IMG/VR virus record: IMGVR_UViG_3300030060_002738
Coordinates: 34,041 to 98,040 of that record
Reading direction: 5' to 3' (one strand)
Length of the DNA stretch: 64,000 nt
From: a virus
Part shown: positions 1-64,000 of the stretch, one piece after another
How positions within the stretch are numbered: the first letter of the stretch is position 1
Layout of the letters: each line of letters begins with the position of its first letter
Translations under genes and position numbers: made by a program
Notes under the pieces: model-generated
Databases searched by the model: none
Told to the model about the DNA's origin: nothing
Seen by the model: only the letters and a program-made list of their open reading frames with translations

Positions 1-78
1 ATCTAACGGTCTCCAAGTAAATGCTTGCATCTCTTCAATAGATACAATACCGTTAGTAAATCGGATGTAGCCTTTCAT
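1..78 (-). CDS. hypothetical protein, 5' part only (runs off window start)
   Basis: ATG at 78-76 overlaps the stop of the preceding ORF (ATGA coupling); MKGYIRFTNGIVSIEEMQAFTWRPLD is open to position 1. Confidence 0.6.
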   Translation of the reverse strand, partial: MKGYIRFTNGIVSIEEMQAFTWRPLD

Positions 79-245
79 TCTTCTTCAATTCCATGCATTG
101 CCAACCACTCACCATAGTCAGGCTCACACCTACATAGACAAGGGACAGGTTCTTTCTCCCCATCTGCGGTTTGTAAAACTGCCGTTCCAGTTCCGTGACA
201 CACACTGCATATCTCTTCTTCTCTAGTTATCTTTACAATTCTCAT
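75..245 (-). CDS. small Zn-binding protein (56 aa, CxxCxGxG ... CxC)
   Basis: Not in ORF track; hand-translated MRIVKITREEEICSVCHGTGTAVVQTADGEKEPVPCLCRCEPDYGEWLAMHGIEEE; ATGA overlaps at both ends. Confidence 0.7.
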   Translation of the reverse strand: MRIVKITREEEICSVCHGTGTAVLQTADGEKEPVPCLCRCEPDYGEWLAMHGIEEE

Positions 246-814
246 ATTAATCCCAACCTCGTTAGGAAAGCATTGCTTTCTTGTTTATATTCAAACGACT
301 TTCTCAAGTAGTGGTCTTCAGGCCACCAACTCGGTTCTTCTCTTCTCTTCCAAGTAGCGAATCTCCACTTGTCATCAAGATAGTATTGACGATACTTCTC
401 GATAGTCGTCATGTCATCAAATCCATCTGCCTTTCTACACTCCATGTGAGGAGAGATAGCGATGGCGAATGTCGTCAACCCATCATCAGGAAGAAGCATC
501 TCTGCCTCATCCATCTGAGCGGAATAACGATTCATCTGAACTTCGACTTGATGGATTCGGTCATACCTGAGTGTATACTCACGACACAAAGCGTAAGTGT
601 GATTACGCAACCATCGGAAGTTCTGTCTTGTCTCCCTAGCCCAAATAGTGCAAGGGTGATTCAACATCACAGGTCTCCAACCTGCTTCCAAACCAAGGTA
701 GTCCACGATGGTAAACAGCATCTGCAAACTCTCAGTCGGCATCTTGACTACATGCTTATCCAACATCATCTCAGCACTCTTGGTAGGGCAATCATCTAAA
801 CAGAATATGTTCAT
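242..814 (-). CDS. pyrimidine-dimer DNA glycosylase (endonuclease V)-like phage protein
   Basis: MNIFxLD...DKHVVKMxxESxQML and NHPCTIW motifs typical of this phage family. Confidence 0.7.
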   Translation of the reverse strand: MNIFCLDDCPTKSAEMMLDKHVVKMPTESLQMLFTIVDYLGLEAGWRPVMLNHPCTIWARETRQNFRWLRNHTYALCREYTLRYDRIHQVEVQMNRYSAQMDEAEMLLPDDGLTTFAIAISPHMECRKADGFDDMTTIEKYRQYYLDDKWRFATWKRREEPSWWPEDHYLRKSFEYKQESNAFLTRLGLI

Positions 815-1092
815 TGTTCTCTCCTTCCTGCATGTGGTAGGTCAACCTCGTTAATCTCCCAAACCTTCCAACCCAATGAGTCAAGTTCGACTTGTGAGAA
901 AGTTCCCCATTCATCATACATGCCCTGTACGAAACCATACCAAAGTGGCGCACCACCGTAGTCTCTTCTTTCCATCTTGGTTGCAAACCAATACCAACCA
1001 CTGTAAGATTCCCAACCTCTGAGAACTTCTCTCTTCGTTCCATCTGTCATTTCTATCATTAACTTGTTTTCTTCAGTTACCAGTTTTGTCAT
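811..1092 (-). CDS. DUF2958-like protein
   Basis: WYWFAT...WYGFVQG..DEWGTFSxxEL pattern; AGGTGA SD upstream of ATG 1092. Confidence 0.55.
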   Translation of the reverse strand: MTKLVTEENKLMIEMTDGTKREVLRGWESYSGWYWFATKMERRDYGGAPLWYGFVQGMYDEWGTFSQVELDSLGWKVWEINEVDLPHAGRREQ

Positions 1093-1099
1093 TTTCAAT

Positions 1100-1816
1100 C
1101 ACCTATTATTATTGTAGGAATGTAAACGCAGAGAAAGACATAGACTGCGAAATCTATACTACTAGAGTGTGAAGCATACGATACCGAACAATTCCAGCAT
1201 GTTTCGGATATCGCTTCTGTCTTTTTTATTTCATAGTAAAACTCTGCTCTTTGTGAGTGTGATTAGTAAGGTGAAAACTTTGTACCGCAACTGGTTTTCT
1301 CTTCATTAAGTTCTTATTGCCTCGTCAGGACTTACACAATTGAACGCCTTACTCTTGCGAGTGTGATATCGGATAAAAGCATGGGGGAGATGAGTCCCAT
1401 CACTGCTATTGATTTGCTTTTTTTACCGCAGTAAACCGATGTTTGAATAGAAAGGGGAAACGAGTAAGTGCTGTGCCTATACCAACGGGTAGGGAACAGC
1501 AACGTGGTAGAACACATTGCCAATATTAATTACTAGACCGGATTATCCTGCTTTATTTTTTATAGCGCAAAGCCACTCAATTGTTCCCCGGATGGAATTT
1601 GACACACCGCTTCCCAATGGGTACAGTGAACCATCCTTATCTGAGCGAACCCGTTTTCCACAACTACTAATCTCATCGCTAGATTTGACGTTGGTTGCTT
1701 CTATCATAACCCTAGTATCTTTCTCGTTTTTTACTTCGGAAACCCCAAGTTTCTCCATGCTCGCCGTCATCCCGCTAAAGATTCATGGCTCTACGAGCAT
1801 TGGTGGAGTGTTATGT
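1100..1816. ncRNA. candidate structured non-coding region
   Basis: ~700 bp without a credible ORF; several stems (e.g. GAAGC-GATA-CCGAAACA/TGTTTCGG-TATC-GCTTC at 1171-1218) separated by T-runs. Confidence 0.3.
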
Positions 1817-2149
1817 TTACTCTTGACTCCTGTAAACAAGGAGCAGAGTCAGATATCCTATCAAGTCCTTGATGATATCATCATCTGATTCAAGTGAGTC
1901 ATTACCTTGAACAAGTCTATTCAACTTGTCATCGATTCTGACTTTGATTTGTTCTTCTTGGTCTGCATGAGAAAAGAACCTTGTTGGATTCAATACTGAA
2001 TCTCCATACTGCCTGTTCTTCTGAAGTAGCATGTCCCTCATCTCTTCACACATTGATGAAATCTGCAACTGTGATTCAGTCATCTCATCAACTAATTCTT
2101 CGTTATTGCTTGGTGTTTTTACACCCCATTTGTTCTTTTCTTCTGTCAT
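1817..2149 (-). CDS. DUF1599 / nucleotide-modification-associated domain 1-like protein
   Basis: LLQKNRQYGDS...VRIDDKLNRL...DDIIKDLIGY signature. Confidence 0.7.
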   Translation of the reverse strand: MTEEKNKWGVKTPSNNEELVDEMTESQLQISSMCEEMRDMLLQKNRQYGDSVLNPTRFFSHADQEEQIKVRIDDKLNRLVQGNDSLESDDDIIKDLIGYLTLLLVYRSQE

Positions 2150-2169
2150 GTTATTTCCAACCTGTTTGT

Positions 2170-2530
2170 GCTTTTATCATTTATTATCATATATTATCAG
2201 TAGATGATAAAATACAACTTTAGAGCAGTGTTGCGTTTTTCGCATATTTTATCATTTTCTCAATTTTATCATGGTCTCCATAGGAGAGAGAGAGTAGTAT
2301 ATGTGACATATAGTAGTAGTATAGATGATGATAATAATGATAAAATGATAATATTCAATAAAATCAACAATTCTAGCAAGTATTCGCACATTTTAATTTT
2401 CTCACTCAATGATAAAATCAAGAAAATATGAGAATATCGGAATAGTTGTAAATGACACTAAGATATGCGATATGAATATACGTCATAAGATATCCATATG
2501 ACATATATGATATAATATACATATAGGGAG
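2170..2530. repeat. AT-rich array of TTATCA/TGATAA repeats; candidate replication origin
   Basis: TTATCA at 2174, 2184, 2194, 2249, 2266; TGATAA at 2205, 2329, 2338, 2346, 2410; central palindrome TATATGT-G-ACATATA at 2298-2312; lies at the switch between divergent gene blocks. Confidence 0.5.
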
Positions 2531-2765
2531 TGTCATTCACACCCTATTGCTCGTTAGTAGATTTAGGTATCAATAATTACGGACAACTAGCGATTGTCAA
2601 CTAAAAGCGGATATGGAATCTACTGTGCAAAAGAGAAGTTTCTCTTGAAAGTCCTCAGATGATTCTGAGCAACCTTCTACCCAAACATCACTACTTAAAG
2701 CGTCATCCACCCCACCTTACCACGCAAAAAAACTGCTGTTATGTGTAAAGTCAGACTTTATCACA

Positions 2766-2787
2766 ACCATATGGTTAGACAACTTTG
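2766..2787. promoter_or_regulatory. dyad element copy 1 (ACCATATGGT..ACTTTG)
   Basis: Same palindromic core as four downstream copies; followed by ACCTCATAAAGCGATG and ATG at 2830. Confidence 0.6.
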
Positions 2788-2829
2788 CTCGCTCTAACCT
2801 CATAAAGCGATGATTTTTTGTAAGGCTAC

Positions 2830-2952
2830 ATGGAATATGATATGGAATGTGAAGGTTGTAAAGAGATAGTGACAATAACAGGTGCTTACCTCGGAGTTAT
2901 CGAAGACGCATGGTGCGAGTGCTGTGGTTGGGAAGGTGAGAATCTTGAGTGA
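2830..2952 (+). CDS. 40-aa zinc-ribbon microprotein
   Basis: Not in track; MEYDMECEGCKEIVTITGAYLGVIEDAWCECCGWEGENLE with two CxxC pairs. Confidence 0.6.
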   Translation: MEYDMECEGCKEIVTITGAYLGVIEDAWCECCGWEGENLE

Positions 2953-3202
2953 TGTTTACGAATATACAATAGATGAGTGGTCAGTAGATACGAGGAAGTG
3001 GTTAGTCACTTCACCAAAGAAACTGACTTACGAACAAGTTGTAGGCTTGGCCTGTGACTTACCTGAACAGTCAATCGAGGTTCTTCTTGGTGATTCTGAG
3101 ATGCCCGGTCTTGAGGGAGTTGTTGTAAACTTCCTTGGAACAGAATATGGTGATGACTCACAACATGAGGTACTTGGAGATTTCAAGGGGGAAGAAGAAT
3201 GA
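2945..3202 (+). CDS. hypothetical acidic protein
   Basis: GGTGA SD before TTG 2945; coupled to the next ORF. Confidence 0.65.
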   Translation: MSDVYEYTIDEWSVDTRKWLVTSPKKLTYEQVVGLACDLPEQSIEVLLGDSEMPGLEGVVVNFLGTEYGDDSQHEVLGDFKGEEE

Positions 3203-3426
3203 TTCTTACAAACACAATGGATGAAGGTCAACAGGAGGATACAGATAAACTCAAGCAACGTGCCGTTCATCCAAGCGTTGCTGACTTTATTCAATCTCTT
3301 GCTGAATGGGGCTTCAACCATGTAGACCATACGATGCTATGGGAAGCCATGTGTGCAGTTATTGAAGCGGGTGAGCGTGGCGACCTTGACGATATCATAG
3401 ATTATTATGAAGGTGATGAAGAATGA
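3199..3426 (+). CDS. hypothetical acidic protein
   Basis: ATGA overlaps at both ends. Confidence 0.65.
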   Translation: MILTNTMDEGQQEDTDKLKQRAVHPSVADFIQSLAEWGFNHVDHTMLWEAMCAVIEAGERGDLDDIIDYYEGDEE

Positions 3427-3536
3427 GATGTAAAGTATGTCAAGAAGAACACCACGACACTTGCCCTTTGGTAGAGGGTTGTTCATGTTGTGAATGGACA
3501 ATGAAACAAGCACAAGGAGGAGAACTAGATGTATGA
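3423..3536 (+). CDS. 37-aa Cys/His-rich microprotein
   Basis: Not in track; MRCKVCQEEHHDTCPLVEGCSCCEWTMKQAQGGELDV; GGTGA SD and ATGA overlap. Confidence 0.55.
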   Translation: MRCKVCQEEHHDTCPLVEGCSCCEWTMKQAQGGELDV

Positions 3537-3705
3537 GATAATTAGATTTAGATTTGATGGAAATCATAGAGTAATCAAGAGAGGGTTAACTCTTGAAGAA
3601 GCACAAGAACACTGCCTAGACCCCGAATCAAGTGGGAAAACCTGTTCGGATTTGAGTAAGCGTGGTAAGTGGTTTGATAAATATACGAAGGAGGAAGGAG
3701 AATGA
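3529..3705 (+). CDS. 58-aa hypothetical phage protein
   Basis: Not in track; GGAGG SD; MYEIIRFRF...KRGLTLEEAQEHC...WFDKY; stop overlaps the next start. Confidence 0.65.
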   Translation: MYEIIRFRFDGNHRVIKRGLTLEEAQEHCLDPESSGKTCSDLSKRGKWFDKYTKEEGE

Positions 3706-3911
3706 GAGACATAGAGAATCACATGGTAGCCCTACCACAACCGGAGTTGGAGTACGAACCTGAGTGCGACCATTCAGACATTCAACATCTAAATGTTGAG
3801 TGCTTTGGTGATGGAACATATATTGACTTCAGAATCAGATGTTGTGACTGTGGAGCCGAGGGTTATCGACTCTACACTATCAAAGAATGGTCAGATGACT
3901 TTGACAACTGA
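3702..3911 (+). CDS. small Zn-binding protein
   Basis: CDH...CCDCG motifs; SD and ATGA overlap. Confidence 0.65.
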   Translation: MRDIENHMVALPQPELEYEPECDHSDIQHLNVECFGDGTYIDFRIRCCDCGAEGYRLYTIKEWSDDFDN

Positions 3912-3915
3912 AAGC

Positions 3916-3929
3916 CACCCTTCGGGGTG
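3916..3929 (+). terminator. hairpin CACCC-TTCG-GGGTG closing the cassette
   Basis: UUCG-loop stem directly after the stop at 3911 and before the next dyad. Confidence 0.45.
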
Positions 3930-3943
3930 CGCCGTTTTACTCT

Positions 3944-4005
3944 ACAAAGTTCTTACCATATGGTAGGGAAACTTTGTGGCGAAGCATCTACCCTATATAG
4001 TGATG
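3944..4005 (+). promoter_or_regulatory. dyad element copy 2 plus TATA box
   Basis: ACAAAGT-TCTT-ACCATATGGT-AGGGAA-ACTTTGT then TACCCTATATAGTGATGG. Confidence 0.7.
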
Positions 4006-4062
4006 GAAACGTGTATGGTTGTAGTCGTAGGGATGCGACACACTATAATGGAGATGAAATGA

Positions 4063-4536
4063 ATGGCGATGGAAAATTGGAATGAATTTAGCGAAACCGT
4101 AGTCGCATACTGCGACTCACCGAACGCCCAAGTGGATGAGTTCACTGCTGGAATGGCGAAGAACTTCATCGTAAAGGGAACTGAAGAGCCGAGGTCACAA
4201 GTAAGGCTATCGAGGACAATCAAGGATATCCTCTCTGCGTTTACTGACTCCCCTCTGAATGGTCGTGCATCCGGTAGCAGAAAGACCGGAGTACAGAGAC
4301 TATCCGAGAAAGCACAGGCACTTTGGGCAGACACTGTAAGCATGGAGACCGTTGACGGTATTACTACCATCACTCTCGATGCTGAAGCATATGAGTATCA
4401 CACAACCTTCGCAGGAAGGAAAGACGAAAACGGCGACCCCCTAACATCATGGGGTAGCAACGAAAATATGGTCGCTCACACCTTAATGAGCAAACTTGAG
4501 AGCGGATTCGTATCCGCCCACAAGGAGGACAACTGA
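4063..4536 (+). CDS. hypothetical protein (157 aa)
   Basis: GGAGATGA SD; single-gene cassette whose flanks are complementary to each other. Confidence 0.75.
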   Translation: MAMENWNEFSETVVAYCDSPNAQVDEFTAGMAKNFIVKGTEEPRSQVRLSRTIKDILSAFTDSPLNGRASGSRKTGVQRLSEKAQALWADTVSMETVDGITTITLDAEAYEYHTTFAGRKDENGDPLTSWGSNENMVAHTLMSKLESGFVSAHKEDN

Positions 4537-4610
4537 TTAGGTAGTCCTTGCATCCCTGCGACTGCACTCTTAGGCCGATTTATCGGTCTTTGAGGTGCAT
4601 CGTTCCGAAT

Positions 4611-4679
4611 ACAAAGTAATTACCACCATATGGTAGGGAAACTTTGTGCAATAAAATGGCGTACCCTATATAGTGATGG
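4611..4679 (+). promoter_or_regulatory. dyad element copy 3 plus TATA box
   Basis: ACAAAGT-AATTACC-ACCATATGGT-AGGGAA-ACTTTGT then TACCCTATATAGTGATGG; ATG about 25 nt after TATA. Confidence 0.7.
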
Positions 4680-4693
4680 GCAAAGTGAGGGGT

Positions 4694-4870
4694 ATGGAAC
4701 CACAATTAATGCCCACTAAGGTATATCAATACGAGATTGAACTAGGTCATGCTAAATCAGGTTCTGACCATGTTCTAATCATCAAGAGTCTCAAGGTTCG
4801 TGGTGATGACTTATCACTAGTCATGGCTGAACTCAAGGCAGGATTACAAAACATGCAGGAGGTGCTTTGA
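4694..4870 (+). CDS. hypothetical protein, probably leaderless
   Basis: ATG at 4694 sits at the expected transcription start; in frame with track ORF 4673..4870. Confidence 0.6.
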   Translation: MEPQLMPTKVYQYEIELGHAKSGSDHVLIIKSLKVRGDDLSLVMAELKAGLQNMQEVL

Positions 4871-5127
4871 TGGGAGCAAAACATGAAGTTGAATATGGTG
4901 ATTTCGTTTATTCTGATGGTACAATAGAAAGAAGCACAAAAGTCTACTTCGATACTGATAAAGAATGGAGAGACTTCATCGAGGGATTGAACGGCGAGTA
5001 TCCTGAAGGATTCTGTGGAGGTACATCAACAACATTCACTAAATGTTGGGTTGTAATCGAAAGTAAGCGTGTGCCTGTCTCAGAGATGTTCGCTTATCAG
5101 CGAAGCCAAGAACAAGAAGAAGAGTAA
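4867..5127 (+). CDS. hypothetical protein
   Basis: GGAGGTG SD; overlaps the upstream stop. Confidence 0.7.
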   Translation: MMGAKHEVEYGDFVYSDGTIERSTKVYFDTDKEWRDFIEGLNGEYPEGFCGGTSTTFTKCWVVIESKRVPVSEMFAYQRSQEQEEE

Positions 5128-5430
5128 TACATAACAGGCATTCACAAGGCTACTTGGGATGTAAGCCCTGACCACTCCACCCTTAAGGGGAAAGCGAGGT
5201 TTCACCAGCGAAGGTGATTCATGAGAATAGTTCGCAGTCTCAGCCTTGTTTGAACAATGGGGATGATGGACAAACAGTTCGTTCGACATGCAAATATGTG
5301 CAGCAGCGTAATTAGTCTTAGATGAAGCCGGAATACACTCTAAGCAATGAATCGGGTATGAATCCTTATCCATGCAACAACTGTCACTGTCCTGACTCCT
5401 CTCTGTTGATGAGGTAGCAGTCGTTTCACT
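5128..5430 (+). ncRNA. candidate multi-branch structured RNA (~300 nt)
   Basis: Nested helices ACAAGGCT/AGCCTTGT (5144/5242), GGACA-ACAGTT/AACTGT-TGTCC (5268/5379), CTTAGA/TCTAAG, TCACC/GGTGA. Confidence 0.4.
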
Positions 5431-5431
5431 C

Positions 5432-5490
5432 ACAAAGTCCTACTACCATATGGTAACTAACTTTGTATGTTCACCTCATAGTGTGATGGT
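5432..5490 (+). promoter_or_regulatory. dyad element copy 4 plus promoter-like box
   Basis: ACAAAGT-CCTACT-ACCATATGGT-AACTA-ACTTTGT then ACCTCATAGTGTGATGG; ATG at 5504. Confidence 0.7.
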
Positions 5491-5503
5491 TTTTCATAAG
5501 GTC

Positions 5504-5761
5504 ATGCGAGTACAGCACATGATAACCAAGAGCGGAAACCAAGCAATGAATCAATTTGAGGTATTTGATGAAAAGGGAAAGCACTTTCTTTCATATGGGG
5601 TTGAGGTAGCAACTATTAACGGCGATGAAGTCACCCTTAACGCTCCTTATTGGGACATGTATTCAACGACAACTAATTATTATCTTCTTCAGTTCCTGAA
5701 TGAACCCTCAATCAAGGACATAAGGCAAAAGGTCAACGATGGCCTTTATCAAACTCGATAG
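5504..5761 (+). CDS. hypothetical phage protein
   Basis: MRVQHMITKSGNQAMNQF...FLSYG...YWDMYSTTTNYYLLQFL, recalled as a widespread small phage family; ATG at the expected transcription start. Confidence 0.7.
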   Translation: MRVQHMITKSGNQAMNQFEVFDEKGKHFLSYGVEVATINGDEVTLNAPYWDMYSTTTNYYLLQFLNEPSIKDIRQKVNDGLYQTR

Positions 5762-5898
5762 GCTCAATAATCGAGTATAATGGGCAGGTTAAGAACGGCA
5801 GATTTGAAAGAAGCCTCTCATTATTGAGTTAATTGAATGAGGGGGCAGCCCCTACACCTTCAGGGGCTGTCTTCTCTACCCTCAAGGTGTTTGTTTAT

Positions 5899-5963
5899 AC
5901 AAAGTTCTACCACCATATGGTAATACAACAAACATGGATTGTAAAATATGAGACTATATAAAC
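5899..5963 (+). promoter_or_regulatory. dyad element copy 5 (right arm degenerate) plus TATATAAA
   Basis: ACAAAGT-TCTACC-ACCATATGGT; TATATAAA at 5955; preceded by hairpin GCAGCCCCT/AGGGGCTGT. Confidence 0.6.
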
Positions 5964-6310
5964 TTCCGAACGTTTAATATTTTTACACCCTTAACAGAAA
6001 CTCCAACCATATGCCAAAATTTTTTTCCTGTTGTTTTTTAATCTCGTTAGTTAAAATAAACTACTAGGGTGTTATCCGCTCATACGTTATGTCCCGTAAT
6101 AACCAACTTAAACGAAAATTTGTAAATTCGGGCGTTATACAAAAAGCGGCTTTTTATGCATTAACAGATACAAGTAAAAATGCATTATTTTGTAACAACA
6201 GACGATTTACAATTCCTTATCTTGGGAATAGAAAGAAAAAGACGAAAATAAATTCGCTAGTAGCGAAAAAATTCCGGGCCATTTTTTGAAAAAAGAAGGG
6301 GATAAACATA

Positions 6311-6784
6311 TTGCTACCTGTAAGAACCAACGAGAAGGGTGAATGGTTCTCAGGTTTTTTGAGAGAGAACGAAATTCAGGTCCGGTGGGGAGATGACTTC
6401 CTGACTGCTTTGGAAAAGGGATATCCTGAGCATGTCTGTGAGCGGTTGTTCGTTATTGGAAAGTTCGTAGATGACGAAGTTGTGGCCCACACATCGTTTG
6501 CTGATATGGGAAACTGGTACTTTATCGGTAACAACTACGTCAAACCGGGCCACAGGAAGAAGGGAATCCTGAAGGAAATGGTTTATCGAAGAAATCAGCG
6601 TTTGGCTCACTATCCTAAGATTGCAATCTTGAGACCGATAGAAGAAACAGTCCTAACTGAGTTAATTGGCTTCCTGCTGACCCTTGGATATTCAGAAGTA
6701 TTATCGTATGCCGATGTGTCGGATGTCATGCTAGAGTCCGAGTATGAGTTAATCTCAGACGAAGAACTATGGAGATGCGACTGA
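6311..6784 (+). CDS. GNAT-family acetyltransferase
   Basis: Acetyl-CoA motif A-like YVKPGHRKKGI; start may be TTG 6359. Confidence 0.6.
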   Translation: MLPVRTNEKGEWFSGFLRENEIQVRWGDDFLTALEKGYPEHVCERLFVIGKFVDDEVVAHTSFADMGNWYFIGNNYVKPGHRKKGILKEMVYRRNQRLAHYPKIAILRPIEETVLTELIGFLLTLGYSEVLSYADVSDVMLESEYELISDEELWRCD

Positions 6785-6845
6785 TGTATTACACGACTTC
6801 TTTTGATTTTGAGTTGCTATACAATCAGGGAGAGGTGTATCGAAA

Positions 6846-7124
6846 ATGAGTTGGGAAGATGTATTGAAGAAACCACTTATTCCATCAGAAGAAGAGGTTG
6901 AAGAGATGCTCGATTTTATGAACGTCAGTCCTAGAATGAAGATGGCGAAGTTAGAACGTCAGATTCTAAGAGAGATTGAGAAGGAAGGAGGTGCTTTGGG
7001 AATGAAGAACCTGAAGCAGTTTGCTGATGAGGATAAGTTGAAAGAAGTTCTATCTAGCATGGAGAAAGAAGGCAAGATATTCATGCACAAGGATGGAGAC
7101 ATCTACACACATGAACCGAAGTGA
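6846..7124 (+). CDS. small protein with N-terminal W-motif; possible winged helix
   Basis: Starts MSWEDVLKK. Confidence 0.75.
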   Translation: MSWEDVLKKPLIPSEEEVEEMLDFMNVSPRMKMAKLERQILREIEKEGGALGMKNLKQFADEDKLKEVLSSMEKEGKIFMHKDGDIYTHEPK

Positions 7125-7129
7125 TTTAG

Positions 7130-7444
7130 ATGAGTTGGGAAAAGATATTGAAAGGAAATGGTAAAGACCCGCAAAACCATACGTTTGCATTTGTTGTTGA
7201 ATGTGATGTTTACGATATGGATTCAGATGTTGTTGACTTTCATATGGAACAGGGCAGTGATTTGATAGAAAATATAGAAGATGCGATTGTTAAAGCATTA
7301 GACAAGAAGATAGGTGATGCCATATTTGACCTTCCTGTGGATATCAGTGGAATCGAAAGTGACATGGAAGAGTTAGAGATGGAAGGGTTTGACACTCTAG
7401 AAAACAGGGTTACCGTTTCTATTAGGGCTGTCGCAAAGAAGTGA
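7130..7444 (+). CDS. acidic protein with N-terminal W-motif
   Basis: Starts MSWEKILKG. Confidence 0.75.
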   Translation: MSWEKILKGNGKDPQNHTFAFVVECDVYDMDSDVVDFHMEQGSDLIENIEDAIVKALDKKIGDAIFDLPVDISGIESDMEELEMEGFDTLENRVTVSIRAVAKK

Positions 7445-7449
7445 TTGAA

Positions 7450-7692
7450 ATGACATGGTTCGATGTTCTGAAACTCGACCCTTTGGAATACAACATGCGA
7501 ATGCGAGACAGGTTGGCTACCAAGCCTCCTTCAAAGCCAACAGCAGAGCCTTCACAAACCACTCCTACAAAACAACAGTGTGATGTCTGTGGGAGGATGA
7601 AACTAAACGTGAAGGAACGTGCTGATGGCTCTACTATCTGTTCAGTCTGTGAAGCAATGCAAAGGCGAAAAGATACTGAAGCAACAAGTTAA
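7450..7692 (+). CDS. Zn-finger protein with N-terminal W-motif
   Basis: Starts MTWFDVLKL; CDVC...CSVC. Confidence 0.75.
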   Translation: MTWFDVLKLDPLEYNMRMRDRLATKPPSKPTAEPSQTTPTKQQCDVCGRMKLNVKERADGSTICSVCEAMQRRKDTEATS

Positions 7693-7738
7693 TTAGAACA
7701 ATGTTTATTGTCCACAGTATATTCAGGAGGTTCAGGTT

Positions 7739-7933
7739 GTGTCATCAGCATACGATTCATCTTGGTTTAATATCCTGCGAGCGGAGGGCGCAGTTACATC
7801 AACCTCCCCCGGAACACAGGCACTATTCAATATAAGATTCGGGGGAAAAAGGAAGCATGGGAAAAAGAAAAGAAAGAAATCTAAAACCCATAAAGAAGGC
7901 AGAGATAGCACCCGGCTTGCCCGTAGACTTTGA
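7739..7933 (+). CDS. small basic protein with W-motif
   Basis: GGAGG SD; SWFNILRA near the N-terminus; K/R-rich tail overlaps the next gene. Confidence 0.5.
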   Translation: MSSAYDSSWFNILRAEGAVTSTSPGTQALFNIRFGGKRKHGKKKRKKSKTHKEGRDSTRLARRL

Positions 7934-8945
7934 AGGCGAGATTCCTAACTTCGCTGCTCTTTACAATCGATGGGAGAAAAAGGCGGAGCAGTTCAAGATT
8001 GACTACACTGGTAGAACGAACACCAACGTTTTAGATTGGATTGGAAATATCGGACAGAAGGGAAGGGCCAAGCCTGATGGTTCGACTGGCACAGCAGTAG
8101 CCCCTCCTCAAGAGTACATCGACAGAGCCAAAGATGCTGGAACGAAGGATGAGTATTCTTCTGAGCAGATATCAGCGATAAAGCAACTTCAACAGTACCT
8201 CATAGAGAACAAGAACTCAACGACATCAGAGGTTAATCCTGCCAATATCAAATTCAACGACATTCGCTCTTTTGATAAGAGCGGGAAGATACTTTCTAGA
8301 AGGGATGTGTATGGTGATTTCAGAACCAAACAGTTTGTGAAGTATCAAGCAAGGCACAAGAAGAAGACCTTCGCACCTGCGGATACTCACTATCTTTCTA
8401 GACAGCCCGGTAAGGCAAGACCCCCTACTTGGCAAGCATTGTTTGGGAATACCAAAGATGTCGCTTTGGACTTCAATAGTCCTAGTCTTCTGATGATAGC
8501 CACTTTCACTCTCGATGCCTTTGCTAGTGGAAAGGCGAAGGGAAAAAACACCAAGGCAAGACCATTCAACCTAACTAGGGTTAGGCCAAGCATCAGGGGA
8601 GAGGCAGCGAAGTGGGCTTACGAGAACATAAGCGATTTGAAAACTTGGTTCGATAGCAAGATGAAGGACTCTTCATACCTTTACACGACTGGTAATCTGA
8701 ATGACAGAAAATTACACAGAGACATCAAGGAGAGACCCTTCAAGTTGACAGATAATGAATCCAAGAAATTGCTAGAGTGGGTAGGGGCAGATGTGAATGT
8801 CGATTTGGATAAGGTCTTCATCAATCTATCAAGAAGGCAACTTAGGAATATGGCAGAAATTGCTGGTTTTGAGAATCAAAAAGAAAAAGAGGAAGTGAAA
8901 AAGCACGATTCCTCGGATTGGAGAGAAATTGTAAAGGCGGTATAG
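7857..8945 (+). CDS. basic hypothetical protein (362 aa) with C-terminal W-motif
   Basis: Long ORF ending DWREIVKAV. Confidence 0.8.
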   Translation: MGKRKERNLKPIKKAEIAPGLPVDFEGEIPNFAALYNRWEKKAEQFKIDYTGRTNTNVLDWIGNIGQKGRAKPDGSTGTAVAPPQEYIDRAKDAGTKDEYSSEQISAIKQLQQYLIENKNSTTSEVNPANIKFNDIRSFDKSGKILSRRDVYGDFRTKQFVKYQARHKKKTFAPADTHYLSRQPGKARPPTWQALFGNTKDVALDFNSPSLLMIATFTLDAFASGKAKGKNTKARPFNLTRVRPSIRGEAAKWAYENISDLKTWFDSKMKDSSYLYTTGNLNDRKLHRDIKERPFKLTDNESKKLLEWVGADVNVDLDKVFINLSRRQLRNMAEIAGFENQKEKEEVKKHDSSDWREIVKAV

Positions 8946-9042
8946 AAAATGAAGTGTAGAGGAATAAAGGAAGTACACCATGATAATATGGCAATAACGA
9001 CATGTTGCCCGTATTGTTACACAAATTGTTGGGGTGGTTGAA

Positions 9043-9228
9043 ATGGATTGGAAAAAAATTCTGAAAGAAGAGATGACTGAGGAAGAGAGAAAGAAGTACA
9101 TGAAGAGATTAGCAGAGTTGCAGCGATTGGAGGAAAACATGAAGCGAGACGTAGAAGGAACTGCTGAAGCATTCAGAGAAGGAGAATCTCTTGAACAGTA
9201 TAAGAAAAGAATGGGATACAACTTCTAG
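9043..9228 (+). CDS. small coiled-coil protein with N-terminal W-motif
   Basis: Starts MDWKKILKE after a GGGGTGG SD. Confidence 0.7.
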   Translation: MDWKKILKEEMTEEERKKYMKRLAELQRLEENMKRDVEGTAEAFREGESLEQYKKRMGYNF

Positions 9229-9236
9229 GTGATTGG

Positions 9237-9893
9237 ATGATTACGAGAAAGCGGTGTCCTCTCTGTATGCATGAGGATAGAGCCATGTTTGAGAGTGACT
9301 TAGAGGAGATGAGTTACACCGCAGATGCTCTTGACCAACAAATGGGTTGGAAAAGTGGCACAACAGCAAAGCATCAGAGGAATCACATGGGAGGATATGT
9401 CGATTCTGCCAATCCAAGTTGTAATATCTGCACAAGTCCAATGAGAAACGAGTTAGAAGCCCAACTTCATGCCGGAGAACTTACTCCTTCGCAGGTTGGA
9501 GAGATGGTTGAGAGTTCAGAGGTGCAAGTAATGCGTCATATGGAGAAACATCTTAAGCCAATCGTGCAACAATCTGCGGCAAATCTGATTGCAGCGAGAG
9601 AAGTCGATGAAATTCAGACCTTGAGCGTCAACGTTCAGCGATTGGAGCAAAAAATTGATACACTTTTCTCTGAAGATTCGACAGACCCGAAATATATCGA
9701 CTCATTGACTAAATTAGCGAAGGAAGTTCGTGAATCTCTGAAGTATTTGCTAGAGTTCAAGGGCAAACTAGTGCATAAGAGACAAGATACCATCATCGTT
9801 CATCAGATGCAGGTCATCAAAGAGGTTCTAGCACAGAATCATCCTGAAGTTTGGTTGGATGTAAGAGACAAAATGCAGGAGAAGATGCAATGA
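9237..9893 (+). CDS. tandem Zn-finger/HTH protein; terminase small subunit candidate
   Basis: Two CxxC...HxxxH units each enclosing an HTH-like segment, C-terminal coiled coil, upstream of TerL. Confidence 0.45.
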   Translation: MITRKRCPLCMHEDRAMFESDLEEMSYTADALDQQMGWKSGTTAKHQRNHMGGYVDSANPSCNICTSPMRNELEAQLHAGELTPSQVGEMVESSEVQVMRHMEKHLKPIVQQSAANLIAAREVDEIQTLSVNVQRLEQKIDTLFSEDSTDPKYIDSLTKLAKEVRESLKYLLEFKGKLVHKRQDTIIVHQMQVIKEVLAQNHPEVWLDVRDKMQEKMQ

Positions 9894-11647
9894 GTTGGCA
9901 AGAGGTTCTCAAAGAAAAGAAGGTTGAAGCAAAACCTGTTGCTGAACCAATAAAGAAACAGGAAGTCAAGGACTTTCCAATAAAACCCGATTCAGCCACA
10001 TTCAAGATTTGGCAAGCAGCGTCTAAGGATGATACATGGGCGGATTACACAAAAGACGGTTTGACTTCTTCCCAAGTCCAATCTGTTCAGAAGGCAAAGA
10101 GACTTCTTCAAGGGGAAGTTGTGAACATCGGAGGAACTGACTTTCAGTTAAAGGACAGAGATGCGGTAGGTAATGTCAATGCGATTATTTCTAGATTGGA
10201 TAACATAACACCAAAGAAAACTAGTCTTACTGCGAAGAGAAGAAAGGTTAATGCCGATGTAAAACACTTCATTCAGAATGAGAAGTATGATGAACTTCTC
10301 AATCTACTAGAAGGTAGAGGACAAGACAAGTATGCAGGGAAGTTATCGAATGTTGCTCAAAGGGCAAGAAAAATAATTCAAGAGTCTAAGATACTGAAGA
10401 ACAAGATACTCAGTGGTGCTGAAGACAAGCATCCTGAGTTGGTTAGGATAAAGGAAATTCTAAAGATAGGAGGAGTTCCTCAGATTGAGATAAATCAGAC
10501 AATTCCCGAACCCACTGTTGTTTCTTACATCAAGAAGATAATGGCACTTAACTTCAGTAAGAACTCAAGGAACAAGACGGACTTCATCTATGAGGATGCA
10601 AACGACCAACTTGCTAGGAATATATTCGGACACACCAAGATTCTTCCTTCATTGGAGTTCATCTTGGATAACGAGGGACTGAATGAGAGCAACATACCAA
10701 CAGCCTACAAGAAGAGAAACGTGATTGAGAACATCGCTTTGCAGAAGTTGATTGCTGGTGTTCTATCAGAGGAGAACAAGGATGCTCAGAAATCCATCAA
10801 CAGTATCTACGACAAGTACAAGGAAGACATCGAGGCATTCTACGGGAGAGAGGGGGAGACTCCTGAAGAGGCAGAGAAAAGGCAGAAACTTCGTAATGAG
10901 AGCAGGGGGAAGTGGGATGCCATATCAAGGAAGGGCAACAAAGCAAGAAGGGACTTCTTCGCAGAGATTAGGGAAGATGATGACACCAATGCTTACTTTG
11001 AGGACTTGATGGCCGAAGTGACAGAGGACAAGACAAACAAGATGACATCGGAGATTAGAGATGAACTCGTAGAGGCGTTGCAGAACAGTGACCCCGATGA
11101 CTTCACAGCCTCTCTCAAAAAACTAGGAATCCAAGACACGTTTGATGACATGGAAGAGATTGATGAAAAGTTAGACGTTGACAAGACAATAGATGCTTTA
11201 GTGCAAATGAAGACATTGCCTAATGGTCTAGTAAGACCTGTTGCGGGAACAGAGGAGACTCTCAGATACTTTGACGAGCAGGAGATTGATGCTTGGTCTA
11301 TCTTAGAGGATGTGATAGATGATGACATCACAACTTTCGATGCAGGACAGACTGGAACACTAGACAAGATTGTTATCATACAGAAGAGACTTGGGGAACT
11401 GTATGATGTTGAGCCTGAGATAGATGAGGAGGATGTCGAGAACGGAGACATGACCAGCGAGGAGTTCAAGCAGTTGATTCTAGATACTTACAGCCCGATT
11501 CGTAAAGCGTTCCTTGAGGGCGTTGCAAAGAGGATGAAGGACATTAGTGCAGAAGGGAAGGTTCTAGGAAAGAAGATAAAGAGTTCACAAGGCGGTTTCG
11601 TTGAACCTGCCATTTGGATTCAGATACAATTAGGGGTGAGCGAGTGA
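9890..11647 (+). CDS. large helical protein with N-terminal W-motif (putative internal virion protein)
   Basis: Likely start MSWQEVLKE at 9890 (ATGA overlap with the upstream stop). Confidence 0.75.
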   Translation: MSWQEVLKEKKVEAKPVAEPIKKQEVKDFPIKPDSATFKIWQAASKDDTWADYTKDGLTSSQVQSVQKAKRLLQGEVVNIGGTDFQLKDRDAVGNVNAIISRLDNITPKKTSLTAKRRKVNADVKHFIQNEKYDELLNLLEGRGQDKYAGKLSNVAQRARKIIQESKILKNKILSGAEDKHPELVRIKEILKIGGVPQIEINQTIPEPTVVSYIKKIMALNFSKNSRNKTDFIYEDANDQLARNIFGHTKILPSLEFILDNEGLNESNIPTAYKKRNVIENIALQKLIAGVLSEENKDAQKSINSIYDKYKEDIEAFYGREGETPEEAEKRQKLRNESRGKWDAISRKGNKARRDFFAEIREDDDTNAYFEDLMAEVTEDKTNKMTSEIRDELVEALQNSDPDDFTASLKKLGIQDTFDDMEEIDEKLDVDKTIDALVQMKTLPNGLVRPVAGTEETLRYFDEQEIDAWSILEDVIDDDITTFDAGQTGTLDKIVIIQKRLGELYDVEPEIDEEDVENGDMTSEEFKQLILDTYSPIRKAFLEGVAKRMKDISAEGKVLGKKIKSSQGGFVEPAIWIQIQLGVSE

Positions 11648-14505
11648 AACCAAGCGTAGATTTGAACAGGGCATTTGAGATTTTTATCAAAGAGGGGAAT
11701 GCTGGCCTGAAGGAATACATGAAGCGGTTGAACGACCAATACTTAGATGAAGAGGGCAATCCTACGACTCCTGACTCCAAAGTTGCAGAGCAACTGAATC
11801 CTGATGAGATGACATATGAAGCACTCATAGCAGAACTGAAGAGAAGGGGAATAGACAAGTATGTTCCAAAGAAAAAGAAAGTCAAGAGAAAGGACTACAA
11901 CCCTGATACTGGAAAATTGCAAGAGAAAGAAGTCGAGATAGAAGAGCCAGTACCTGCTAAGTTCAACAAGGAGGAGGCGATTGCTAGGCTCAAACAGGAG
12001 ATAGGAGAAGCCCCTGCACCAAAGGAGAGAGTGACTGAGAAACTGAAACTCATAGATATGAAAGAGTTCCCTGATGATGTTCTCTATACCTACTTGAGAA
12101 AGAACTTCAACTCAGAATCAGAGAACAAGACTGCAATCATGCAGGGAGAGACCTTCCAAGGAAGGCTTCTAGTCAACCCTGATGGCACTCCTAGAAGTGG
12201 AGCGGAAATCAGAAACAAGGTAGAAGACGAGTTGAGAGACAAGTTCCCAATCATCTTCAGACAAGACAGACCAAAGCAGTACATAGACGAACTAGTTCGA
12301 TTGGGATTGAGAAGTTTCACTAGCAGAGTCGCTGAAGATGCTTCTGCTCTAACTAGGATGTCGTCTACTCAAATCATAGATGAGGCCAAGGAAGACAGCG
12401 ACGTAAATGATATTCTAGGCATGTTCACTGAGAAGGGAAGGAAACTGAACTACAAGGTGTTTGAGTTATACTTCAGGCAGTTTGCCCCGAAGAGGGAAAC
12501 GAGAAGGAACATCAAATGGAACAACTACGTCAACAGGACATACAGGTTAGGCTTCACTAGAGAGAAAGTCGATGAGGCCATAGACATCTTGGAGAACAAG
12601 ATACCTGACTACTTCGTTCCGATTCTGTTTCCTTTCAAGGCAATGCTCGTAAGTCTGAAGGATAAGAAGGAAACAGGACAGGGACAATATAGAGTGTCAA
12701 GATTGAGAGCATCTCAGATTATCGGAAGAGTGGATACTAAACAGATAAAGAAGAGAGCGGAGATATACGGGTATTGGAAGGAGAAGTCAAAGGAGTTTGA
12801 GGAGTTCAAGACTGCTCACAATAATTTCATGGATGCTATGGACAAGTTGGATGGCGAGTATTCACCTGAGTTGGAGTCCACTTTCAAGGAATTCAAGGCT
12901 ATCAAGATTGACAATCTGAATTACATCCAACGACATGACAGGGTTGACTTTGAGGATATAGACAACATAGAGCAGAAGTCAGTCGCACTTCTTCGCAGTT
13001 TCCTGAGTGATATCAGACAGATGCCACCTAACAGGGTAATCTTCACTGATGAGGAAACAGGCAAGGATGATGTCAGTAGATACGGAGAGTTGGAAACCGA
13101 CAACGAACTAATCGATGAGGAGAGTGAGTTGAGGGCTAAGATTAATTCCCTATCGAACAAGAAGGTAGACCCTCTTTACGCATACGCATTGAAGGAGGGA
13201 TTCACAAACGAACTGTCTGCTGGTGCAGTTGCCTCCAAGCAACTTGGTGAAATAAAGAGAAGATTGAAGACTGGTCTAGTATTGATAGAGATGGAGAATC
13301 TCATACCTAGAATAGACTCCTTCATCAAAAACTTAGAGAAGATGGAATCAGGAAACCTGAAGGATTTGTTTCTTCCAGTGTCAGATGCTATTGAAGGATA
13401 TGAGGGTAGCAAGAAGATAAATGATGATGTTGCAGAGTACCTGAGTCTGTTTGCTGAGTTTATTGAATATGGTGATGACTTCGATAGACGTTCAAAGGAT
13501 GCATCATCAGTCGTTGGACAAGGAGAGAGAAAGGTAGGTGGCAAGACCGTCAGGGAAGCAGCCTCCCCTAGAGTAGCATTAGGTAGAAGAGGAAAAAGAA
13601 AGACGCATCTAACTGAATTCAAGGAGTTGGATATCGCTACTAAGTTCAACAGCCTACTAGAGCAGATAGTCAACTTCTTCATCGAGCCGAGTAGAAGCAA
13701 GTACAAACCAACTGATGAAGCACTCCCCTACATCAAGAAGGTTGGTAGTCGTAAGATTGAGAACATCGTAAGAGAACCCAAGGCTGGTGACAGTCCATTC
13801 ATACATCTCCTTAGAATGGAGAGCGATGATTGGAGACTATCGATGTCCGATTTGAAAAACATATCCAAGTTCATGCAACTTCTAACTTCGCTCAATGTCG
13901 GGTCAAAGCAGAAGGAACTAGTGAGCGAGACATTTGACTTGGCTGATATGATAGACGATTTGTTTGAGGGAGAAATGACAGAGATGGTCAATGTGGAATT
14001 TGGGAATTTCTTGAGTGGTCTCTTTGAGGATGCTAATCTAGGTGATGTGAAGTTCGGACTAGGAGGCAAGAAGAAAGATACGAAGGAGTGGGCAGAGGAC
14101 TACAAGGCATCTAAACTGTATCCGTTTGAGTCCATCTTCAATCACTTGGTTATGAACAAGGAGAAGTATAAGGAAATGCAGGGAGCAACCCAACTCATCG
14201 ATAGGATTCTAACAGCAGAGAATGACCTGAACATAACCAAGTCTGCTGAACAGCGACTCGTATTGAAGGCACATGATGAGATTAGAAAGATGATGGGCAA
14301 ACCAACTTACTATGGTCTTTCCAAAGTCGAAGATTACAATGCAGTATCAGAGGCGATTAACATAATGAATAGCAAATACAATGTTGATATTACTGCAATG
14401 GATGTAGAGAATATTGTCAAGGAGTTTGATTCGATGACTAGCATCGGAACAAAGTACGGCATTCCACAAGAGGGGGTCTATTTCCTCAAAGCGAACTTCA
14501 GGTGA
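11644..14505 (+). CDS. large helical hypothetical protein (~950 aa; putative internal/ejection protein)
   Basis: GGGGTGA SD, GTG start; HeH/SAP-like EMTYEALIAELKRRGI; no catalytic motifs recognised. Confidence 0.75.
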   Translation: MKPSVDLNRAFEIFIKEGNAGLKEYMKRLNDQYLDEEGNPTTPDSKVAEQLNPDEMTYEALIAELKRRGIDKYVPKKKKVKRKDYNPDTGKLQEKEVEIEEPVPAKFNKEEAIARLKQEIGEAPAPKERVTEKLKLIDMKEFPDDVLYTYLRKNFNSESENKTAIMQGETFQGRLLVNPDGTPRSGAEIRNKVEDELRDKFPIIFRQDRPKQYIDELVRLGLRSFTSRVAEDASALTRMSSTQIIDEAKEDSDVNDILGMFTEKGRKLNYKVFELYFRQFAPKRETRRNIKWNNYVNRTYRLGFTREKVDEAIDILENKIPDYFVPILFPFKAMLVSLKDKKETGQGQYRVSRLRASQIIGRVDTKQIKKRAEIYGYWKEKSKEFEEFKTAHNNFMDAMDKLDGEYSPELESTFKEFKAIKIDNLNYIQRHDRVDFEDIDNIEQKSVALLRSFLSDIRQMPPNRVIFTDEETGKDDVSRYGELETDNELIDEESELRAKINSLSNKKVDPLYAYALKEGFTNELSAGAVASKQLGEIKRRLKTGLVLIEMENLIPRIDSFIKNLEKMESGNLKDLFLPVSDAIEGYEGSKKINDDVAEYLSLFAEFIEYGDDFDRRSKDASSVVGQGERKVGGKTVREAASPRVALGRRGKRKTHLTEFKELDIATKFNSLLEQIVNFFIEPSRSKYKPTDEALPYIKKVGSRKIENIVREPKAGDSPFIHLLRMESDDWRLSMSDLKNISKFMQLLTSLNVGSKQKELVSETFDLADMIDDLFEGEMTEMVNVEFGNFLSGLFEDANLGDVKFGLGGKKKDTKEWAEDYKASKLYPFESIFNHLVMNKEKYKEMQGATQLIDRILTAENDLNITKSAEQRLVLKAHDEIRKMMGKPTYYGLSKVEDYNAVSEAINIMNSKYNVDITAMDVENIVKEFDSMTSIGTKYGIPQEGVYFLKANFR

Positions 14506-14509
14506 GGAA

Positions 14510-14995
14510 ATGGCAGACATACAAATCAAGGAAGTTTCTGAAGCAGAAGCAATCCGCATGTGGAACAGGGATAACCCCGATGACCCATTCTCAAGACAAG
14601 CACCTTCATGGTATGACATACGCAATTGGATAGTGAGAACCAATGATGGAGAAGTAGTCGCAATAGCAGGTTATACTGACATGGGAGACTATGCCATACT
14701 TGGAGGCATGAAGGCTAGGAGTAAAGACAAACCAAAAGGCGGAGGAAACTGGAAGGCTTTGTTGAACTATCGAAAGAACATACTTGGCAACAAGCCGAAG
14801 ATAGCAGGGTTTCGTGCAACGAAGATGCCACAGGCAAAATGGACTGCTATGAATGAGAGGGCAGGTTATCAGCGAAAGGACATGATGGGCATCCCACAGG
14901 AACTCACTGACAAGTTCACTGAACGCTATGGAGATGATTGGGGCATAATGAAGAACACATCATGGTTCTTCCCAATGATGAGGGGGCTAATTTAG
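14510..14995 (+). CDS. GNAT-fold protein (putative acetyltransferase)
   Basis: WIVRTNDGEVVAIAGY...AILGGM...KGGGNWKALL pattern. Confidence 0.45.
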   Translation: MADIQIKEVSEAEAIRMWNRDNPDDPFSRQAPSWYDIRNWIVRTNDGEVVAIAGYTDMGDYAILGGMKARSKDKPKGGGNWKALLNYRKNILGNKPKIAGFRATKMPQAKWTAMNERAGYQRKDMMGIPQELTDKFTERYGDDWGIMKNTSWFFPMMRGLI

Positions 14996-16431
14996 TGCCT
15001 GAAATAGACAACTTAGATTTTGTATCTAGTATGGATATGGAGTTATCTAGAAACTCATTCCCATATTTCTTTCAGAACGTATTGGGTATGATGTATCCTG
15101 AATATATGAAAGAGTGGCTAGAGTCTATGGAGAAGACAGACAGGACAGTTATCGTTTGTAGCAGAGACCACGGAAAGTCCGTCTTCATGCATTGTTGGGT
15201 TGTATGGAATCTAGTATTCCAAGAGCCTCCCTTTCAGATGCTATACATATCATCGAACCAAAAGCAGACACTTGTTCACATGAGGGAGATTGACAGATAC
15301 TTCAATCTACCAGCGTTGAAACAATTCAAGCCTAGTCGTGGATGGGCAATTGGGAACATTCAACTTACCAACGGCAATGCGATTCTAGAGCGTTCCGTTG
15401 GTTCTCAGATTCGTGGTCTTCACCCACAGGAGATTATTATTGACGACCCCCTGAAGGAGTTCAGTCTCGCTGGTATTCAGAGAGTAACAGACTGGTTCTT
15501 CGGTGACATGATTCCGACTTTGCATCACACTTCCAAACTCAGGATGATTGGAACCCCGTTTACCTACACTGATATTTTTGCACAATTGGAAGAGAACGAG
15601 GCATATACTGTCACGAAATATCCATGTCTCAATGCATTGAATGAACCCCTTTGGGCTGAACGTTGGGACTTCGATGCACTCATGCAGAGGAAGGCAGAGA
15701 TAGGTTCTCTGAAGTTCACAAGAGAGTATCTGTGTGTTCCAATCTCCACCGGAACTGCTCTCTTCAATCCTGAGTTTATCGAGAAGTGTAAGAACAAGGA
15801 CTACATTTTGAAACTAGGTAATAGAAAAGACAAGGGCTACAAATACTATGTTGGTGTTGACCCTGCTATCTCAACTGATGGTGACTACAACGTAATCACG
15901 GTTTTAGAGGTGGATGAGAATAAGAACAAGGCAATCGTTCATGTTGATAGAGCGAAGAACATACAGTTCAGAGAGAACATAGAGAAGATACGTTTGATTG
16001 GTAAGGTGTTTGAGCCGGAGGAGATTCTGTTTGAGACCAACACCTTCGCAAAGGCATTCACACAGGAACTCAAGAATATGACAGATTTGAATGTCAGAGA
16101 CTTCAACACAACGAGAAAGAAGAAACAGGAGATAATTCTAAATCTTCAGATGAATATAGAGAATCAGAAGATAATTATGCCGTATGGTGATAATGCGAGT
16201 AGAAGGTTGACTGGTGCTTTGATTGAGGAACTGTCGATGTTCTCAATCACTACCAGTGGTAGGTTTGAGGGTGTCGGCGCACATGACGATTTAGTGATGA
16301 GTTTAGCATTGGCAAATGCTGCTGCACAGGGAACAGGAGAACAGTTCGTTTTACTTGATGACTTGGACATCTTTGATGAACCTACCACTACTCGGCGTAG
16401 TGTGTCAGGCGTGATGGGTATCAATTTCTGA
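14995..16431 (+). CDS. terL: terminase large subunit
   Basis: Walker A SRDHGKS, Walker B IIIDD, coupling motif IGTP, RNase H-like YVGVDPA and HDDLVMS. Confidence 0.95.
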   Translation: MPEIDNLDFVSSMDMELSRNSFPYFFQNVLGMMYPEYMKEWLESMEKTDRTVIVCSRDHGKSVFMHCWVVWNLVFQEPPFQMLYISSNQKQTLVHMREIDRYFNLPALKQFKPSRGWAIGNIQLTNGNAILERSVGSQIRGLHPQEIIIDDPLKEFSLAGIQRVTDWFFGDMIPTLHHTSKLRMIGTPFTYTDIFAQLEENEAYTVTKYPCLNALNEPLWAERWDFDALMQRKAEIGSLKFTREYLCVPISTGTALFNPEFIEKCKNKDYILKLGNRKDKGYKYYVGVDPAISTDGDYNVITVLEVDENKNKAIVHVDRAKNIQFRENIEKIRLIGKVFEPEEILFETNTFAKAFTQELKNMTDLNVRDFNTTRKKKQEIILNLQMNIENQKIIMPYGDNASRRLTGALIEELSMFSITTSGRFEGVGAHDDLVMSLALANAAAQGTGEQFVLLDDLDIFDEPTTTRRSVSGVMGINF

Positions 16432-16440
16432 GGTGACGAT

Positions 16441-17808
16441 ATGAGCGAAAAAGGAGACAAACTCAGGGAACAGGCGGCACTTTCTGAAGAAGCAGCAGAA
16501 CTCGCTGACCGAGAAGAAGAAGTCCAAGGGAGACAGCAGACTCTTACTGCTGAACTTGAGGTAACAAAGTATCAATGGTTAGAGGAGCAACCAATCAGCA
16601 GTCACTTTGAGATAGAAAAGAAATTCGCAGAGGAACACAACATCGGACTCTCGGAGGCTCGTAAAGCCATAAGAAACGACTTGAAGAAATATGAGATAGA
16701 GGGGAAGGACATCCCACTTATGATTAAGGAACTCAAGATGTATCGAAGAACTCTGAAGGGAGACCCGAAAGTAGCAGTGACGAAATCCATAGACAATCTC
16801 ATCAACGCATACTCATCACATTTGGATGAGAGCATCAACAAAATATACTGGATTAGAAAATACAAACCCGCTCTGAAGGACATGACATTATCAGAGGAGA
16901 ATATTATCAAACTCTCATTGATTCACGATGAGACAACACGCAGGGAAATTATAGATTCCCTGTGTAAGTATTGGGAGTGCAGATTGGATATTGACGGCAT
17001 GGCCTATGGTCAGGAGTTTGCTAAGTTGTCAAAGGAGATGACTAGCAGCAAGAGAGCAGTCAATAGCAAAATAAGAAAATACATTGTAAACATAGGGCCG
17101 AAGGAACTCATCAAGAGGCACATAGTAAAACTAGTCAGTGAAGAACAGGGAATCTCTGCAAGACAGGTACATGAGAGACTACCTGAGAATCTATTCAAGA
17201 AATCTTCTCCTTCTATGATTTCAAAGATGGCACGTTCTGCAAACGTAACGATAGTCGATGGTGCATTATACAAGATGAGTGATGACATCAAGAAAGACAT
17301 CTATGCTTACACTGCTGCATTCATTGATTCGGATGGATACATTACAATGGACAAGAATCACAACCCAAGAGTAGGATTAGTTGCAACGGGAGAAAGAGGA
17401 AAGGCATTCATGTTGGAGATGCATAAGTCTCTTGGATGTGGCAGACTACACTTAGACCAAAAATCACCACAGGATACCAAACCAATAAACAGATTAAACT
17501 TCTACTCTCGTAATGATGTCTCTGAAATACTAAGCAAGTGTATGCCCTTCTTCAAACTCAAGAAGAAGAACGCAGAAATATTGGTGGAACTGCTTCGCAT
17601 GAAGAAGAGTCACAAGAAAGCAACTTGGTATAATGCTCGTAAGGAAGAACTGTTCAAACTTATGAAGTACGAGAATCACAAAGATGACAAGAACTACGAT
17701 TTTGGCAAGTATAACATTGACATAGATACTGTTGCTAAATACTATGAGAATGACAAGACAACCGAGATGGATAAGTTAGAGGCCATCATTAAGAACGAGG
17801 TAGAATAA
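16441..17808 (+). CDS. LAGLIDADG endonuclease-domain protein with long helical/wHTH N-terminus
   Basis: YTAAFIDSDGYI motif near residue 290 and the typical downstream beta/alpha pattern. Confidence 0.75.
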   Translation: MSEKGDKLREQAALSEEAAELADREEEVQGRQQTLTAELEVTKYQWLEEQPISSHFEIEKKFAEEHNIGLSEARKAIRNDLKKYEIEGKDIPLMIKELKMYRRTLKGDPKVAVTKSIDNLINAYSSHLDESINKIYWIRKYKPALKDMTLSEENIIKLSLIHDETTRREIIDSLCKYWECRLDIDGMAYGQEFAKLSKEMTSSKRAVNSKIRKYIVNIGPKELIKRHIVKLVSEEQGISARQVHERLPENLFKKSSPSMISKMARSANVTIVDGALYKMSDDIKKDIYAYTAAFIDSDGYITMDKNHNPRVGLVATGERGKAFMLEMHKSLGCGRLHLDQKSPQDTKPINRLNFYSRNDVSEILSKCMPFFKLKKKNAEILVELLRMKKSHKKATWYNARKEELFKLMKYENHKDDKNYDFGKYNIDIDTVAKYYENDKTTEMDKLEAIIKNEVE

Positions 17809-17809
17809 A

Positions 17810-19444
17810 ATGGTAGAAGAAAAAAGACCCACCTTGTTTCAGCGTTTAACCCGCAGAACAACCCCGAAGCCCCAAGACAGAACGATATACAATCCGGGTA
17901 TACAAGAGAAGGACACATCCTATCTGATAACCGCCCCAATAATCTATCATGTCACATATCAATCTGTGATTGCTAGAACTTGTATCACCCAATTAAAGAA
18001 TGAGATATTCAGAAGAGGATATACTTGGGAGGAGAAGTTTACCGCTAAATGTGGTGATTGTGGAAAGGAACACAAGCGAGCAGTAACAGAGTGTGTGGAA
18101 TGTGAAAGTACAAATCTCATAAAACCTGATAGAGAACAACTAAAGTACATACAGAAATTACTGGATGGCTATGTGAACAAAGGCGAGCAGATGTTCGTTG
18201 ATGTTCTGAAAGAAATGGAAGACGACCTGAACATCATGGATGATGCATACATGGTCATGGTCAAGGAATACTTCGTTGATGGAAACGGAGATATCCGTAT
18301 GCATCGAATCAAAGAGGTCTATCGTGGAGACCCTGTTAGTATGCACATATACGCTGATGAGAATGGTGAAAGAGGACATGAAGGATTCACCTGTCTAAAT
18401 CATCGAAACTTCATCAGCAAGTCGATGACTGATTCATGCGAGATATGTGGTTCTGAGTTGCATCCTGTGCATTATGTCAACAGGGCAAATGGAAAGGAGC
18501 AGTATTTCATTGATGGAGAGGTTCTACATTTCAGCAAGTATGCACCATCGAGACTCTACGGCCAGTCTCCGATAATGACTCTATGGAATCACATCACCAC
18601 GCTCATCGCTATGGAGAACTACGTCAACTCGTCATACACCAAGGCTAGAATGCCAAGGGGAATACTAGCAGTTCAAACTAGAAACATGGAATCAATGAAG
18701 TCCTTTTGGCGTGGTGTCAAAGAGAAGATGGAGCAAGACCCGCACTTCATTCCAGTAATGGGTATAGAGGGTGATGGAAAATCAGGAGCAGTCGAATGGG
18801 TCAAGTTCATGGACAGTCTCAAAGAGATGGACTACATACAAGTCAAGGAAGACTTGAGAGATAGAATCGCTGCCTTCTATGGAGTTAGTAAAATCTTCAT
18901 GGCAGATAACTCTGCCAGTGGCGGTCTCAACAACGAGGGTATGCAGATACTTGTAACCAACAGAGCAGTTGAGATGGCACAGACGATTTGGAACGAGTAT
19001 GTTTTCCCCTTTATGACGAAGGAGTTTGGGATAACGGATTGGCAGTTGAAACTACCGCCTTCTGAAGAAGAGGATGAGATTGCCAAACTACGAAAGAGAG
19101 AAATTGAAGTTAACGTAGCAGCATCAATCAAGAATCTAGGCTTTGAAGTTGACATGGATGACGAGGGAAGATTCACTTTCAAGAAGCCTGAACCAAAGCC
19201 TGAGCAACAAGGGCCGAAAAAAGAGGGAGAGGAGAAAGTAGAAACTGACCCATACGCAGGAACAGATATCGATGCAAGTCAATTAGGTCAGTTGCAAGAA
19301 CAGCAATTGATGGGAGGTCAAGGTGGTGGAGAGACTAGAAACAAACCATCTATGGAGACTGGCCCTGATAAGAGATTCACAGGATTACCTAGAGAAGCAG
19401 GTAATGAGAATGTTGATTCACGGACAGAGAGGAGAGTAGGTTGA
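17810..19444 (+). CDS. portal protein (with Zn-ribbon insertions)
   Basis: Position after TerL; EVLHF...RLYGQSP, PRGIL, IAAFYGV motifs of HK97-type portals. Confidence 0.9.
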   Translation: MVEEKRPTLFQRLTRRTTPKPQDRTIYNPGIQEKDTSYLITAPIIYHVTYQSVIARTCITQLKNEIFRRGYTWEEKFTAKCGDCGKEHKRAVTECVECESTNLIKPDREQLKYIQKLLDGYVNKGEQMFVDVLKEMEDDLNIMDDAYMVMVKEYFVDGNGDIRMHRIKEVYRGDPVSMHIYADENGERGHEGFTCLNHRNFISKSMTDSCEICGSELHPVHYVNRANGKEQYFIDGEVLHFSKYAPSRLYGQSPIMTLWNHITTLIAMENYVNSSYTKARMPRGILAVQTRNMESMKSFWRGVKEKMEQDPHFIPVMGIEGDGKSGAVEWVKFMDSLKEMDYIQVKEDLRDRIAAFYGVSKIFMADNSASGGLNNEGMQILVTNRAVEMAQTIWNEYVFPFMTKEFGITDWQLKLPPSEEEDEIAKLRKREIEVNVAASIKNLGFEVDMDDEGRFTFKKPEPKPEQQGPKKEGEEKVETDPYAGTDIDASQLGQLQEQQLMGGQGGGETRNKPSMETGPDKRFTGLPREAGNENVDSRTERRVG

Positions 19445-19545
19445 GCGACATACTTGAGTTTGTCAGGAAGTGGAAAGAAGAGATAGACAGACTCAATGCA
19501 GAAACAGATGAGAGACTAAAGAAATACTTGGAGGGAGAGAAGTGA
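19441..19545 (+). CDS. 34-aa microprotein
   Basis: Not in track; MSDILEFVRKWKEEIDRLNAETDERLKKYLEGEK exactly fills the gap, with 4-nt overlaps at both ends. Confidence 0.55.
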   Translation: MSDILEFVRKWKEEIDRLNAETDERLKKYLEGEK

Positions 19546-20342
19546 GTTGGTTTGACGCTATCAAGGAAGAATCAAAGTTCACTCCTGAGAATCTATCCGA
19601 AGAGAAGAGAAGACTGTTTGAGTCTGAGCCATCCTTTGAGGTAGACTTCCCTGATTATGAGCATCCTGATAATGAAGAGGAACTGCCAAAAGTCATCGCC
19701 ATGATGAAGAATAATGGTATTGACGAGGATGAGATGGAGGACTTAGACCAAAACAATATCGAGATGATGTTGGAGATTGTCGGTGAGGAGAAGGAAGACA
19801 GGGAGGATTTGATTGAAGATATTGATATTCACACAATCAAACTCAAAGTCAAGTATGGCAGACCAAGACCATACGAAATATCAGATGAGATAGAATCCAC
19901 AACTGATACGGATGACAGTCCATCTTTTCCAAGCGGTCATGCGATGGAGGCTTATGCTTTAGCGAAGATTCTAGGAAAACAGTATCCTGATAAGGAAGAG
20001 GAGTTGATGAAACTTGCCGGAAAGATATCACTATCTAGAGTAAGAATGGGAAATCATTATCCAAGTGACATAGAGGTTGGGAAGAAAGCAGGACTTCTAA
20101 TTGCTGATGCGTATCTATCTGAGTCAAAGATTGAGAAGTGGCAAGATATCCTGCACAAGAAAAGGAAAAGCAAGTCCAAGGTAAATCAGGCAGGAAACTA
20201 CACAAAGCCCGGTATGAGAAAGAGGATGTTTCAGAGAATCAAAGCGGGTAGCAAAGGTGGCCCTGCTGGTAAGTGGTCAGCGAGGAAGGCACAGTTGCTT
20301 GCTCAAAGATACAAGAAAGCAGGTGGTGGTTATCGTGGCTGA
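19542..20342 (+). CDS. PAP2-superfamily phosphatase fused to a basic DUF5872-like N-half; two W-motifs
   Basis: KxxxxRPRP, PSFPSGH, SRVRMGNHYPSD; C-terminal NYTKP...GKWSARKAQLLA...GGGY; starts MSWFDAIK, linker KWQDILHK. Confidence 0.85.
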   Translation: MSWFDAIKEESKFTPENLSEEKRRLFESEPSFEVDFPDYEHPDNEEELPKVIAMMKNNGIDEDEMEDLDQNNIEMMLEIVGEEKEDREDLIEDIDIHTIKLKVKYGRPRPYEISDEIESTTDTDDSPSFPSGHAMEAYALAKILGKQYPDKEEELMKLAGKISLSRVRMGNHYPSDIEVGKKAGLLIADAYLSESKIEKWQDILHKKRKSKSKVNQAGNYTKPGMRKRMFQRIKAGSKGGPAGKWSARKAQLLAQRYKKAGGGYRG

Positions 20343-20607
20343 TTGGTTTGATTTTCTAAAGGCCAAGTCAAAGTCTCAGAGGTCTCTGTCAACTTGGACA
20401 GATGAGGAGTGGGGGAGTCAAGAACAGCATCGTGCAAAAGAGAAGGGAAAAAAAGCACCTTCCAAAACCAAAGGAAGATACATGCCAAAGGCCACATACA
20501 AAAGAACCCCAAAGAAGACATTGGACTATCAAGACAGAAAGAAAAGGAAGGGTCGTAAGAAAGGAAAGCAACATGTCCCAACAGGAAGGAAGTTCTCTCA
20601 GAAGTGA
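20335..20607 (+). CDS. basic DUF5872-like C-half protein with N-terminal W-motif
   Basis: GTG start, MADWFDFLKA; QRSLSTWTDEEW...GRYMPK. Confidence 0.65.
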   Translation: MADWFDFLKAKSKSQRSLSTWTDEEWGSQEQHRAKEKGKKAPSKTKGRYMPKATYKRTPKKTLDYQDRKKRKGRKKGKQHVPTGRKFSQK

Positions 20608-20612
20608 TTATC

Positions 20613-21020
20613 ATGCCAATTCGTAAAGTCAAAGGAGGATACAAGTGGGGCAAGAAGGGCAAGGTCTATCGAAGTCGTAAAGGTGCTGAGAGACAAGCAG
20701 CCGCCGCTTATGCTTCAGGCTACAAGAAGTCAATGAATTGGTTTGATACTCTAAAGAGAGACAAGAAAGACATGAGAGTTGGTACTGTTTATCCTTCAGA
20801 TAGAGAAGGTAAGAAAATTATGATGCTAACCCATGAAGGAAAGAAGATTCATGCTGGTGCTAAAGGCTACGGTAATTACAAGAGAAAGGGTAAGAATCGT
20901 GGAGGTGGAACACACAAAGACCCTGCTAGGAGAAAGAATTTCAGAGCAAGGCATAACTGTGACCAATGTAAAGGTAGAATTACTACCCCTAAGTGCCTAG
21001 CATGTAAAAAACTGTGGTGA
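20613..21020 (+). CDS. very basic two-module protein (DUF5754-like C-module) with internal W-motif
   Basis: MPIRKVKGGYKWG module + MNWFDTLKR + KKIHAGAKGY...RRKNFRARHNC module. Confidence 0.7.
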   Translation: MPIRKVKGGYKWGKKGKVYRSRKGAERQAAAAYASGYKKSMNWFDTLKRDKKDMRVGTVYPSDREGKKIMMLTHEGKKIHAGAKGYGNYKRKGKNRGGGTHKDPARRKNFRARHNCDQCKGRITTPKCLACKKLW

Positions 21021-21025
21021 GAGAG

Positions 21026-21202
21026 ATGAATTGGAAAGAGACATTGAAGAAACAAACAGAGAACGAACCTAAAATGGTTGACCCTGCTCAACAAGAGGAG
21101 ATGGACAAGGCACTTGTTGGAGGTCAGAAGGAACTCGACAAAGACAAGGATGGAGACATTGATGCTAAAGATTTCAAACAACTAAGGGAGGAAAGGAAAT
21201 GA
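21026..21202 (+). CDS. small EF-hand-like protein with N-terminal W-motif
   Basis: Starts MNWKETLKK; LDKDKDGDIDAKDF. Confidence 0.7.
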   Translation: MNWKETLKKQTENEPKMVDPAQQEEMDKALVGGQKELDKDKDGDIDAKDFKQLREERK

Positions 21203-21429
21203 CAGAGAAAAAGAAAGGAGTAAGAGAATTGGAAAGAGAACTAGCAGAAGCAAGAGCAGAGCAATACGCTCACCACAGTAGAAGTGTGACAAAGAACAGG
21301 GACTTCTCTGTTGGGGGTGTTGACCCTAATGCTGTGAAGAAGGAGAGACCTGATACAGCAGATGTTCCTGATGCAATCCTACTACCTAAGAAAAAGAGGT
21401 CAAGAACACCGAACAACCCTTGGGGATGA
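21199..21429 (+). CDS. hypothetical protein
   Basis: ATGA overlap; purine-rich SD. Confidence 0.7.
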   Translation: MTEKKKGVRELERELAEARAEQYAHHSRSVTKNRDFSVGGVDPNAVKKERPDTADVPDAILLPKKKRSRTPNNPWG

Positions 21430-21434
21430 TTCAG

Positions 21435-22517
21435 ATGGCGCAGGATTTCATGGATATCTTGCGTAAGAAGAAGGATGAAGATTTCTTTACTGGCGAGGAG
21501 GATATCACTGATTTCCAAAGAGATGTCGAACAGGACACTGATGAGGGAACGACTGACACCATGATGGGCAGGTTGGATAGAGATACTAGACAAGGGATAA
21601 GCGGTGCAGAGGCAGCAGACGAACTAGATGCGAAGAGAAAGAAGAAGTTGCAGGAAAAGGCAGTTAGTGCGAAGAACCTACAAATGTGGGGAAGGATACT
21701 AGAAACCTTCAGTAAAAACCCTGACATCACGGCTAATGAAATACGGGATGCAGTAAAGGAGTTCAGTAAATCTTTCTTGATTCCAAGAAATAGAAGCAAA
21801 GATAAGATAAACAGATTCTATCAGAGTATAATAACACAACAAGCAGACCCTAAACTCTTGAACTTGTTTTTTGCCAAGCCTGAAGATAAAGGCATACAAG
21901 TTTCAGGAGATGTAGAAGCACTTGGCTTCGACCTCTCAGAAGTAGAAAGGGAATATAATGGACAAGAATCGCTTGATATTCTAAGAGAGTTCTTTGAAGC
22001 AACTGCTGATATGCCTAGAGATTTGCTTACTGGTAAGAAGATGACGAGGAGTAAATTGGACAGGTTAGAAGCCATGCTCATAAACACAGCAAAAATGGAT
22101 ACCGATAATCTCCCTAAAGACCCTAAGCAGATACTGAAACTTTTCAGAGAAATAGTATTGACTCTTGATAGATACAAGGAAAATGAACAGTCTAAACTTA
22201 GCAAAGAAGACTCGACTATTGATAGTAAGGATAGAAATTGGGAAATGAAAGTCGAACCCGGTGAGTTTTCCTATCAAACAGAGACAGAAGTATTCGATAT
22301 AAATCCCTCTGTTCTAGGTAGTGTAGAGGTTCTACTAGACAATCTTGAGAACATGATGAACGATGTAACACAAAGAAAAACTAACTCTGATGATACAGAT
22401 GAAGTAGATAGTTTGGATAAACTGCTGAAGCAGATGAAGAGTTTAATTAAAGTAACAATAGGAGATTACAAATTCAAACTCTCAGATGATGAAACAAGGG
22501 CAATTAAAATTAACTGA
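21435..22517 (+). CDS. acidic helical hypothetical protein with F-variant of the motif
   Basis: Starts MAQDFMDILRKK. Confidence 0.75.
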   Translation: MAQDFMDILRKKKDEDFFTGEEDITDFQRDVEQDTDEGTTDTMMGRLDRDTRQGISGAEAADELDAKRKKKLQEKAVSAKNLQMWGRILETFSKNPDITANEIRDAVKEFSKSFLIPRNRSKDKINRFYQSIITQQADPKLLNLFFAKPEDKGIQVSGDVEALGFDLSEVEREYNGQESLDILREFFEATADMPRDLLTGKKMTRSKLDRLEAMLINTAKMDTDNLPKDPKQILKLFREIVLTLDRYKENEQSKLSKEDSTIDSKDRNWEMKVEPGEFSYQTETEVFDINPSVLGSVEVLLDNLENMMNDVTQRKTNSDDTDEVDSLDKLLKQMKSLIKVTIGDYKFKLSDDETRAIKIN

Positions 22518-22538
22518 GCATACACAGGAGGCAACCAC

Positions 22539-22868
22539 ATGACATGGCAGGAGATACTGAAAGCCTCCGAGTTTCTAGAGAAACTAGAGCCAAAACAGAA
22601 GAAGAAGATAAAGAAACTTCTTCAGTCAACACAGCCAACTGAGTACATGGGACAAGAGATGACGAAGTTAGAAGATGTCATTAAGGAGATGGAAGACCTC
22701 GATTTAGTAAAAACAGACAAACTACTCACAAAGAAGATGAAGTCCTTCCGTGAGAAGAATCTAGACATACTCGCAAGTGCTGCTGAACTTCGCAAAGATT
22801 ATCAAACGCTCTATGACCAAATCAGGAGCGTAGCATACCCAAAGGGTGACAAGGAGGAAAAGAAATGA
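22539..22868 (+). CDS. coiled-coil protein with N-terminal W-motif
   Basis: GGAGG SD; starts MTWQEILKA. Confidence 0.8.
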   Translation: MTWQEILKASEFLEKLEPKQKKKIKKLLQSTQPTEYMGQEMTKLEDVIKEMEDLDLVKTDKLLTKKMKSFREKNLDILASAAELRKDYQTLYDQIRSVAYPKGDKEEKK

Positions 22869-23191
22869 ATTGGTTTGACATAATGAAAATATACGGCAAT
22901 GAAGAGGAGAATAATCTACCTAGAGAAATACTTGACCTTCTTGAGAAGTTAGAAGAAATAGAAACAGACTACAATGCTAAGGTGGATGAATTTGATTACG
23001 AGTTAAGCGAAACATGTGAAAAGATACTTGACTTTGTACAGAATGATGCAAATTTGGAAGGTAAGAATAAAAATGTCCTAATAAACATAACTAGAGAACA
23101 TCAGAGGAAGTCAGTTTCAGAAAGTGACTATGAAACAGTATATCACTATTTCACAGATATCTATACCGAATTAAACGAGGTGGAAGAGTGA
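22865..23191 (+). CDS. acidic protein with N-terminal W-motif
   Basis: Starts MNWFDIMKI. Confidence 0.75.
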   Translation: MNWFDIMKIYGNEEENNLPREILDLLEKLEEIETDYNAKVDEFDYELSETCEKILDFVQNDANLEGKNKNVLINITREHQRKSVSESDYETVYHYFTDIYTELNEVEE

Positions 23192-23367
23192 GTTGGTTTG
23201 AAACACTAAAGGGAGATTGTGGCACAGAGAAGTCAGATGAGATGGCAAGAGTTACAACAACAGCCTCCACCGGACAAGACAAAGAAGCGGCCAAGAGGAC
23301 TGAGGATAAAGAAGCAGAACTATTGGCTATGATACGTGAGAGAAACAAGAAAGCGAGGGGAAATTAA
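23188..23367 (+). CDS. 59-aa protein with N-terminal W-motif
   Basis: Not in track; GAGGTG SD, GTG start, MSWFETLKGDCGTEKS...KKARGN; exactly fills the gap. Confidence 0.75.
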   Translation: MSWFETLKGDCGTEKSDEMARVTTTASTGQDKEAAKRTEDKEAELLAMIRERNKKARGN

Positions 23368-23685
23368 ATGACATGGCATGACATACTAAAAGCACCTCCA
23401 ATAAGAAACCCTAGAGAATCAGAGTTTGATGATAGAAGTAATGACAATCTATCATTGCCTGAGTATGTTGATTTGTTCAGAGAGAAAGTAGACCCAATAA
23501 TAAGAGAAGCAGGTGAAAGGGAAGAAAAGTATGCAACCATTAAACTCACTGACTTGAAAATGACACGGACAAAGGCACAAGAAATAGCAAGGGAACTATA
23601 TAGGGACAAAGGCTACGCCGCAATATTTGCTGGTTCAGATGGTGAATTAACATTCAAACTAGAAGGGGAACAAAGGAAGTATTAA
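23368..23685 (+). CDS. small protein with N-terminal W-motif
   Basis: Starts MTWHDILKA. Confidence 0.8.
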   Translation: MTWHDILKAPPIRNPRESEFDDRSNDNLSLPEYVDLFREKVDPIIREAGEREEKYATIKLTDLKMTRTKAQEIARELYRDKGYAAIFAGSDGELTFKLEGEQRKY

Positions 23686-23687
23686 AG

Positions 23688-23912
23688 ATGAGCAAAAAAG
23701 AAGAAAAAGACGAAATGTTACTATTAATGAAAGAACTTGTGAACAAGGTCAACGCCTTGGAGCAAGCAGTATACAACAAGGACAACCTACTGATGAAGTC
23801 AGGATATGTTGTTCGTGAGACTCCAACACCAGTTATGAACAATACACAAGTTCCTGATGGTGGTCAAATGTCTTGGGATGAGATTCGCAAGATGACGGAG
23901 AAAATGGGGTGA
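23688..23912 (+). CDS. mini-scaffold-like protein
   Basis: N-terminal coiled coil and C-terminal QMSWDEIRKM, mirroring both ends of the scaffold domain. Confidence 0.65.
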   Translation: MSKKEEKDEMLLLMKELVNKVNALEQAVYNKDNLLMKSGYVVRETPTPVMNNTQVPDGGQMSWDEIRKMTEKMG

Positions 23913-23917
23913 GATGA

Positions 23918-24409
23918 ATGCCTGAGAGAGTTACGAAAGAAGAGAAAATAGTTGAATTAGCAATACTGAAAGCCAAAGAGATTCTACAAGAGGCAGGACA
24001 TCTTGGAAGATTGAAACTCGATGAGGATGTCATGGGAGAGGAGATGAAAGTCAAGAAACCCAAGAAGAACCCATCAGAGGTTAAGATGGGAGATATGAGC
24101 AACATCGATGGCAAGGAGGATAAGACCAATGATGGAACTATGAAAAAGTTCGATGCTCTATGTGATGAGATTAGAAAACAGTTTGCTGAAGGAAGTATAG
24201 AGCAACGGCAATCTGATGCATTATCAGGACATAAAAATATGCTAGAAGAACTACTTAATGAACTACAAGAAAAGTTCCGCCAAGCACCCCCTGACAAGAG
24301 AACTAAGATAGAAAATGATATGCGAGCAATGATTAGGGAAATGAAGACTGTTAGAGATGTTCAACCTGCTGACCTTGCAAAACCCCCTATGGCACGAAGG
24401 TTTGGATAA
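23918..24409 (+). CDS. hypothetical head-module protein
   Basis: GGGGTGA SD; ELAILKA near the N-terminus. Confidence 0.75.
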   Translation: MPERVTKEEKIVELAILKAKEILQEAGHLGRLKLDEDVMGEEMKVKKPKKNPSEVKMGDMSNIDGKEDKTNDGTMKKFDALCDEIRKQFAEGSIEQRQSDALSGHKNMLEELLNELQEKFRQAPPDKRTKIENDMRAMIREMKTVRDVQPADLAKPPMARRFG

Positions 24410-24412
24410 GGG

Positions 24413-26977
24413 ATGAAAACATCAGGCGTATCCTTTGAAAAGGAAACTAAGGCTCTATCAAAAAGAGTTCTAGATTTCTTTGAGAGGGTGCGTTACGCAT
24501 ACCTATCTGCAAAGGAGAACCCGAAGGAGTACGGTAAGAACTGGAAGGCAACCGTCAAATCCATCCGTGAAGAGTATGATGGGCTAGGAGAGTTCGCTAG
24601 TGAACTGAAAGAGAACGTCAAGGAGAAGGAACTCTTTGACGACAAGGTGTATGATGCTGAGAGTCTACTTGCTAGAAGGGTGTATGAAGACATAAAGAGA
24701 ATGCGATTTGAGTCAAAGGGAGCGGCAGACCCGTTTTCAGAACAACTAGGAAATAAGGTCTTAGAAGTCCTATTAGACGACAAGGCTACTTTCGCTGCAT
24801 TCATTCACTATGCTTTGAGAAGTCACTCCAACCCACTGCCTAAGAAAGCATGGAAAGAGAGCAAACTAAAGCCTGACGAAATAACTCAGGGATACATGGG
24901 ATTGGACTTAGAAGAGAGAGATATTCCTCTATACATCATTGAGCATTATGGTGATGATAAGGACTCTAGGAGAGTGCAAGGAAAGTTCAAAGAAGCACTT
25001 GGTATTTTAGAGGAAGTATACAACAGCAGTTATACAGAAGACAAGTGGGAAGCCTTGAGAGATATCGATATCGCAAAGTCCGAGGAAATGAAAGAGGACA
25101 TTGATTTCATCATACCCAACAAACCGATGTATAGAATCTTTGAGTTAGATGACATGAAAGACATCAAGGGGCTGAGTGGAGAGTATGTCGTACAAGAGAA
25201 GTATGATGGAATGAGAATACAAATCCAAAAGGTCAACAAGGACATCAAGATATACTCATACAATGAAAAGGACATCACGGATAAATGTCCTGAGATTGTA
25301 GAGAAGATGCAGAAAAAGGGGATTGGTGACTGCGTTCTAGATGGCGAACTACTACTGTTTCAAGGAGACGATGCACTACACAGAGCGAGTGTGATAACTC
25401 ACATCTTCAAGAAGAAGATACCCGATACAAGACTAAGAGCGCATGTCTTTGATGTTATGAAGCACGAAGGTAAGGACTTGATGGATGAACCTCTAAGAGA
25501 AAGGATAAACATTCTATTCTATCAATACTCGCAACACTCATCAGATGAATTGGCTTTCCCTTCCAAGAAGGATACAAGGATTGCTGACTCTATGGAGGAA
25601 GTCGGAGAGTATGCAGAGAAGATAATGGAGATGCCAACCTCGGAAGGTGTTGTCATCAAGGACATCGAATCTACATACTACATGGGTAGGAAGAAGAACC
25701 CTAAGTGGATTAAGTGGAAGAAGTTCGTGGATTTAGATGTCATAGTCCTAGAAGACAGGAAGACCAAAAGCGGTTTGCATTCATACACTATGGGAATAGG
25801 GCCATTGACTGCTGAACAGACTAGAGAGATGAAGACAATTGAACTCGATGATAAGAACTACCTCCCTGTTGGTAAGGCATTGAATACCAAAGTAGAGGTT
25901 GATATTGGAGATATCATTCGTGTCAAGGTTGATGAGGTTACTAAGAAGGGCAAGGGATTCAGTCTCTACTCTGCTAAAGTCATAGAGTTGCCTGAAGTAG
26001 AAGAGTCAGACAAGTTGGAGACATTGGAGCAACTAGCCACTAAGACGAAGAAAGCCCTGATACCGAAACATCCTTTCATCAGACCATCTGATTTGACTAG
26101 CCCTCTCACAGTCATATCAGAATTACAGAGAGAAAAGAAGAACAAGAGGAGGATAAAGAAATATCTTGTTACCGATTATGTTCATGGTGAAGCAGAGATA
26201 ATCTGTAAGCATGAACTAGAGGGGTTCACAATCTATGGGTTCGATGGTGATTCCCTAATGCAGAAGAATGCACTTTACAATATGGATGAATGGAGAGGAC
26301 AACTAGAGAAACTAATGAAGTCTCGGAAGTCCAAACTCAGAGTTGCAATTAGAAAAATCATAGAGGAGAATCAGAAACCCGTAGATTTCGATGAGTTAGA
26401 TGAGAAACTGAGAATTACCGAGGAAGATGCATATGATGAAATCTTTGAGGGCAAACCAAAGAACCTCTTGGCATGGATGAAGAATCAAGATGCTTTCATC
26501 TTTATTTCTCCTGACAAGTTTGATGTTTCTCCTGAGAATATAGAGAAGGATGAGGATAAGGAATTAACAGGAGAGTTTGAAGTCAGACAGCGTGAGGATG
26601 GAAACTTAGATTTCATAATAGAGACTGATAACAAGAGAATGGCTTGGTTAATTGACCTAGAAAAGCCTGAAGATATCTTTGATTTATTTGGTAAGTCAGG
26701 AAAGTTCCCTGCTATGGTATCAGAGAAGATAGACAGCACAAAAGTCATTGATAGCGGAGAACTGTTGTTTGGTGTTCAACGAGATGGTTATCATGAATAT
26801 CGAATGGAAGGAGATAAGTTCCAAACTAGAATACACTTCAGAGTTGTTCCACTAGATGAGAAAAAGTCTTGGATAGTATTTACAGGCAAGAAACAGGACA
26901 TGTTAGAAGATACTTCTGATGAAGGAATCATCGATATTAGAAAAGACAAGTTTAGTAATTTACAACTACCTGAATAA
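24413..26977 (+). CDS. lig: ATP-dependent DNA ligase with N- and C-terminal extra domains
   Basis: Motif I EKYDGMR, III LDGEL, IIIa VFDVM, IV EGVVIK, V WIKWK, followed by an OB-fold region. Confidence 0.9.
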   Translation: MKTSGVSFEKETKALSKRVLDFFERVRYAYLSAKENPKEYGKNWKATVKSIREEYDGLGEFASELKENVKEKELFDDKVYDAESLLARRVYEDIKRMRFESKGAADPFSEQLGNKVLEVLLDDKATFAAFIHYALRSHSNPLPKKAWKESKLKPDEITQGYMGLDLEERDIPLYIIEHYGDDKDSRRVQGKFKEALGILEEVYNSSYTEDKWEALRDIDIAKSEEMKEDIDFIIPNKPMYRIFELDDMKDIKGLSGEYVVQEKYDGMRIQIQKVNKDIKIYSYNEKDITDKCPEIVEKMQKKGIGDCVLDGELLLFQGDDALHRASVITHIFKKKIPDTRLRAHVFDVMKHEGKDLMDEPLRERINILFYQYSQHSSDELAFPSKKDTRIADSMEEVGEYAEKIMEMPTSEGVVIKDIESTYYMGRKKNPKWIKWKKFVDLDVIVLEDRKTKSGLHSYTMGIGPLTAEQTREMKTIELDDKNYLPVGKALNTKVEVDIGDIIRVKVDEVTKKGKGFSLYSAKVIELPEVEESDKLETLEQLATKTKKALIPKHPFIRPSDLTSPLTVISELQREKKNKRRIKKYLVTDYVHGEAEIICKHELEGFTIYGFDGDSLMQKNALYNMDEWRGQLEKLMKSRKSKLRVAIRKIIEENQKPVDFDELDEKLRITEEDAYDEIFEGKPKNLLAWMKNQDAFIFISPDKFDVSPENIEKDEDKELTGEFEVRQREDGNLDFIIETDNKRMAWLIDLEKPEDIFDLFGKSGKFPAMVSEKIDSTKVIDSGELLFGVQRDGYHEYRMEGDKFQTRIHFRVVPLDEKKSWIVFTGKKQDMLEDTSDEGIIDIRKDKFSNLQLPE

Positions 26978-27015
26978 CCACCTACTTCTTATAGTAAGAG
27001 AAATAGGTGCAGTGA

Positions 27016-28257
27016 GTGTTTGCTGAACAGGAGGTATTGATTAGACAAGAGAGTGCTAGTGATTTTACTATTCTCAAGTCAGATAATCTAGTAATTGGAG
27101 GATATGCTTCAATAGAAATAGTAGATAAACAGAATGACTTGATTACACTAGAAGCACTTGAAAAAGCCGTTAAAGATTTCATGAGTGAGAAGTCTTACAG
27201 AAACGTCATGTCAAATCATTCCAACGTTCAGGTAGGAGAGGTGATAGAGCAATACCGTGATTCCAATGGTACATTACACAAGACAGGTGTAGATGGTGTC
27301 GGATTCTATGTGGTTATCAAAATGAGAGATGACATAGAAAAGGCAAAAGAGATTAACAGAGGAATCAGAAAAGGCTCACTACGCTCTTTCAGTATTGGTG
27401 GACAAGCGATATCAAAGAGAGAGAGAAAATCGGAGGAATACGGGGAATACAACGAGATTGACAACTTAGAGTTGCATGAAGTTACTATATGTGAGAAAGG
27501 AATAAACCCTGAAGCGAAATTCGACATTTTAAAAGCGAAAGGAGGTAAAGAAATGACGGAAAAATTGACGAAAGCATTGGAAGAACTCAACGGTCTGCTA
27601 ACACAGGTTCGTGAAGTTACTGGTGAAACAGTCGCAAAAGAAGATGAATTGGAGACAATGGAAATGAAAGAAGATGAAAAAATGATGACCGAAAAGGAAG
27701 AAGTTGAGAGTATGGACATGGATGAAGATAAAATGTCTATGAAGGAAGACGAAGTTGAGAGCATGGATATGGAAGAGAAGGCTCTTGATGAAGACTCGAC
27801 TAGAGACTATGAGGCTGGCGAGAACGTTGTAGTAAACGGAAAGCCAGTGGCAGCACCTGCTGCACTATCAGTCTCTAAGGGTCTAGAAGGTACTGACTTC
27901 ACGACTCTCGACCTAAGTGCCGAGAATGTAGAGAAGGCTTACGAGGCTTACAAAGCAGAGCAACTAGAGGCAATGGCTTACGATAACCTATCGAAGCAAT
28001 TTGCTGACAGATTTGCTGCTGAACTTGAAGTCAAGAAATCAGCCGCAGAGAGAGCAGAATACGATGCTTCAACAGAAGTAGCCGCTCTCAAAGAGGAGTT
28101 TGCAGAACTACGCAAGTCTCTTACTGCAAAGGATGATGAGATAAGGAAAGCAACAGAAGTCGCTTTCTCTCTACCTGAAGGATTCCCAACCACTGCTGAC
28201 GCAATGGCTGAGATGTCATGGGGAGACATACACAACCTCGCAAGGAAGGTGAACTAA
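27016..28257 (+). CDS. HK97-type prohead protease fused to scaffolding domain
   Basis: GYAS..VDKQND, NH, SFSIGG, EVTIC..GINPEA; acidic coiled-coil C-half; directly upstream of MCP. Confidence 0.9.
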   Translation: MFAEQEVLIRQESASDFTILKSDNLVIGGYASIEIVDKQNDLITLEALEKAVKDFMSEKSYRNVMSNHSNVQVGEVIEQYRDSNGTLHKTGVDGVGFYVVIKMRDDIEKAKEINRGIRKGSLRSFSIGGQAISKRERKSEEYGEYNEIDNLELHEVTICEKGINPEAKFDILKAKGGKEMTEKLTKALEELNGLLTQVREVTGETVAKEDELETMEMKEDEKMMTEKEEVESMDMDEDKMSMKEDEVESMDMEEKALDEDSTRDYEAGENVVVNGKPVAAPAALSVSKGLEGTDFTTLDLSAENVEKAYEAYKAEQLEAMAYDNLSKQFADRFAAELEVKKSAAERAEYDASTEVAALKEEFAELRKSLTAKDDEIRKATEVAFSLPEGFPTTADAMAEMSWGDIHNLARKVN

Positions 28258-28258
28258 A

Positions 28259-29620
28259 ATGAGTGGATATATTAACACAGTAAAAGACTTAGAAGCAGCC
28301 ACCTACGGCTATGCTGGCGCATCAGGTAACGCCCTGTTGAAAGCGGCTGGTGTCGTTGGTGGTTTCGGAACGCCCCACGATGCAGGAAGCAACCCGTTTT
28401 CTGCTGCTAGTGGGTTGGGAGACCTATACAATGTTCTCTATGGACAGAAAGTATGGTCTATGCTAAACCAAGAGGTTAACCCTCTTGCTATGCTTGCAAA
28501 GAGACCCTACACATCCAGTGGATGGAGAGTCCTAAAGAGCAGAGCGCAGGGTGGCTCAGGTTCTGCATTCGGTATTGGAACTGGTTCAGAGGGTTCAGAC
28601 ACACCAAGAGCAGACAAGATTGGTGGTGTTGGTGAGAACGCAACTCTAGGAACTGGAAACGATATCCCACCGATTGCACCTCAGTATGAGAAACTATACG
28701 TCAGTCCAAAGACGATTGCTCACTTGTTTGAGTTCTCGGAACTTGGTATGGAACTTGCTGCTATTGATGACGGTGTTGGTGACATTCGTGCAATCGTTAG
28801 AGAGGACATGGGTAAACTACACGCAGAGACTCAGAGCAAGATGCTAGTAATGCCTCTTGAGAGGTATGATGACGGAACTGCAACAACCATCGAGCGCAAC
28901 TACACTTCTCTACTGAAGATAGTTTCCTCTGCTGGTGAGATTGCTGCTATGTATAACGCAAACCTATTGGACACTGGTGCTAACAACGGAGACAACTCCG
29001 CAGTTGTTGCAGATGTAGTAAGGCTATTCGGTACTTCCCGAACTGTCTCTGTATCGAGCAACGCCGCAACTGGAACTGCTTCCTTCTTGGATGCAGAGGT
29101 TGACTTCGGTGCAGGATATGCTTCCGGTGATGCTAGGGTTCTAACCCTGACCATGCTTAATGACATGATTAGGAGAATCAGGCAGAACGGCGGAAACCCC
29201 AAGGTTATCTTAACTGGCTACGACACTGTTCAGCACCTTGCTGACCTTCTACAAAGCCAAGAGAGATTCATGGACAGGAAGGAGATTGTGCCTACCCACA
29301 ACGGAGTTCGTGGAGTTAAGGGACAGGAAGTTGGATTCAGAGTTGCAACATACTACGACATCCCAATTATCCCAACCAAGGACATGCCATCCACTGGTGC
29401 AAACACAACCAACACTCTGAGTGACTTGCTCATCCTAGACACAGACCATCTGTGGCTATCAGTGATGAAGCCTACTCAATACTTTGAGGATGGTATCACT
29501 AGCGGAAACCCATTCGGTGTTGGCAAACTTGGAAACCAAGGGATGTACCGAACGATGGGTGAAACCGGATGTTCGTTCTTCAAGGGACAAGGAAAGATAA
29601 CCAACATCAAGAGTGCTTGA
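28259..29620 (+). CDS. major capsid protein (HK97 fold)
   Basis: Follows the protease; 453 aa; LYGQKVWSMLNQE, GGNPKVILTG, TYYDIPII motifs of archaeal tailed-virus MCPs. Confidence 0.9.
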   Translation: MSGYINTVKDLEAATYGYAGASGNALLKAAGVVGGFGTPHDAGSNPFSAASGLGDLYNVLYGQKVWSMLNQEVNPLAMLAKRPYTSSGWRVLKSRAQGGSGSAFGIGTGSEGSDTPRADKIGGVGENATLGTGNDIPPIAPQYEKLYVSPKTIAHLFEFSELGMELAAIDDGVGDIRAIVREDMGKLHAETQSKMLVMPLERYDDGTATTIERNYTSLLKIVSSAGEIAAMYNANLLDTGANNGDNSAVVADVVRLFGTSRTVSVSSNAATGTASFLDAEVDFGAGYASGDARVLTLTMLNDMIRRIRQNGGNPKVILTGYDTVQHLADLLQSQERFMDRKEIVPTHNGVRGVKGQEVGFRVATYYDIPIIPTKDMPSTGANTTNTLSDLLILDTDHLWLSVMKPTQYFEDGITSGNPFGVGKLGNQGMYRTMGETGCSFFKGQGKITNIKSA

Positions 29621-29631
29621 GGTGATTAGAG

Positions 29632-29967
29632 TTGACACACGCAGTTACTCTAGTTGCTGACCATAAGGGCGTAACTGCCCCAAAGGTCGCAGGTGACGAG
29701 TATGTAGTTGATGCAATAGTCAACATAACTGCATACGTTCAGGGTGGAATAACCCTGACTGCTGCTGAATTGGGTCTGTCTTCCCTACACTGTGTTCTAA
29801 TAACAGGTGTAGAGGAGATTGGACACAGTGCAAGGGCCGTCATCAGTACCGCAGGAGCATACGAGTCAGGAACAAGTGTCAAACTTATCCTGTCAACTGG
29901 CTCTGCACAACAATCAGGTACATCGGATGAAGGCATGGTGAGAGTCCGTGCCTACGGTAATCTCTGA
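29632..29967 (+). CDS. putative capsid decoration/minor head protein
   Basis: Small beta-rich protein directly after MCP. Confidence 0.55.
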   Translation: MTHAVTLVADHKGVTAPKVAGDEYVVDAIVNITAYVQGGITLTAAELGLSSLHCVLITGVEEIGHSARAVISTAGAYESGTSVKLILSTGSAQQSGTSDEGMVRVRAYGNL

Positions 29968-29995
29968 AATAACAATGATTAAGTGATAACGTAAA

Positions 29996-30033
29996 GTAGT
30001 AGCCTCTGCCCGTAATAGGGCAGGGGTTACTAC
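29996..30033 (+). terminator. 16-bp stem-loop after the MCP/decoration genes
   Basis: GTAGTAGCCTCTGCCC-GTAATA-GGGCAGGGGTTACTAC with G-U pairs; followed by an A-run, not a U-run. Confidence 0.5.
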
Positions 30034-30056
30034 CAACAAAAAAATAAGGTGTTATT

Positions 30057-30551
30057 ATGGCAAAAGTAAAGTTAGCAAGACATAGAGTATCCGGCCCTCT
30101 TCTGCTTAGAAGGGCTGGCAATACATACGCATTAACAGCGCAAGAAGATACTGTTGTTCCTTTGGGAATAGCAATAGGAATGCTAGGAGACGAAGGGCTT
30201 CTAGTTGAACTGGATTCTACTGATTCAACAGATGTTCTCGGTTTGAACGAGTACAACTTAACGTTACTCAAGAGGGAGTTTGGTCTAGAGGGAGATGCTA
30301 AGGCAGTCAAGGCTGCATTGTTCCCACCAGCCAAGAAGACCTTCATTCCTAATCTCATCAAGGAGACTCCCGTAGAGGAGACTCCCGTAGTAGAAGAGCC
30401 AGTAGCAGAAGAACCTGAAGAGGTTGAAGAAGAGGCTATTGACTACTCGCAATATACAGTGAAACAACTGAAAGAAATGCTTGAGGAAAAGGGACTATCT
30501 ACTGATGGCAAGAAAGCCGACCTAGTAGAGAGGATGTCGGGGGCAGAGTGA
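30057..30551 (+). CDS. SAP/HeH-domain protein
   Basis: C-terminal YSQYTVKQLKEMLEEKGLSTDGKKADLVER after an acidic linker. Confidence 0.8.
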   Translation: MAKVKLARHRVSGPLLLRRAGNTYALTAQEDTVVPLGIAIGMLGDEGLLVELDSTDSTDVLGLNEYNLTLLKREFGLEGDAKAVKAALFPPAKKTFIPNLIKETPVEETPVVEEPVAEEPEEVEEEAIDYSQYTVKQLKEMLEEKGLSTDGKKADLVERMSGAE

Positions 30552-30847
30552 TGTCATCACCTACCTGCAACAGCACAGGAGTTCTTTCTACAAGCACCGT
30601 TGCAGTAAAGCATCACTGCAAGATAATGAGCGTTCATGCTACATCAACAGCAAACGCTGTAATGACTGTCAAGATATGGGACAGTGACGATTCATCCACA
30701 TCAGGCAAGAAGGAGGTTGCCCGACTAGTTCTACACGCCGGAGGAACTGCTCAGACCATTGAGCAAGACCTACATGGTGTTCTTGTAGCAAATGGAATAT
30801 ACGTTCAGATTACAGGAACTGGAACTTGTTCAGTCAACTTTGCTTGA
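30551..30847 (+). CDS. small beta-rich putative virion protein
   Basis: Composition and NGIYVQITG-type ending. Confidence 0.55.
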   Translation: MSSPTCNSTGVLSTSTVAVKHHCKIMSVHATSTANAVMTVKIWDSDDSSTSGKKEVARLVLHAGGTAQTIEQDLHGVLVANGIYVQITGTGTCSVNFA

Positions 30848-30857
30848 GGTGATTAAG

Positions 30858-31289
30858 ATGCCAAGTATAGATACAGATACTAGACTAATAATGACTGTTC
30901 TTTTTGTTGGAGCAGTTAGCGGAGTCAACGTTTACTTCTTCTCACAATACGGTACAACATTTGTCAATGCATACGGACCTTATCCAGTGGCTATGATATT
31001 TGGCGTACTCACGGTTGGGGGCATTGTTATATTGAAAGCGTTGTTTGATTTGATGATTAATGATTACATAGAGGACTTCCTACTTCAAAGACAGATAAAC
31101 TCGTATTGGAACAGAAAGGCAAGAGATGAGGAGAACCGTAAGAGAGTTAGGGAGTCATTTAGAGGCTTCCAACAGCAGTTTGGTACAACGCCAACAATAT
31201 ATGGCGACCAAAACCTTCCAATGATGCCACCACCATCACAGGAAGTACAAACGGTTAGTCCTACTTTCCTAACAGGTTTCAATGAGTGA
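30858..31289 (+). CDS. membrane protein (2 predicted TM helices)
   Basis: LIMTVLFVGAVSGVNVYFF and VAMIFGVLTVGGIVILKALF; GAGGTGA SD. Confidence 0.75.
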   Translation: MPSIDTDTRLIMTVLFVGAVSGVNVYFFSQYGTTFVNAYGPYPVAMIFGVLTVGGIVILKALFDLMINDYIEDFLLQRQINSYWNRKARDEENRKRVRESFRGFQQQFGTTPTIYGDQNLPMMPPPSQEVQTVSPTFLTGFNE

Positions 31290-31294
31290 TTTAG

Positions 31295-31516
31295 ATGGTA
31301 AGTGAAATCCTATTTGGGATGGATGAATCCACTCTCGCATATGATTTACAACGAGCGCATTCGGCTGACGTTTGGTTTCTAAGAGCAAGATTTTGGCTTT
31401 GGGGAACGTTTGCATCTATTGCAAGTTTCTTCGTAGGTCATGCTATTTCTCTTTGGGGAATTAATTTGTATGAAGTTGGATGGCATGTACTCAGTTCCCT
31501 TTGGGGCGGTCATTAA
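31295..31516 (+). CDS. small membrane protein
   Basis: Hydrophobic, aromatic-rich FWLWGTFASIASFFVGHAISLWGI. Confidence 0.7.
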   Translation: MVSEILFGMDESTLAYDLQRAHSADVWFLRARFWLWGTFASIASFFVGHAISLWGINLYEVGWHVLSSLWGGH

Positions 31517-31570
31517 CTTCTCAACCATTTTAATGCTCTTCGACATCCGACTCACTGACGAGGTGATAGT

Positions 31571-32242
31571 GTGTCGGTAATGGCAGGTTTCGCAATACTC
31601 ATTGTAGAAGCCATGAACAAGTTGTATAACCGTCTTCATGCTATCAATTTCGGCATCTATGGTGCGAGTCAAGCAGGTAAGACTACCCTGCATAAGCAAT
31701 TGATGACTAGGGGAGAAGTACCTGAGATACAAAAGCGTACAGTAGGCAGACACAGGGCTACTCGTAAGTTCGTAAAACTAGATGGTGATGCACATACCGT
31801 GAAGACTGCTGACATAGGTGGGCAGACTGTATATTGGGAGGAATGGGTTAGAGATATGCGAGGAAGACATGTCAAATATATCATCTTCATGTTTGATGAC
31901 AGGCATCTTAGCAAGCACTATGATATAGAGCAACAATTGTCTTGGACATTTCTAGTTGATACTATCTGCAACCCGTATTGGACAATTGGTGGTAGAAAGA
32001 AGAAGAAGCAAGAACATGATTATCCTTTGGCTGTCGGACTTTGGGCAAACAAGTATGACTTATGGAAAGACAAGTATCCCTACGATGGAAAAATAGAAGA
32101 CCACCCAATCTTTGAATCTTTCAAGCCCGGATTACAGAAGTTGAATGAGACTGGCATACCATGTCACAAATACATCGTAAGTGCAAAGTCTGATTCAGAA
32201 ATGGTTTACCGTGGAATATTAACAATGATAAAAGACTACTGA
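31571..32242 (+). CDS. Ras-superfamily small GTPase, Arf-like
   Basis: G1 GASQAGKTT, G2 RTVG, G3 DIGGQ, G4 NKYD, G5 SAK; N-terminal hydrophobic/amphipathic helix. Confidence 0.85.
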   Translation: MSVMAGFAILIVEAMNKLYNRLHAINFGIYGASQAGKTTLHKQLMTRGEVPEIQKRTVGRHRATRKFVKLDGDAHTVKTADIGGQTVYWEEWVRDMRGRHVKYIIFMFDDRHLSKHYDIEQQLSWTFLVDTICNPYWTIGGRKKKKQEHDYPLAVGLWANKYDLWKDKYPYDGKIEDHPIFESFKPGLQKLNETGIPCHKYIVSAKSDSEMVYRGILTMIKDY

Positions 32243-32302
32243 TACGTCAGATTAGTCAGGTCTTACCGCAGGGTAGACTTGGATTGATAGGAGAAACAGA
32301 AA

Positions 32303-32983
32303 ATGTCTATGCAATTTAACCCCCCTAGTTTGATAGGAGCAACGAACGCAACAGTGAACAGTGGTACTAATCCATTCATGGATAGAACAACTGCTGCAAG
32401 AGCAGCAGGGCCGATAATGCCATATGAATATAAATCTATGAAACCAAAGAAACAATTGAAAGAAATTGTTAAAGTTTTGAAACCTGAAAAGAAAACCTTT
32501 CTCAAAGTGCCTTACAGTTTCAAATACAACATAAATGATAGATGTGTAATATGTGGAACGCAAAAGGTATGGACTGCTAACGATAGCAGAAGACCCCCAC
32601 TTCCACTGCACAAGGTTCGCAAGGGATACCCAATGAGAGGAACGTACTGTGAGAAACACGCAGCCATACACATGCAATATGAGATGCTAGAGCAACAGAT
32701 ACTAGCAGAAGAACACGGACTTTCGTTTAGTGCTTACATACCATCTGCTAGAAGTTTAAATCCAGTGAATCTAGTAAAGTCAGGACCGATAACACAACTG
32801 AAGCAAGAGGACATCAATTCTCTCACTTCATTAGGTTGGAACATTACTCCTCCGGCAAATGAAAACTCATCAAAAGAAGAGCAGTTGTATGCTTTGATGA
32901 TAGAGAATACAGCCATGTCTGCTAAGATTAAATCTTTATTGACCGAAGGCGTTAAGATTGAGACACAGGAAGGTGGCGAGTGA
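32303..32983 (+). CDS. Zn-finger protein
   Basis: CVIC...CEKH. Confidence 0.7.
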   Translation: MSMQFNPPSLIGATNATVNSGTNPFMDRTTAARAAGPIMPYEYKSMKPKKQLKEIVKVLKPEKKTFLKVPYSFKYNINDRCVICGTQKVWTANDSRRPPLPLHKVRKGYPMRGTYCEKHAAIHMQYEMLEQQILAEEHGLSFSAYIPSARSLNPVNLVKSGPITQLKQEDINSLTSLGWNITPPANENSSKEEQLYALMIENTAMSAKIKSLLTEGVKIETQEGGE

Positions 32984-33693
32984 TGGGTGTATTCGGAACG
33001 AGCAACTCGGCCTTATCTTCTCAGATTAATACAATGGGGCAAGCCAACTTTAAAATGACTAACAATCTCTTAACTTTGCAAGAGAATCATGTGGAAGAAT
33101 TCTTTCAGTATCACGGAGAACCATTCCTAAGTGCATTTGAAAAGATGATGGAAGATGTGATGACGAGAGTTGTCAGTGAAATGCTTGTCAAGATGAAATT
33201 TGTATCTAACACTAATGGTGATTTAGAAATACATCCTGATTCCTTGTCAGAATTTACAAGCATCACACAAGAAAACATAGACTTGGACATTGTGAATCTA
33301 CTGGCGACTGCTGTTAATTCGGAAGTCATTATGCAGAGAAGAATGGCTAAACAACAATATCTAGAATCACAAGGCTTTACCTCACCTTCACAAGAATCAC
33401 AGATGGGTGCTGTGCAGCAACAAGGAATGTCACAGGCAATGCCACAAGCCGCATCTCCTAACATACAGGGCGCACCTGCTATGGGAGGAATGAACCAGCA
33501 GATGATGCAACAACAGATGGCCCTCAACAATCAATCAGGATATCCTATTCCACCTGCTGGATATGACCAATACAATAACCCGTATTGGATAGACCCCAAT
33601 ACTGGTCAACCATCATACACCCCACCAACTAGTGGTCTTGGACTGGCTGGTGCTTTGAGTAAAGGGGTTGCTTGGGCGAAGTGGTTAGCATAG
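32983..33693 (+). CDS. protein with Q/M/P-rich low-complexity tail and terminal amphipathic helix
   Basis: QQQGMSQAM...QQMMQQQM...YPIPPAGY...GLAGALSKGVAWAKWLA. Confidence 0.75.
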   Translation: MGVFGTSNSALSSQINTMGQANFKMTNNLLTLQENHVEEFFQYHGEPFLSAFEKMMEDVMTRVVSEMLVKMKFVSNTNGDLEIHPDSLSEFTSITQENIDLDIVNLLATAVNSEVIMQRRMAKQQYLESQGFTSPSQESQMGAVQQQGMSQAMPQAASPNIQGAPAMGGMNQQMMQQQMALNNQSGYPIPPAGYDQYNNPYWIDPNTGQPSYTPPTSGLGLAGALSKGVAWAKWLA

Positions 33694-33707
33694 GTGGAAT
33701 TTAATGT

Positions 33708-35144
33708 ATGAGTCTGACTATCAGCAACAAGAATGATAGTAGGCTTTCAAGAACTTTCAACCTTGATGACTCACAAGTAAATGCTGCGGAAATAGGAACA
33801 GACAGTGATGCAGGAGTATTGCTGAAGATTCTAGTCCTAAAGATGCTACAACCTAAGATGAAAGACCTCGGTAACTTCAAAATTAAGTCTGTCAAAAGAG
33901 ACTTCAGGGTTCTGACATCTTTAACGAAAGAGGACTTTGAGAATGCTGAAGACTTTGAGAAGTACGAAGAATACATGAAGAAACTAATAAAAAAAGCGTT
34001 GGGATTACCTGTCGCTTCTACTGTTGAGAAACTAGAGGACAACCTGAAAGGAAAGAAAGGTGCTGCTCTCTTTGAGATATTTGGAGAAAAGAAGAAGGAT
34101 AGCATCTTAGAGAACATTATTGACAAGAAGGTAACTTTTGAGCAACTTCTCCTACCTGCATACTTAGGACAATCATACGAAGGAATAGCAGGAAAGCCAT
34201 CTAAGATAATGGATGTTGCAGACAAGGGGGGAAGCCTGTATGACTATACCAAACTTAAGCCATACATCAAGGCAGACGATAAAGAAGGAAAGAAGGGTGC
34301 AGATATTTTCGTTCGTGTCTCATGGGATTTGAAGGCATTTCTAATGTCCTTGCTAAAAGAAGAAGGCTGGCTACAACAGGAATCTTTCGACCTCCCACAA
34401 ATGGAAGATGTAGGTGAGCATCTCAGAGTTATTCCAAATAAAAAGGAGGAAAGCGATACCATCAATGTGAAACTTGGCAATCGTATGCTTACAGGCAAAG
34501 ATGAGTTGAAACTAACCGTAAAGACTTCAATGCAACAAAGCAGAGAATTACAGGATAAATTCTCCGGCAGAATGCAAACAGTGTCAGAAGAGAAAATAGC
34601 GGGTTTTGAGATATATGGTGACGGTTCTACACCAATAGAACAACAAGACGCATCTCCTGAAGGCAGGAGAGCCATGATGAAGTATATCGAAGATATGTTG
34701 GATGTGGATGATAAAATGAAAGAGAGGATGAGTGAGACTCTAATCAAAGGGTCTAACTTCCTAAAGCCCAAGAGAACCAAGAACATTGCAACTAAGGGAA
34801 GAGGGGGCAGAGTGGGTGGCACAGATAGAGAACCCACGGTTTCAGAACTAAGTAGAAATTACCTAGACCTAGATATTGGGACTATGCATTTTGAGGTATC
34901 TCTCAAGTCAGACGTAGAGCAACTGGTGGAACAACAGACTGAAACCAACAAAGGAATAAAGGAAGGAAAAGACCCTACTTGGGATATCTTTGACTATACA
35001 GTTGAGTTGGAGAAAGAAGGAGAGTTACGGCTTGCAGAAGAAGGTGCGTTCGTTGTTGCTGATAGGGACAAGGTAGAGGGTATATCTGATATACTCAAGG
35101 GTATTAAGACCTTCATGGGCAAGACCCGAAAATTAAGGAGTTGA
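33708..35144 (+). CDS. hypothetical protein (478 aa)
   Basis: Long ORF with AGGTGG SD; no motif recognised. Confidence 0.75.
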   Translation: MSLTISNKNDSRLSRTFNLDDSQVNAAEIGTDSDAGVLLKILVLKMLQPKMKDLGNFKIKSVKRDFRVLTSLTKEDFENAEDFEKYEEYMKKLIKKALGLPVASTVEKLEDNLKGKKGAALFEIFGEKKKDSILENIIDKKVTFEQLLLPAYLGQSYEGIAGKPSKIMDVADKGGSLYDYTKLKPYIKADDKEGKKGADIFVRVSWDLKAFLMSLLKEEGWLQQESFDLPQMEDVGEHLRVIPNKKEESDTINVKLGNRMLTGKDELKLTVKTSMQQSRELQDKFSGRMQTVSEEKIAGFEIYGDGSTPIEQQDASPEGRRAMMKYIEDMLDVDDKMKERMSETLIKGSNFLKPKRTKNIATKGRGGRVGGTDREPTVSELSRNYLDLDIGTMHFEVSLKSDVEQLVEQQTETNKGIKEGKDPTWDIFDYTVELEKEGELRLAEEGAFVVADRDKVEGISDILKGIKTFMGKTRKLRS

Positions 35145-35148
35145 ATAA

Positions 35149-36225
35149 ATGTCAAAACTATCCTCCCCAAGTGACTTTACAAACATCAATCCAAACTACT
35201 CGCAAGGGAGAGGGTTCTACACTACGCATAGTGATGTGTCACAGTTATTGCAGATAGCAGCATTCAGTTCATCTACCACTCCTTCAATCGCTGAAGTGGG
35301 TACTCTAATCAAAAGAGCAGAGGAAAGAGTAGATGATGTAGTTGGACACTCTTATCGACCAGTAATCTATCACCATGAGTTTCATGGGTTTGAGGCTTTC
35401 AAGATGGGTGCTTATCCAGTAAACAGGTTCAAGGATTACATTGGCTTTGTTCAACTAGAGAGACCTGATGTTCAGAAGATTGTGAGGCTAGAGGTATGGC
35501 AGGGAACTGAGTATGTTGACTTGGCATCTGCCTCTGCTAAGGTAAAAGTTCCATCGAGTCCCACAGGAGGCTCTTGGGTTATCGCTCTAGGTGTAGGAGC
35601 ATACACATTCAACATAACGAAGGGAACTGATTTCTTCGACAACTATGGCCCAAAGACAACTGCGAGTCAAATAGCAGATGCAATTAACGAGGTCTTCCCA
35701 CACAAGACTGCGAAGTTCACTGGTGAGACTTCTGCTAAGTCTGTTACTGCAAACGGTGCGCCTACTGTGAACATATCTGATTTCTTCTATGCCACAACGG
35801 ATAGTGAAGCAGGAGACACAGTTGTAATCTCCTCTCTCTTGATGGGAGAGGATGGTTCTGCTTGTACGATATCATCAACAGTTGGCACAGTGACTCAGTT
35901 CACAGATAACCAAGACCAAAGAAGGTTAGGAGATTACTGGACAATTGGCAAGGATGGTAAGATATTCTTCTTGAAGAACTACCCATTCCTACATTCACAT
36001 TCTGTTCGTGTCACATATGTCAGTGGGGAAAAGAGAGTACCCGCTACGATACATGATGCTGCTACAAAACTGGTTGCAGCCGAAGTCATAAGACATGATG
36101 ACAACTCCATACTCATTGCTGAAACAGGCTCTAACATAGACCTGAAGACCAAGCACGACATACTTCTTGAAGAGGCTAATAAAATACTGAATGGAAAGAA
36201 GGATGTCATACATTTCATTGACTAG
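35149..36225 (+). CDS. head-tail adaptor (neck) protein
   Basis: YTTxxDV...LIKRAEERVD N-terminus and VRVTY..G...VPATIHDAATKLVA C-terminus of gp6/gp15-like adaptors. Confidence 0.7.
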   Translation: MSKLSSPSDFTNINPNYSQGRGFYTTHSDVSQLLQIAAFSSSTTPSIAEVGTLIKRAEERVDDVVGHSYRPVIYHHEFHGFEAFKMGAYPVNRFKDYIGFVQLERPDVQKIVRLEVWQGTEYVDLASASAKVKVPSSPTGGSWVIALGVGAYTFNITKGTDFFDNYGPKTTASQIADAINEVFPHKTAKFTGETSAKSVTANGAPTVNISDFFYATTDSEAGDTVVISSLLMGEDGSACTISSTVGTVTQFTDNQDQRRLGDYWTIGKDGKIFFLKNYPFLHSHSVRVTYVSGEKRVPATIHDAATKLVAAEVIRHDDNSILIAETGSNIDLKTKHDILLEEANKILNGKKDVIHFID

Positions 36226-36232
36226 TGATACT

Positions 36233-36427
36233 ATGAGTGCAAGAGCCAAGTTCATCGAGATTCTGAGAAAGGAACAGGAAAGGAATGAACTTCTAAAAGA
36301 AATGGAAGACATTGTTGGTTTTGATATTAGTTTCTCTGATGAAATGGTTATGCAAAATGCTAGAGATGCGTTTGCTAAAGCATATGACAAGGAATTGAAG
36401 GAGAAGATAAAAATATGGATGAAGTAA
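36233..36427 (+). CDS. small neck-region protein
   Basis: Fills the gap between adaptor and tail-completion genes. Confidence 0.55.
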   Translation: MSARAKFIEILRKEQERNELLKEMEDIVGFDISFSDEMVMQNARDAFAKAYDKELKEKIKIWMK

Positions 36428-36945
36428 CTTTAATCATCAGGCTTCTACAAGATAACTGGTCTTCATCAGCGTCTGCTTTAGTCAGTGCTGGCACTATTAC
36501 AGCAAATCACAATGCCACTCCTAAGTTCATTGATATTCGCTCAATCGAACCACAAGAAGGAAGGAGAGTTGACATCGACTCTGAATCAGTGATTGTAGTG
36601 TTTGAAGATAGTTCCGCTACCAGTTATCCTACAATTGATTATTCTGCTAGAAACGAGGACTTTGCCTTCACTCTACATCTCCGTGTTTTACATCGAAGAG
36701 ATATGACTAGTAACACGTTTTCTAGGGACAGGTTAGAGTCACTATACAAGATAGTCAGATACATCTTTGAAAACAATGCTTTTAGGCCAACTGTCTATGC
36801 AACACCCGCCGATAACACTTCGGCGGCTTTGGGAGATGCAGATTTAGTACGAATAACGTCAAGAAATGAAGCCAATGATAGAGGGAAAAGACTATTGGGA
36901 TATAAGATTGGAGTCGAGATGAAGAGGTTTGCTAGAGCAACATGA
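36415..36945 (+). CDS. putative tail terminator/completion protein
   Basis: Size, predicted alpha/beta pattern and position just before the tail tube gene. Confidence 0.55.
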   Translation: MDEVTLIIRLLQDNWSSSASALVSAGTITANHNATPKFIDIRSIEPQEGRRVDIDSESVIVVFEDSSATSYPTIDYSARNEDFAFTLHLRVLHRRDMTSNTFSRDRLESLYKIVRYIFENNAFRPTVYATPADNTSAALGDADLVRITSRNEANDRGKRLLGYKIGVEMKRFARAT

Positions 36946-36956
36946 GGGATTAGAAA

Positions 36957-38498
36957 ATGGCAAGTAATGAAGTATTCGTAGGCGCAAATGCACAAGTAGG
37001 AATGAGTCCTGAGTTGGACTTGTATTTTCAGGATGCTGTTCTCTCAAGCAGTACAACTCTAACACTATCAAGCGGTCAGCAAACCCTAGTTCATTTAGTC
37101 CCTGATTTGTATATCGGCTGCACCGTGAAGATTGGAGCATTGGCTTCAAACGATGCAACTTCATATCGAACTATCGTAGATAACACTACCACAACCATAG
37201 TCATAGATTCCGCACCAGTTGACTCCAACGGCAGTGCAGTAACTTCAGGAACTATGGATGCGACTATACTCTCGTTTGGCGCACCTCTCTATGCTTCTAG
37301 AGATGGCGGTACTAATCCTAGAATACACTCTGATAGTTGGCTAGGGCTAGTTAACACATTCACACCACCAAGCGTAGAGGTGGAGATGAAGCAACTCAAC
37401 CTTGCTGCCGCAGGTGGTAGGAACTTCGACTATCAGTACAAAGGAGCAGAGACAGTAAGCGGAGGCTCGTTAGATGTCTCTCTCAACAACGGCTCTTGGC
37501 TCTACTACGCACTAGGTAAACTATCCTACACCCTGTCAGGAACACATGCTACTCTAAGCACATCAAATGGAGAGAATGCAATTGCTGTCAATGCATCAGC
37601 AAACAGGATACTTAGGTCTTACGAACACAACAACTACCCTGAGATAGATGGTGGTGGTTCTGACTTGGCTATCAGTAACTTGCAGGTATACAATGGCTCA
37701 GACATGTTCAACTACACTTTCAGTGAAGCAGACGATGATGTTCTTCCATCCTTCGCTCTTGATGTAGTATACAGGAAAGCAGGACAGAGCAACTCGACTG
37801 CACTAGATTCCCTATCACCTAACGAGAACATGTACTCTAGAATCTTCACAGGATGTCAGATAAACACTCTCACTCTGAACTTTGAAGAAGGTCAGGAACT
37901 AAAGTGTTCAATGGATTTGGTTTCAAGAAGGGCTTTCGACCCTCCTGCTAACTATGTTCCCCTTGGTGGAAATGCATCCTTGACTTCTCTAAGCGATGCT
38001 GAGAATGGTAGGGGAATAGTCAATTACAGTTCCACGCTAACAGACAACTACCCCTTCCTATTCTCCGATGGAGACATCACATTGTTCGGTCAGTCCTTGG
38101 GTAAGGTGAAGGGCGGTTCTCTTGTAATTAACAACAACTTGCTACCACAGAGGTTCATTGGCAACTACAACAGACAGATTGCATCTGCTCATCTACCCGG
38201 TCAGAGAACGTATGAGTTGACTTTGACCATGTTGATAACAGACACGAAACTATGGGATGAGTTAAGGAATGACAACGAATCTAGCGGTGCTTTGAGATTG
38301 AAGTTCACAAAGGACTCAGGCGAGGAGATAGACATTCAACTTGCTGACTATCTAATTAATGCGGTTACTGTGCCTTTCCCTGAAGACAAAGGGCCAGTAG
38401 AGGTAGAGGCTTCCATAACAGCAAGAACGCTCACAACTGCTACCTACACAGGTAAGTGGGCAATCATGACTCTTGGCGGTAGTGCAACAGGTAATTAG
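36957..38498 (+). CDS. major tail tube protein
   Basis: Position; RIFTGCQINTLTLNFEEGQ, GQRTYELTLTM; followed by chaperone and tape measure. Confidence 0.75.
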   Translation: MASNEVFVGANAQVGMSPELDLYFQDAVLSSSTTLTLSSGQQTLVHLVPDLYIGCTVKIGALASNDATSYRTIVDNTTTTIVIDSAPVDSNGSAVTSGTMDATILSFGAPLYASRDGGTNPRIHSDSWLGLVNTFTPPSVEVEMKQLNLAAAGGRNFDYQYKGAETVSGGSLDVSLNNGSWLYYALGKLSYTLSGTHATLSTSNGENAIAVNASANRILRSYEHNNYPEIDGGGSDLAISNLQVYNGSDMFNYTFSEADDDVLPSFALDVVYRKAGQSNSTALDSLSPNENMYSRIFTGCQINTLTLNFEEGQELKCSMDLVSRRAFDPPANYVPLGGNASLTSLSDAENGRGIVNYSSTLTDNYPFLFSDGDITLFGQSLGKVKGGSLVINNNLLPQRFIGNYNRQIASAHLPGQRTYELTLTMLITDTKLWDELRNDNESSGALRLKFTKDSGEEIDIQLADYLINAVTVPFPEDKGPVEVEASITARTLTTATYTGKWAIMTLGGSATGN

Positions 38499-38586
38499 GA
38501 GGCGTGACCAAATTAGGTAACGCTATCCTTTTTTCGATTCCACCAACACGTTTGTTTGTTGGTATATTAGTTAGGTGGAAAGAAAA

Positions 38587-38955
38587 ATGACAGAAAGAAA
38601 AATTGTAAGTGATAAGACTAGGCTGTTCGCAAGAACGGCAACCGAATGCCATCAGATTAGGGTAGCCTCTGACTCTGATGAATACCTCCAAGTGTGGATT
38701 AAAGAACCAACTTGGTTACAGGTAGAACAGGCGTTATCGTCTGTGATGGATATGGATGCTCAGGGTCAGACTATGGGCATCAATCTAAACAAGATGTATA
38801 GATACATGGTTGAGAACTTCGTAGAGAAGACTGAGCCTCAACTATCTACTACTGACTTAATTAGACTCAATCCCTATATTGGTTCACAACTGAAAGACAT
38901 ACTCCCCAATCCGTTCGTGGATGTAATGGGAGATGATAAGGGAAACGAAAACTAA
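38587..38955 (+). CDS. tail assembly chaperone (gpG-like)
   Basis: Between tail tube and tape measure; slippery heptamer just before the stop. Confidence 0.75.
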   Translation: MTERKIVSDKTRLFARTATECHQIRVASDSDEYLQVWIKEPTWLQVEQALSSVMDMDAQGQTMGINLNKMYRYMVENFVEKTEPQLSTTDLIRLNPYIGSQLKDILPNPFVDVMGDDKGNEN

Positions 38956-39155
38956 TCCGTAGGGCTTTGAAAGGGGGAAAGGTTAGCAGTGAGGTTGGGA
39001 TGAAGATTATGCTTTACACCTACTGCACTACTTTCTCGATAAATCCTATGGAGGCTTATGATACACCAGTATCGGTAGTGAAGGAAATGTTGGAAATACA
39101 TGGAGAGATAAAGAAACTGGAATCGGAGGCAATTAAAGAAGGAAGTAAGAAGTGA
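38940..39155 (+). CDS. tail assembly chaperone -1 frameshift extension (gpGT-like)
   Basis: G-GGA-AAC at 38940-38946; -1 frame open (GKRKLIRRALKGGK...) to 39155. Confidence 0.75.
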   Translation, partial: GKRKLIRRALKGGKVSSEVGMKIMLYTYCTTFSINPMEAYDTPVSVVKEMLEIHGEIKKLESEAIKEGSKK

Positions 39156-39161
39156 TTTGTA

Positions 39162-41153
39162 ATGTCAACACAGGATGATATCAAAGAAATCCGTGAGGAA
39201 TTTGAGCGTGTTGACCTAGCCATTATCGATGGCGCAAAGAACATGAGAACACTTCAAGCATCATTAAGCAGAACAAATGCGATAATGGGTTCAAAGAATT
39301 GGGAGGTTTTCTCTCGATTCATATCAGGAACAGGACTTTGGAGAGTACAGAACAGAATCAAGGCTACTGTCATCCTTCTCAATGAGATGGCTAGTTCGAC
39401 AGAGCGAAGAAGACTAGAGGAAGTAAAGCAACTCAAGGTCTATGCAGAGATTGCAGAACAATCAGAAGAAATACAAAAAATACAGGCTAACTTAGAGAAA
39501 GCAGAATCGGGAACAGGTAAAGTCAGAGAAAAGGCTTTGAAAGATTTGAAGGGACAATCAAAGATTTTTGGTGGTTTATTATTCCAATATCAAGACCAAA
39601 ATAAAGCCCTAAAAGAAATGGGTAAATTGATGACAAAACAAGTTAAGGATATGGAAACACTTGAGAGAACCGCTACGAGAACCGCAAGAAGAAGACGGGA
39701 AGGACTCATTGCTAATTCATTGACTATCAAATTATTAACGGCAATTAAAAAGAAAGGGGATGGAATCTTCAAAACACAGAAAGATATTGCTACCACTAAA
39801 ATGACCGAAGGCATGGAAAAACTCAAGGGTCAATTTGATGAATATTTTGGCAATACAATGTCAAAAGACCTCAAAGACCAATTTGCTAATTTAGGAAAGG
39901 GTTTCACAGGAGAAGAGGAATTTGAAGCAGCAGACCCTACTAAAAGTAAAAGCAGGAATAGAATTGCTGGAAAGATGGTAGATAAAAAAACATTTGCTGA
40001 ATTCAAGAAACTGAGAGAAAAGGTCGAAAGTGAAAAGGATGCAAAAAAGGGAAGACGGTCACTTCTCAAGATGGCAAAGGTCGTTACAACACCTGTGACT
40101 AATATGGCTAAGTTTCTAGGAAGAATAGCGAAAGGAATTGCTCTTGTCGTTAAGAGTATGCTAATTGCCGCAGGATACCTGCTTCTTGTAATGTTAATTC
40201 TAACATTGTTGAAGAGTATTTTTGATGAAACGAAAGATGAGTTGATTCTTGGGTTTAACAAAATAAAGGAAGTATTCTCAATTGGAATGGCTATGGTTTC
40301 TTCGGGATTAGCAGATGCAAAGAGTGCTATACAAGCAATATTTACTGCATTCAAAGAAGGTGATTTAGTTGGTGTCGTTTTTGGGGTGGGTGAATTACTG
40401 TTAGCGGGGCTTAAAGTTCTAGGCGGTTTGTTGGTTGCCACACTAGGGGCAGTTTTCGCTGGCATTGGGACATATTTCCTTGAATTAGGTAGAACAGGAT
40501 ATGACGCTATATTCAAGGCAACTGGTAATGCTAAAGCGGCTTTCGTAGGGGGAGCATTGAAAATAATAAGTGTTGTTATGAGAGTAGTAGCAGCAGTGGC
40601 TTTCCTCGCTGTATTCTTTGGTGGGGGTTGGATTGCAGTGTTAGTTGGAGCAGTTGCTGTGGTATTGTATAAGATAGCAGAAACCATCTATGATAATCTA
40701 GATAAGATTTTCTTTTCCATTTCATTACTGAAAGTATTTGCTTCTTCAATAATAAACATATTAGAAGGAATACCTGAACAAATTGGTAATTTTATTGGTG
40801 ATAAGTTCAAGGAAGCAATGGATGTTGGCGGTAATGTCAAGGATAAAGTCGGAGGAGCATTTAGTAGTGCTAAGAACTTTATTGGATTAGCAGAAGGTGG
40901 AAGAGTCAGCCGAAGCGGTCTTGCTATTGTTGGAGAACGTGGGCCTGAACTGGTGCAACTACCAAGAGGAGCGCAAGTTCATTCTAACACTGCATCTAAG
41001 GCTATGTCTTCCTCAGTTACTAATCACATAACAGTACAAGTAACCGGAAGAGTCGGTGCTTCTGATACTGAGATAAAGGACATAGCAAACAAGGTAGCAA
41101 GAGAGATAAACTCAAGAATGAATAGGACAGCAACATCGGTGGTGAAATTCTAA
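39162..41153 (+). CDS. tail tape measure protein
   Basis: Helical, with hydrophobic A/G-rich segments; C-terminal LAEGG...VGERGPELV. Confidence 0.85.
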   Translation: MSTQDDIKEIREEFERVDLAIIDGAKNMRTLQASLSRTNAIMGSKNWEVFSRFISGTGLWRVQNRIKATVILLNEMASSTERRRLEEVKQLKVYAEIAEQSEEIQKIQANLEKAESGTGKVREKALKDLKGQSKIFGGLLFQYQDQNKALKEMGKLMTKQVKDMETLERTATRTARRRREGLIANSLTIKLLTAIKKKGDGIFKTQKDIATTKMTEGMEKLKGQFDEYFGNTMSKDLKDQFANLGKGFTGEEEFEAADPTKSKSRNRIAGKMVDKKTFAEFKKLREKVESEKDAKKGRRSLLKMAKVVTTPVTNMAKFLGRIAKGIALVVKSMLIAAGYLLLVMLILTLLKSIFDETKDELILGFNKIKEVFSIGMAMVSSGLADAKSAIQAIFTAFKEGDLVGVVFGVGELLLAGLKVLGGLLVATLGAVFAGIGTYFLELGRTGYDAIFKATGNAKAAFVGGALKIISVVMRVVAAVAFLAVFFGGGWIAVLVGAVAVVLYKIAETIYDNLDKIFFSISLLKVFASSIINILEGIPEQIGNFIGDKFKEAMDVGGNVKDKVGGAFSSAKNFIGLAEGGRVSRSGLAIVGERGPELVQLPRGAQVHSNTASKAMSSSVTNHITVQVTGRVGASDTEIKDIANKVAREINSRMNRTATSVVKF

Positions 41154-41154
41154 A

Positions 41155-41904
41155 ATGGCAACAAGTGACAGTTACAGCAACTTCAGCGTTTTTCTAGAAC
41201 TGCAAAGAAGGAATGAGATAGGCGGAGACAGGGCAGTGAATAGAATACCACTGTTCGTGACGGAGATAGGAATCAACACAAGCAAGACAGTTCCCACTCT
41301 ACCAGTTCCCTTTGCTACTATGGCAACCGGAAAGTCAGAGACTCTTGCCTTTGACATGGGTATAGCGAACAAGGCGATAAGCCTCACAGGAACGCTCCTG
41401 AATCAAAGAATATCCAAAGACACAGGAGAAGGAAGTGATTCTGCTAAGGAGAGGATACTAACACCATTTGAGATGGCTCAATTGATACATTCCTATGTTG
41501 ATAGCAGTGCGGCACAGGATGACCAGTCAATGAACAGACTTATCATTCTGATGCCTAGCAGAATCGATACGAACTTTAACTATCACACAACAGATGACGA
41601 AACAAATGACATGTCAGACTTACCACTCATTCCATTCACCTATGAGAATAGAAGATACGATGAGAGATTTAAGAGAGCGGCAAACGATTTCATAGACTCG
41701 ACAACAGGAGTTTCTGATTTGATTGACATCTCTCCTCTCTCAGCATTCTCAGATGTTTCAGATGTTGATGAGATAACAGGAATGTCAGGATTCATACGCT
41801 CCTTCAACACCACCTTCGCAGGTGAGCAAGCAAACGCTGTACCATTCACCTTGGAGTTTGAGGTTGCTAAGGTTCTAGCAGAAAACCCAATCAACAACAT
41901 GTAG
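41155..41904 (+). CDS. putative distal tail/hub protein
   Basis: Directly after the tape measure gene; beta-rich. Confidence 0.5.
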   Translation: MATSDSYSNFSVFLELQRRNEIGGDRAVNRIPLFVTEIGINTSKTVPTLPVPFATMATGKSETLAFDMGIANKAISLTGTLLNQRISKDTGEGSDSAKERILTPFEMAQLIHSYVDSSAAQDDQSMNRLIILMPSRIDTNFNYHTTDDETNDMSDLPLIPFTYENRRYDERFKRAANDFIDSTTGVSDLIDISPLSAFSDVSDVDEITGMSGFIRSFNTTFAGEQANAVPFTLEFEVAKVLAENPINNM

Positions 41905-41912
41905 GTGAATGA

Positions 41913-44393
41913 ATGGCAACAACAGCACATGTAGGAGATACAAGGGCATTGGTATTTCCTGTAATGTGCGATGGACATCTGAAGATAGAGTATGATGACT
42001 ACAACAGCAACGACTTGACTGGAAGCAATACGATAGACGAGTCAAGACATCCTCTATGGGATTACGGAGGGCCATTCAGTATCGAAGCGATAGTCACACC
42101 CTATGATGTGAATGGGGTTGGTCATAGAACATCAGGACAAGGAAGGCTCGATAGCACAAAGACTCCTCCTAGTCCAAACCTATCACTAGACGACCAAGCA
42201 GATACCACATCCAACTATGAGAGTGTCAGTTACTTCGGAGCAGGTAGAGGAACTCATAAGATGATGATATTCTGCAATGACTACCTAAAGTTCTACTTGC
42301 AGAACACAACATCCTCCAACTTCAATCAGCCAGCAGAATACAAAATGGTAGTAGAATTGACTGATTCAGTAGGTACACCAATAGCACATACTGTTGCGAG
42401 TGAGCCAGTATTCGTGTCTAAGAAATCACTGATTGGATACTACGACTCTGATGGTCTTTACAGTGGCATAACAACAGACAAGACGAAAATAACCAGTAGT
42501 GCAACAGGCTCTCTCCCCATTGCAACGGCACAAGTAACAGGTAACTTGGCTAGTTTCACAAACACTGCTGAAGTACAGGGTACTGCCACATTCACTGTGG
42601 ATGATGTTCCCGGTTCTTCCCATCTAGATACTGCGGCAGGTTCAGGAACTGAACCAACCGGGTCAGTAGTATTCAGTAGTATTGCTGATGAGGAGTGCTT
42701 TCATCCCGGAGCGTCATATGCTGATAACGCTGCCTTTACTGCTGCCATAGATAATTCGTCATTCAGAGTATTCAACGATGGCACTACTTCGGCTGATACT
42801 CTGATGATAGTGTGTATTGCTGACCAAAATTTTCCCGGTTCAACAAAGAATGGAGAGACTCTGATGGCTCTATTGAATGCGGGTGGGGTAAACGACATTG
42901 GCAATTATATTGGCACTGGCTTCGGACAAGCATTATGTTTGTCAATAACAGGAACTACCACTACTGATGCGGCTAATCTAAGAAATCTTATTGGAACACA
43001 CGCAACCACAAACATAAGCGGTTTTGACTTACGAGCATTAACCGTGGGTAGTGCTAGTCCCACTGTTAGCATAACAACGACAACTGGTGTATCTAGCACA
43101 ACTCTTGCTAACTATAACCAAACCATAACAAAGGGAAGTAATCTATCTGCACTTTCTGTTTCGGGGATGTCGGGAGGAGTGAATGCATCATCGGGAAGTA
43201 ATGTAAACTATTACATGACAGTCAGATTGCGAAACTCAAATGGTTCTTTAACGGCTGCTAAATACTTCAAGTTCTTTAGTGGTACTTTTACAAATGGAGC
43301 ATTGGATACTAACAGCACGACAAGCGTTAGTCCTGTTCACAAGGTTCTGATAGGCGGTAATGAGAGTGTCACTGCTACTTATTTAGCAGGAGCAATCAAT
43401 GCTGCATTCACAGGAACTGGCTTTGGGGGAACTGAGGCAGCAGCCAGTGGGAGCGTAGTCACAGTAACTTCCCCAAGCAATGCAGCCCAATCAAGCCAAT
43501 TTTTATCAAGAGTAAGTGGTTATTCTAGTATTATCACAGTGAGTGGCAGTCAGTTTTCCAACTACTCTGCTGCAAGTACACCAACCGCATTCATCACTCT
43601 AGAGGACAGTGCTGGTCTCGTCAAGAAGTACAAGCCAACCAAAGGAGATAACAGCGAGACCAATGGTTCTACTGCAACAGAAGGAAGCAATGATGTTGTC
43701 TTCTTTACAAATGTAGTTGGTAACACGCAGACGACTGCTCAGAATCTACGAACAGCGATTAATGGAAGTTCAGGACATAATGGCTCTCTCACAGTATCTA
43801 GAAGTGGTAGTACGCTAACAATAGTAGCCGCATCAGCAGGAGACCAAGCAATTAGCAATACAGGAATAAGTTCGGGTTTGACAATAGGAGCATTCAGCAC
43901 CAATGTCAATGACATCAATGTAGGGTCAGGTGAAGCAGATGGAATAGGTGCTGGTAATGAGATATACAACAATGTCGGGACACTCATAGGAACTGTCTCT
44001 TCAGTAAGCGGAAACACGATTACACTTGCATCTGCTCCTGCTACAACAGTCACAGGAACGATATACAGGGAACAGCAGAAGGAGGCTCTGTATTTGGAGC
44101 AACCAAGTAAAGTTGGCATGTCCTTTGATGGGAATACCATCACCTTGTATCTGAATAATCAACCAGTGAAGAGAGCAAAGGTAAACATCGGTAAGTTCAG
44201 ATTGGATACGAGTCCGGGTGACTGCTTCATAGGACAGAATGGAACTCTATCTGCTACTGCTAGAAAGGCCACTCAATTCATGGGAGAACTCTATGAGATT
44301 GCGTTTCACAAGTCTGCTACTCCTTGCCCTACCATCACGACCCTTACTCCTAATTACAGTGATACTCTATTCTACTACTCTTTTGGTGATTGA
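41913..44393 (+). CDS. tail tip/adhesin protein with LamG-like ends
   Basis: S/T/G-rich; FSIEAIVTP near N-terminus and ITLYLNN...CFIGQ...FMGELYEIAF at C-terminus. Confidence 0.6.
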   Translation: MATTAHVGDTRALVFPVMCDGHLKIEYDDYNSNDLTGSNTIDESRHPLWDYGGPFSIEAIVTPYDVNGVGHRTSGQGRLDSTKTPPSPNLSLDDQADTTSNYESVSYFGAGRGTHKMMIFCNDYLKFYLQNTTSSNFNQPAEYKMVVELTDSVGTPIAHTVASEPVFVSKKSLIGYYDSDGLYSGITTDKTKITSSATGSLPIATAQVTGNLASFTNTAEVQGTATFTVDDVPGSSHLDTAAGSGTEPTGSVVFSSIADEECFHPGASYADNAAFTAAIDNSSFRVFNDGTTSADTLMIVCIADQNFPGSTKNGETLMALLNAGGVNDIGNYIGTGFGQALCLSITGTTTTDAANLRNLIGTHATTNISGFDLRALTVGSASPTVSITTTTGVSSTTLANYNQTITKGSNLSALSVSGMSGGVNASSGSNVNYYMTVRLRNSNGSLTAAKYFKFFSGTFTNGALDTNSTTSVSPVHKVLIGGNESVTATYLAGAINAAFTGTGFGGTEAAASGSVVTVTSPSNAAQSSQFLSRVSGYSSIITVSGSQFSNYSAASTPTAFITLEDSAGLVKKYKPTKGDNSETNGSTATEGSNDVVFFTNVVGNTQTTAQNLRTAINGSSGHNGSLTVSRSGSTLTIVAASAGDQAISNTGISSGLTIGAFSTNVNDINVGSGEADGIGAGNEIYNNVGTLIGTVSSVSGNTITLASAPATTVTGTIYREQQKEALYLEQPSKVGMSFDGNTITLYLNNQPVKRAKVNIGKFRLDTSPGDCFIGQNGTLSATARKATQFMGELYEIAFHKSATPCPTITTLTPNYSDTLFYYSFGD

Positions 44394-44395
44394 TA

Positions 44396-47300
44396 ATGGC
44401 GAAGACAAACGGAACTATTCTCTATCCCCTGAAATCAGGAATCAATGAGGCTGATGCCAATGAAGCGTATGCCAGTATGACTACTGAGTTCTCCACTGGA
44501 AAGGCATTCAAGGATGTATCAGTCAATCCTGTATTTAAAGCGACATATGTTGAGTCTGAGACTAGTGGGACTGGAACTGCTACGTCTGATGTAGTTGCAT
44601 CTGTTATATTCACCGAGATTAGAAAGGGGTCTCATGGTGGCTCTATATCAAATGACAAGGCTGACCAAATAGGAAATAGGCTTCTCCCTAAGAACAAGAC
44701 CATCGCTAATTATGCTACGACCAAGGAGACAACTCCTCCTTTCAAAATAAAGGCATTCGATACTAGTGTTAGCACAGGCGAGACAAATAGAAAGTTTGTA
44801 TATGCAGATACCTCGTTGGGCGCATCTGTCATTGACTACCCTGCCACTGATGTTGTGGCATTGGACATAGAGAACTATGATTACTTTATTCTCCTAAACC
44901 CTGAGATATTTGACTCTTCTACACAATCAGATATTGCAAGACCACACTTCGCTAAGATAACTAGAATATCAACATTTGATGAAGTAGGTGATGGATTGGA
45001 GTTTAGTCCAAAGTATCATGCACCAATCCCAAAGGGAACTAACTTTGAGGTCTTCAAAGGGCCATCAAAGACAGATACTGATATCATGGCTGTAAGTTAT
45101 GGTCTTCGTGGTGACAATCAGGCTTCGACAGACAACTATGATGTGCTAAACAGAGTCGATAGACCAACGTTCTACTTCTACAATGACAGGTTGGAACAGG
45201 ATGACCAATTGGACTACATGGAGAAATACACCGTCACTAGATTGAGATGGTGGGATTACAATCATGGGGCCGGAAACCAAAATCAAGTAGGATTTCTGAA
45301 TACAAGTAATGCTTACTCAGCGTTTGAAGAAGGTAGTTCATCAAAAAAACTATTCGTTGGCACTGGCAGTTATTCGACTTTTATGAATACAGTCTTTCAA
45401 GGAATGTCATTATTCGATGATGCCACGGATGATTTTGTGGGAAATGTGAAAACAATCAATACTAGTGATAACTCTATTGAATTGGATTTCTCTAGACAAG
45501 CATCGTCATCTACATGGAATGCTAGTGGAGGAGGATTTGTTCTTCGTTATGGTAAAGGAGTACAGAATATAGTATTCCGAACAGAAGCAAAGCAAAAGGG
45601 AGTGATATCCAATATCGGTAGAGGGAAACTAGATGCAACTCTTGTGGATAATCTAAGGGCAACTGACGATGGTGATGGCAACTTTAATCCCATCCTTTGG
45701 CACAAGGCATTCCCAAACATGAAGAGACATACCTCTGATAGTACATCAGCAACATCATCGACTCTTGACGGTAATCGCACTGGCCCTTCACGATACATAA
45801 CAGCAGACCCTAGACCCCGCAGGAATGATGTGATTCCACTTACTACTGATGTCATCGTCAACAGTCCTCAGAACAAGATGAGCAAGATGTTCAAGACTAT
45901 GGCTATGAATAACTCAGGTATGTTGCCTTTCAAGATAAGACAGGGGCAGACATTGAAGGCAATGAAAACGGCTTTCAGTGACAAGGTATCATTCAAGCCT
46001 CTTCCATTTAAGGCATCCAAGGTAGATGGTGCGAATGAGATTCGATTCACAGATATGTTAGATACGCACGATTACAATCTCTCAGATAAACTCCCTACAA
46101 ATTCGATACTCAGGATAGATGGGTATTACTATGTGGTAAATGAACAACAGGTTGTATCTTCAGGAACACAAGATATCACAGTAAAAGCGAACAAAACGCT
46201 CAATGCTACTTCCTTCACTGTCGCTGCAACGGTGCATGAGTTCGATAACGCAGATGTGGAGATTGCTTCTTGGACTGGTGTTTTGAATACAGAGAACTTC
46301 GATTCAGATACACAGGTCGTTTATGCTGATGGTAATAGATTAACTGTATCGGGAACAACGATACCCAAAGAGCAGTCTAAGTTCTTCGATAGCAAAGTGG
46401 TATTTACCTCTCTAAGTGGTCATCAGAATCATGTGGACTACATCGATAAGGACATGGAGTATGTGAAGTTCCAAGATGCTAGTAGGAAGTTCTATCAGAA
46501 TACCAGCATTCCTAGATTCTACTATTATAATGATGGGTATAGTCTGCAAGAAGAGGTGTTTGACGGTATTGTGGAACTCACCGAAACAAAAGCCGAGAAC
46601 GGGCTTTCAACACTGGTTGTAGAAGGAAGAGACAGCAATGCATCTCTACTAAACACCCTGATAGACAAGAATCTGTTATTCTCCGAGGATATGGCATACA
46701 GCACATTGAATCCGATTGTTCCAGCGTTGAATGAGGCAACTATGGATATAAGTGGCGTGAGTGACAAGGTTATCCATCACGCTGCGATAACCGATTGGAA
46801 TACTACTGCTTTAGCAAGAACCTTGTTGTTTACTAGAAGTACCACTGAAGCAAACAATATGATTTTCATTGGAGAGGTAGCATCAGTAGCAGGAAACAAC
46901 CAATCTACAACTCTAACTCATAAGCCGTTAGTGAATCTGTCAATAAGTGCAGACACTGACATCTATTACTATGACCCTCATGCTGAAGCAACATACTTTT
47001 CAGGCAAGAAGGCAATTGGTAGTAATCCCTCTATAAGCACCTCTGCTACTGACTTCTCAAGAGTAAGCGATAAGGGATTGGTCTTCTCTGACTCGTTCTC
47101 CTTTGATAGAACAGGAACTAGAACTAGATTAGAATCTACATCGAATACCGCTTCATTCGCAGAAGATAGAACGTTAGGATACAATATATCTAATCCAATA
47201 AGCATCAACTCCTTGAACACAAGCACGTTAGATGCAGACTCGTCTTTCGCCATACAGTTATCAAAGGAGACAGGAGTATCGACAACCAAGATTAACAAGA

Positions 47301-50300
47301 TGACATATGCCTCTGAGATGTTTGATGTGATTGAAACCATATCAAAGGATGATGGAGGATTCGTATTATCGATAGCACCAATCTGCCCTATTGTCATGGG
47401 AAGAATAGAGGACAATAGTAGCGAGAGTAGAACCAACGTTCATTCGCTTTATCTAGTAAACAACAACGTCAACTCAGGTGGTTTCATTCACAGAGCAGAT
47501 ACGCAAGCAGGTAGTACAGGTACTAGTGCTACTAATACAGAGCAACTGGATTTCATAGGAGCAGATGCCTTCTATACTCCTAGAGACACATACAGATATT
47601 GGGACTTACAGAAATTAAACGAAGGAACTCTTACGAAATCAGATGCTGGAATATACAAGAGTGCCACGCACCCTCAATCAATAACAGGATATGCAGCAGC
47701 GTATCCAGTCAAAGGCAATGGTATAGCACCTAGTTCACCGACTTATTCCACTGAGTCGAAACCACTCTTAGGAAGCAATATGCTAGATGACAACTACACT
47801 TACAGGTTTGATACTGGAAGTCCGTTTGCAAGCCTATCAGGAACGGATAAGTTGCCAAAGCATGTAGTCAACAAGGAAGGTGGCATAGCGGCTAACTCGG
47901 CTAGAAAGGAAGACATTGGCAAGTTGCTTCATCATGCTCCGAAAGCACAGAACTACGAACTACTTGCAACAGGAGACTTATTCCCATATTCTAAACTAAG
48001 ATACAACAACATTGGAAACTCGACATTGAACTTTGAAGACTTTGCCTGTCTAGTAGAATCAGATGGTTCACAGTCATCTACACAAGTTTCTCACTCAGGA
48101 TACTCAGGAAAATCACTCATGTCAGATAAGAGAGATAACAACTTTGAAAGAGTCAGTATCAAATCTGCAAATAAGACCACTAATCAAATCAAGAGATTCG
48201 GAATAGCAAGATTAGTCGAAGCCACATTCGATTGGCATTTCAATCCCATAGACCCCGACTCTATGCCTTCTCCATCTAATACGCTAGTCGATATGGCAGG
48301 ATACCAAATGGTCAGGGAAATTGATACTACATTACATGGTAATAGCCCATCAGTGACCATAGGAAGTTCAGGCAGTAGTAGGTCAATAACATTCAGTGGT
48401 GGTGGAAACCTAAGTCTAGCAGCAGGTGATGCTTTCTTTAGGAAGGATACAGGAGACTTGGTATTCATAGTCAATGCGACTATTACGAATATGACTAGTG
48501 GTTCAAACCAGTCTGCTTTAGTCAATCTAACTGGAAGCACAGCCGATTTGAATACCCCATGTTATCTCATACGAGAGTATCAGCAGTTGTCGTTCAAAGT
48601 GACTAAATTCCTAGATGACAGCCTCCAAGATGTATTTACTTTCGCAAGTGCAGGTAATGCTACATCTCCACCAAAGGTAGAGTTCCCTTCAGTATACCTA
48701 ACTAGACCACCGATACTGACATCAAGTTCTACCTTCGGAAGTGGTTTTGAATATGCACTTCTTGAGGATGCAGGAGGGGATGAGTTCAATCCTCCTAACG
48801 TATTCCTGCCTCTGTTATTCCAATGTAAGAACAACGCTTCAACCAATTCCAGTCTAGCCACGCAGAGTCCATACCATAGAACGCCAACTTGGAATACAGA
48901 TAACGGCTTGACTACTAATTTCACATACTACAACACATCTAGAGTGATTGCTGGCTTAGTTCATGGTGCATTAACTAACAACGCACAGAGATATGGACTA
49001 GAGGCAGATGACCATATCTATGACAATTGCATAGGAGTATTTCGCAATATGAGAAAGGTCACGAAAGACGGCCCTGATGTTCCAGAGAACCAATTCCAAA
49101 CTAGTGCAGTTTTAGGTTCTAATGATGAAGTTAGTAACTTCTCTGACTTTGATGCAACATCAGCATTCTCCTTCGGCGGTGGTGGAAACAACAATGACCA
49201 ACACTCCCCTAATCTAATGCTTCTCAAAAACGGTAGTAGCAACGTAGCCAAAACCTTCGCATTAGCAGGGACTCATACTAGAACTGGAACGAATAGCAAT
49301 AGCAACGACACGACTTCTAACGGTGCTGGATTTGCTGATTTAGGAGCGAGATACTTCCTTGAAAACAAAGAAGGAGATGCTATGGCTACCACTAGAAAGG
49401 CTTTTCATGAGGAAATAGCCACAACTGATGATACGACAGGAGGAGGAATATACAGAGCGCAGATGCTCATAAAACCAGTATTGGATATCAGTTCCAGTGC
49501 AGTATCCGCAAGTGGTAAGACTATCACTGTCACATTGAACACCACTGCTAATACCTCGCAAACAGACCATGCGTGGCTAAACTTCGTGCCGAACCTAACA
49601 GGCTACTACTTAGTATGTGAGAGGCAGCAAGAGGAGTCATCTGATATCAACCTTGGAGATGTATCAGGAGTGAACTCGGCATACAACGATATGCACCCTA
49701 ATGCGTTCTATCACTCATCAGGAGGAAACATAGGATACATCTCTAAGATATTGAGTCACAGCACCAATCAAACACAAACAAACTCAACTTCCGTGATACA
49801 CACAATTACCCTAGATATCGATATTCCAGCAGAGGAGACATCAGGAAGTTTCAGTACAGGTCTTAGACCTAGATACAGATTGATGAAACTATCTGAGACC
49901 ACATTTAGAGATACACCAAATGAGATTATTCTAAATCGCCTACATGCAACAGGGTTAGATTACACTGAGACATCATCTAACTTCACAACAGGGGGATTGG
50001 AGAGCAGAAGAGGTTCTTCAACATTCAACGAGAACCATATGAGTGAGGGTGTATTCAGTGCCTATGTTCTGATGAATCTAGATGTAGCCCCTAGTGGAAC
50101 TCAAAGAATCGTACCTTCATCAAACGCAGAGTCGTTCAGTAACTTGCCATATGCTCATGGTGACACCTTCGACTGCTTCATTACTGATGGCACTAATACA
50201 ACAAGAAAAACAATGACAGTATCAAATGTTGCTAAGAGCATCCCCAACTCTATCAGAAGAGATGAGTTCAAACTGACATACGAAGGAACTCTCACTGGAA

Positions 50301-51520
50301 ATGGTGTTGTATCCTTTGGTGAAGTGATAGACTTAGAGTTGTCTAGAAAACCTGACTTGGACAAGATATCCAAATGTCACATTGGCACTAGTATGATTAT
50401 CGGTGAAGAGGTAGAGACAGAGATTGAGCGTATCATAAAAGAAGCGGGTCTCGATGTTGATATGGTTCAAACTCAAGCAGAGTTCACTGGAAACATCGTG
50501 AGTTCTGTCTCCAATAATGTCATTACTTGCAAAGCCACAGTAGAGAACATTGTAGCAGGAGATACTATATTTACACATGAAGGATATCCAATTGGTGTTG
50601 TTGCTTCCACTCCTAGTGGAACTACTATCACTGTTAATGATGTAGATACTACTGATACAGATGTCGATTTATGGTTCGTTCCTCTTGTTAATGATGAGAT
50701 AATTAAGTTCAACAAGAAAACATTCGTTTCTACCGATAATTTCGTTCAGGCATCTGCTTTCCAAATGTTAAACAAATTAGCAGGAAAGAAGAACTTAGAT
50801 TTTCGTGTCAATAACAAAAAAGTGGTATTTCGTGACTTAAACTCTGCACCCTTATTGAGAAAACAGGCAATTTCCTATCGAAGTCATAGAGTCTTCTCTG
50901 TAAAGAAGAATAGTTCTCTTTTTGCAAAAGCCAATAAAGTCACTGTTATTGGTGATAGAATCAAGACAAGTGTTTCTAGTGATGACGCTGGAACTCACAT
51001 TAAATTCGTTGATGCTAACATCAGAAGCATTACAGATGCTAAGGTGAAAGCGATTGAACTTCTAGAACTCCACTCATCTGATGCTAGAAAGATAACATTG
51101 AATGTTGAGAAGAAAGGACTTGAAACACTAGAGGCAGGAGACGTTGTTTTCCTAGACTTCCCACAATATGACATCCCCCCTGATGACTACATCATATTTG
51201 AGATAGAGAACGTTCTAACACCGACACTAACCATGACAGTAGGCACATTCGACAAGACGATAGCAGAAAGGCTATCTGAAATCGGCACACAACAGAGTGC
51301 TTCAAGTTCCACGCTATTTAGTAGAAACTCACAACAGGTTTCCACTGGAAAAACGATAACCGACTCTATATCGTTAAAGACTACATTGGTGCAGTACACA
51401 ATCACAGGAACAGGTGAGACAGCCAACATGGGCTTTGATGACCTGTTTGGATTTGGTGAGACATTAGGATTTGAGACAACAGCAGGACAGGTTATAGGAT
51501 ATTACACAAGTGAGGATTGA
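44396..51520 (+). CDS. giant tail tip/baseplate protein (~2370 aa)
   Basis: Position; C-terminal hub-like ANKVTVIG...LEAGDVVFL...IIFEIE pattern. Confidence 0.65.
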   Translation: MAKTNGTILYPLKSGINEADANEAYASMTTEFSTGKAFKDVSVNPVFKATYVESETSGTGTATSDVVASVIFTEIRKGSHGGSISNDKADQIGNRLLPKNKTIANYATTKETTPPFKIKAFDTSVSTGETNRKFVYADTSLGASVIDYPATDVVALDIENYDYFILLNPEIFDSSTQSDIARPHFAKITRISTFDEVGDGLEFSPKYHAPIPKGTNFEVFKGPSKTDTDIMAVSYGLRGDNQASTDNYDVLNRVDRPTFYFYNDRLEQDDQLDYMEKYTVTRLRWWDYNHGAGNQNQVGFLNTSNAYSAFEEGSSSKKLFVGTGSYSTFMNTVFQGMSLFDDATDDFVGNVKTINTSDNSIELDFSRQASSSTWNASGGGFVLRYGKGVQNIVFRTEAKQKGVISNIGRGKLDATLVDNLRATDDGDGNFNPILWHKAFPNMKRHTSDSTSATSSTLDGNRTGPSRYITADPRPRRNDVIPLTTDVIVNSPQNKMSKMFKTMAMNNSGMLPFKIRQGQTLKAMKTAFSDKVSFKPLPFKASKVDGANEIRFTDMLDTHDYNLSDKLPTNSILRIDGYYYVVNEQQVVSSGTQDITVKANKTLNATSFTVAATVHEFDNADVEIASWTGVLNTENFDSDTQVVYADGNRLTVSGTTIPKEQSKFFDSKVVFTSLSGHQNHVDYIDKDMEYVKFQDASRKFYQNTSIPRFYYYNDGYSLQEEVFDGIVELTETKAENGLSTLVVEGRDSNASLLNTLIDKNLLFSEDMAYSTLNPIVPALNEATMDISGVSDKVIHHAAITDWNTTALARTLLFTRSTTEANNMIFIGEVASVAGNNQSTTLTHKPLVNLSISADTDIYYYDPHAEATYFSGKKAIGSNPSISTSATDFSRVSDKGLVFSDSFSFDRTGTRTRLESTSNTASFAEDRTLGYNISNPISINSLNTSTLDADSSFAIQLSKETGVSTTKINKMTYASEMFDVIETISKDDGGFVLSIAPICPIVMGRIEDNSSESRTNVHSLYLVNNNVNSGGFIHRADTQAGSTGTSATNTEQLDFIGADAFYTPRDTYRYWDLQKLNEGTLTKSDAGIYKSATHPQSITGYAAAYPVKGNGIAPSSPTYSTESKPLLGSNMLDDNYTYRFDTGSPFASLSGTDKLPKHVVNKEGGIAANSARKEDIGKLLHHAPKAQNYELLATGDLFPYSKLRYNNIGNSTLNFEDFACLVESDGSQSSTQVSHSGYSGKSLMSDKRDNNFERVSIKSANKTTNQIKRFGIARLVEATFDWHFNPIDPDSMPSPSNTLVDMAGYQMVREIDTTLHGNSPSVTIGSSGSSRSITFSGGGNLSLAAGDAFFRKDTGDLVFIVNATITNMTSGSNQSALVNLTGSTADLNTPCYLIREYQQLSFKVTKFLDDSLQDVFTFASAGNATSPPKVEFPSVYLTRPPILTSSSTFGSGFEYALLEDAGGDEFNPPNVFLPLLFQCKNNASTNSSLATQSPYHRTPTWNTDNGLTTNFTYYNTSRVIAGLVHGALTNNAQRYGLEADDHIYDNCIGVFRNMRKVTKDGPDVPENQFQTSAVLGSNDEVSNFSDFDATSAFSFGGGGNNNDQHSPNLMLLKNGSSNVAKTFALAGTHTRTGTNSNSNDTTSNGAGFADLGARYFLENKEGDAMATTRKAFHEEIATTDDTTGGGIYRAQMLIKPVLDISSSAVSASGKTITVTLNTTANTSQTDHAWLNFVPNLTGYYLVCERQQEESSDINLGDVSGVNSAYNDMHPNAFYHSSGGNIGYISKILSHSTNQTQTNSTSVIHTITLDIDIPAEETSGSFSTGLRPRYRLMKLSETTFRDTPNEIILNRLHATGLDYTETSSNFTTGGLESRRGSSTFNENHMSEGVFSAYVLMNLDVAPSGTQRIVPSSNAESFSNLPYAHGDTFDCFITDGTNTTRKTMTVSNVAKSIPNSIRRDEFKLTYEGTLTGNGVVSFGEVIDLELSRKPDLDKISKCHIGTSMIIGEEVETEIERIIKEAGLDVDMVQTQAEFTGNIVSSVSNNVITCKATVENIVAGDTIFTHEGYPIGVVASTPSGTTITVNDVDTTDTDVDLWFVPLVNDEIIKFNKKTFVSTDNFVQASAFQMLNKLAGKKNLDFRVNNKKVVFRDLNSAPLLRKQAISYRSHRVFSVKKNSSLFAKANKVTVIGDRIKTSVSSDDAGTHIKFVDANIRSITDAKVKAIELLELHSSDARKITLNVEKKGLETLEAGDVVFLDFPQYDIPPDDYIIFEIENVLTPTLTMTVGTFDKTIAERLSEIGTQQSASSSTLFSRNSQQVSTGKTITDSISLKTTLVQYTITGTGETANMGFDDLFGFGETLGFETTAGQVIGYYTSED

Positions 51521-51522
51521 AG

Positions 51523-51879
51523 ATGACAGTAGTAAACGAAGGAGCAAATGCAGTAGCGACACTAATAGCGGGACAATACAATGTTATTGCCATAGGAGAT
51601 GGTGGAGATAGCACATCAGCAAGCCAAACAGGATTGAACAACTTCTTCTTTCAGAAGACTGGTCAGACCCCAACAGTTGTCGGTTCTACTCTGATATACA
51701 ATGTCGATTTTACAGGAGCGCAGATTCCTCCTTCCGGTGCTTCTGAAATAGGCATCTTTGTCACAGGAACAACAAACGGAAACGGCACGTTATTGAGCCG
51801 AGTCACTTTCACAAATACTGGTGTTGTAGCCAGTGGAGATACGGTTTCGTTTACAATACGAGTAGAGGTGGGTAACTAA
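51523..51879 (+). CDS. small tail/baseplate protein
   Basis: IAIGDG...SEIGIF...LLSRVTF pattern typical of fibre-attachment proteins. Confidence 0.6.
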   Translation: MTVVNEGANAVATLIAGQYNVIAIGDGGDSTSASQTGLNNFFFQKTGQTPTVVGSTLIYNVDFTGAQIPPSGASEIGIFVTGTTNGNGTLLSRVTFTNTGVVASGDTVSFTIRVEVGN

Positions 51880-54800
51880 TGACGACAAATCCGGGTATAA
51901 TTTCAACACTAGCAACCAACCCGTCTAGCACACAACTGAAGGATAACACAGACAATATACACTCAGGAATCATCAAGGCACTACACGCTGCTACGGGTGA
52001 GAACCGAGGAATAGATGGATTCGGACTAACACAAGTCGATGGAGGAACAACCAGTTCATTCCAAGTAGCAGCAGGTAAGGTTCTAAGAGATGGTAAGTTA
52101 GTAAGCATATCAGGTGCTACTCTAACAACCACTGCTTCTACTATTGCTCCTAACTCTAATGATTGGTATGGTTTGATTGTAGTAAACTCATCAAATGTCT
52201 TGGCATGGAGACATGGTGCTGTTACTGGAAAGGCAACTACTGGTGCGGCCACTGTTGCAGAACTAGCAGCAGGAGACATACCATTGATTGTGATAAAGGT
52301 AGATACAGCAGATGCAAACGATGCTACTGATAGACTACATCAGTTCCTATTCTATCCACAATCAGATAGAGCGTTCTCAGCGATAGCCACCAGTACAGAA
52401 ACACTTAGGATAAAAACTGATGGAACTGTTGTAAAAGCAGGAAACACTGGTGCAATATCTTTCCCTAGTGTTGGTAGCAGTGCTAGAACACTTGCAACTA
52501 CAAATGATATTAATAATCTAGGGACTAGCAACTTAGCAGATGATGCAGTAACTGCGGCTAAGTTAGCATCCAGTGCTGTTGTTACGGCAAGCATCGTTGA
52601 CTCAAACGTAACAACTGCTAAGATTGCAGATGGAAATGTGACGACTGCTAAGATTGCAAGTGACGCAGTAACCTATGATAAGATACAAGACATTGGTACA
52701 GCAAACCGAGTCTTAGGGAAGGCATCCACTGGAACAGTCGAAGAAGTACAGGTCACATCAGCCATGATAGCAGATGGAACAATCGCAACAGCAGATGTGG
52801 CTAATGATGCAATCACATACGCCAAGATGCAGAATGTATCTGCTACAAATCGAATACTAGGAAGAGACTCCTCCGGTGCTGGAAACATCGAGGAAATAAG
52901 CCCTGCTAATGTTGTGACAATGCTAGGCATTGAAGCAAATGCAGATGTGACAGATACAACGAATGTAAAGGCTGCTTTGAATAGTGTGAGTCTAGGAACT
53001 TTCAGCCTTGGTGATTCAAACGATAATATTAGTGTAGGAAACCTGACTATCGGTGGCGACCTGACTGTTAGTGGGACCACAACTACTACACTTTCCAACA
53101 CTGTCAACATAGGAGATAGCATAATCACTCTAAACTCAGATGAGACAGGCTCACCATCACAAGATGCTGGTATAGAAGTAGAGAGAGGAAACCAAACCAA
53201 CAAGACACTGTTTTGGGATGAGAGTGCAGGAAGATGGACAGTTGGCTCAGAGACATTCGTTGCAGGTACATTCATTGGTAATCTAACGGGAACTGTATCA
53301 TCTGCCACTGCTTTAGCGAACGCTAGGAACTTCGCATTATCAGGTGATGTAACCGCTAGTGCTGTTTCTTTCGATGGTTCAGGAAACGTCACGCTATCTA
53401 CTGCGATTGGTGCAAATACAATCGGTGCAACTGAGATACAAAGTGCATCAGTAGGCACTACACAACTAGCAAATCTAAGTGTAACAACTGGTAAGATTGC
53501 AGATTCTGATGTTACTACTGCTAAACTAGCAAATGATGCTGTGACCTCCGCTAAGATTGCAGACGATGCAATTCTAACTGCTCACATTTCAGATGACCAA
53601 ATCACGGCTGCTCTTATGGCAAACAATGCAGTAGGCACTGCTGTCATAGTTGATAGTGCAGTTACGAATGCAAAACTAGCAGGAAGTATTGCTCAGTCCA
53701 AGATAACAAACCTGACTTCAGACCTAGCAGGAAAACAAGCGAGTCTAACCTTTGGCTCAGGATTGTCTAACTCAGGAGCAACAATAAACGTAGATATCAC
53801 TGAACTAAGCACTGAGAATGGAATACACAAGACAAATGACTTCCTGATGTATAACGACACTGGTAGCGGATTGAAGAAAATCAACCTGTCGAATGTGTTT
53901 GCTCAGATAGCAGCATCTGACATACCAAACCTAGCAGCAAGCAAGATAACTAGTGGGACATTCGCAGATGCTCGCATTCCTAGTCTTGCTACAAGCAAGA
54001 TTACGAGTGGCACATTTGCCACCGCAAGAATAGCAGATGATGCTGTTACATTTGACAAGATACAGAACGTAGACTCAGGAGTTGTACTTGGTAGAACTAG
54101 TAGTAACGCTGGCTCTGTTGAGACTCTCTCAGCGTCTGCTGCTAGGAGTCTCCTGCAAGTAGATGTCAGTGGAACAGACAACTCAACAAATGTCACGTTA
54201 GCAGGAAGCAGGGACTATCTAACTCTGAATGGTCAACAGATTACAGTAGGTGAGATAGACATATCAGATGATACCAATCTAGTTGCAGGAAGTCGTATTT
54301 CATTGAGCGGTGACACACTAAACGTAGATGGAGACTTGGCTAACTATGACAACTCAAACAGTGGATTCCTTACAGGACACCCCACGATTTCCGGTGCAGC
54401 CAGCAGTGTTGACAACTCAGGAAGTAGAACCTACATTCAGTCAATAACCTTGGATTCAAATGGACACATAACCAATCTGACATCAGCAACAGAAACAGTC
54501 ACTGATACAACATACAGCGTTGGTGATGGTGGTCTAACACAGAACAACTTCACAAACACATTGAAATCCAAGTTAGATGGGATAGAGGCGAATGCCAACA
54601 ACTTCAATCTCGCCAATGCCTCGGCATCTACCCTTGGTGGAATAAAGGTAGGTAGCAACCTAACAATCAACGCAGTTACAGGAGTTCTGTCTGCCGATAG
54701 CCAATCAGATGTTAACTTTACATCTGCCTTGAATACCAAGTTAGCAGGGATAGAAACTAGTGCAACAGCAGGTGCTAACTTCGCAACTAACGTTAGCAAC

Positions 54801-57800
54801 ATTTCAGTTACCAATGCTCAACTAGCCGGAAGCATAGCAAACAGTAAACTCGCTAACTCATCTGTAACGGTCAACGGAAGTACAGTTGCTCTAGGTGGTA
54901 GTATCACACTAACGACTGCTAACGTTGCAGAAGGTGCTAATCTATACTTCACAGAAGAGAGAGTAGATGATAGAGTCAATGCGCTCATTGTAGATGGAGA
55001 AGGAATCACAACTACATACAACGACAGTGGTGGCACTCTCACAATAGACGCAGAAGAAGCCACTGCATCGAACAAGGGAGTTGCATCATTCGCAAGTGCT
55101 GACTTTGACGTTAGTAGCGGAGCAGTCACAGTGAAATCCGGTGGTATAAGCAATACACAACTTGCTGGTTCTATTGCGAATGACAAACTGTTGGCTATCG
55201 CACAGAGCAAAGTCACAGGATTGACAACTGCATTGAGTGCTAAGATAGAGAGCCTTAGTGACCTAAGTGTTACTGCCTCTGCCGCAGAGATAAACATACT
55301 AGATGGAGTAACAGGGGTATCTGCTGCTGAGATTAGTCATCTCGATGGAGTGACATCTTCTATACAGACGCAACTCAATGCAAAGCAAGCGGCGGGTAAT
55401 TATCTAACTACATCTGCTACTATCGCAGACCTTGCTGGAATAACTGCTTTAGATACAGATATCACTGCTGTAAGTGGTAGCCATGATACTATCCCATCTG
55501 CTAGGGCTGTGAAAGCGTATGTTGATTTAACTTCGTTCGATGCGAATGATACTCAGTATGCATTTACTGTTGAGGATGGCAGTTCAAATTCAAAGAGGCT
55601 GAAACTCACAGGAACAGACGGTAGTTCTACTTCTGTAAACTTTGAAGGTAGCGGAAACATTAGTGTGACTAGAATCAATGAGAGAATCATAATCGATTCG
55701 TCAGCAAAACCAACCTCAAGTCTAGCATTCAGTGAAGGGACATTAACTTTAACAAAAACAGATAGCACAACAATATCTGCTACACTACCTGATGCTACTA
55801 CATCTGCTCATGGATTGATGACTGACACCCAATTTGATAAACTGGCAGCAATTGAGGCTGGTGCTACTGCTGACCAAACTGCGGCAGAAATCAGAACACT
55901 AGTCGAGTCTGCCTCTGACTCAAACGTATTCACAGATGCTGACCACACGAAACTAAACGGTATTGCTGCTAGTGCTAACAACTACTCAATCTCCTCTGAC
56001 TTACTAGATGAGGATAACATGGCATCTAACTCAGCAACAAAGGTAGCCAGCCAACAGTCAATAAAAGCATATGTTGACGCAGAAGTGGCAGGAGTAATTT
56101 CCTCTGCTCCTGCCGCACTCGATACGTTAAATGAACTAGCGGCTGCTCTTGGTGATGACGCTAACTTTGCTACGACTACTTCAACAGCACTAGGTAACAG
56201 ACTCAGAGTAGATACTAGCAGTCAGGGACTAACTGCTACACAACAAGGAAATGCAATAACAAACTTGGGAATAACTGCAAGTCTAGCAGAGATAAACATA
56301 CTAGATGATGGGCTTTCTGCAAGCGATATACCAAGTCTCGCTGCTTCCAAGATAACAAGCGGTACTTTAGGCACAGCAAGGATACCAAGCCTTGCTACAA
56401 GTAAAATCACTTCAGGAACATTTGCTAATGCAAGGATATCTGAGGGAAGTGTAACTCAACACCAAGCAGCGTTATCAATCACTGAATCACAGATAAGCGA
56501 TTTGGATGCATACATTACTGCTGTAAGAACAGTTACCGCAGGTGGTAACACTCTAGCAGGTAGTGAGACACTTGCATTCACTGCTGGTTCTAACATATCT
56601 ATATCTGAGAGTGGAGGGGCAGTTACGATTGCATCTACTGACACTAATACCCAACTCACAACAGAACAGGTACAAGATATAGTTGGGGCTATGGTAGGTA
56701 GTAACACTGAAACTAATATCTCGGTGACATATGATGACACAGGTGGAAAACTAAACTTTGCAAGCACTGATACACAATTAACTCAAGAGCAAGTAGAGGA
56801 CTTCGTTAACGGTGTGATTGTCGCTGGTTCAAACATAACCAAAACGTATGATGACGCAAGCGGTACACTAACAATAGCATCCACAGATACGAACACTCAG
56901 TTAACAACAGAACAGGTAGAAGATATCGTAGGTGCTATGGTAAGCAGTAATACTGAGACCAACATGACTGTAACTTATGATGACACAAACGGTAAGTTGG
57001 ATTTCAGTTCTACTAATACTAATACACAACTGTCTCAAGAACAGGTCGAAGACTTTGTTGGAGGTATGCTTGATGGAACTGAGACCTTCATTAGCGTATC
57101 ATATGATGACACTGATGGCAACATAGACTTCGTAGTTCCCGTATTGGATGAAGACAATATGGCTACTAATTCAGCAAGTCACCTCGCTACTCAACAATCA
57201 ATCAAGGCGTATGTAGATAGTGAAGTAGCAGGATTAGTTGATTCTGCTCCGGGTGCTTTGAATACGCTTAACGAATTAGCAGCCGCAATAAATGATGATG
57301 CTACTTTCTCTAGTACCGTTACAACTGCATTAGGTAACAGATTGAGAGTGGACACTGCTTCACAGGGACTTAGTGGAACACAGCAATCTAATGCTAGAAC
57401 CAATTTGAATGTTGATGTCGCAGGAACTGATAACTCAACGAATGTGACTCTTGCAACTGTATCAAACAACTATCTCAGTTTATCAGGTCAGGCGATTACT
57501 GCCGGAACAGTGCCTGTTTCACTGGGAGGAACCGGGGCTACTTCGGCATCTGCTGCAAGAACTGCTTTAGGTGTTGATGCTGCTGGAACAGATAACTCAA
57601 CAGATGTCACATTGACTGGTAGTGGAAACTACCTGAGTATCAGTGGACAAGCCATCACAGTTGACCCGATAGACATCTCAGATGATACTAACCTAACTGC
57701 TGGAACCGGATTGACGTTAAGTGGCGATACACTGAACGTAGATGCGGCACAATCAGGAATAACAAGCGTTGGGACACTATCTTCACTTACTGTATCAGGT

Positions 57801-58238
57801 GATATGACAGTTGATACGAATGCATTACACGTTGACTCCACGAATACAAGAGTAGGTATTGGAACAACCTCACCCGGATTCAAACTACAAGTAAATGGTT
57901 CATTCGGTGCTACCACCAAGTCTTTCGTTATACCACACCCAACCAAACAAGGAAAGACACTACAACATGGTTCTCTTGAAGGACCGGAACATGGGGTGTA
58001 TTATAGGGGCAGATTAGAAGGAGATGTAATACAACTTCCTGAGTATTGGACAGAGTTGGTTGATGAAAATACAATAACAGTACAATTGACTCCGAACGGC
58101 GATTTCCAAATGCTTTTCGTAGAAAAGATAGAAGACAACCAAGTGTTCGTGGCTAATGCAGCAGATGAGGGCATTGACTGCTTCTACATAGTACACGGTG
58201 AAAGAAAAGACGTTGGAAAGATGGAGGTTGAATACTAA
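51879..58238 (+). CDS. long tail fibre protein 1 (2119 aa)
   Basis: VTTAKIAD repeats, DTLNELAAAL, RVGIGTTSP, C-terminal SFVIPHP...LEGPE domain. Confidence 0.85.
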   Translation: MTTNPGIISTLATNPSSTQLKDNTDNIHSGIIKALHAATGENRGIDGFGLTQVDGGTTSSFQVAAGKVLRDGKLVSISGATLTTTASTIAPNSNDWYGLIVVNSSNVLAWRHGAVTGKATTGAATVAELAAGDIPLIVIKVDTADANDATDRLHQFLFYPQSDRAFSAIATSTETLRIKTDGTVVKAGNTGAISFPSVGSSARTLATTNDINNLGTSNLADDAVTAAKLASSAVVTASIVDSNVTTAKIADGNVTTAKIASDAVTYDKIQDIGTANRVLGKASTGTVEEVQVTSAMIADGTIATADVANDAITYAKMQNVSATNRILGRDSSGAGNIEEISPANVVTMLGIEANADVTDTTNVKAALNSVSLGTFSLGDSNDNISVGNLTIGGDLTVSGTTTTTLSNTVNIGDSIITLNSDETGSPSQDAGIEVERGNQTNKTLFWDESAGRWTVGSETFVAGTFIGNLTGTVSSATALANARNFALSGDVTASAVSFDGSGNVTLSTAIGANTIGATEIQSASVGTTQLANLSVTTGKIADSDVTTAKLANDAVTSAKIADDAILTAHISDDQITAALMANNAVGTAVIVDSAVTNAKLAGSIAQSKITNLTSDLAGKQASLTFGSGLSNSGATINVDITELSTENGIHKTNDFLMYNDTGSGLKKINLSNVFAQIAASDIPNLAASKITSGTFADARIPSLATSKITSGTFATARIADDAVTFDKIQNVDSGVVLGRTSSNAGSVETLSASAARSLLQVDVSGTDNSTNVTLAGSRDYLTLNGQQITVGEIDISDDTNLVAGSRISLSGDTLNVDGDLANYDNSNSGFLTGHPTISGAASSVDNSGSRTYIQSITLDSNGHITNLTSATETVTDTTYSVGDGGLTQNNFTNTLKSKLDGIEANANNFNLANASASTLGGIKVGSNLTINAVTGVLSADSQSDVNFTSALNTKLAGIETSATAGANFATNVSNISVTNAQLAGSIANSKLANSSVTVNGSTVALGGSITLTTANVAEGANLYFTEERVDDRVNALIVDGEGITTTYNDSGGTLTIDAEEATASNKGVASFASADFDVSSGAVTVKSGGISNTQLAGSIANDKLLAIAQSKVTGLTTALSAKIESLSDLSVTASAAEINILDGVTGVSAAEISHLDGVTSSIQTQLNAKQAAGNYLTTSATIADLAGITALDTDITAVSGSHDTIPSARAVKAYVDLTSFDANDTQYAFTVEDGSSNSKRLKLTGTDGSSTSVNFEGSGNISVTRINERIIIDSSAKPTSSLAFSEGTLTLTKTDSTTISATLPDATTSAHGLMTDTQFDKLAAIEAGATADQTAAEIRTLVESASDSNVFTDADHTKLNGIAASANNYSISSDLLDEDNMASNSATKVASQQSIKAYVDAEVAGVISSAPAALDTLNELAAALGDDANFATTTSTALGNRLRVDTSSQGLTATQQGNAITNLGITASLAEINILDDGLSASDIPSLAASKITSGTLGTARIPSLATSKITSGTFANARISEGSVTQHQAALSITESQISDLDAYITAVRTVTAGGNTLAGSETLAFTAGSNISISESGGAVTIASTDTNTQLTTEQVQDIVGAMVGSNTETNISVTYDDTGGKLNFASTDTQLTQEQVEDFVNGVIVAGSNITKTYDDASGTLTIASTDTNTQLTTEQVEDIVGAMVSSNTETNMTVTYDDTNGKLDFSSTNTNTQLSQEQVEDFVGGMLDGTETFISVSYDDTDGNIDFVVPVLDEDNMATNSASHLATQQSIKAYVDSEVAGLVDSAPGALNTLNELAAAINDDATFSSTVTTALGNRLRVDTASQGLSGTQQSNARTNLNVDVAGTDNSTNVTLATVSNNYLSLSGQAITAGTVPVSLGGTGATSASAARTALGVDAAGTDNSTDVTLTGSGNYLSISGQAITVDPIDISDDTNLTAGTGLTLSGDTLNVDAAQSGITSVGTLSSLTVSGDMTVDTNALHVDSTNTRVGIGTTSPGFKLQVNGSFGATTKSFVIPHPTKQGKTLQHGSLEGPEHGVYYRGRLEGDVIQLPEYWTELVDENTITVQLTPNGDFQMLFVEKIEDNQVFVANAADEGIDCFYIVHGERKDVGKMEVEY

Positions 58239-61200
58239 TGGCTAACTCAGACAAGGATATTCTAATTACACCAAACACAGGACAGAGTGCTAAACCAAAG
58301 ATAGAGGTAACTGGTGCTGATAACTCGACTAAGACTATCTCAATCAATGATGATGGTACTCTATCATTCGATTCCACAATAGCAGCAACATCAGGCTCAG
58401 TTGCTAATGGTAATGCAAACCTAGTTACTGGTGATGCGGTTTTCGATTACATAGCAGCACAGAACTTCGCTACTTCGGGGGCATCTACCTTCGCTGTGGG
58501 GGATATCACTGGTCAAACCGCATTGACAAGTGGGCTTGCCTCCACTGATGAGTTGGTTCTCAGTGATGCTGGTGCATTGAAGAGAATGGATGTCAGTGTA
58601 CTGCAATCATATATGCAGAGCAATCTTACCTTTACTAGTATCTCAGCAGGAACTAATATTTCATTAAGTGGAAGTACGTTGAATGTAGATGATGCTTTCT
58701 TAAAAAACGATGCTAATGACACTACATCAGGAACACTGACTGCTGCTAACTTCGTAACAGCAGGAGATGTTCAAGCAGGAACAATGACAGTAGAGACATC
58801 TATATTCCATGAAGGAGATACGAACACAAAAATTGGATTTACTCCTGATGTGATAACACTTGGTACAGGTGGAGCAACCAAACTCACAATAAATAATAGC
58901 GGGGTTAAGTTAGGAAGTGGTGAAACAGTCACACAAATTGTAGATGAAGATGATATGGCTTCTAACTCTGTTGACCATCTTTCCACTCAGCAATCGATTA
59001 AGGCTTATGTTGATGCAGAAACACGAACAGATGAGCAGATACAAGACGTTGTTGGTGCAATGTTTTCCAGTAACACGGAGACCGGAATCACTGCTACTTA
59101 CCAAGACAGTGACGGTACAGTGGACTTAGTGGTTGGTACATTAAACCAAGATACTACTGGAAATGCAGCAACTGCAACTGCTTTAGAGACTGCAAGAACA
59201 ATAGGAGGGACATCCTTCGATGGAACAGCCAATATAACTCCTGCAAACGCAACTCTAGCAGCGACAGTTACGGTATCTGACAGCACTGCTAACACGAACT
59301 TTCCCGTTGTATTTCACGATGAATCCAATGCATTACTAGACGACACAGGAGCATTACGATACAACCCTTCTACTGGAACTCTGCTTGTTCCTAATTTGAA
59401 TGTAGCAGGAACTACCACACAGGTAAATACTGTTACAATGGAAGCGGCGAATGCTGTTGTGTTTGAAGGAGCGACATCAGATGCACATGAGACAACGCTT
59501 ACCATAACTGACCCGACAGCAGATAGAACGATTACACTTCCAAACGCTTCAGGAACAGTAGCAGTGTCAGCATCAGGAGGAGTGGCATTATCCTCTGCTG
59601 GTGATATTAGTGCAAATTTATCTGCATCACACATACCAAGTCTAGCAACTAGTAAAATAACATCAGGGACTTTCGCAGATGCACGAATTGCCTCTTCTAA
59701 CGTCACTCAACATCAAGGTGATATTACTTCATTGGGTACTTTGACTAGCCTAACAGTAGATAACGTTAGTGTCAATGGTACAACAATAGGTCACACAGAT
59801 GATACAGATTTGATGACTTTGGCCGATGGCTTACTTACAGTAGCAGGAACACTACAAGCACAACAATTTAGGTTTAACACCAATCTCAGAATTGGAAACC
59901 CTGCTACTAATCAGATGGCAATCTTTACTGCGGGTAGTGAACGAATGCGATTTGACGCTTCGGGTAATGTCGGAATAGGCACTACGAGTCCGATATCTCC
60001 GCTTCATGTTAGTGGCGGTGATTTGAATATATACAATGGAACATCTGAATCCCACCTTGTATTGAGAAGAAATGCAACAGGGCAGAATTATGGCTCATCT
60101 GTTAGGTTTGAGTTTGGAGATTCGGATAGTGCTTCTTCGGGTCATCTCTATGCTAGAATGGTCGGTGCAATACAGGACTCGACGAATGGCTCGGAAGACG
60201 GGTATCTCAAATTCGATACTTCACAGGATGGGACTCTCACAGAACAGATGAGGATTACTTATGATGGTAAGGTAGGAATAGGCACTACAAGTCCTGCAAC
60301 TGAGTTAGATGTTAGTGGTAGCATAACACTAGCAGACGATATTATTCACAGTGGAGATACTAACAACAAAATCGCATTCGGAACAGATACGCAGTCTTTC
60401 CAAACAGGAGGAACTGCTAGGTTCAATATCAGTGATTCAGGATTACAGATTGGAAGTGGGGCGAGAGTAACCACCGTTCTAGATGAGGATGATATGGCTT
60501 CTAATTCTGCCACAGCACTAGCAACACAGCAGTCAATCAAAGCGTATGTAGATTCAGAGGCGGGTGGTGGTGGTGCTGTAAGAACCGTTACAGCAGGTGG
60601 CAATACACTTGCAACTAGCGAAACTCTTGCATTCACGGCAGGTACTAATATAGCAATCAGTGAAAGTGGTGGTGCAGTAACAATTGGTTCTGCCGCAGGT
60701 AATGTAACACTTGCTAATAGTATTGAATTAAAAGGTGATACAGCAAACAGTCTCTCAGTTAAAACGGGGGCAGGAGCAAGTAATGGTATATCTCTTTTAT
60801 TCAGTGGTAGTAGCAACAATGCTATTGGTCAAATTCAAATAAATAATGATGGATACTATTTTTCAAGAACCTATGGTGGTGTATCAAACCTAATCTTTGA
60901 GGGTGATACTTCTAACAGTTTTGAGACTACCCTAGACATAGCAGACCCAACTGCCGATAGAACGATTGTACTGCCTGATGCAAGTGGTACTATCTCACTT
61001 ACAGATACCAACACGCAACTCTCTAATGAGCAAGTACAGGACATCGTAGGAGCGATGTTCAGTTCAAACACCGAGACAAGAATATCAGCCACTTATCAAG
61101 ACGGAGATGGTACTATCGACTTGGTAGTGGATGACATGACGGCTAACACTAACCAACTCACAACATTCACCCTAACAGGAGATTCAGGAACTAACCAAAC

Positions 61201-64000
61201 AATAGCACATGGAAATACACTAGACATCGCTGGTGGAGATGGTATAGCAACCGTTGTGGGGTCATCAGACACAGTAACAGTTGGTCTAGACATAGATGGT
61301 ATGACGGATATCAACGCAGCATTAGTTGACGCTGATTTGATGATTGTAGATGACGGAGCAGGAGGAACGAATCGCAAAGCAACAATGAGTAGACTGAAAA
61401 CCTACATGCAAAATAACCTGACATTTACAACCAACACTAATACTCAATTAAGCACAGAACAGGTTCAAGACATAGCAGGTGGAATGTTTAGTAGCAACAC
61501 TGAAACGGGTATTACAGCAACCTATCAAGATGCAGACGGCACAATAGACTTGGTTGTAGGAACTCTGAATCAAGATACATCAGGTAACGCAGCCACTGCA
61601 ACCGCACTTGAAACAGCAAGAAACATCGGTGGTGTCAGTTTCGATGGAACAGCAAACATAAATCTACCCGGAGTTAACACTGCTGGTAATCAGAATACTA
61701 GCGGAACTGCCGCAGTAGCAACAACTGTAACTGTAACAGATAGCACTGCGAATACTAACTTCCCTGTTGTATTCCATAATGAGTCAAATGGTTTGCTAGA
61801 TGACACTGGTGCTTTGAGATACAACCCAAGCACAGGCACTCTTCTAGTTCCCAACCTGAATGTCGCTGGTACTACAACAGTTGTTGACACAGTAACTATG
61901 AACGCAGCAAACGCAATAGTGTTTGAGGGTGCTACTTCTGATAGTAATGAGACAACACTAACTATTACTGACCCTACTACCGATAGGACAATTACTCTAC
62001 CGGATGCTACTGGAACAGTTGCTCTGACCAGTCAGTTATCTGATACGCAGTTGTCTACGGAACAAGTTCAAGATATAGTTGGGGCTATGTTTAGTTCTAA
62101 TACTGAGACTAGAATAAGTGCGACTTACCAAGACGGTGATGGTACGATAGACTTAGTTGTAGATGATATGACTGCTAATACGAACACCAACCAATTGACT
62201 ACATTCACATTGACAGGTGATTCCGGTACTAACCAAACCATCGCTCATGGCAACACATTGGACATAGCGGGTGGTGACGGTATTGCCACAGTAGTAGGCT
62301 CTTCTGATACTGTCACTGTTGGTTTAGATATTGATGGAATGACCGACATCAATGCAGCGTTAGCAGATGCTGACCTAATGATAGTTGACGACGGTGCAGG
62401 TGGCACTAATAGAAAGGCAACAATGTCTAGACTAAAGACATACATGCAGAATAATCTAACGTTCACGACAAACACGAATACACAGTTATCGGATGAGCAA
62501 GTTCAGGATATTGTAGGGGCTATGTTCTCTAGTAATACCGAGACAAATATTACCGCTACATATCAGGATGGAGATGGAACGATTGACTTAGTTGGAAGTC
62601 AAATGACATTCATTTTAGAGGATGACGATGGTACTGAGGTCTCTATATCAAATGCTGAAGAGATTAAGTTCCACAGTGGAGATACGAGTGTAGACATCAA
62701 CTACTCTGATACATCTACGGGTTCAGATTCTGACCCATTCGACTTGGATTTCAGAACGATACACGCTCCTTATCTACGCACATCAGATGATAGAGACTTT
62801 GCTCCTGAAGATTTAACCACTAGCCAAAGACAAATATTCGGATTGTTCTCATCAAAGACAGGGTTGGAAGACGGTTCAACTGCTGGCTCTGATTATACTG
62901 ATACTCTAGTATTCGATACTTACACAAGTGGCTCAGGTGGAGATGCTAACCTACTAGCACTATCTAAGACTAGCACAAAAAGAATCTACCATTATCGTGC
63001 TGCTAGAGATGCTACTGATTGGGGAACTGCCTCTACTGTTGCATACACAAGTGATATTCCAACAAACAACAACCAACTAACAAATGGTGCAGGTTTCATC
63101 ACTTCAAGACTGGCTGCATCAGATATCACAGGTGCAACTGCACTTACAAGTGGTCTAGCATCAACTGATGAATTAGTATTGAGTGACGCTGGAACTCTGA
63201 AGAGAATGGATGTATCTGTTCTTCAGTCGTACATGCAGAGCAATCTCGCCTTTACCAACAACGCAGGAGATATTACAGGTGTTGATTTAACAGTTACATC
63301 GCCGATAACAATAGCGAGCGAAACGAACACAGGCTCAGGGTCTTACTCTGCTACATTAGGATTAGCCGACCCTGCTAATTTAAATCAACTAACAGAATCA
63401 ACCGATGCTACTGATGATAAAATACTCCTTTGGGATGAATCTGCTTCTTCATGGAAATACATGACCTTGGATAATTTACAAGATTCAATTGATACCACTG
63501 GTGGTGGAGGTGGAATGTCTGACTTGGTAGATGATACATCTCCACAGTTAGGTGCTAATTTAGATGTCAATGGAAATAAAATTGTATCTGCCTCAAATGC
63601 AGATGTCACAATAGAGCCTCATGGTACTGGTGATATTCTACTTTATGCTGATAAACTAGTTGTAGGTGATTCCTCTGCTGATTTTACGATACAACATAGA
63701 ACGACAACGAACTCCATACTAAAGTTTCAAGCAGGAGGCAATACACAACTTACTTCTGATGGGCCTATATTCTTGAACGCTGATGAAGCAGGTGATGGTG
63801 GTACTGACAGTAAAATAAGACTCAATGCCAATATAGTCCAAGTTGGAAAGGCCAATAATAATCATGAATTAACCACACAGGGAACAGGCGACTTAACCCT
63901 AAGCACAAATGCTGGTACAAACTCTGGAACGATTGTTATTGCTGATGGTGCAAATAACGATATATCAATTACACCAAATGGTTCAGGTAATATTGTATTG
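58238..64000 (+). CDS. long tail fibre protein 2 (>1900 aa, truncated by window end)
   Basis: Absent from the track because it has no stop; ATG 58238 (TAATG overlap), MANSDKDILITPN...; same frame spot-checked at 61022 (SNEQVQDIVGAMF) and at the end (ISITPNGSGNIVL). Confidence 0.85.
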   Translation, partial: MANSDKDILITPNTGQSAKPKIEVTGADNSTKTISINDDGTLSFDSTIAATSGSVANGNANLVTGDAVFDYIAAQNFATSGASTFAVGDITGQTALTSGLASTDELVLSDAGALKRMDVSVLQSYMQSNLTFTSISAGTNISLSGSTLNVDDAFLKNDANDTTSGTLTAANFVTAGDVQAGTMTVETSIFHEGDTNTKIGFTPDVITLGTGGATKLTINNSGVKLGSGETVTQIVDEDDMASNSVDHLSTQQSIKAYVDAETRTDEQIQDVVGAMFSSNTETGITATYQDSDGTVDLVVGTLNQDTTGNAATATALETARTIGGTSFDGTANITPANATLAATVTVSDSTANTNFPVVFHDESNALLDDTGALRYNPSTGTLLVPNLNVAGTTTQVNTVTMEAANAVVFEGATSDAHETTLTITDPTADRTITLPNASGTVAVSASGGVALSSAGDISANLSASHIPSLATSKITSGTFADARIASSNVTQHQGDITSLGTLTSLTVDNVSVNGTTIGHTDDTDLMTLADGLLTVAGTLQAQQFRFNTNLRIGNPATNQMAIFTAGSERMRFDASGNVGIGTTSPISPLHVSGGDLNIYNGTSESHLVLRRNATGQNYGSSVRFEFGDSDSASSGHLYARMVGAIQDSTNGSEDGYLKFDTSQDGTLTEQMRITYDGKVGIGTTSPATELDVSGSITLADDIIHSGDTNNKIAFGTDTQSFQTGGTARFNISDSGLQIGSGARVTTVLDEDDMASNSATALATQQSIKAYVDSEAGGGGAVRTVTAGGNTLATSETLAFTAGTNIAISESGGAVTIGSAAGNVTLANSIELKGDTANSLSVKTGAGASNGISLLFSGSSNNAIGQIQINNDGYYFSRTYGGVSNLIFEGDTSNSFETTLDIADPTADRTIVLPDASGTISLTDTNTQLSNEQVQDIVGAMFSSNTETRISATYQDGDGTIDLVVDDMTANTNQLTTFTLTGDSGTNQTIAHGNTLDIAGGDGIATVVGSSDTVTVGLDIDGMTDINAALVDADLMIVDDGAGGTNRKATMSRLKTYMQNNLTFTTNTNTQLSTEQVQDIAGGMFSSNTETGITATYQDADGTIDLVVGTLNQDTSGNAATATALETARNIGGVSFDGTANINLPGVNTAGNQNTSGTAAVATTVTVTDSTANTNFPVVFHNESNGLLDDTGALRYNPSTGTLLVPNLNVAGTTTVVDTVTMNAANAIVFEGATSDSNETTLTITDPTTDRTITLPDATGTVALTSQLSDTQLSTEQVQDIVGAMFSSNTETRISATYQDGDGTIDLVVDDMTANTNTNQLTTFTLTGDSGTNQTIAHGNTLDIAGGDGIATVVGSSDTVTVGLDIDGMTDINAALADADLMIVDDGAGGTNRKATMSRLKTYMQNNLTFTTNTNTQLSDEQVQDIVGAMFSSNTETNITATYQDGDGTIDLVGSQMTFILEDDDGTEVSISNAEEIKFHSGDTSVDINYSDTSTGSDSDPFDLDFRTIHAPYLRTSDDRDFAPEDLTTSQRQIFGLFSSKTGLEDGSTAGSDYTDTLVFDTYTSGSGGDANLLALSKTSTKRIYHYRAARDATDWGTASTVAYTSDIPTNNNQLTNGAGFITSRLAASDITGATALTSGLASTDELVLSDAGTLKRMDVSVLQSYMQSNLAFTNNAGDITGVDLTVTSPITIASETNTGSGSYSATLGLADPANLNQLTESTDATDDKILLWDESASSWKYMTLDNLQDSIDTTGGGGGMSDLVDDTSPQLGANLDVNGNKIVSASNADVTIEPHGTGDILLYADKLVVGDSSADFTIQHRTTTNSILKFQAGGNTQLTSDGPIFLNADEAGDGGTDSKIRLNANIVQVGKANNNHELTTQGTGDLTLSTNAGTNSGTIVIADGANNDISITPNGSGNIVL
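61010..62500 (+). repeat. internal duplication of a ~150-codon module in fibre 2
   Basis: EQVQDIVGAMFSSNTETRISATYQDGDGTIDLVVDDMTAN...RKATMSRLKTYMQNNLTFTTNTNTQL at ~61010-61450 and ~62045-62490. Confidence 0.8.

Follow-up and report, generated by a model that had tools for sequence, protein, structure and literature searches.

Many genes near the terminase and portal genes of a 98-kb ocean archaeal virus (a magrovirus) start with nearly the same eight residues, in headline form M-S-W-x-D-I-L-K, which raises the question of what this short peptide does for the proteins that bear it. A 64,000-nucleotide window of this genome was analysed together with 80 related IMG/VR loci; positions refer to the window unless given as genome positions. 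No published account of this tag was found in the literature. The assignment to an archaeal virus fits, as the major capsid protein (MCP) and the protease match only haloarchaeal or other archaeal virus relatives among named records.

Copies and variants of the tag

Thirteen ORFs, all within 6846-23685, start with M/V-x-W-x-x-[IVTA]-[LIM]-K, the fuller consensus being M-[STND]-W-x-[DE]-[IV]-[LIV]-K, and five or six further ORFs in the window bear variant, internal or C-terminal copies (Table 1). The twelve tagged starts listed in the original prediction were all recovered in place; at 20335 the tag was present, but its first residue is a V encoded by GTG and not the M that had been read. MNWFDTLK at 20733 has its own ATG ahead, yet lies inside an open frame starting at 20604. 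The variant copies were likewise confirmed: SWFNILR (7763), in an ORF that overlaps the start of the 362-aa ORF in a homopolymer-rich stretch; MAQDFMDILRK (21435), whose F for W and R for K are kept across its family; internal KWQDILHK (20136-20159); and C-terminal DWREIVKAV (8916), which a relative at 50% identity retains, and MSWDEIRKM (23868).

The bodies behind the tag are indeed unrelated, as had been proposed: the tagged starts of the relatives fall into about 140 BLAST families, and the mean column identity is 3% (A1). The individual identifications also stood, namely a PAP2 phosphatase with all three catalytic motifs intact (core at residues 100-188 of the 266-aa protein), a CxxC...CxxC peptide, an EF-hand loop, basic peptides and a mostly helical 585-aa protein. 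The basic tail of the PAP2 protein is homologous to tagged peptides encoded as stand-alone genes.

Table 1. Tagged ORFs, variant copies and neighbouring head genes in the window
Feature	Coordinates	Strand	Remarks
Tagged ORF, 92 aa	6846..7124	+	MSWEDVLK; acidic
Tagged ORF, 104 aa	7130..7444	+	MSWEKILK; acidic
Tagged ORF, 80 aa	7450..7692	+	MTWFDVLK; zinc-ribbon-like CxxC...CxxC body
64-aa ORF	7739..7933	+	variant SWFNILR at residues 8-14
362-aa protein	7857..8945	+	C-terminal copy DWREIVKAV
Tagged ORF, 61 aa	9043..9228	+	MDWKKILK
Tagged protein, 585 aa	9890..11647	+	MSWQEVLK; mostly helical
Terminase large subunit	14938..16431	+	no tag; context
Portal protein	17810..19444	+	no tag; context
Tagged protein, 266 aa	19542..20342	+	VSWFDAIK (GTG start), acidic linker, PAP2 phosphatase core, KWQDILHK, basic tail
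Tagged ORF, 90 aa	20335..20607	+	V-ADWFDFLK; very basic
138-aa ORF	20604..21020	+	basic 43-aa module, internal MNWFDTLK (20733), Cys-rich DUF5754 body
Tagged ORF, 58 aa	21026..21202	+	MNWKETLK; EF-hand-like loop
360-aa protein	21435..22517	+	variant MAQDFMDILRK
Tagged ORF, 109 aa	22539..22868	+	MTWQEILK
Tagged ORF, 108 aa	22865..23191	+	MNWFDIMK; acidic
Tagged ORF, 59 aa	23188..23367	+	VSWFETLK; GTG start
Tagged ORF, 105 aa	23368..23685	+	MTWHDILK
74-aa coiled-coil-like protein	23688..23912	+	MSWDEIRK opens final 14 residues (scaffold-type C-terminal motif)
854-aa protein	24413..26977	+	no tag; ATP-dependent DNA ligase domain; directly ahead of protease
S78 prohead protease with fused acidic scaffold domain	27016..28257	+	Pfam residues 26-173
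Nested in-frame scaffold gene, 234 aa	27553..28257	+	AGGAGGT 7 nt before ATG
HK97-fold major capsid protein (MCP)	28259..29620	+	

Genomic distribution and turnover

The tag occurs far beyond chance, as the two strands of the 80 loci differ sharply, with 478 full tag starts on the portal strand versus 10 on the opposite strand (587 versus 42 for M-x-W starts), and as it marks 10 of the 21 gene-like ORFs of the region in this genome, against 1 of 104 outside it (Fisher p = 2e-8). Mapped against the portal start, the tagged genes are confined to stretches 10 to 4 kb upstream, about 1 kb upstream and 1 to 6 kb downstream, and this mapping placed none over the ligase, protease or MCP genes or the following 6 kb. 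The pattern search that had been suggested for head-module restriction and gene turnover gave, in five complete relatives, 46 matches around the terminase and portal on the portal strand and 3 elsewhere, with no match to the reversed pattern. The claim that the tag is confined to the head module thus holds for two blocks flanking the terminase and portal, here and in relatives, but not for a fourteenth N-terminal copy, on a 235-aa gene in the early arm outside the window (genome 3003-3710, minus strand). Turnover is high (75 singletons among the 140 families); the commonest family, that of the 109-aa ORF, occurs in 54 of 80 loci, and most bodies are small, acidic and helical (pI 4-6 in 96 of 139 families).

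Conservation and predicted structure of the tag

In divergent families no other part is conserved as well as the tag, whose core identity is 0.69-0.88 versus 0.28-0.47 for the body; insertions are located between the two. In the family of the 585-aa protein, whose body identity is 15-20%, only seven columns are invariant, and M1, W3, L7 and K8 are among them. K8 is Lys in 95% of tags, and the residue that follows is mostly K, A, E or R. AF2 predicts a tag helix at residues 3-9 of both the 585-aa protein and the 109-aa ORF, followed in the former by a disordered linker at residues 10-23.

The statement that codons vary was correct for Leu (all six codons, at frequencies like those of gene bodies), Lys, Ile, Val and Asp, and third positions vary, so that the constraint acts on the peptide. 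It failed for Ser2, which is AGT in 89% of tags; as untagged genes with Ser2 also use AGT in 73%, this bias reflects a general start-context preference of these viruses.

A matching motif in the scaffold tail

Residues 1-6 of the tag (M-S-W-x-D/E-I) equal a conserved motif 14 residues from the C-terminus of both the nested protease/scaffold protein and the 74-aa protein. In the scaffold, MSWGDIHN opens the final 14 residues (28213-28254); the C-terminus reads [ML]-S-W-x-[DE]-[IL]-H-x-L in all relatives, and the same motif is present in 33-50%-identical homologues from a 1.8-billion-protein library. A relaxed tag pattern found, in this genome, the N-terminal tags and these two C-terminal sites, as well as eight weaker, scattered hits, of which four fall in short out-of-frame ORFs. 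It is by this C-terminal part that a scaffold is normally anchored to the capsid, and lambda C/Nu3 and herpesvirus UL26/UL26.5 are established examples of a protease gene paired with a nested scaffold gene. Here the scaffold start is nested in the protease gene behind a strong SD, and thus the protease itself would ride in on the shared tail.

The tag end, [IL]-L-K, is found again on either side of the S78 domain, as FTILK (27064-27078) and FDILK (27520-27534), and in the MCP N-terminus, where N-A-L-L-K is conserved at residues 24-28 (28328-28342), before the alignment with haloarchaeal virus MCPs starts at residue 58. A sister lineage with about 40% identity retains these three sites.

The sister lineage does not carry this tag and has its own flavour, F..AW.[VIL]LK, in 5-9 copies per genome; only W...h-L-K is common to both. 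The sister flavour shares no more than [SA]-W with the scaffold tail, and some copies of it are distant from the head genes, so that the scaffold mimicry may be lineage-specific or partly coincidental. A giant ORF occupies the same slot there, its residues ~1425-1721 being homologous to the 854-aa ligase-domain protein, and the counterpart of the 74-aa protein is a conserved 106-115-aa protein. The haloarchaeal relative HVTV-1 lacks the tag, as do the other cultured relatives; its syntenic slot encodes a 1313-aa Zeta-toxin/ADP-ribosyltransferase protein besides a MuF-like one, and such domains are characteristic of effectors carried in virions.

Possible roles of the tag

We consider it somewhat better than an even chance (about 55%) that the tag is a peptide that targets its carriers to the capsid, is probably removed by the prohead protease and works like the capsid-targeting sequence (CTS) of phage T4. 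The idea of an address label, already put forward in the original prediction, gains from the blocks flanking the terminase and portal, the scaffold-tail match and the conservation of the tag, and is weakened by the single exception to head-module restriction, the 235-aa gene in the opposite-strand early arm, and by a sister flavour unlike the scaffold tail. A load of 13-20 cargo species per capsid would also be unusually large. As to cleavage, [IL]-L-K is short and expected about once per 800 residues, the NPxAKFxILK end is general to this protease clade, and the post-K residue in tags differs from the small residue found in that position in the protease and the MCP.

The data on position and conservation would apply equally if the tag were a docking peptide for another late or assembly hub (portal, terminase, scaffold core or chaperone), its carriers acting in the cell or transiently and being absent from the mature virion. 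The small acidic helical bodies resemble scaffold-type helpers, and SaPI1 CpmB is a case of a protein with a scaffold-like C-terminus that can act on assembly and not as cargo (PMC12810830, PMC12749128). However, enzymes and very basic, DNA-binding-like peptides suit cargo better, and the rapid family turnover is unexpected in assembly factors; we regard this role as unlikely. Rather doubtful, too, is that the tag is mainly a processing site for the prohead protease ([IV]-L-K, then the cut) at module borders of a functionally split polyprotein, its carriers being matured by the protease but the tag itself not serving as the address. The [IL]-L-K sites around the S78 domain and in the MCP, conserved in two lineages, would fit such a role, as would the internal tags exactly at fusion joints (PAP2/basic tail; basic module/DUF5754 body), the single giant ORF in the sister lineage and the restriction of the part common to both flavours to W...h-L-K. 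Nevertheless, W3 is invariant though five residues from the putative cut, and P1' varies among tags; a cut in the C-terminal copies would achieve nothing, as no more than two residues (AV, in the window) or one (sister lineage) follow their K; and the S78 protease is active only inside procapsids, so that its substrates would need targeting there anyway.

Two other proposals fare worse. The near-invariant Lys could be a modification acceptor, for example of a virus-encoded ubiquitin-like/E1 system whose enzyme recognizes the tag, and a ThiF/E1 gene is present in 5/5 complete genomes of the tag-rich lineage versus 0/5 sister-lineage records, a contrast that amounts to a single phylogenetic split, with 3/5 sister records only 80-89% complete. 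This is very improbable, since the sister lineage has its W...L-K tag without E1, and the head-gene flanking and scaffold-tail copying would be left unexplained. It is barely credible that the element acts as nucleic acid (a translational operator, start-context enhancer or cassette recombination joint) with the peptide as a by-product: ATG-AGT-TGG is strongly conserved and the genes are cassette-like with high turnover, but past the first nine bases the third positions and the first Leu-codon base are free to change (pairwise identity 0.25-0.59), untagged genes have AGT at codon 2 as a general feature, and the peptide also occurs internally and at C-termini, without start context.

Comparison with known systems

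Read as a capsid-targeting peptide, the tag resembles the T4 CTS (IPI-III, Alt), a short N-terminal peptide common to unrelated, fast-changing proteins encoded near head genes, whose cargo includes basic DNA-associated proteins and enzymes (PMC3012670, PMC9024508). In T4 the CTS is enough to direct foreign proteins into the prohead, and the prohead protease takes it off afterwards (Mullaney and Black 1996; reviews PMC3012670, PMC9024508). The two peptides share no sequence similarity, however; T4 gp21 cuts after L/I-x-E, whereas here the protease is of the HK97-type S78 family and the candidate site ends in Lys; and T4 has a handful of tagged genes, against 10-20 in each genome here, where the 80 loci together give about 140 families. 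Unlike in T4, the host is archaeal, and the tag is also internal or C-terminal and copies the scaffold tail.

Duda, Oh and Hendrix (2013, cited as ref. 35 in PMC9024508) reportedly described a C-terminal capsid-targeting region of the HK97 maturation protease. As in HK97, lambda C/Nu3 and herpesvirus UL26/UL26.5, a C-terminal segment is predicted to carry the S78 protease into the procapsid, protease and scaffold sharing through the nested start a tail that bears M-S-W-x-D-I; in those viruses only protease and scaffold use the signal, whereas here many unrelated proteins carry a copy of the motif at their N-termini. The SaPI1 protein CpmB competes with the phage 80alpha scaffold (Dearborn et al. 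2017, cited in PMC12810830 and PMC12749128). In CpmB and in engineered P22 scaffold-fusion loading (PMC9962691), a foreign protein with the scaffold's capsid-binding end enters the procapsid at the scaffold's binding site, as we propose here; but CpmB is a single protein redirecting capsid size and P22 loading is man-made, whereas the proposed cargo set is large and natural. Encapsulin cargo-loading peptides similarly dock diverse cargo on the inner face of an HK97-fold shell, as proposed for the tag, but encapsulins have no portal, terminase or DNA, and their peptides are usually C-terminal, extended, Gly/Ser/Leu-rich and uncleaved, with no sequence similarity to the tag. In phage P1, an N-terminal signal (~30 residues in DarB) sends the anti-restriction protein DarB into the head, and DarA, which attaches to the inside of the capsid, is cleaved by the prohead protease; unlike the tag, the Dar signals are longer and have no common short motif across many proteins (PMC9024508, PMC12810830).

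In the favoured, capsid-targeting reading, the tag would form a short amphipathic helix that has W, I/V and L along the same side and is held by a flexible linker, and would copy the C-terminal motif that presumably holds the nested protease and scaffold inside the procapsid; any protein bearing it, whether at either terminus or between modules, would thus be co-assembled into the procapsid interior. As [IL]-L-K matches the protease-domain borders and the MCP N-terminus, the S78 protease probably cuts the N-terminal tags after assembly, and the cargo would be freed to leave with the DNA. Since the tag copies the virus's own scaffold tail, its likeliest function would be to bring small proteins, a rapidly changing set, into the capsid.

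An N-terminal tag on otherwise unrelated proteins

The original prediction listed twelve ORFs in the window that begin with nearly the same peptide, of the M-S-W-x-D-I-L-K type; all twelve were found, as were all of its variant, internal and C-terminal copies. A thirteenth copy, MNWFDTLK at 20733, is preceded by ATG, and its frame is open from 20604; the start codon of three window tags is GTG. In the related loci (1.5 Mb), the tag occurs 478 times on the portal strand and 10 times on the opposite strand, and M-x-W starts alone occur 587 and 42 times, respectively. This strand asymmetry, together with the control counts, excludes chance. Based on 415 instances in relatives, the consensus is M1, S/T/N/D at position 2, W3, F/Q/E/K at 4, D/E/N/S at 5, I/V/T at 6, L/I/V at 7 and K8, with Lys at position 8 in 95%, and a Lys- or Pro-rich linker often follows.

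The tagged bodies in relatives form about 140 single-linkage BLAST families, including 75 singletons. When 139 family representatives were aligned, W3 was the sole invariant residue, while M1 and K8 were more than 90% conserved, and the charge of the bodies was bimodal (pI 4-6 in 96 of 139, pI 9-11 in 26 of 139). The tagged PAP2 protein has all three catalytic motifs, and other tagged bodies in the window include Zn-binding, EF-hand and very basic peptides. Pfam searches with the 139 representatives returned isolated matches only (PAP2, DUF6321, DUF5754, DnaJ Zn finger, B-box and EF-hand), and PHROGs searches with the tagged bodies returned only families of unknown function. No match to the 360-aa and 585-aa proteins was found in the protein atlas; an AF2 model of the 585-aa helical protein (pLDDT 74) had no meaningful match in the PDB, and its matches in BFVD were unnamed viral proteins only. 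No tagged homologues of untagged window proteins (362, 963, 360 and 854 aa, among others) were found in relatives; tag status is thus stable within families. At one place, a 64-aa ORF (7739-7933) carrying a variant tag shares 77 nt with the beginning of the 362-aa ORF (7857), and the sequence at 7830-7875 includes G5A5 and A-rich repeats. The variant tag could be joined to the 362-aa body, which itself has a C-terminal copy, through a frameshift, whether this is programmed or due to a sequencing error.

Genomic context of the tagged genes

The window covers bases 34041-98040 of one virus record (98,040 bp) that is rated 100% complete. The last ORF of the window (58238-64000) extends past the right end of the record, and positions 1-2262 of the record (G000:C1:1-2262) are a 5'-open ORF starting at base 1. 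As ORFs are open at both ends, the record is probably circularly permuted, and the fibre-like protein split over these ends may exceed 2,600 aa. Among named records, the MCP and protease matched only haloarchaeal tailed viruses (HVTV-1, HCTV-1/5) and viruses assigned to methanogens. In addition, the portal and protease are common to more than 200 IMG/VR contigs at 55-99% identity, many of which are 90-103 kb in length. On these grounds, the virus is a candidate magrovirus.

Gene order around the tagged ORFs (window coordinates)
Feature	Position	Strand	Remarks
Small-gene array 1	6846-11647	+	followed by a 963-aa protein
Terminase large subunit	14938-16431	+	
HNH-like 455-aa protein	16441-17808	+	between terminase and portal; HNH-endonuclease-like C-terminal part, phrog_5046
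Portal	17810-19444	+	
Small-gene array 2	19542-23912	+	followed by a 163-aa protein
854-aa protein with ATP-dependent DNA ligase domain	24413-26977	+	directly upstream of prohead protease
S78 prohead protease fused to acidic scaffold	27016-28257	+	
HK97-fold MCP	28259-29620	+	
Tail tube, tape measure, giant fibre-like proteins	downstream of MCP	+	
223-aa protein	31571-32242		downstream of MCP; weak Roc/MMR_HSR1/Arf small-GTPase matches

In loci whose flanks are complete, tagged genes occupy positions from 10 to 4 kb and about 1 kb upstream of the portal start, and from 1 to 6 kb downstream; none lies over the ligase, protease or MCP, and a single tag was found among 25 loci in the next 6 kb. 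Five complete relatives were scanned with a strict DNA pattern, with contig ends joined and the reversed pattern as a control. The 46 portal-strand matches were all in the terminase/portal neighbourhood, with 3 matches elsewhere and none for the control. In the genome of the window virus, 10 of the 21 gene-like ORFs in this region are tagged, versus 1 of 104 elsewhere (p = 2e-8). The exception, at the end of the opposite-strand arm, encodes a tagged 235-aa protein of unknown function. Thus, the original suggestion that the tag is confined to the head module holds as a clustering at the terminase and portal, in this genome and in its relatives, but not as strict confinement.

The 455-aa HNH-like protein occupies the same place in a sister lineage (30% identity) and is therefore not a recent homing insertion. 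A further contig, L259 (IMGVR_UViG_3300021958_000021, 184,733 bp), harbors eight tagged genes and one doubtful match within 12 kb, along with homologues of the window terminase and PAP2 proteins. At almost twice the usual magrovirus size, it could represent a concatemer, a product of misassembly or a relative with a larger genome.

Constraint on the peptide

Across families, Leu7 is encoded by all six codons at frequencies as in gene bodies, and the Lys, Ile, Val and Asp codons of the tag vary as well, with pairwise nucleotide identity of 0.25-0.59 at variable positions. The one strong codon bias is at Ser2, which is encoded by AGT in 89% versus 30% for Ser in bodies; this bias is not specific to the tag, as AGT is also used in 73% of untagged genes with Ser at position 2. 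The earlier statement that the codons vary is therefore borne out for Leu, Lys, Ile, Val and Asp and needs amending for Ser2. As the codons vary and copies are also found without a nearby start codon, it is the protein that is constrained, and a signal acting in DNA or RNA was rejected on the same grounds. A secretion or membrane signal was also rejected, given the amphipathic, charged character of the tag and the solubility and mostly acidic nature of the bodies.

In the 585-aa family, whose members are 15-20% identical, only seven columns are invariant, and four of these are M1, W3, L7 and K8; at body identities of 28-47%, the four core tag residues reach 69-88% identity. In the most widespread tagged family, a 70-residue Zn-finger insertion separates tag and body. 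Judged from these sequence comparisons, the tag outlasts the body within families. AF2 predicted the tag as a short helix (residues 3-9) with W3, I6 and L7 on one face, followed by a disordered linker in the 585-aa model and directly by further short helices in a 109-aa model.

The tag resembles the scaffold tail

The C-terminus of the protease/scaffold protein carries the motif M-S-W-G-D-I-H-N-L, 14 residues from the end. In 60-odd distinct relatives the scaffold tail reads [ML]-[SD]-W-x-[DE]-[IL]-[HN]-x-[LIFM], and protease-scaffold homologues from a library of 1.8 billion proteins, at identities as low as 33-50%, end in this motif too. In three distant homologues from this library (P0113, P0091 and P0019) F or Y replaces W, and no relatives of P0113, P0091 or P0015 were found among viral contigs. 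In a 74-aa coiled-coil-like protein (23688-23912), M-S-W-D-E-I-R-K likewise stands exactly 14 residues before the C-terminus. A relaxed pattern retrieved the N-terminal tags, the scaffold and 74-aa protein tails, and eight scattered weaker matches, four of which are in short out-of-frame ORFs.

An AGGAGGT box lies 7 nt before an in-frame ATG at 27553, which predicts a separate scaffold of 234 aa, and scaffold-only proteins of 227-228 aa (P0010 and P0042) are present in the library; the protease and the scaffold would thus share one tail. In lambda (C/Nu3) and herpesviruses (UL26/UL26.5), proteases enter procapsids by means of such a shared tail, and Duda et al. reportedly identified in 2013 the C-terminal part of the HK97 protease as a capsid-targeting signal. 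M-S-W-x-D/E-I is common to the tag and the scaffold tail in the window lineage. Taken together, the shared tail and the matching motif indicate that the tag begins with six residues copied from that end of the scaffold which presumably binds the capsid.

The other end of the tag, its final three residues ([IV]-L-K or [IL]-L-K), recurs at three sites in head proteins. F-T-I-L-K lies five residues upstream of the Pfam S78 envelope (residues 26-173), an invariant N-P-E-A-K-F-D-I-L-K is found where this envelope ends, and N-A-L-L-K occupies MCP residues 24-28, N-terminal to the part of the MCP for which haloarchaeal MCPs can be aligned. The sister lineage, at about 40% identity, keeps all three ([SA]-L-L-K, F-[RS]-I-L-K and S-E-L-L-K). 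This is what would be expected if the protease trimmed itself, the MCP and the cargo after Lys, although the motif is short, its NPxAKFxILK end is generic to this protease clade, and the residue after K (P1') is not conserved in the tags.

A possible variable cargo slot and a second form of the tag

The sister lineage comprises 74 contigs related to a protease of 45% identity, and no M-x-W tag was found in these contigs (105 versus 107 on the two strands). Its portal-to-protease slot is occupied by a single ORF of 1,400-2,100 aa. In the giant ORFs of 1,900-2,100 aa (L215:4173-9971 and L178:3514-9945), residues ~1425-1721 match the ligase region of the window 854-aa protein (27-29% identity over ~330 aa). 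A ligase is unusual in a head-module cargo slot, and the 854-aa protein may be virion-borne. HVTV-1, the nearest cultured relative, has no tag, and its syntenic slot encodes a MuF-like protein together with a protein of 1313 aa that has Zeta-toxin and ADP-ribosyltransferase domains, content of a kind known from virion-borne effectors. On these grounds, the slot looks like a variable cargo locus, filled by one giant protein in some lineages and by many small tagged proteins here.

The sister lineage has a flavour of its own, F-x-x-A-W-x-[VIL]-L-K near N- or C-termini (30 on the plus strand versus 0 on the minus strand), with 5-9 copies per genome against 0-1 in controls (e.g., L215:14072-15395); some copies are far from head genes. 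A similar Y-G-D-D-W-G-I-M-K lies near the C-terminus of a 161-aa window protein (14510-14995). The sister lineage keeps an M-S-W-x-E-[IV]-H tail on the scaffold and on a small protein of ~110 aa. However, its tag resembles this tail weakly, which lowers our confidence that scaffold mimicry explains everything.

Alternative readings and known systems

The L-K sites would also suit a tag that is purely a cleavage signal; however, K is followed by only one or two residues in the C-terminal copies, so the motif must also act as a binding element. Binding could be to a hub other than the capsid, with the tag as a docking peptide. Alternatively, the tag might be a Lys-modification motif for a virus-encoded E1. 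A ThiF/E1-like gene (G000:C1:26466-27032 of the whole record, minus strand, outside the window) is present in all five complete genomes of the window lineage and in none of five sister records, but the sister lineage has W...L-K tags without ThiF/E1, three of those five records being only 80-89% complete.

A close parallel to an address to the capsid is the capsid-targeting sequence (CTS) of T4, likewise a short N-terminal peptide on otherwise unrelated proteins whose genes lie beside head-morphogenesis genes; the system described here has 13 such tags in the window and 478 in relatives, in about 140 families, with one exception to this gene position in this genome. In contrast to T4, the protease here is an HK97-type Peptidase_S78 (Pfam 4.1e-09) rather than gp21-type, and the tag does not resemble the T4 CTS; the system is thus an analogue of the T4 CTS and not a member. 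Nested protease-scaffold genes share with the window the in-frame internal start giving one common C-terminus, and a conserved short motif at the extreme C-terminus, which for the window protein reads [ML]-S-W-x-[DE]-[IL]-H-x-L in all its relatives and in distant homologues. Encapsulins, which load cargo through a peptide, are HK97-fold shells without portal, terminase or genome, whereas the window encodes a terminase, a portal, a tail tube and a tape measure. In SaPI1 CpmB and engineered P22 cargo, scaffold-end mimicry works as proposed here, with no homology to the window system. The tag itself is a solid observation, and we give a probability of roughly 55% to the reading that it functions as a capsid address.

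Implications for magroviruses

Cargo that copies the end by which the scaffold binds the capsid is known from bacteria for one protein (SaPI1 CpmB) and from engineering (P22); to our knowledge, it has not been described for archaeal viruses, nor at this scale. Magroviruses rank with the most abundant surface-ocean viruses, and we know of no cultured member. No description of the tag system was found in the magrovirus literature searched, and the magrovirus papers PMC5434244 and PMC11706807 make no mention of an N-terminal motif.

The original prediction of an address label that loads a variable protein payload can be extended, more tentatively than the capsid address itself, to an entire lineage of abundant ocean archaeal viruses in which a universal eight-residue address derived from the scaffold tail would load a fast-changing set of 10-20 protein species per virion, from more than 100 families, for co-injection with the DNA, while sister lineages would use a second dialect. 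If so, these viruses would possess a natural and programmable system for protein delivery, with enzymes, Zn-finger and Ca-binding peptides and DNA-coating peptides among its cargo, and an eight-residue tag working at either terminus would offer a compact means to load HK97-fold shells with proteins. Should the tag be a capsid address, each genome would directly give the list of proteins that its virus injects, and an arms race with the defences of Poseidoniales would be recorded in the turnover of this list (about 140 families in 80 loci).

Follow-up and report, generated by a model that had tools for sequence, protein, structure and literature searches.

Why a tailed virus of archaea should encode an Arf-like small GTPase in the midst of small membrane proteins is the question raised by a five-gene block in the window analysed here, a stretch of 64,000 nucleotides (positions 34,041 to 98,040) from IMG/VR record IMGVR_UViG_3300030060_002738. 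The source is a complete 98-kb tailed virus of the magrovirus type, which infects abundant ocean archaea. An earlier note made from the bare sequence had singled out the GTPase and its neighbours, and all five open reading frames were found at the coordinates it gave, on the + strand and with the flanks it described. Upstream lies the gene of the major capsid protein (SU10/HK97-like; 28259..29620, + strand; Pfam SU10_MCP, 1.7e-8), whose tblastn matches are solely archaeal tailed viruses (21-28% identity), and downstream that of the tail tube protein (36957..38498, + strand; Pfam Phage_tube_2, 2e-23). The cassette and the structural genes form one tightly packed, same-strand run. The placement between head and neck genes proposed in the earlier note is therefore accurate in so far as the block lies between the capsid and tail tube genes, and this in the present virus group only; the supposed neck genes match no recognisable family. 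No description of the five-gene block was found in the searchable literature.

The block is a strictly conserved unit. In the group of this virus (group 1) the GTPase is present in 55/55 loci, 1.4-2.0 kb downstream of the capsid gene, and all five genes are present in 47/47, counting loci that were fetched via the capsid gene and had enough downstream sequence. Strong purifying selection acts on each of the five genes (dN/dS 0.04-0.13). Three more divergent groups of marine viruses (groups 2, 3 and 4) share this gene order, and in them two to three small transmembrane proteins always adjoin the GTPase, as they do in group 1. Profile comparison of group 1 with group 2 by hhalign, in which controls gave E values of 0.05-0.2, connected the GTPases (E 1.7e-36), the Cys/His proteins (92.6%, E 4.6e-7) and, over their helical domain, the Gln/Pro-rich (Q/P) proteins (84%, E 7.6e-6). 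The cassette of group 2 is located about 24 kb from the capsid gene and directly follows the gene of a 2300-aa protein, while that of group 3 sits after a thermosome gene. Since the block is found elsewhere in the genome in groups 2-4, it moves as one unit and does not belong to the head-neck region. The synteny that the earlier note had proposed to look for thus extends to every relative examined, including the three deeply divergent groups. The GTPase is the most conserved gene within group 1 only; the idea that it is the sole gene conserved between groups 1 and 2 was rejected, as the capsid gene, 24 kb away, is 47-49% identical.

Outside these viruses the GTPase is rare, with only 59 relatives among 1.8 billion protein representatives. 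The sole match from a cellular genome lies on a contig of a 'Maricaulis' MAG; this contig has the entire cassette and looks like mis-binned viral DNA. Two relatives (P0049 and P0013) had no match in IMG/VR, and another (P0055) is a singleton on a 1.6-kb contig. The cassette is absent from haloarchaeal relatives with the same capsid-to-tail layout, and in HVTV-1, a haloarchaeal relative by its capsid, there are no such genes between capsid and tail. The earlier note was right that this is not a standard gene of Caudoviricetes: neither the collection of named phages nor the best structure matches in BFVD contained a comparable gene, and in BFVD the Ras, Rab and Ran proteins of giant viruses are the only viral matches among those listed. 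Metatranscriptome contigs (four runs from two studies) cover 27.3-30.6 kb, encoding the scaffold, capsid and SAP proteins, and almost none fall on the cassette, although such contigs cannot rank gene expression and a gap in their coverage carries no weight.

The central gene (31571..32242, + strand) starts with GTG behind the Shine-Dalgarno sequence GAGGTGAT and encodes a protein of 223 aa. This protein is a genuine small GTPase of the Ras superfamily (TRAFAC class), with boxes G1 to G5 in order and a small G-domain fold (AF2 model, pLDDT 87.3). The five boxes listed in the earlier note are all present (G1, GASQAGKTT; G2, RTVG, with Thr58; G3, DIGGQ, Asp81-Gln85; G4, ANKYD; G5, SAK), as are the tryptophan seven residues after the switch-II glutamine (Trp92) and an IIFMFDD stretch. 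Residues G31, G36, K37, T39, D81, G84, N160, K161 and D163 are invariant in an alignment of 24 sequences from the four groups, and so is Trp92. All boxes are kept across 57+57 distinct sequences, in which the tryptophan is found at Gln+7 in 57/57 and 53/57. The position of the catalytic glutamine is variable in the family (Q/E/D/H), so the mechanism of hydrolysis may differ from that of Arf.

To which branch of the superfamily does this GTPase belong? Profile searches of the PDB were led by the Asgard protein GerdArfR1 (8oun; E 7.7e-9 and 4.6e-8), followed by Arl3, Arl8, Arl5 and G-alpha. The spacing from glutamine to tryptophan in switch II is the same in the GerdArfR1 alignment, and the signature DxGGQxxxxxxW is common to Arf, Sar and G-alpha. 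Arf is also the Pfam family matched by most members of the viral family (13/24 at E<=0.1, best 1.9e-15). In the VIA-align structure ranking the top 32 rows are all of the Arf family, with a margin over Rab of only about 2 Z units; the top PDB match in Foldseek, which alone cannot separate Arf from Rab or Ras, is the mimivirus Rab (5xc5). Identity to the best structure matches is 13-23%. With the Asgard ArfR1 as its best profile match, a structure ranking headed by Arf proteins alone, the tryptophan of switch II and the N-terminal helix, the protein leans, by sequence and by model, to the Arf/Sar/G-alpha side of the superfamily and not to MglA or Roc. An affiliation with those prokaryotic GTPases, which the earlier note had named as the competing outcome, did not emerge: Pfam Roc scores 23.9 bits against a cut-off of 27 and on the N-terminal half only, and no Roc or MglA chain is present among the best profile and structure matches listed.

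The label Arf-like nevertheless needs qualification. The window's GTPase scores below the gathering threshold of Pfam Arf (PF00025; 16.1 bits against 22.3), and NCBIfam recognises in it a generic small_GTP domain only, again below threshold. Its interswitch is 4-5 residues longer than that of Arl8 in the HMMER alignment, and much longer inserts occur in groups 2-4. Ala80 precedes Asp81 where Arf has an aromatic residue before DxGG (Trp66 in Arf1), and the SAK of G5 is Ras-like. On its sequence features the protein is Arf-like and very divergent; it is not an Arf. As a lead only, an Atlas look-up returned clusters of prokaryotic proteins that are in part assigned to the Arf family of Pfam.

The N-terminus, which the earlier note had described as a hydrophobic/amphipathic helix, upholds the first half of that description. 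It is strongly hydrophobic (SVMAGFAILIV..., Kyte-Doolittle 2.57 over 11 residues), and residues 2-22 are predicted to be helical in the AF2 model (pLDDT 57-73). The helical moment of this N-terminus is reached by 365/2000 shuffles; by the same comparison it exceeds shuffled sequences in group 3 (1/2000) but in neither group 1 nor group 2. The segment is thus hydrophobic and, by this measure, not demonstrably amphipathic. The G domain is further interrupted by two inserts, a polybasic hairpin (GGRKKKKQ) and a second one after G4.

The two genes upstream of the GTPase encode small membrane proteins that belong to no Pfam or PHROG family. The first (30858..31289, + strand; 143 aa), with its ATG start behind GAGGTGAT, has hydrophobic spans at about residues 9-30 and 40-68 (hence 2-TM protein) and a C-terminal tail, first basic and then Pro-rich, that is predicted to be cytoplasmic. 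Its dN/dS is 0.05 relative to locus L013. Membrane proteins of the same size occupy this position in groups 2-4, but homology across groups is not demonstrable (hhalign E 0.015). The second (31295..31516, + strand; 73 aa) contains 14 aromatic residues, six of them tryptophan, and one moderately hydrophobic span (KD 1.44). Its conservation is 59-100% within group 1; hhalign between groups 1 and 2 was not significant, and a counterpart with a similar W/G/F-rich span is found in group 4 (L176, 7984-8193).

Downstream of the GTPase follows a basic Cys/His protein (32303..32983, + strand; 226 aa) of an orphan family that comprises 1055 unnamed clusters without a Pfam domain; the protein itself has no Pfam match at E<=1, and none to OapC. 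The earlier note had called it a Zn-finger protein, and the residues of a possible zinc site (CxxC...CxxHxxxH; C81-x2-C84 ... C116-x2-H119-x3-H123) are indeed present, but these ligands are not conserved throughout the family: C81, G85, G108, T114, Y115 and C116 are invariant in the alignment of groups 1-3 (A2), and the ligands are lost in group 4. Its AF2 model is poor (pLDDT 55.4), and a complex prediction with the GTPase (alignments A1 and A2) returned a score of 0.01, which is no answer for or against binding. The last gene (32980..33693, + strand), whose start overlaps the Cys/His gene by 4 nt, encodes a Gln/Pro/Gly-rich protein of 237 aa with a helical N-domain, a low-complexity region (17% Gln, 11% Pro and 12% Gly in the C-terminal half) and a Gly/Ala/Trp-rich hydrophobic tail. 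An ITQENID motif is common to this protein and group 3.

What could such a cassette do for the virus? The function that we regard as the most likely, although we hold this view tentatively, is that of a late-acting membrane complex under the control of a GTP switch, with egress as its probable purpose. The block would form a self-contained module of this magrovirus-type tailed virus of archaea, co-transcribed and expressed late, and its five proteins would assemble into a complex at the host membrane, on the cytoplasmic side. The GTPase, as the virus-specific core, would use its hydrophobic N-terminal helix and the conserved polybasic loop to attach to the membrane and would cycle between GTP and GDP states. 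Within the membrane it would be partnered by the two small integral proteins encoded upstream, and the conserved Cys/His and Q/P-rich proteins, which are soluble, may act as regulator and scaffold. The job of the complex would be to time or carry out a breach or remodelling of the membrane, releasing virions from a host that lacks murein. In its most specific form, the proposal is that of a new viral egress machine, in which the Arf-like GTPase is the timer or switch that recruits regulator and scaffold to the viral membrane proteins, opening or budding the murein-less archaeal membrane; so stated, it is possible, if on balance somewhat unlikely. Haloarchaeal tailed viruses lyse their hosts without the cassette, so it cannot serve archaeal tailed viruses as a general egress device.

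The alternative that survives best, although we judge it unlikely, is a manipulation of the host membrane that does not end in lysis. The viral GTPase could mimic or override a small-GTPase system of the host, such as vesicle-budding ArvABC, and the outcome, which we hold to be just as unlikely, could be a division block, cell enlargement, vesicle shedding or a membrane-bound platform for assembly or replication, with no opening for release. Membrane-recruiting switches are characterised by an Arf-like fold combined with an N-terminal helix, and ArvA with its zinc-ribbon partner ArvC provides a functional precedent in Euryarchaeota (PMC10927574). The Cys/His gene comes directly after that of the viral GTPase, and the low-complexity Q/P-rich protein with its hydrophobic tail may resemble membrane-tethered scaffolds. 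However, ArvA is reported mainly in Halobacteriota, Methanobacteriota and DPANN, and the presumed host lineage is not mentioned (Mills et al., PNAS 2024, PMC10927574). ArvB (OapB, PF09846) has no match in the 98-kb genome, while a control search found it in Haloferax and Methanosarcina. For ArvC (OapC, PF09845) the five virus records gave only a weak, sub-threshold match outside the window (G000, 19361-19438), and the Cys/His protein, as noted above, does not match it. Moreover, the tightly packed run that the cassette forms with structural genes suggests a late role rather than an early takeover of the cell.

Another late function that has nothing to do with breaching the membrane is quite improbable; examples would be the exclusion of superinfecting viruses, a role against host defence, or a chaperone that uses GTP in assembling the very large proteins of tail or fibres. 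Superinfection exclusion typically involves small membrane proteins, and the group 2 cassette comes directly after the gene of the 2300-aa protein. Genes for exclusion and counter-defence are, however, usually variable and sporadic, whereas this block is present without exception (47/47) and ranks with the best-conserved genes of its group, and no defence-related family was matched in a search that had PADLOC outside its scope. Least probable of all is that these are virion-associated or ejection proteins, packaged or placed at the head-tail junction and acting at entry, for example as a conduit in the host membrane like that made by the ejection proteins of some phages: hydrophobic proteins whose genes lie among structural genes sometimes turn out to be ejection proteins, as established for phages such as P22 and T7, and the block does lie between capsid and tail tube genes in this virus group, but the cassette is far from the capsid gene in group 2 and beside the thermosome gene in group 3, haloarchaeal relatives do without it despite their shared capsid-to-tail layout, and a GTP switch would have no obvious nucleotide supply inside a virion.

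A late, GTP-switched membrane complex, probably serving egress, thus remains our preferred reading. For tailed archaeal viruses, a 2024 review describes the egress machinery as completely uncharacterised (PMC10791045), and the present module, strictly conserved, portable and centred on an Arf-like switch, offers five concrete candidate proteins for the question of how these viruses leave their hosts. In the surface ocean, magroviruses are described as belonging to the most abundant viruses, with the uncultured Marine Group II archaea as hosts (PMC5434244). Should the egress-machine proposal be true, tailed archaeal viruses would have their first identified release system in this cassette, and the prokaryotic world an example of membrane remodelling driven by a GTPase beyond Asgard archaea and eukaryotes. 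The GTPase family also shows that Arf-type features, namely a membrane helix at the N-terminus and the switch-II signature of Arf, Sar and G-alpha, are not confined to those lineages but occur in a large pool of viral genes, and hence bears on the origin and spread of Arf-type switches.

How does the cassette compare with known systems? With the Arf family (Asgard GerdArfR1, PDB 8OUN/8OUM, bioRxiv 10.1101/2024.02.28.582541; Arf6, Arf1, Arl1, Arl3 and Arl8) the viral GTPase has in common a helix before the G domain, DxGGQ followed by tryptophan at +7 and, in this virus group, TVG in switch I. It differs by its longer interswitch, the alanine before DxGG, two inserts (one of them the polybasic hairpin), the G5 SAK as in Ras and Rab, an N-terminal segment that is plainly hydrophobic rather than demonstrably amphipathic, a catalytic glutamine replaceable by Glu, Asp or His, and by being encoded by a tailed virus of archaea. 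Giant viruses of eukaryotes likewise encode GTPases of the Ras superfamily (e.g. mimivirus Rab, PDB 5XC5), but those viruses captured their Rab, Ras and Ran genes recently from eukaryotes, whereas the family described here has no close cellular counterpart and resides in a prokaryote-type tailed virus.

Phage holin cassettes also group small membrane proteins among late genes, but to our knowledge no described lysis cassette includes a GTPase. The 2-TM protein has a holin-like layout of transmembrane spans and a charged cytoplasmic C-terminus (PMC10791045 for the definition of holins), a resemblance only, since no cassette protein matched a holin, endolysin or other lysis family in Pfam or PHROG; unlike holin-endolysin systems, the block encodes no wall-degrading enzyme. 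The nearest functional precedent is ArvA-ArvB-ArvC (OapABC) of Haloferax volcanii, which acts on the cell membrane: ArvA, a small GTPase whose N-terminus forms an amphipathic helix, shares the arvABC operon with the zinc-ribbon protein ArvC and drives vesicle formation (PMC10927574). The two GTPases are compared by description only. No ArvA structure appears among the PDB matches listed for the viral protein. Both systems combine a small GTPase of the archaeal world that carries a hydrophobic or amphipathic N-terminal helix with an operon partner of the zinc type, and the viral block has, in addition, two or three small membrane proteins and the Q/P-rich protein.

From its sequence, the block of five plus-strand genes at 30858-33693 is a candidate membrane cassette that is portable, abundant and undescribed, and its GTPase represents a family of Arf-like GTPases that is new and virus-specific. 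The genes encode a 2-TM protein (30858-31289), a Trp-rich membrane protein of 73 aa (31295-31516), the GTPase (31571-32242), a Cys/His protein (32303-32983) and a Gln/Pro-rich protein (32980-33693), with gaps of 0-61 nt, and they lie between the capsid and tube genes. The earlier note had described this GTPase and its flanking genes, an observation that our analysis bears out. Between the GTPase and Cys/His genes, a spacer of 60 nt holds a predicted RNA hairpin (32247-32292; -17.9 kcal/mol, z -3.4) that none of 200 shuffled sequences equaled; since the spacer is only about 14 nt long in more distant relatives, the hairpin is not general to the cassette. Immediately 3' of the cassette lies a hypervariable gene of 478 aa (33708-35144). 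Some relatives match it at only 30-43% identity although the genes on either side are 90-99% identical; in others it is undetectable, and proteins of 412-796 aa occupy its site. The site may be a hot spot of diversity, perhaps one that serves host interaction.

All the GTPase motifs previously reported are present (P-loop GASQAGKTT, RTVG, DIGGQ, IIFMFDD, NKYD and SAK), as are the Trp seven residues after the Gln of DIGGQ (Trp92) and the hydrophobic N-terminus. Searched as a single sequence, the protein gives only sub-threshold Pfam matches (Roc 5e-5, MMR_HSR1 1e-3, Arf 8e-3), and its top PDB matches are Arl8 proteins at an E-value of about 0.05. Searching 1.8 billion protein representatives yielded only 59 relatives, with no known cellular GTPase among them. 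Profiles built from full-length family members, one of 15 sequences and one of 24 from four virus groups, have as their best G protein in the PDB the Asgard Arf GerdArfR1 (PDB 8OUN; bioRxiv 10.1101/2024.02.28.582541), at 7.7e-9 and 4.6e-8, followed by Arl3, Arl8, Arl5 and G-alpha, with Rab33B and KRas lower. Matched singly to Pfam, the 24 members hit Arf (13), Roc (11), MMR_HSR1 (11), SR-beta (9) and Ras (6). Among viral structures in BFVD, all of the best matches come from giant viruses of eukaryotes and are Ras, Rab or Ran proteins. A confident AlphaFold model (pLDDT 87.3, pTM 0.85) consists of a helix at residues 2-22 and a canonical G domain, with an additional beta hairpin (136-145) bearing a polybasic loop and a second insert following G4. 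Within the superfamily the GTPase thus sits on the Arf/Sar/G-alpha side, yet in a family of its own. It is Arf-like rather than a true Arf, because its Pfam Arf score is sub-threshold, its interswitch is 4-5 residues longer than that of Arl8, an Ala occupies the aromatic position preceding DxGG, its G5 box (SAK) is Ras-like, and the 'catalytic' Gln varies within the viral family, being replaced by Glu, Asp or His. In one distant relative, P0028 (264 aa, from a 10.9-kb Logan contig), a Cys-rich insert (CxxC...CxC) follows the G4 box, and this GTPase may have gained a metal site of its own.

The cassette is carried by a virus that agrees with magroviruses as they have been described (PMC5434244), given its capsid matches, its size and its hundreds of marine metagenomic relatives. 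The source IMG/VR record is 98,040 bp long and rated complete by CheckV, the window being its bases 34041-98040. The head genes of the window encode a large terminase, portal, prohead protease and SU10/HK97-type major capsid protein (28259-29620). Past the tail tube gene (36957-38498) come several genes for proteins of roughly 2000 aa or larger, and the remainder of the genome encodes a family-B DNA polymerase. The capsid protein matches only archaeal tailed viruses, at 25-28% identity for haloarchaeal HVTV-1, HCTV-1 and HCTV-5 and 21-29% for methanogen viruses. Amid the head-morphogenesis genes are also a PAP2-type lipid phosphatase (19542-20342; Pfam 7e-15) and an ATP-dependent DNA ligase of 854 aa (24413-26977; 2e-29). 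Soon after the capsid gene, separated from it by one 111-aa ORF, a 164-aa protein (30057-30551) has at its C-terminus a SAP domain (Pfam 4.4e-10), a DNA-binding motif typical of eukaryotes. The scaffold, capsid and SAP-protein genes (27300-30600) match marine metatranscriptome contigs at 90-99% identity in runs from two studies, consistent with close relatives being present in those RNA libraries; DNA carry-over is possible too.

For group 1, the close relatives, IMG/VR contains at least 178 sequences closely related to the GTPase; in 80 loci fetched with it, none of the five genes is missing where the contig extends that far. To avoid circularity, a second set of 80 loci was fetched via the capsid gene: the GTPase lies 1.4-2.0 kb past the capsid gene in all 55 loci with at least 2.7 kb downstream, and the five genes are complete in 47 of the 47 with at least 4.2 kb. 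The GTPase is 73-99% identical within the group, conserved equally to or more than the capsid protein. As synonymous sites are saturated in most pairs, dN/dS was taken from the closest informative pair (GTPase 0.039, 2-TM protein 0.05, small protein 0.13, Cys/His protein 0.065).

Three more divergent marine groups carry the cassette as well. Group 2 (127 IMG/VR loci, records up to 118 kb) encodes membrane proteins of about 190 and 81 aa, a GTPase 30-33% identical, a Cys/His protein of 290-340 aa, a Q/P-rich protein of about 200 aa and an 80-aa 2-TM protein, preceded by the gene for a 2300-aa protein (176-7108 of locus L113). The same order recurs in group 3, directly 3' of a thermosome-like chaperonin gene (4820-6481 of locus L166), and, with an inserted acidic protein, in group 4 (metagenome contigs up to 81 kb). 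In alignments the group 4 Cys/His protein has lost its ligands, so that zinc ligands are not universal in this family, whose 1055 clusters at 90% identity are all unnamed and without a Pfam domain. Comparing profiles of group 1 with those of group 2 lends support to homology of three proteins, the GTPase (1.7e-36), the Cys/His protein (4.6e-7) and the Q/P protein (7.6e-6); the two upstream membrane proteins score 0.015 and 0.07, against 0.05-0.2 for mismatched controls. Because the group 2 cassette sits about 24 kb from a capsid gene 47-49% identical to that of the window, the block moves as a unit, and only in group 1 is it placed between head and tail genes. The earlier interpretation is partly supported: the Arf-like character stands, and the head-neck position does not extend to the other groups. 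Nothing resembling the cassette is present in HVTV-1, although its capsid-to-tail layout is the same. Across 185,579 species genomes the sole match is a 28.9-kb contig (NZMJ01000101.1) of a 'Maricaulis' MAG filed as alphaproteobacterial, which bears the whole cassette with a GTPase 71% identical and which we take to be a mis-binned magrovirus-type viral contig. The magrovirus papers, as far as they are searchable, make no mention of a GTPase.

The cassette conserves a GTP switch, which begins with a hydrophobic helix and bears a conserved basic loop; genes for small integral membrane proteins always lie next to that of the GTPase, and the two soluble proteins are conserved too, one ending in a hydrophobic Gly/Ala/Trp tail. 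The five proteins may form an assembly at the cytoplasmic side of the membrane, where the GTPase would set the time or place of their action. We tentatively rank egress first among the possible roles, since the TM spans and the charged cytoplasmic tail of the 2-TM protein are arranged as in a holin, and since the literature offers no other explanation of how tailed archaeal viruses lyse their hosts (PMC10791045). Remodelling of the membrane without lysis seems a less probable role, for which the vesiculation operon ArvABC of Haloferax offers a precedent. Other late functions are unlikely, and a role as virion or ejection proteins is more unlikely still, mainly because the cassette is both portable and fixed. 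OapB finds no match in the virus genome and OapC none in the cassette, so the likeness to ArvABC is one of working only. Outside the window, and unrelated to the cassette, a 113-aa frame on the minus strand (19361-19438 of the virus record) gives a weak, sub-threshold OapC-like zinc-ribbon match (E 0.007, 12.9 bits). In Haloferax, vesicle budding is driven by a small GTPase with an N-terminal helix, from an operon that encodes a zinc-ribbon protein too (PMC10927574), and by how it works, rather than by membership, ArvABC is the nearest functional precedent for the viral cassette.
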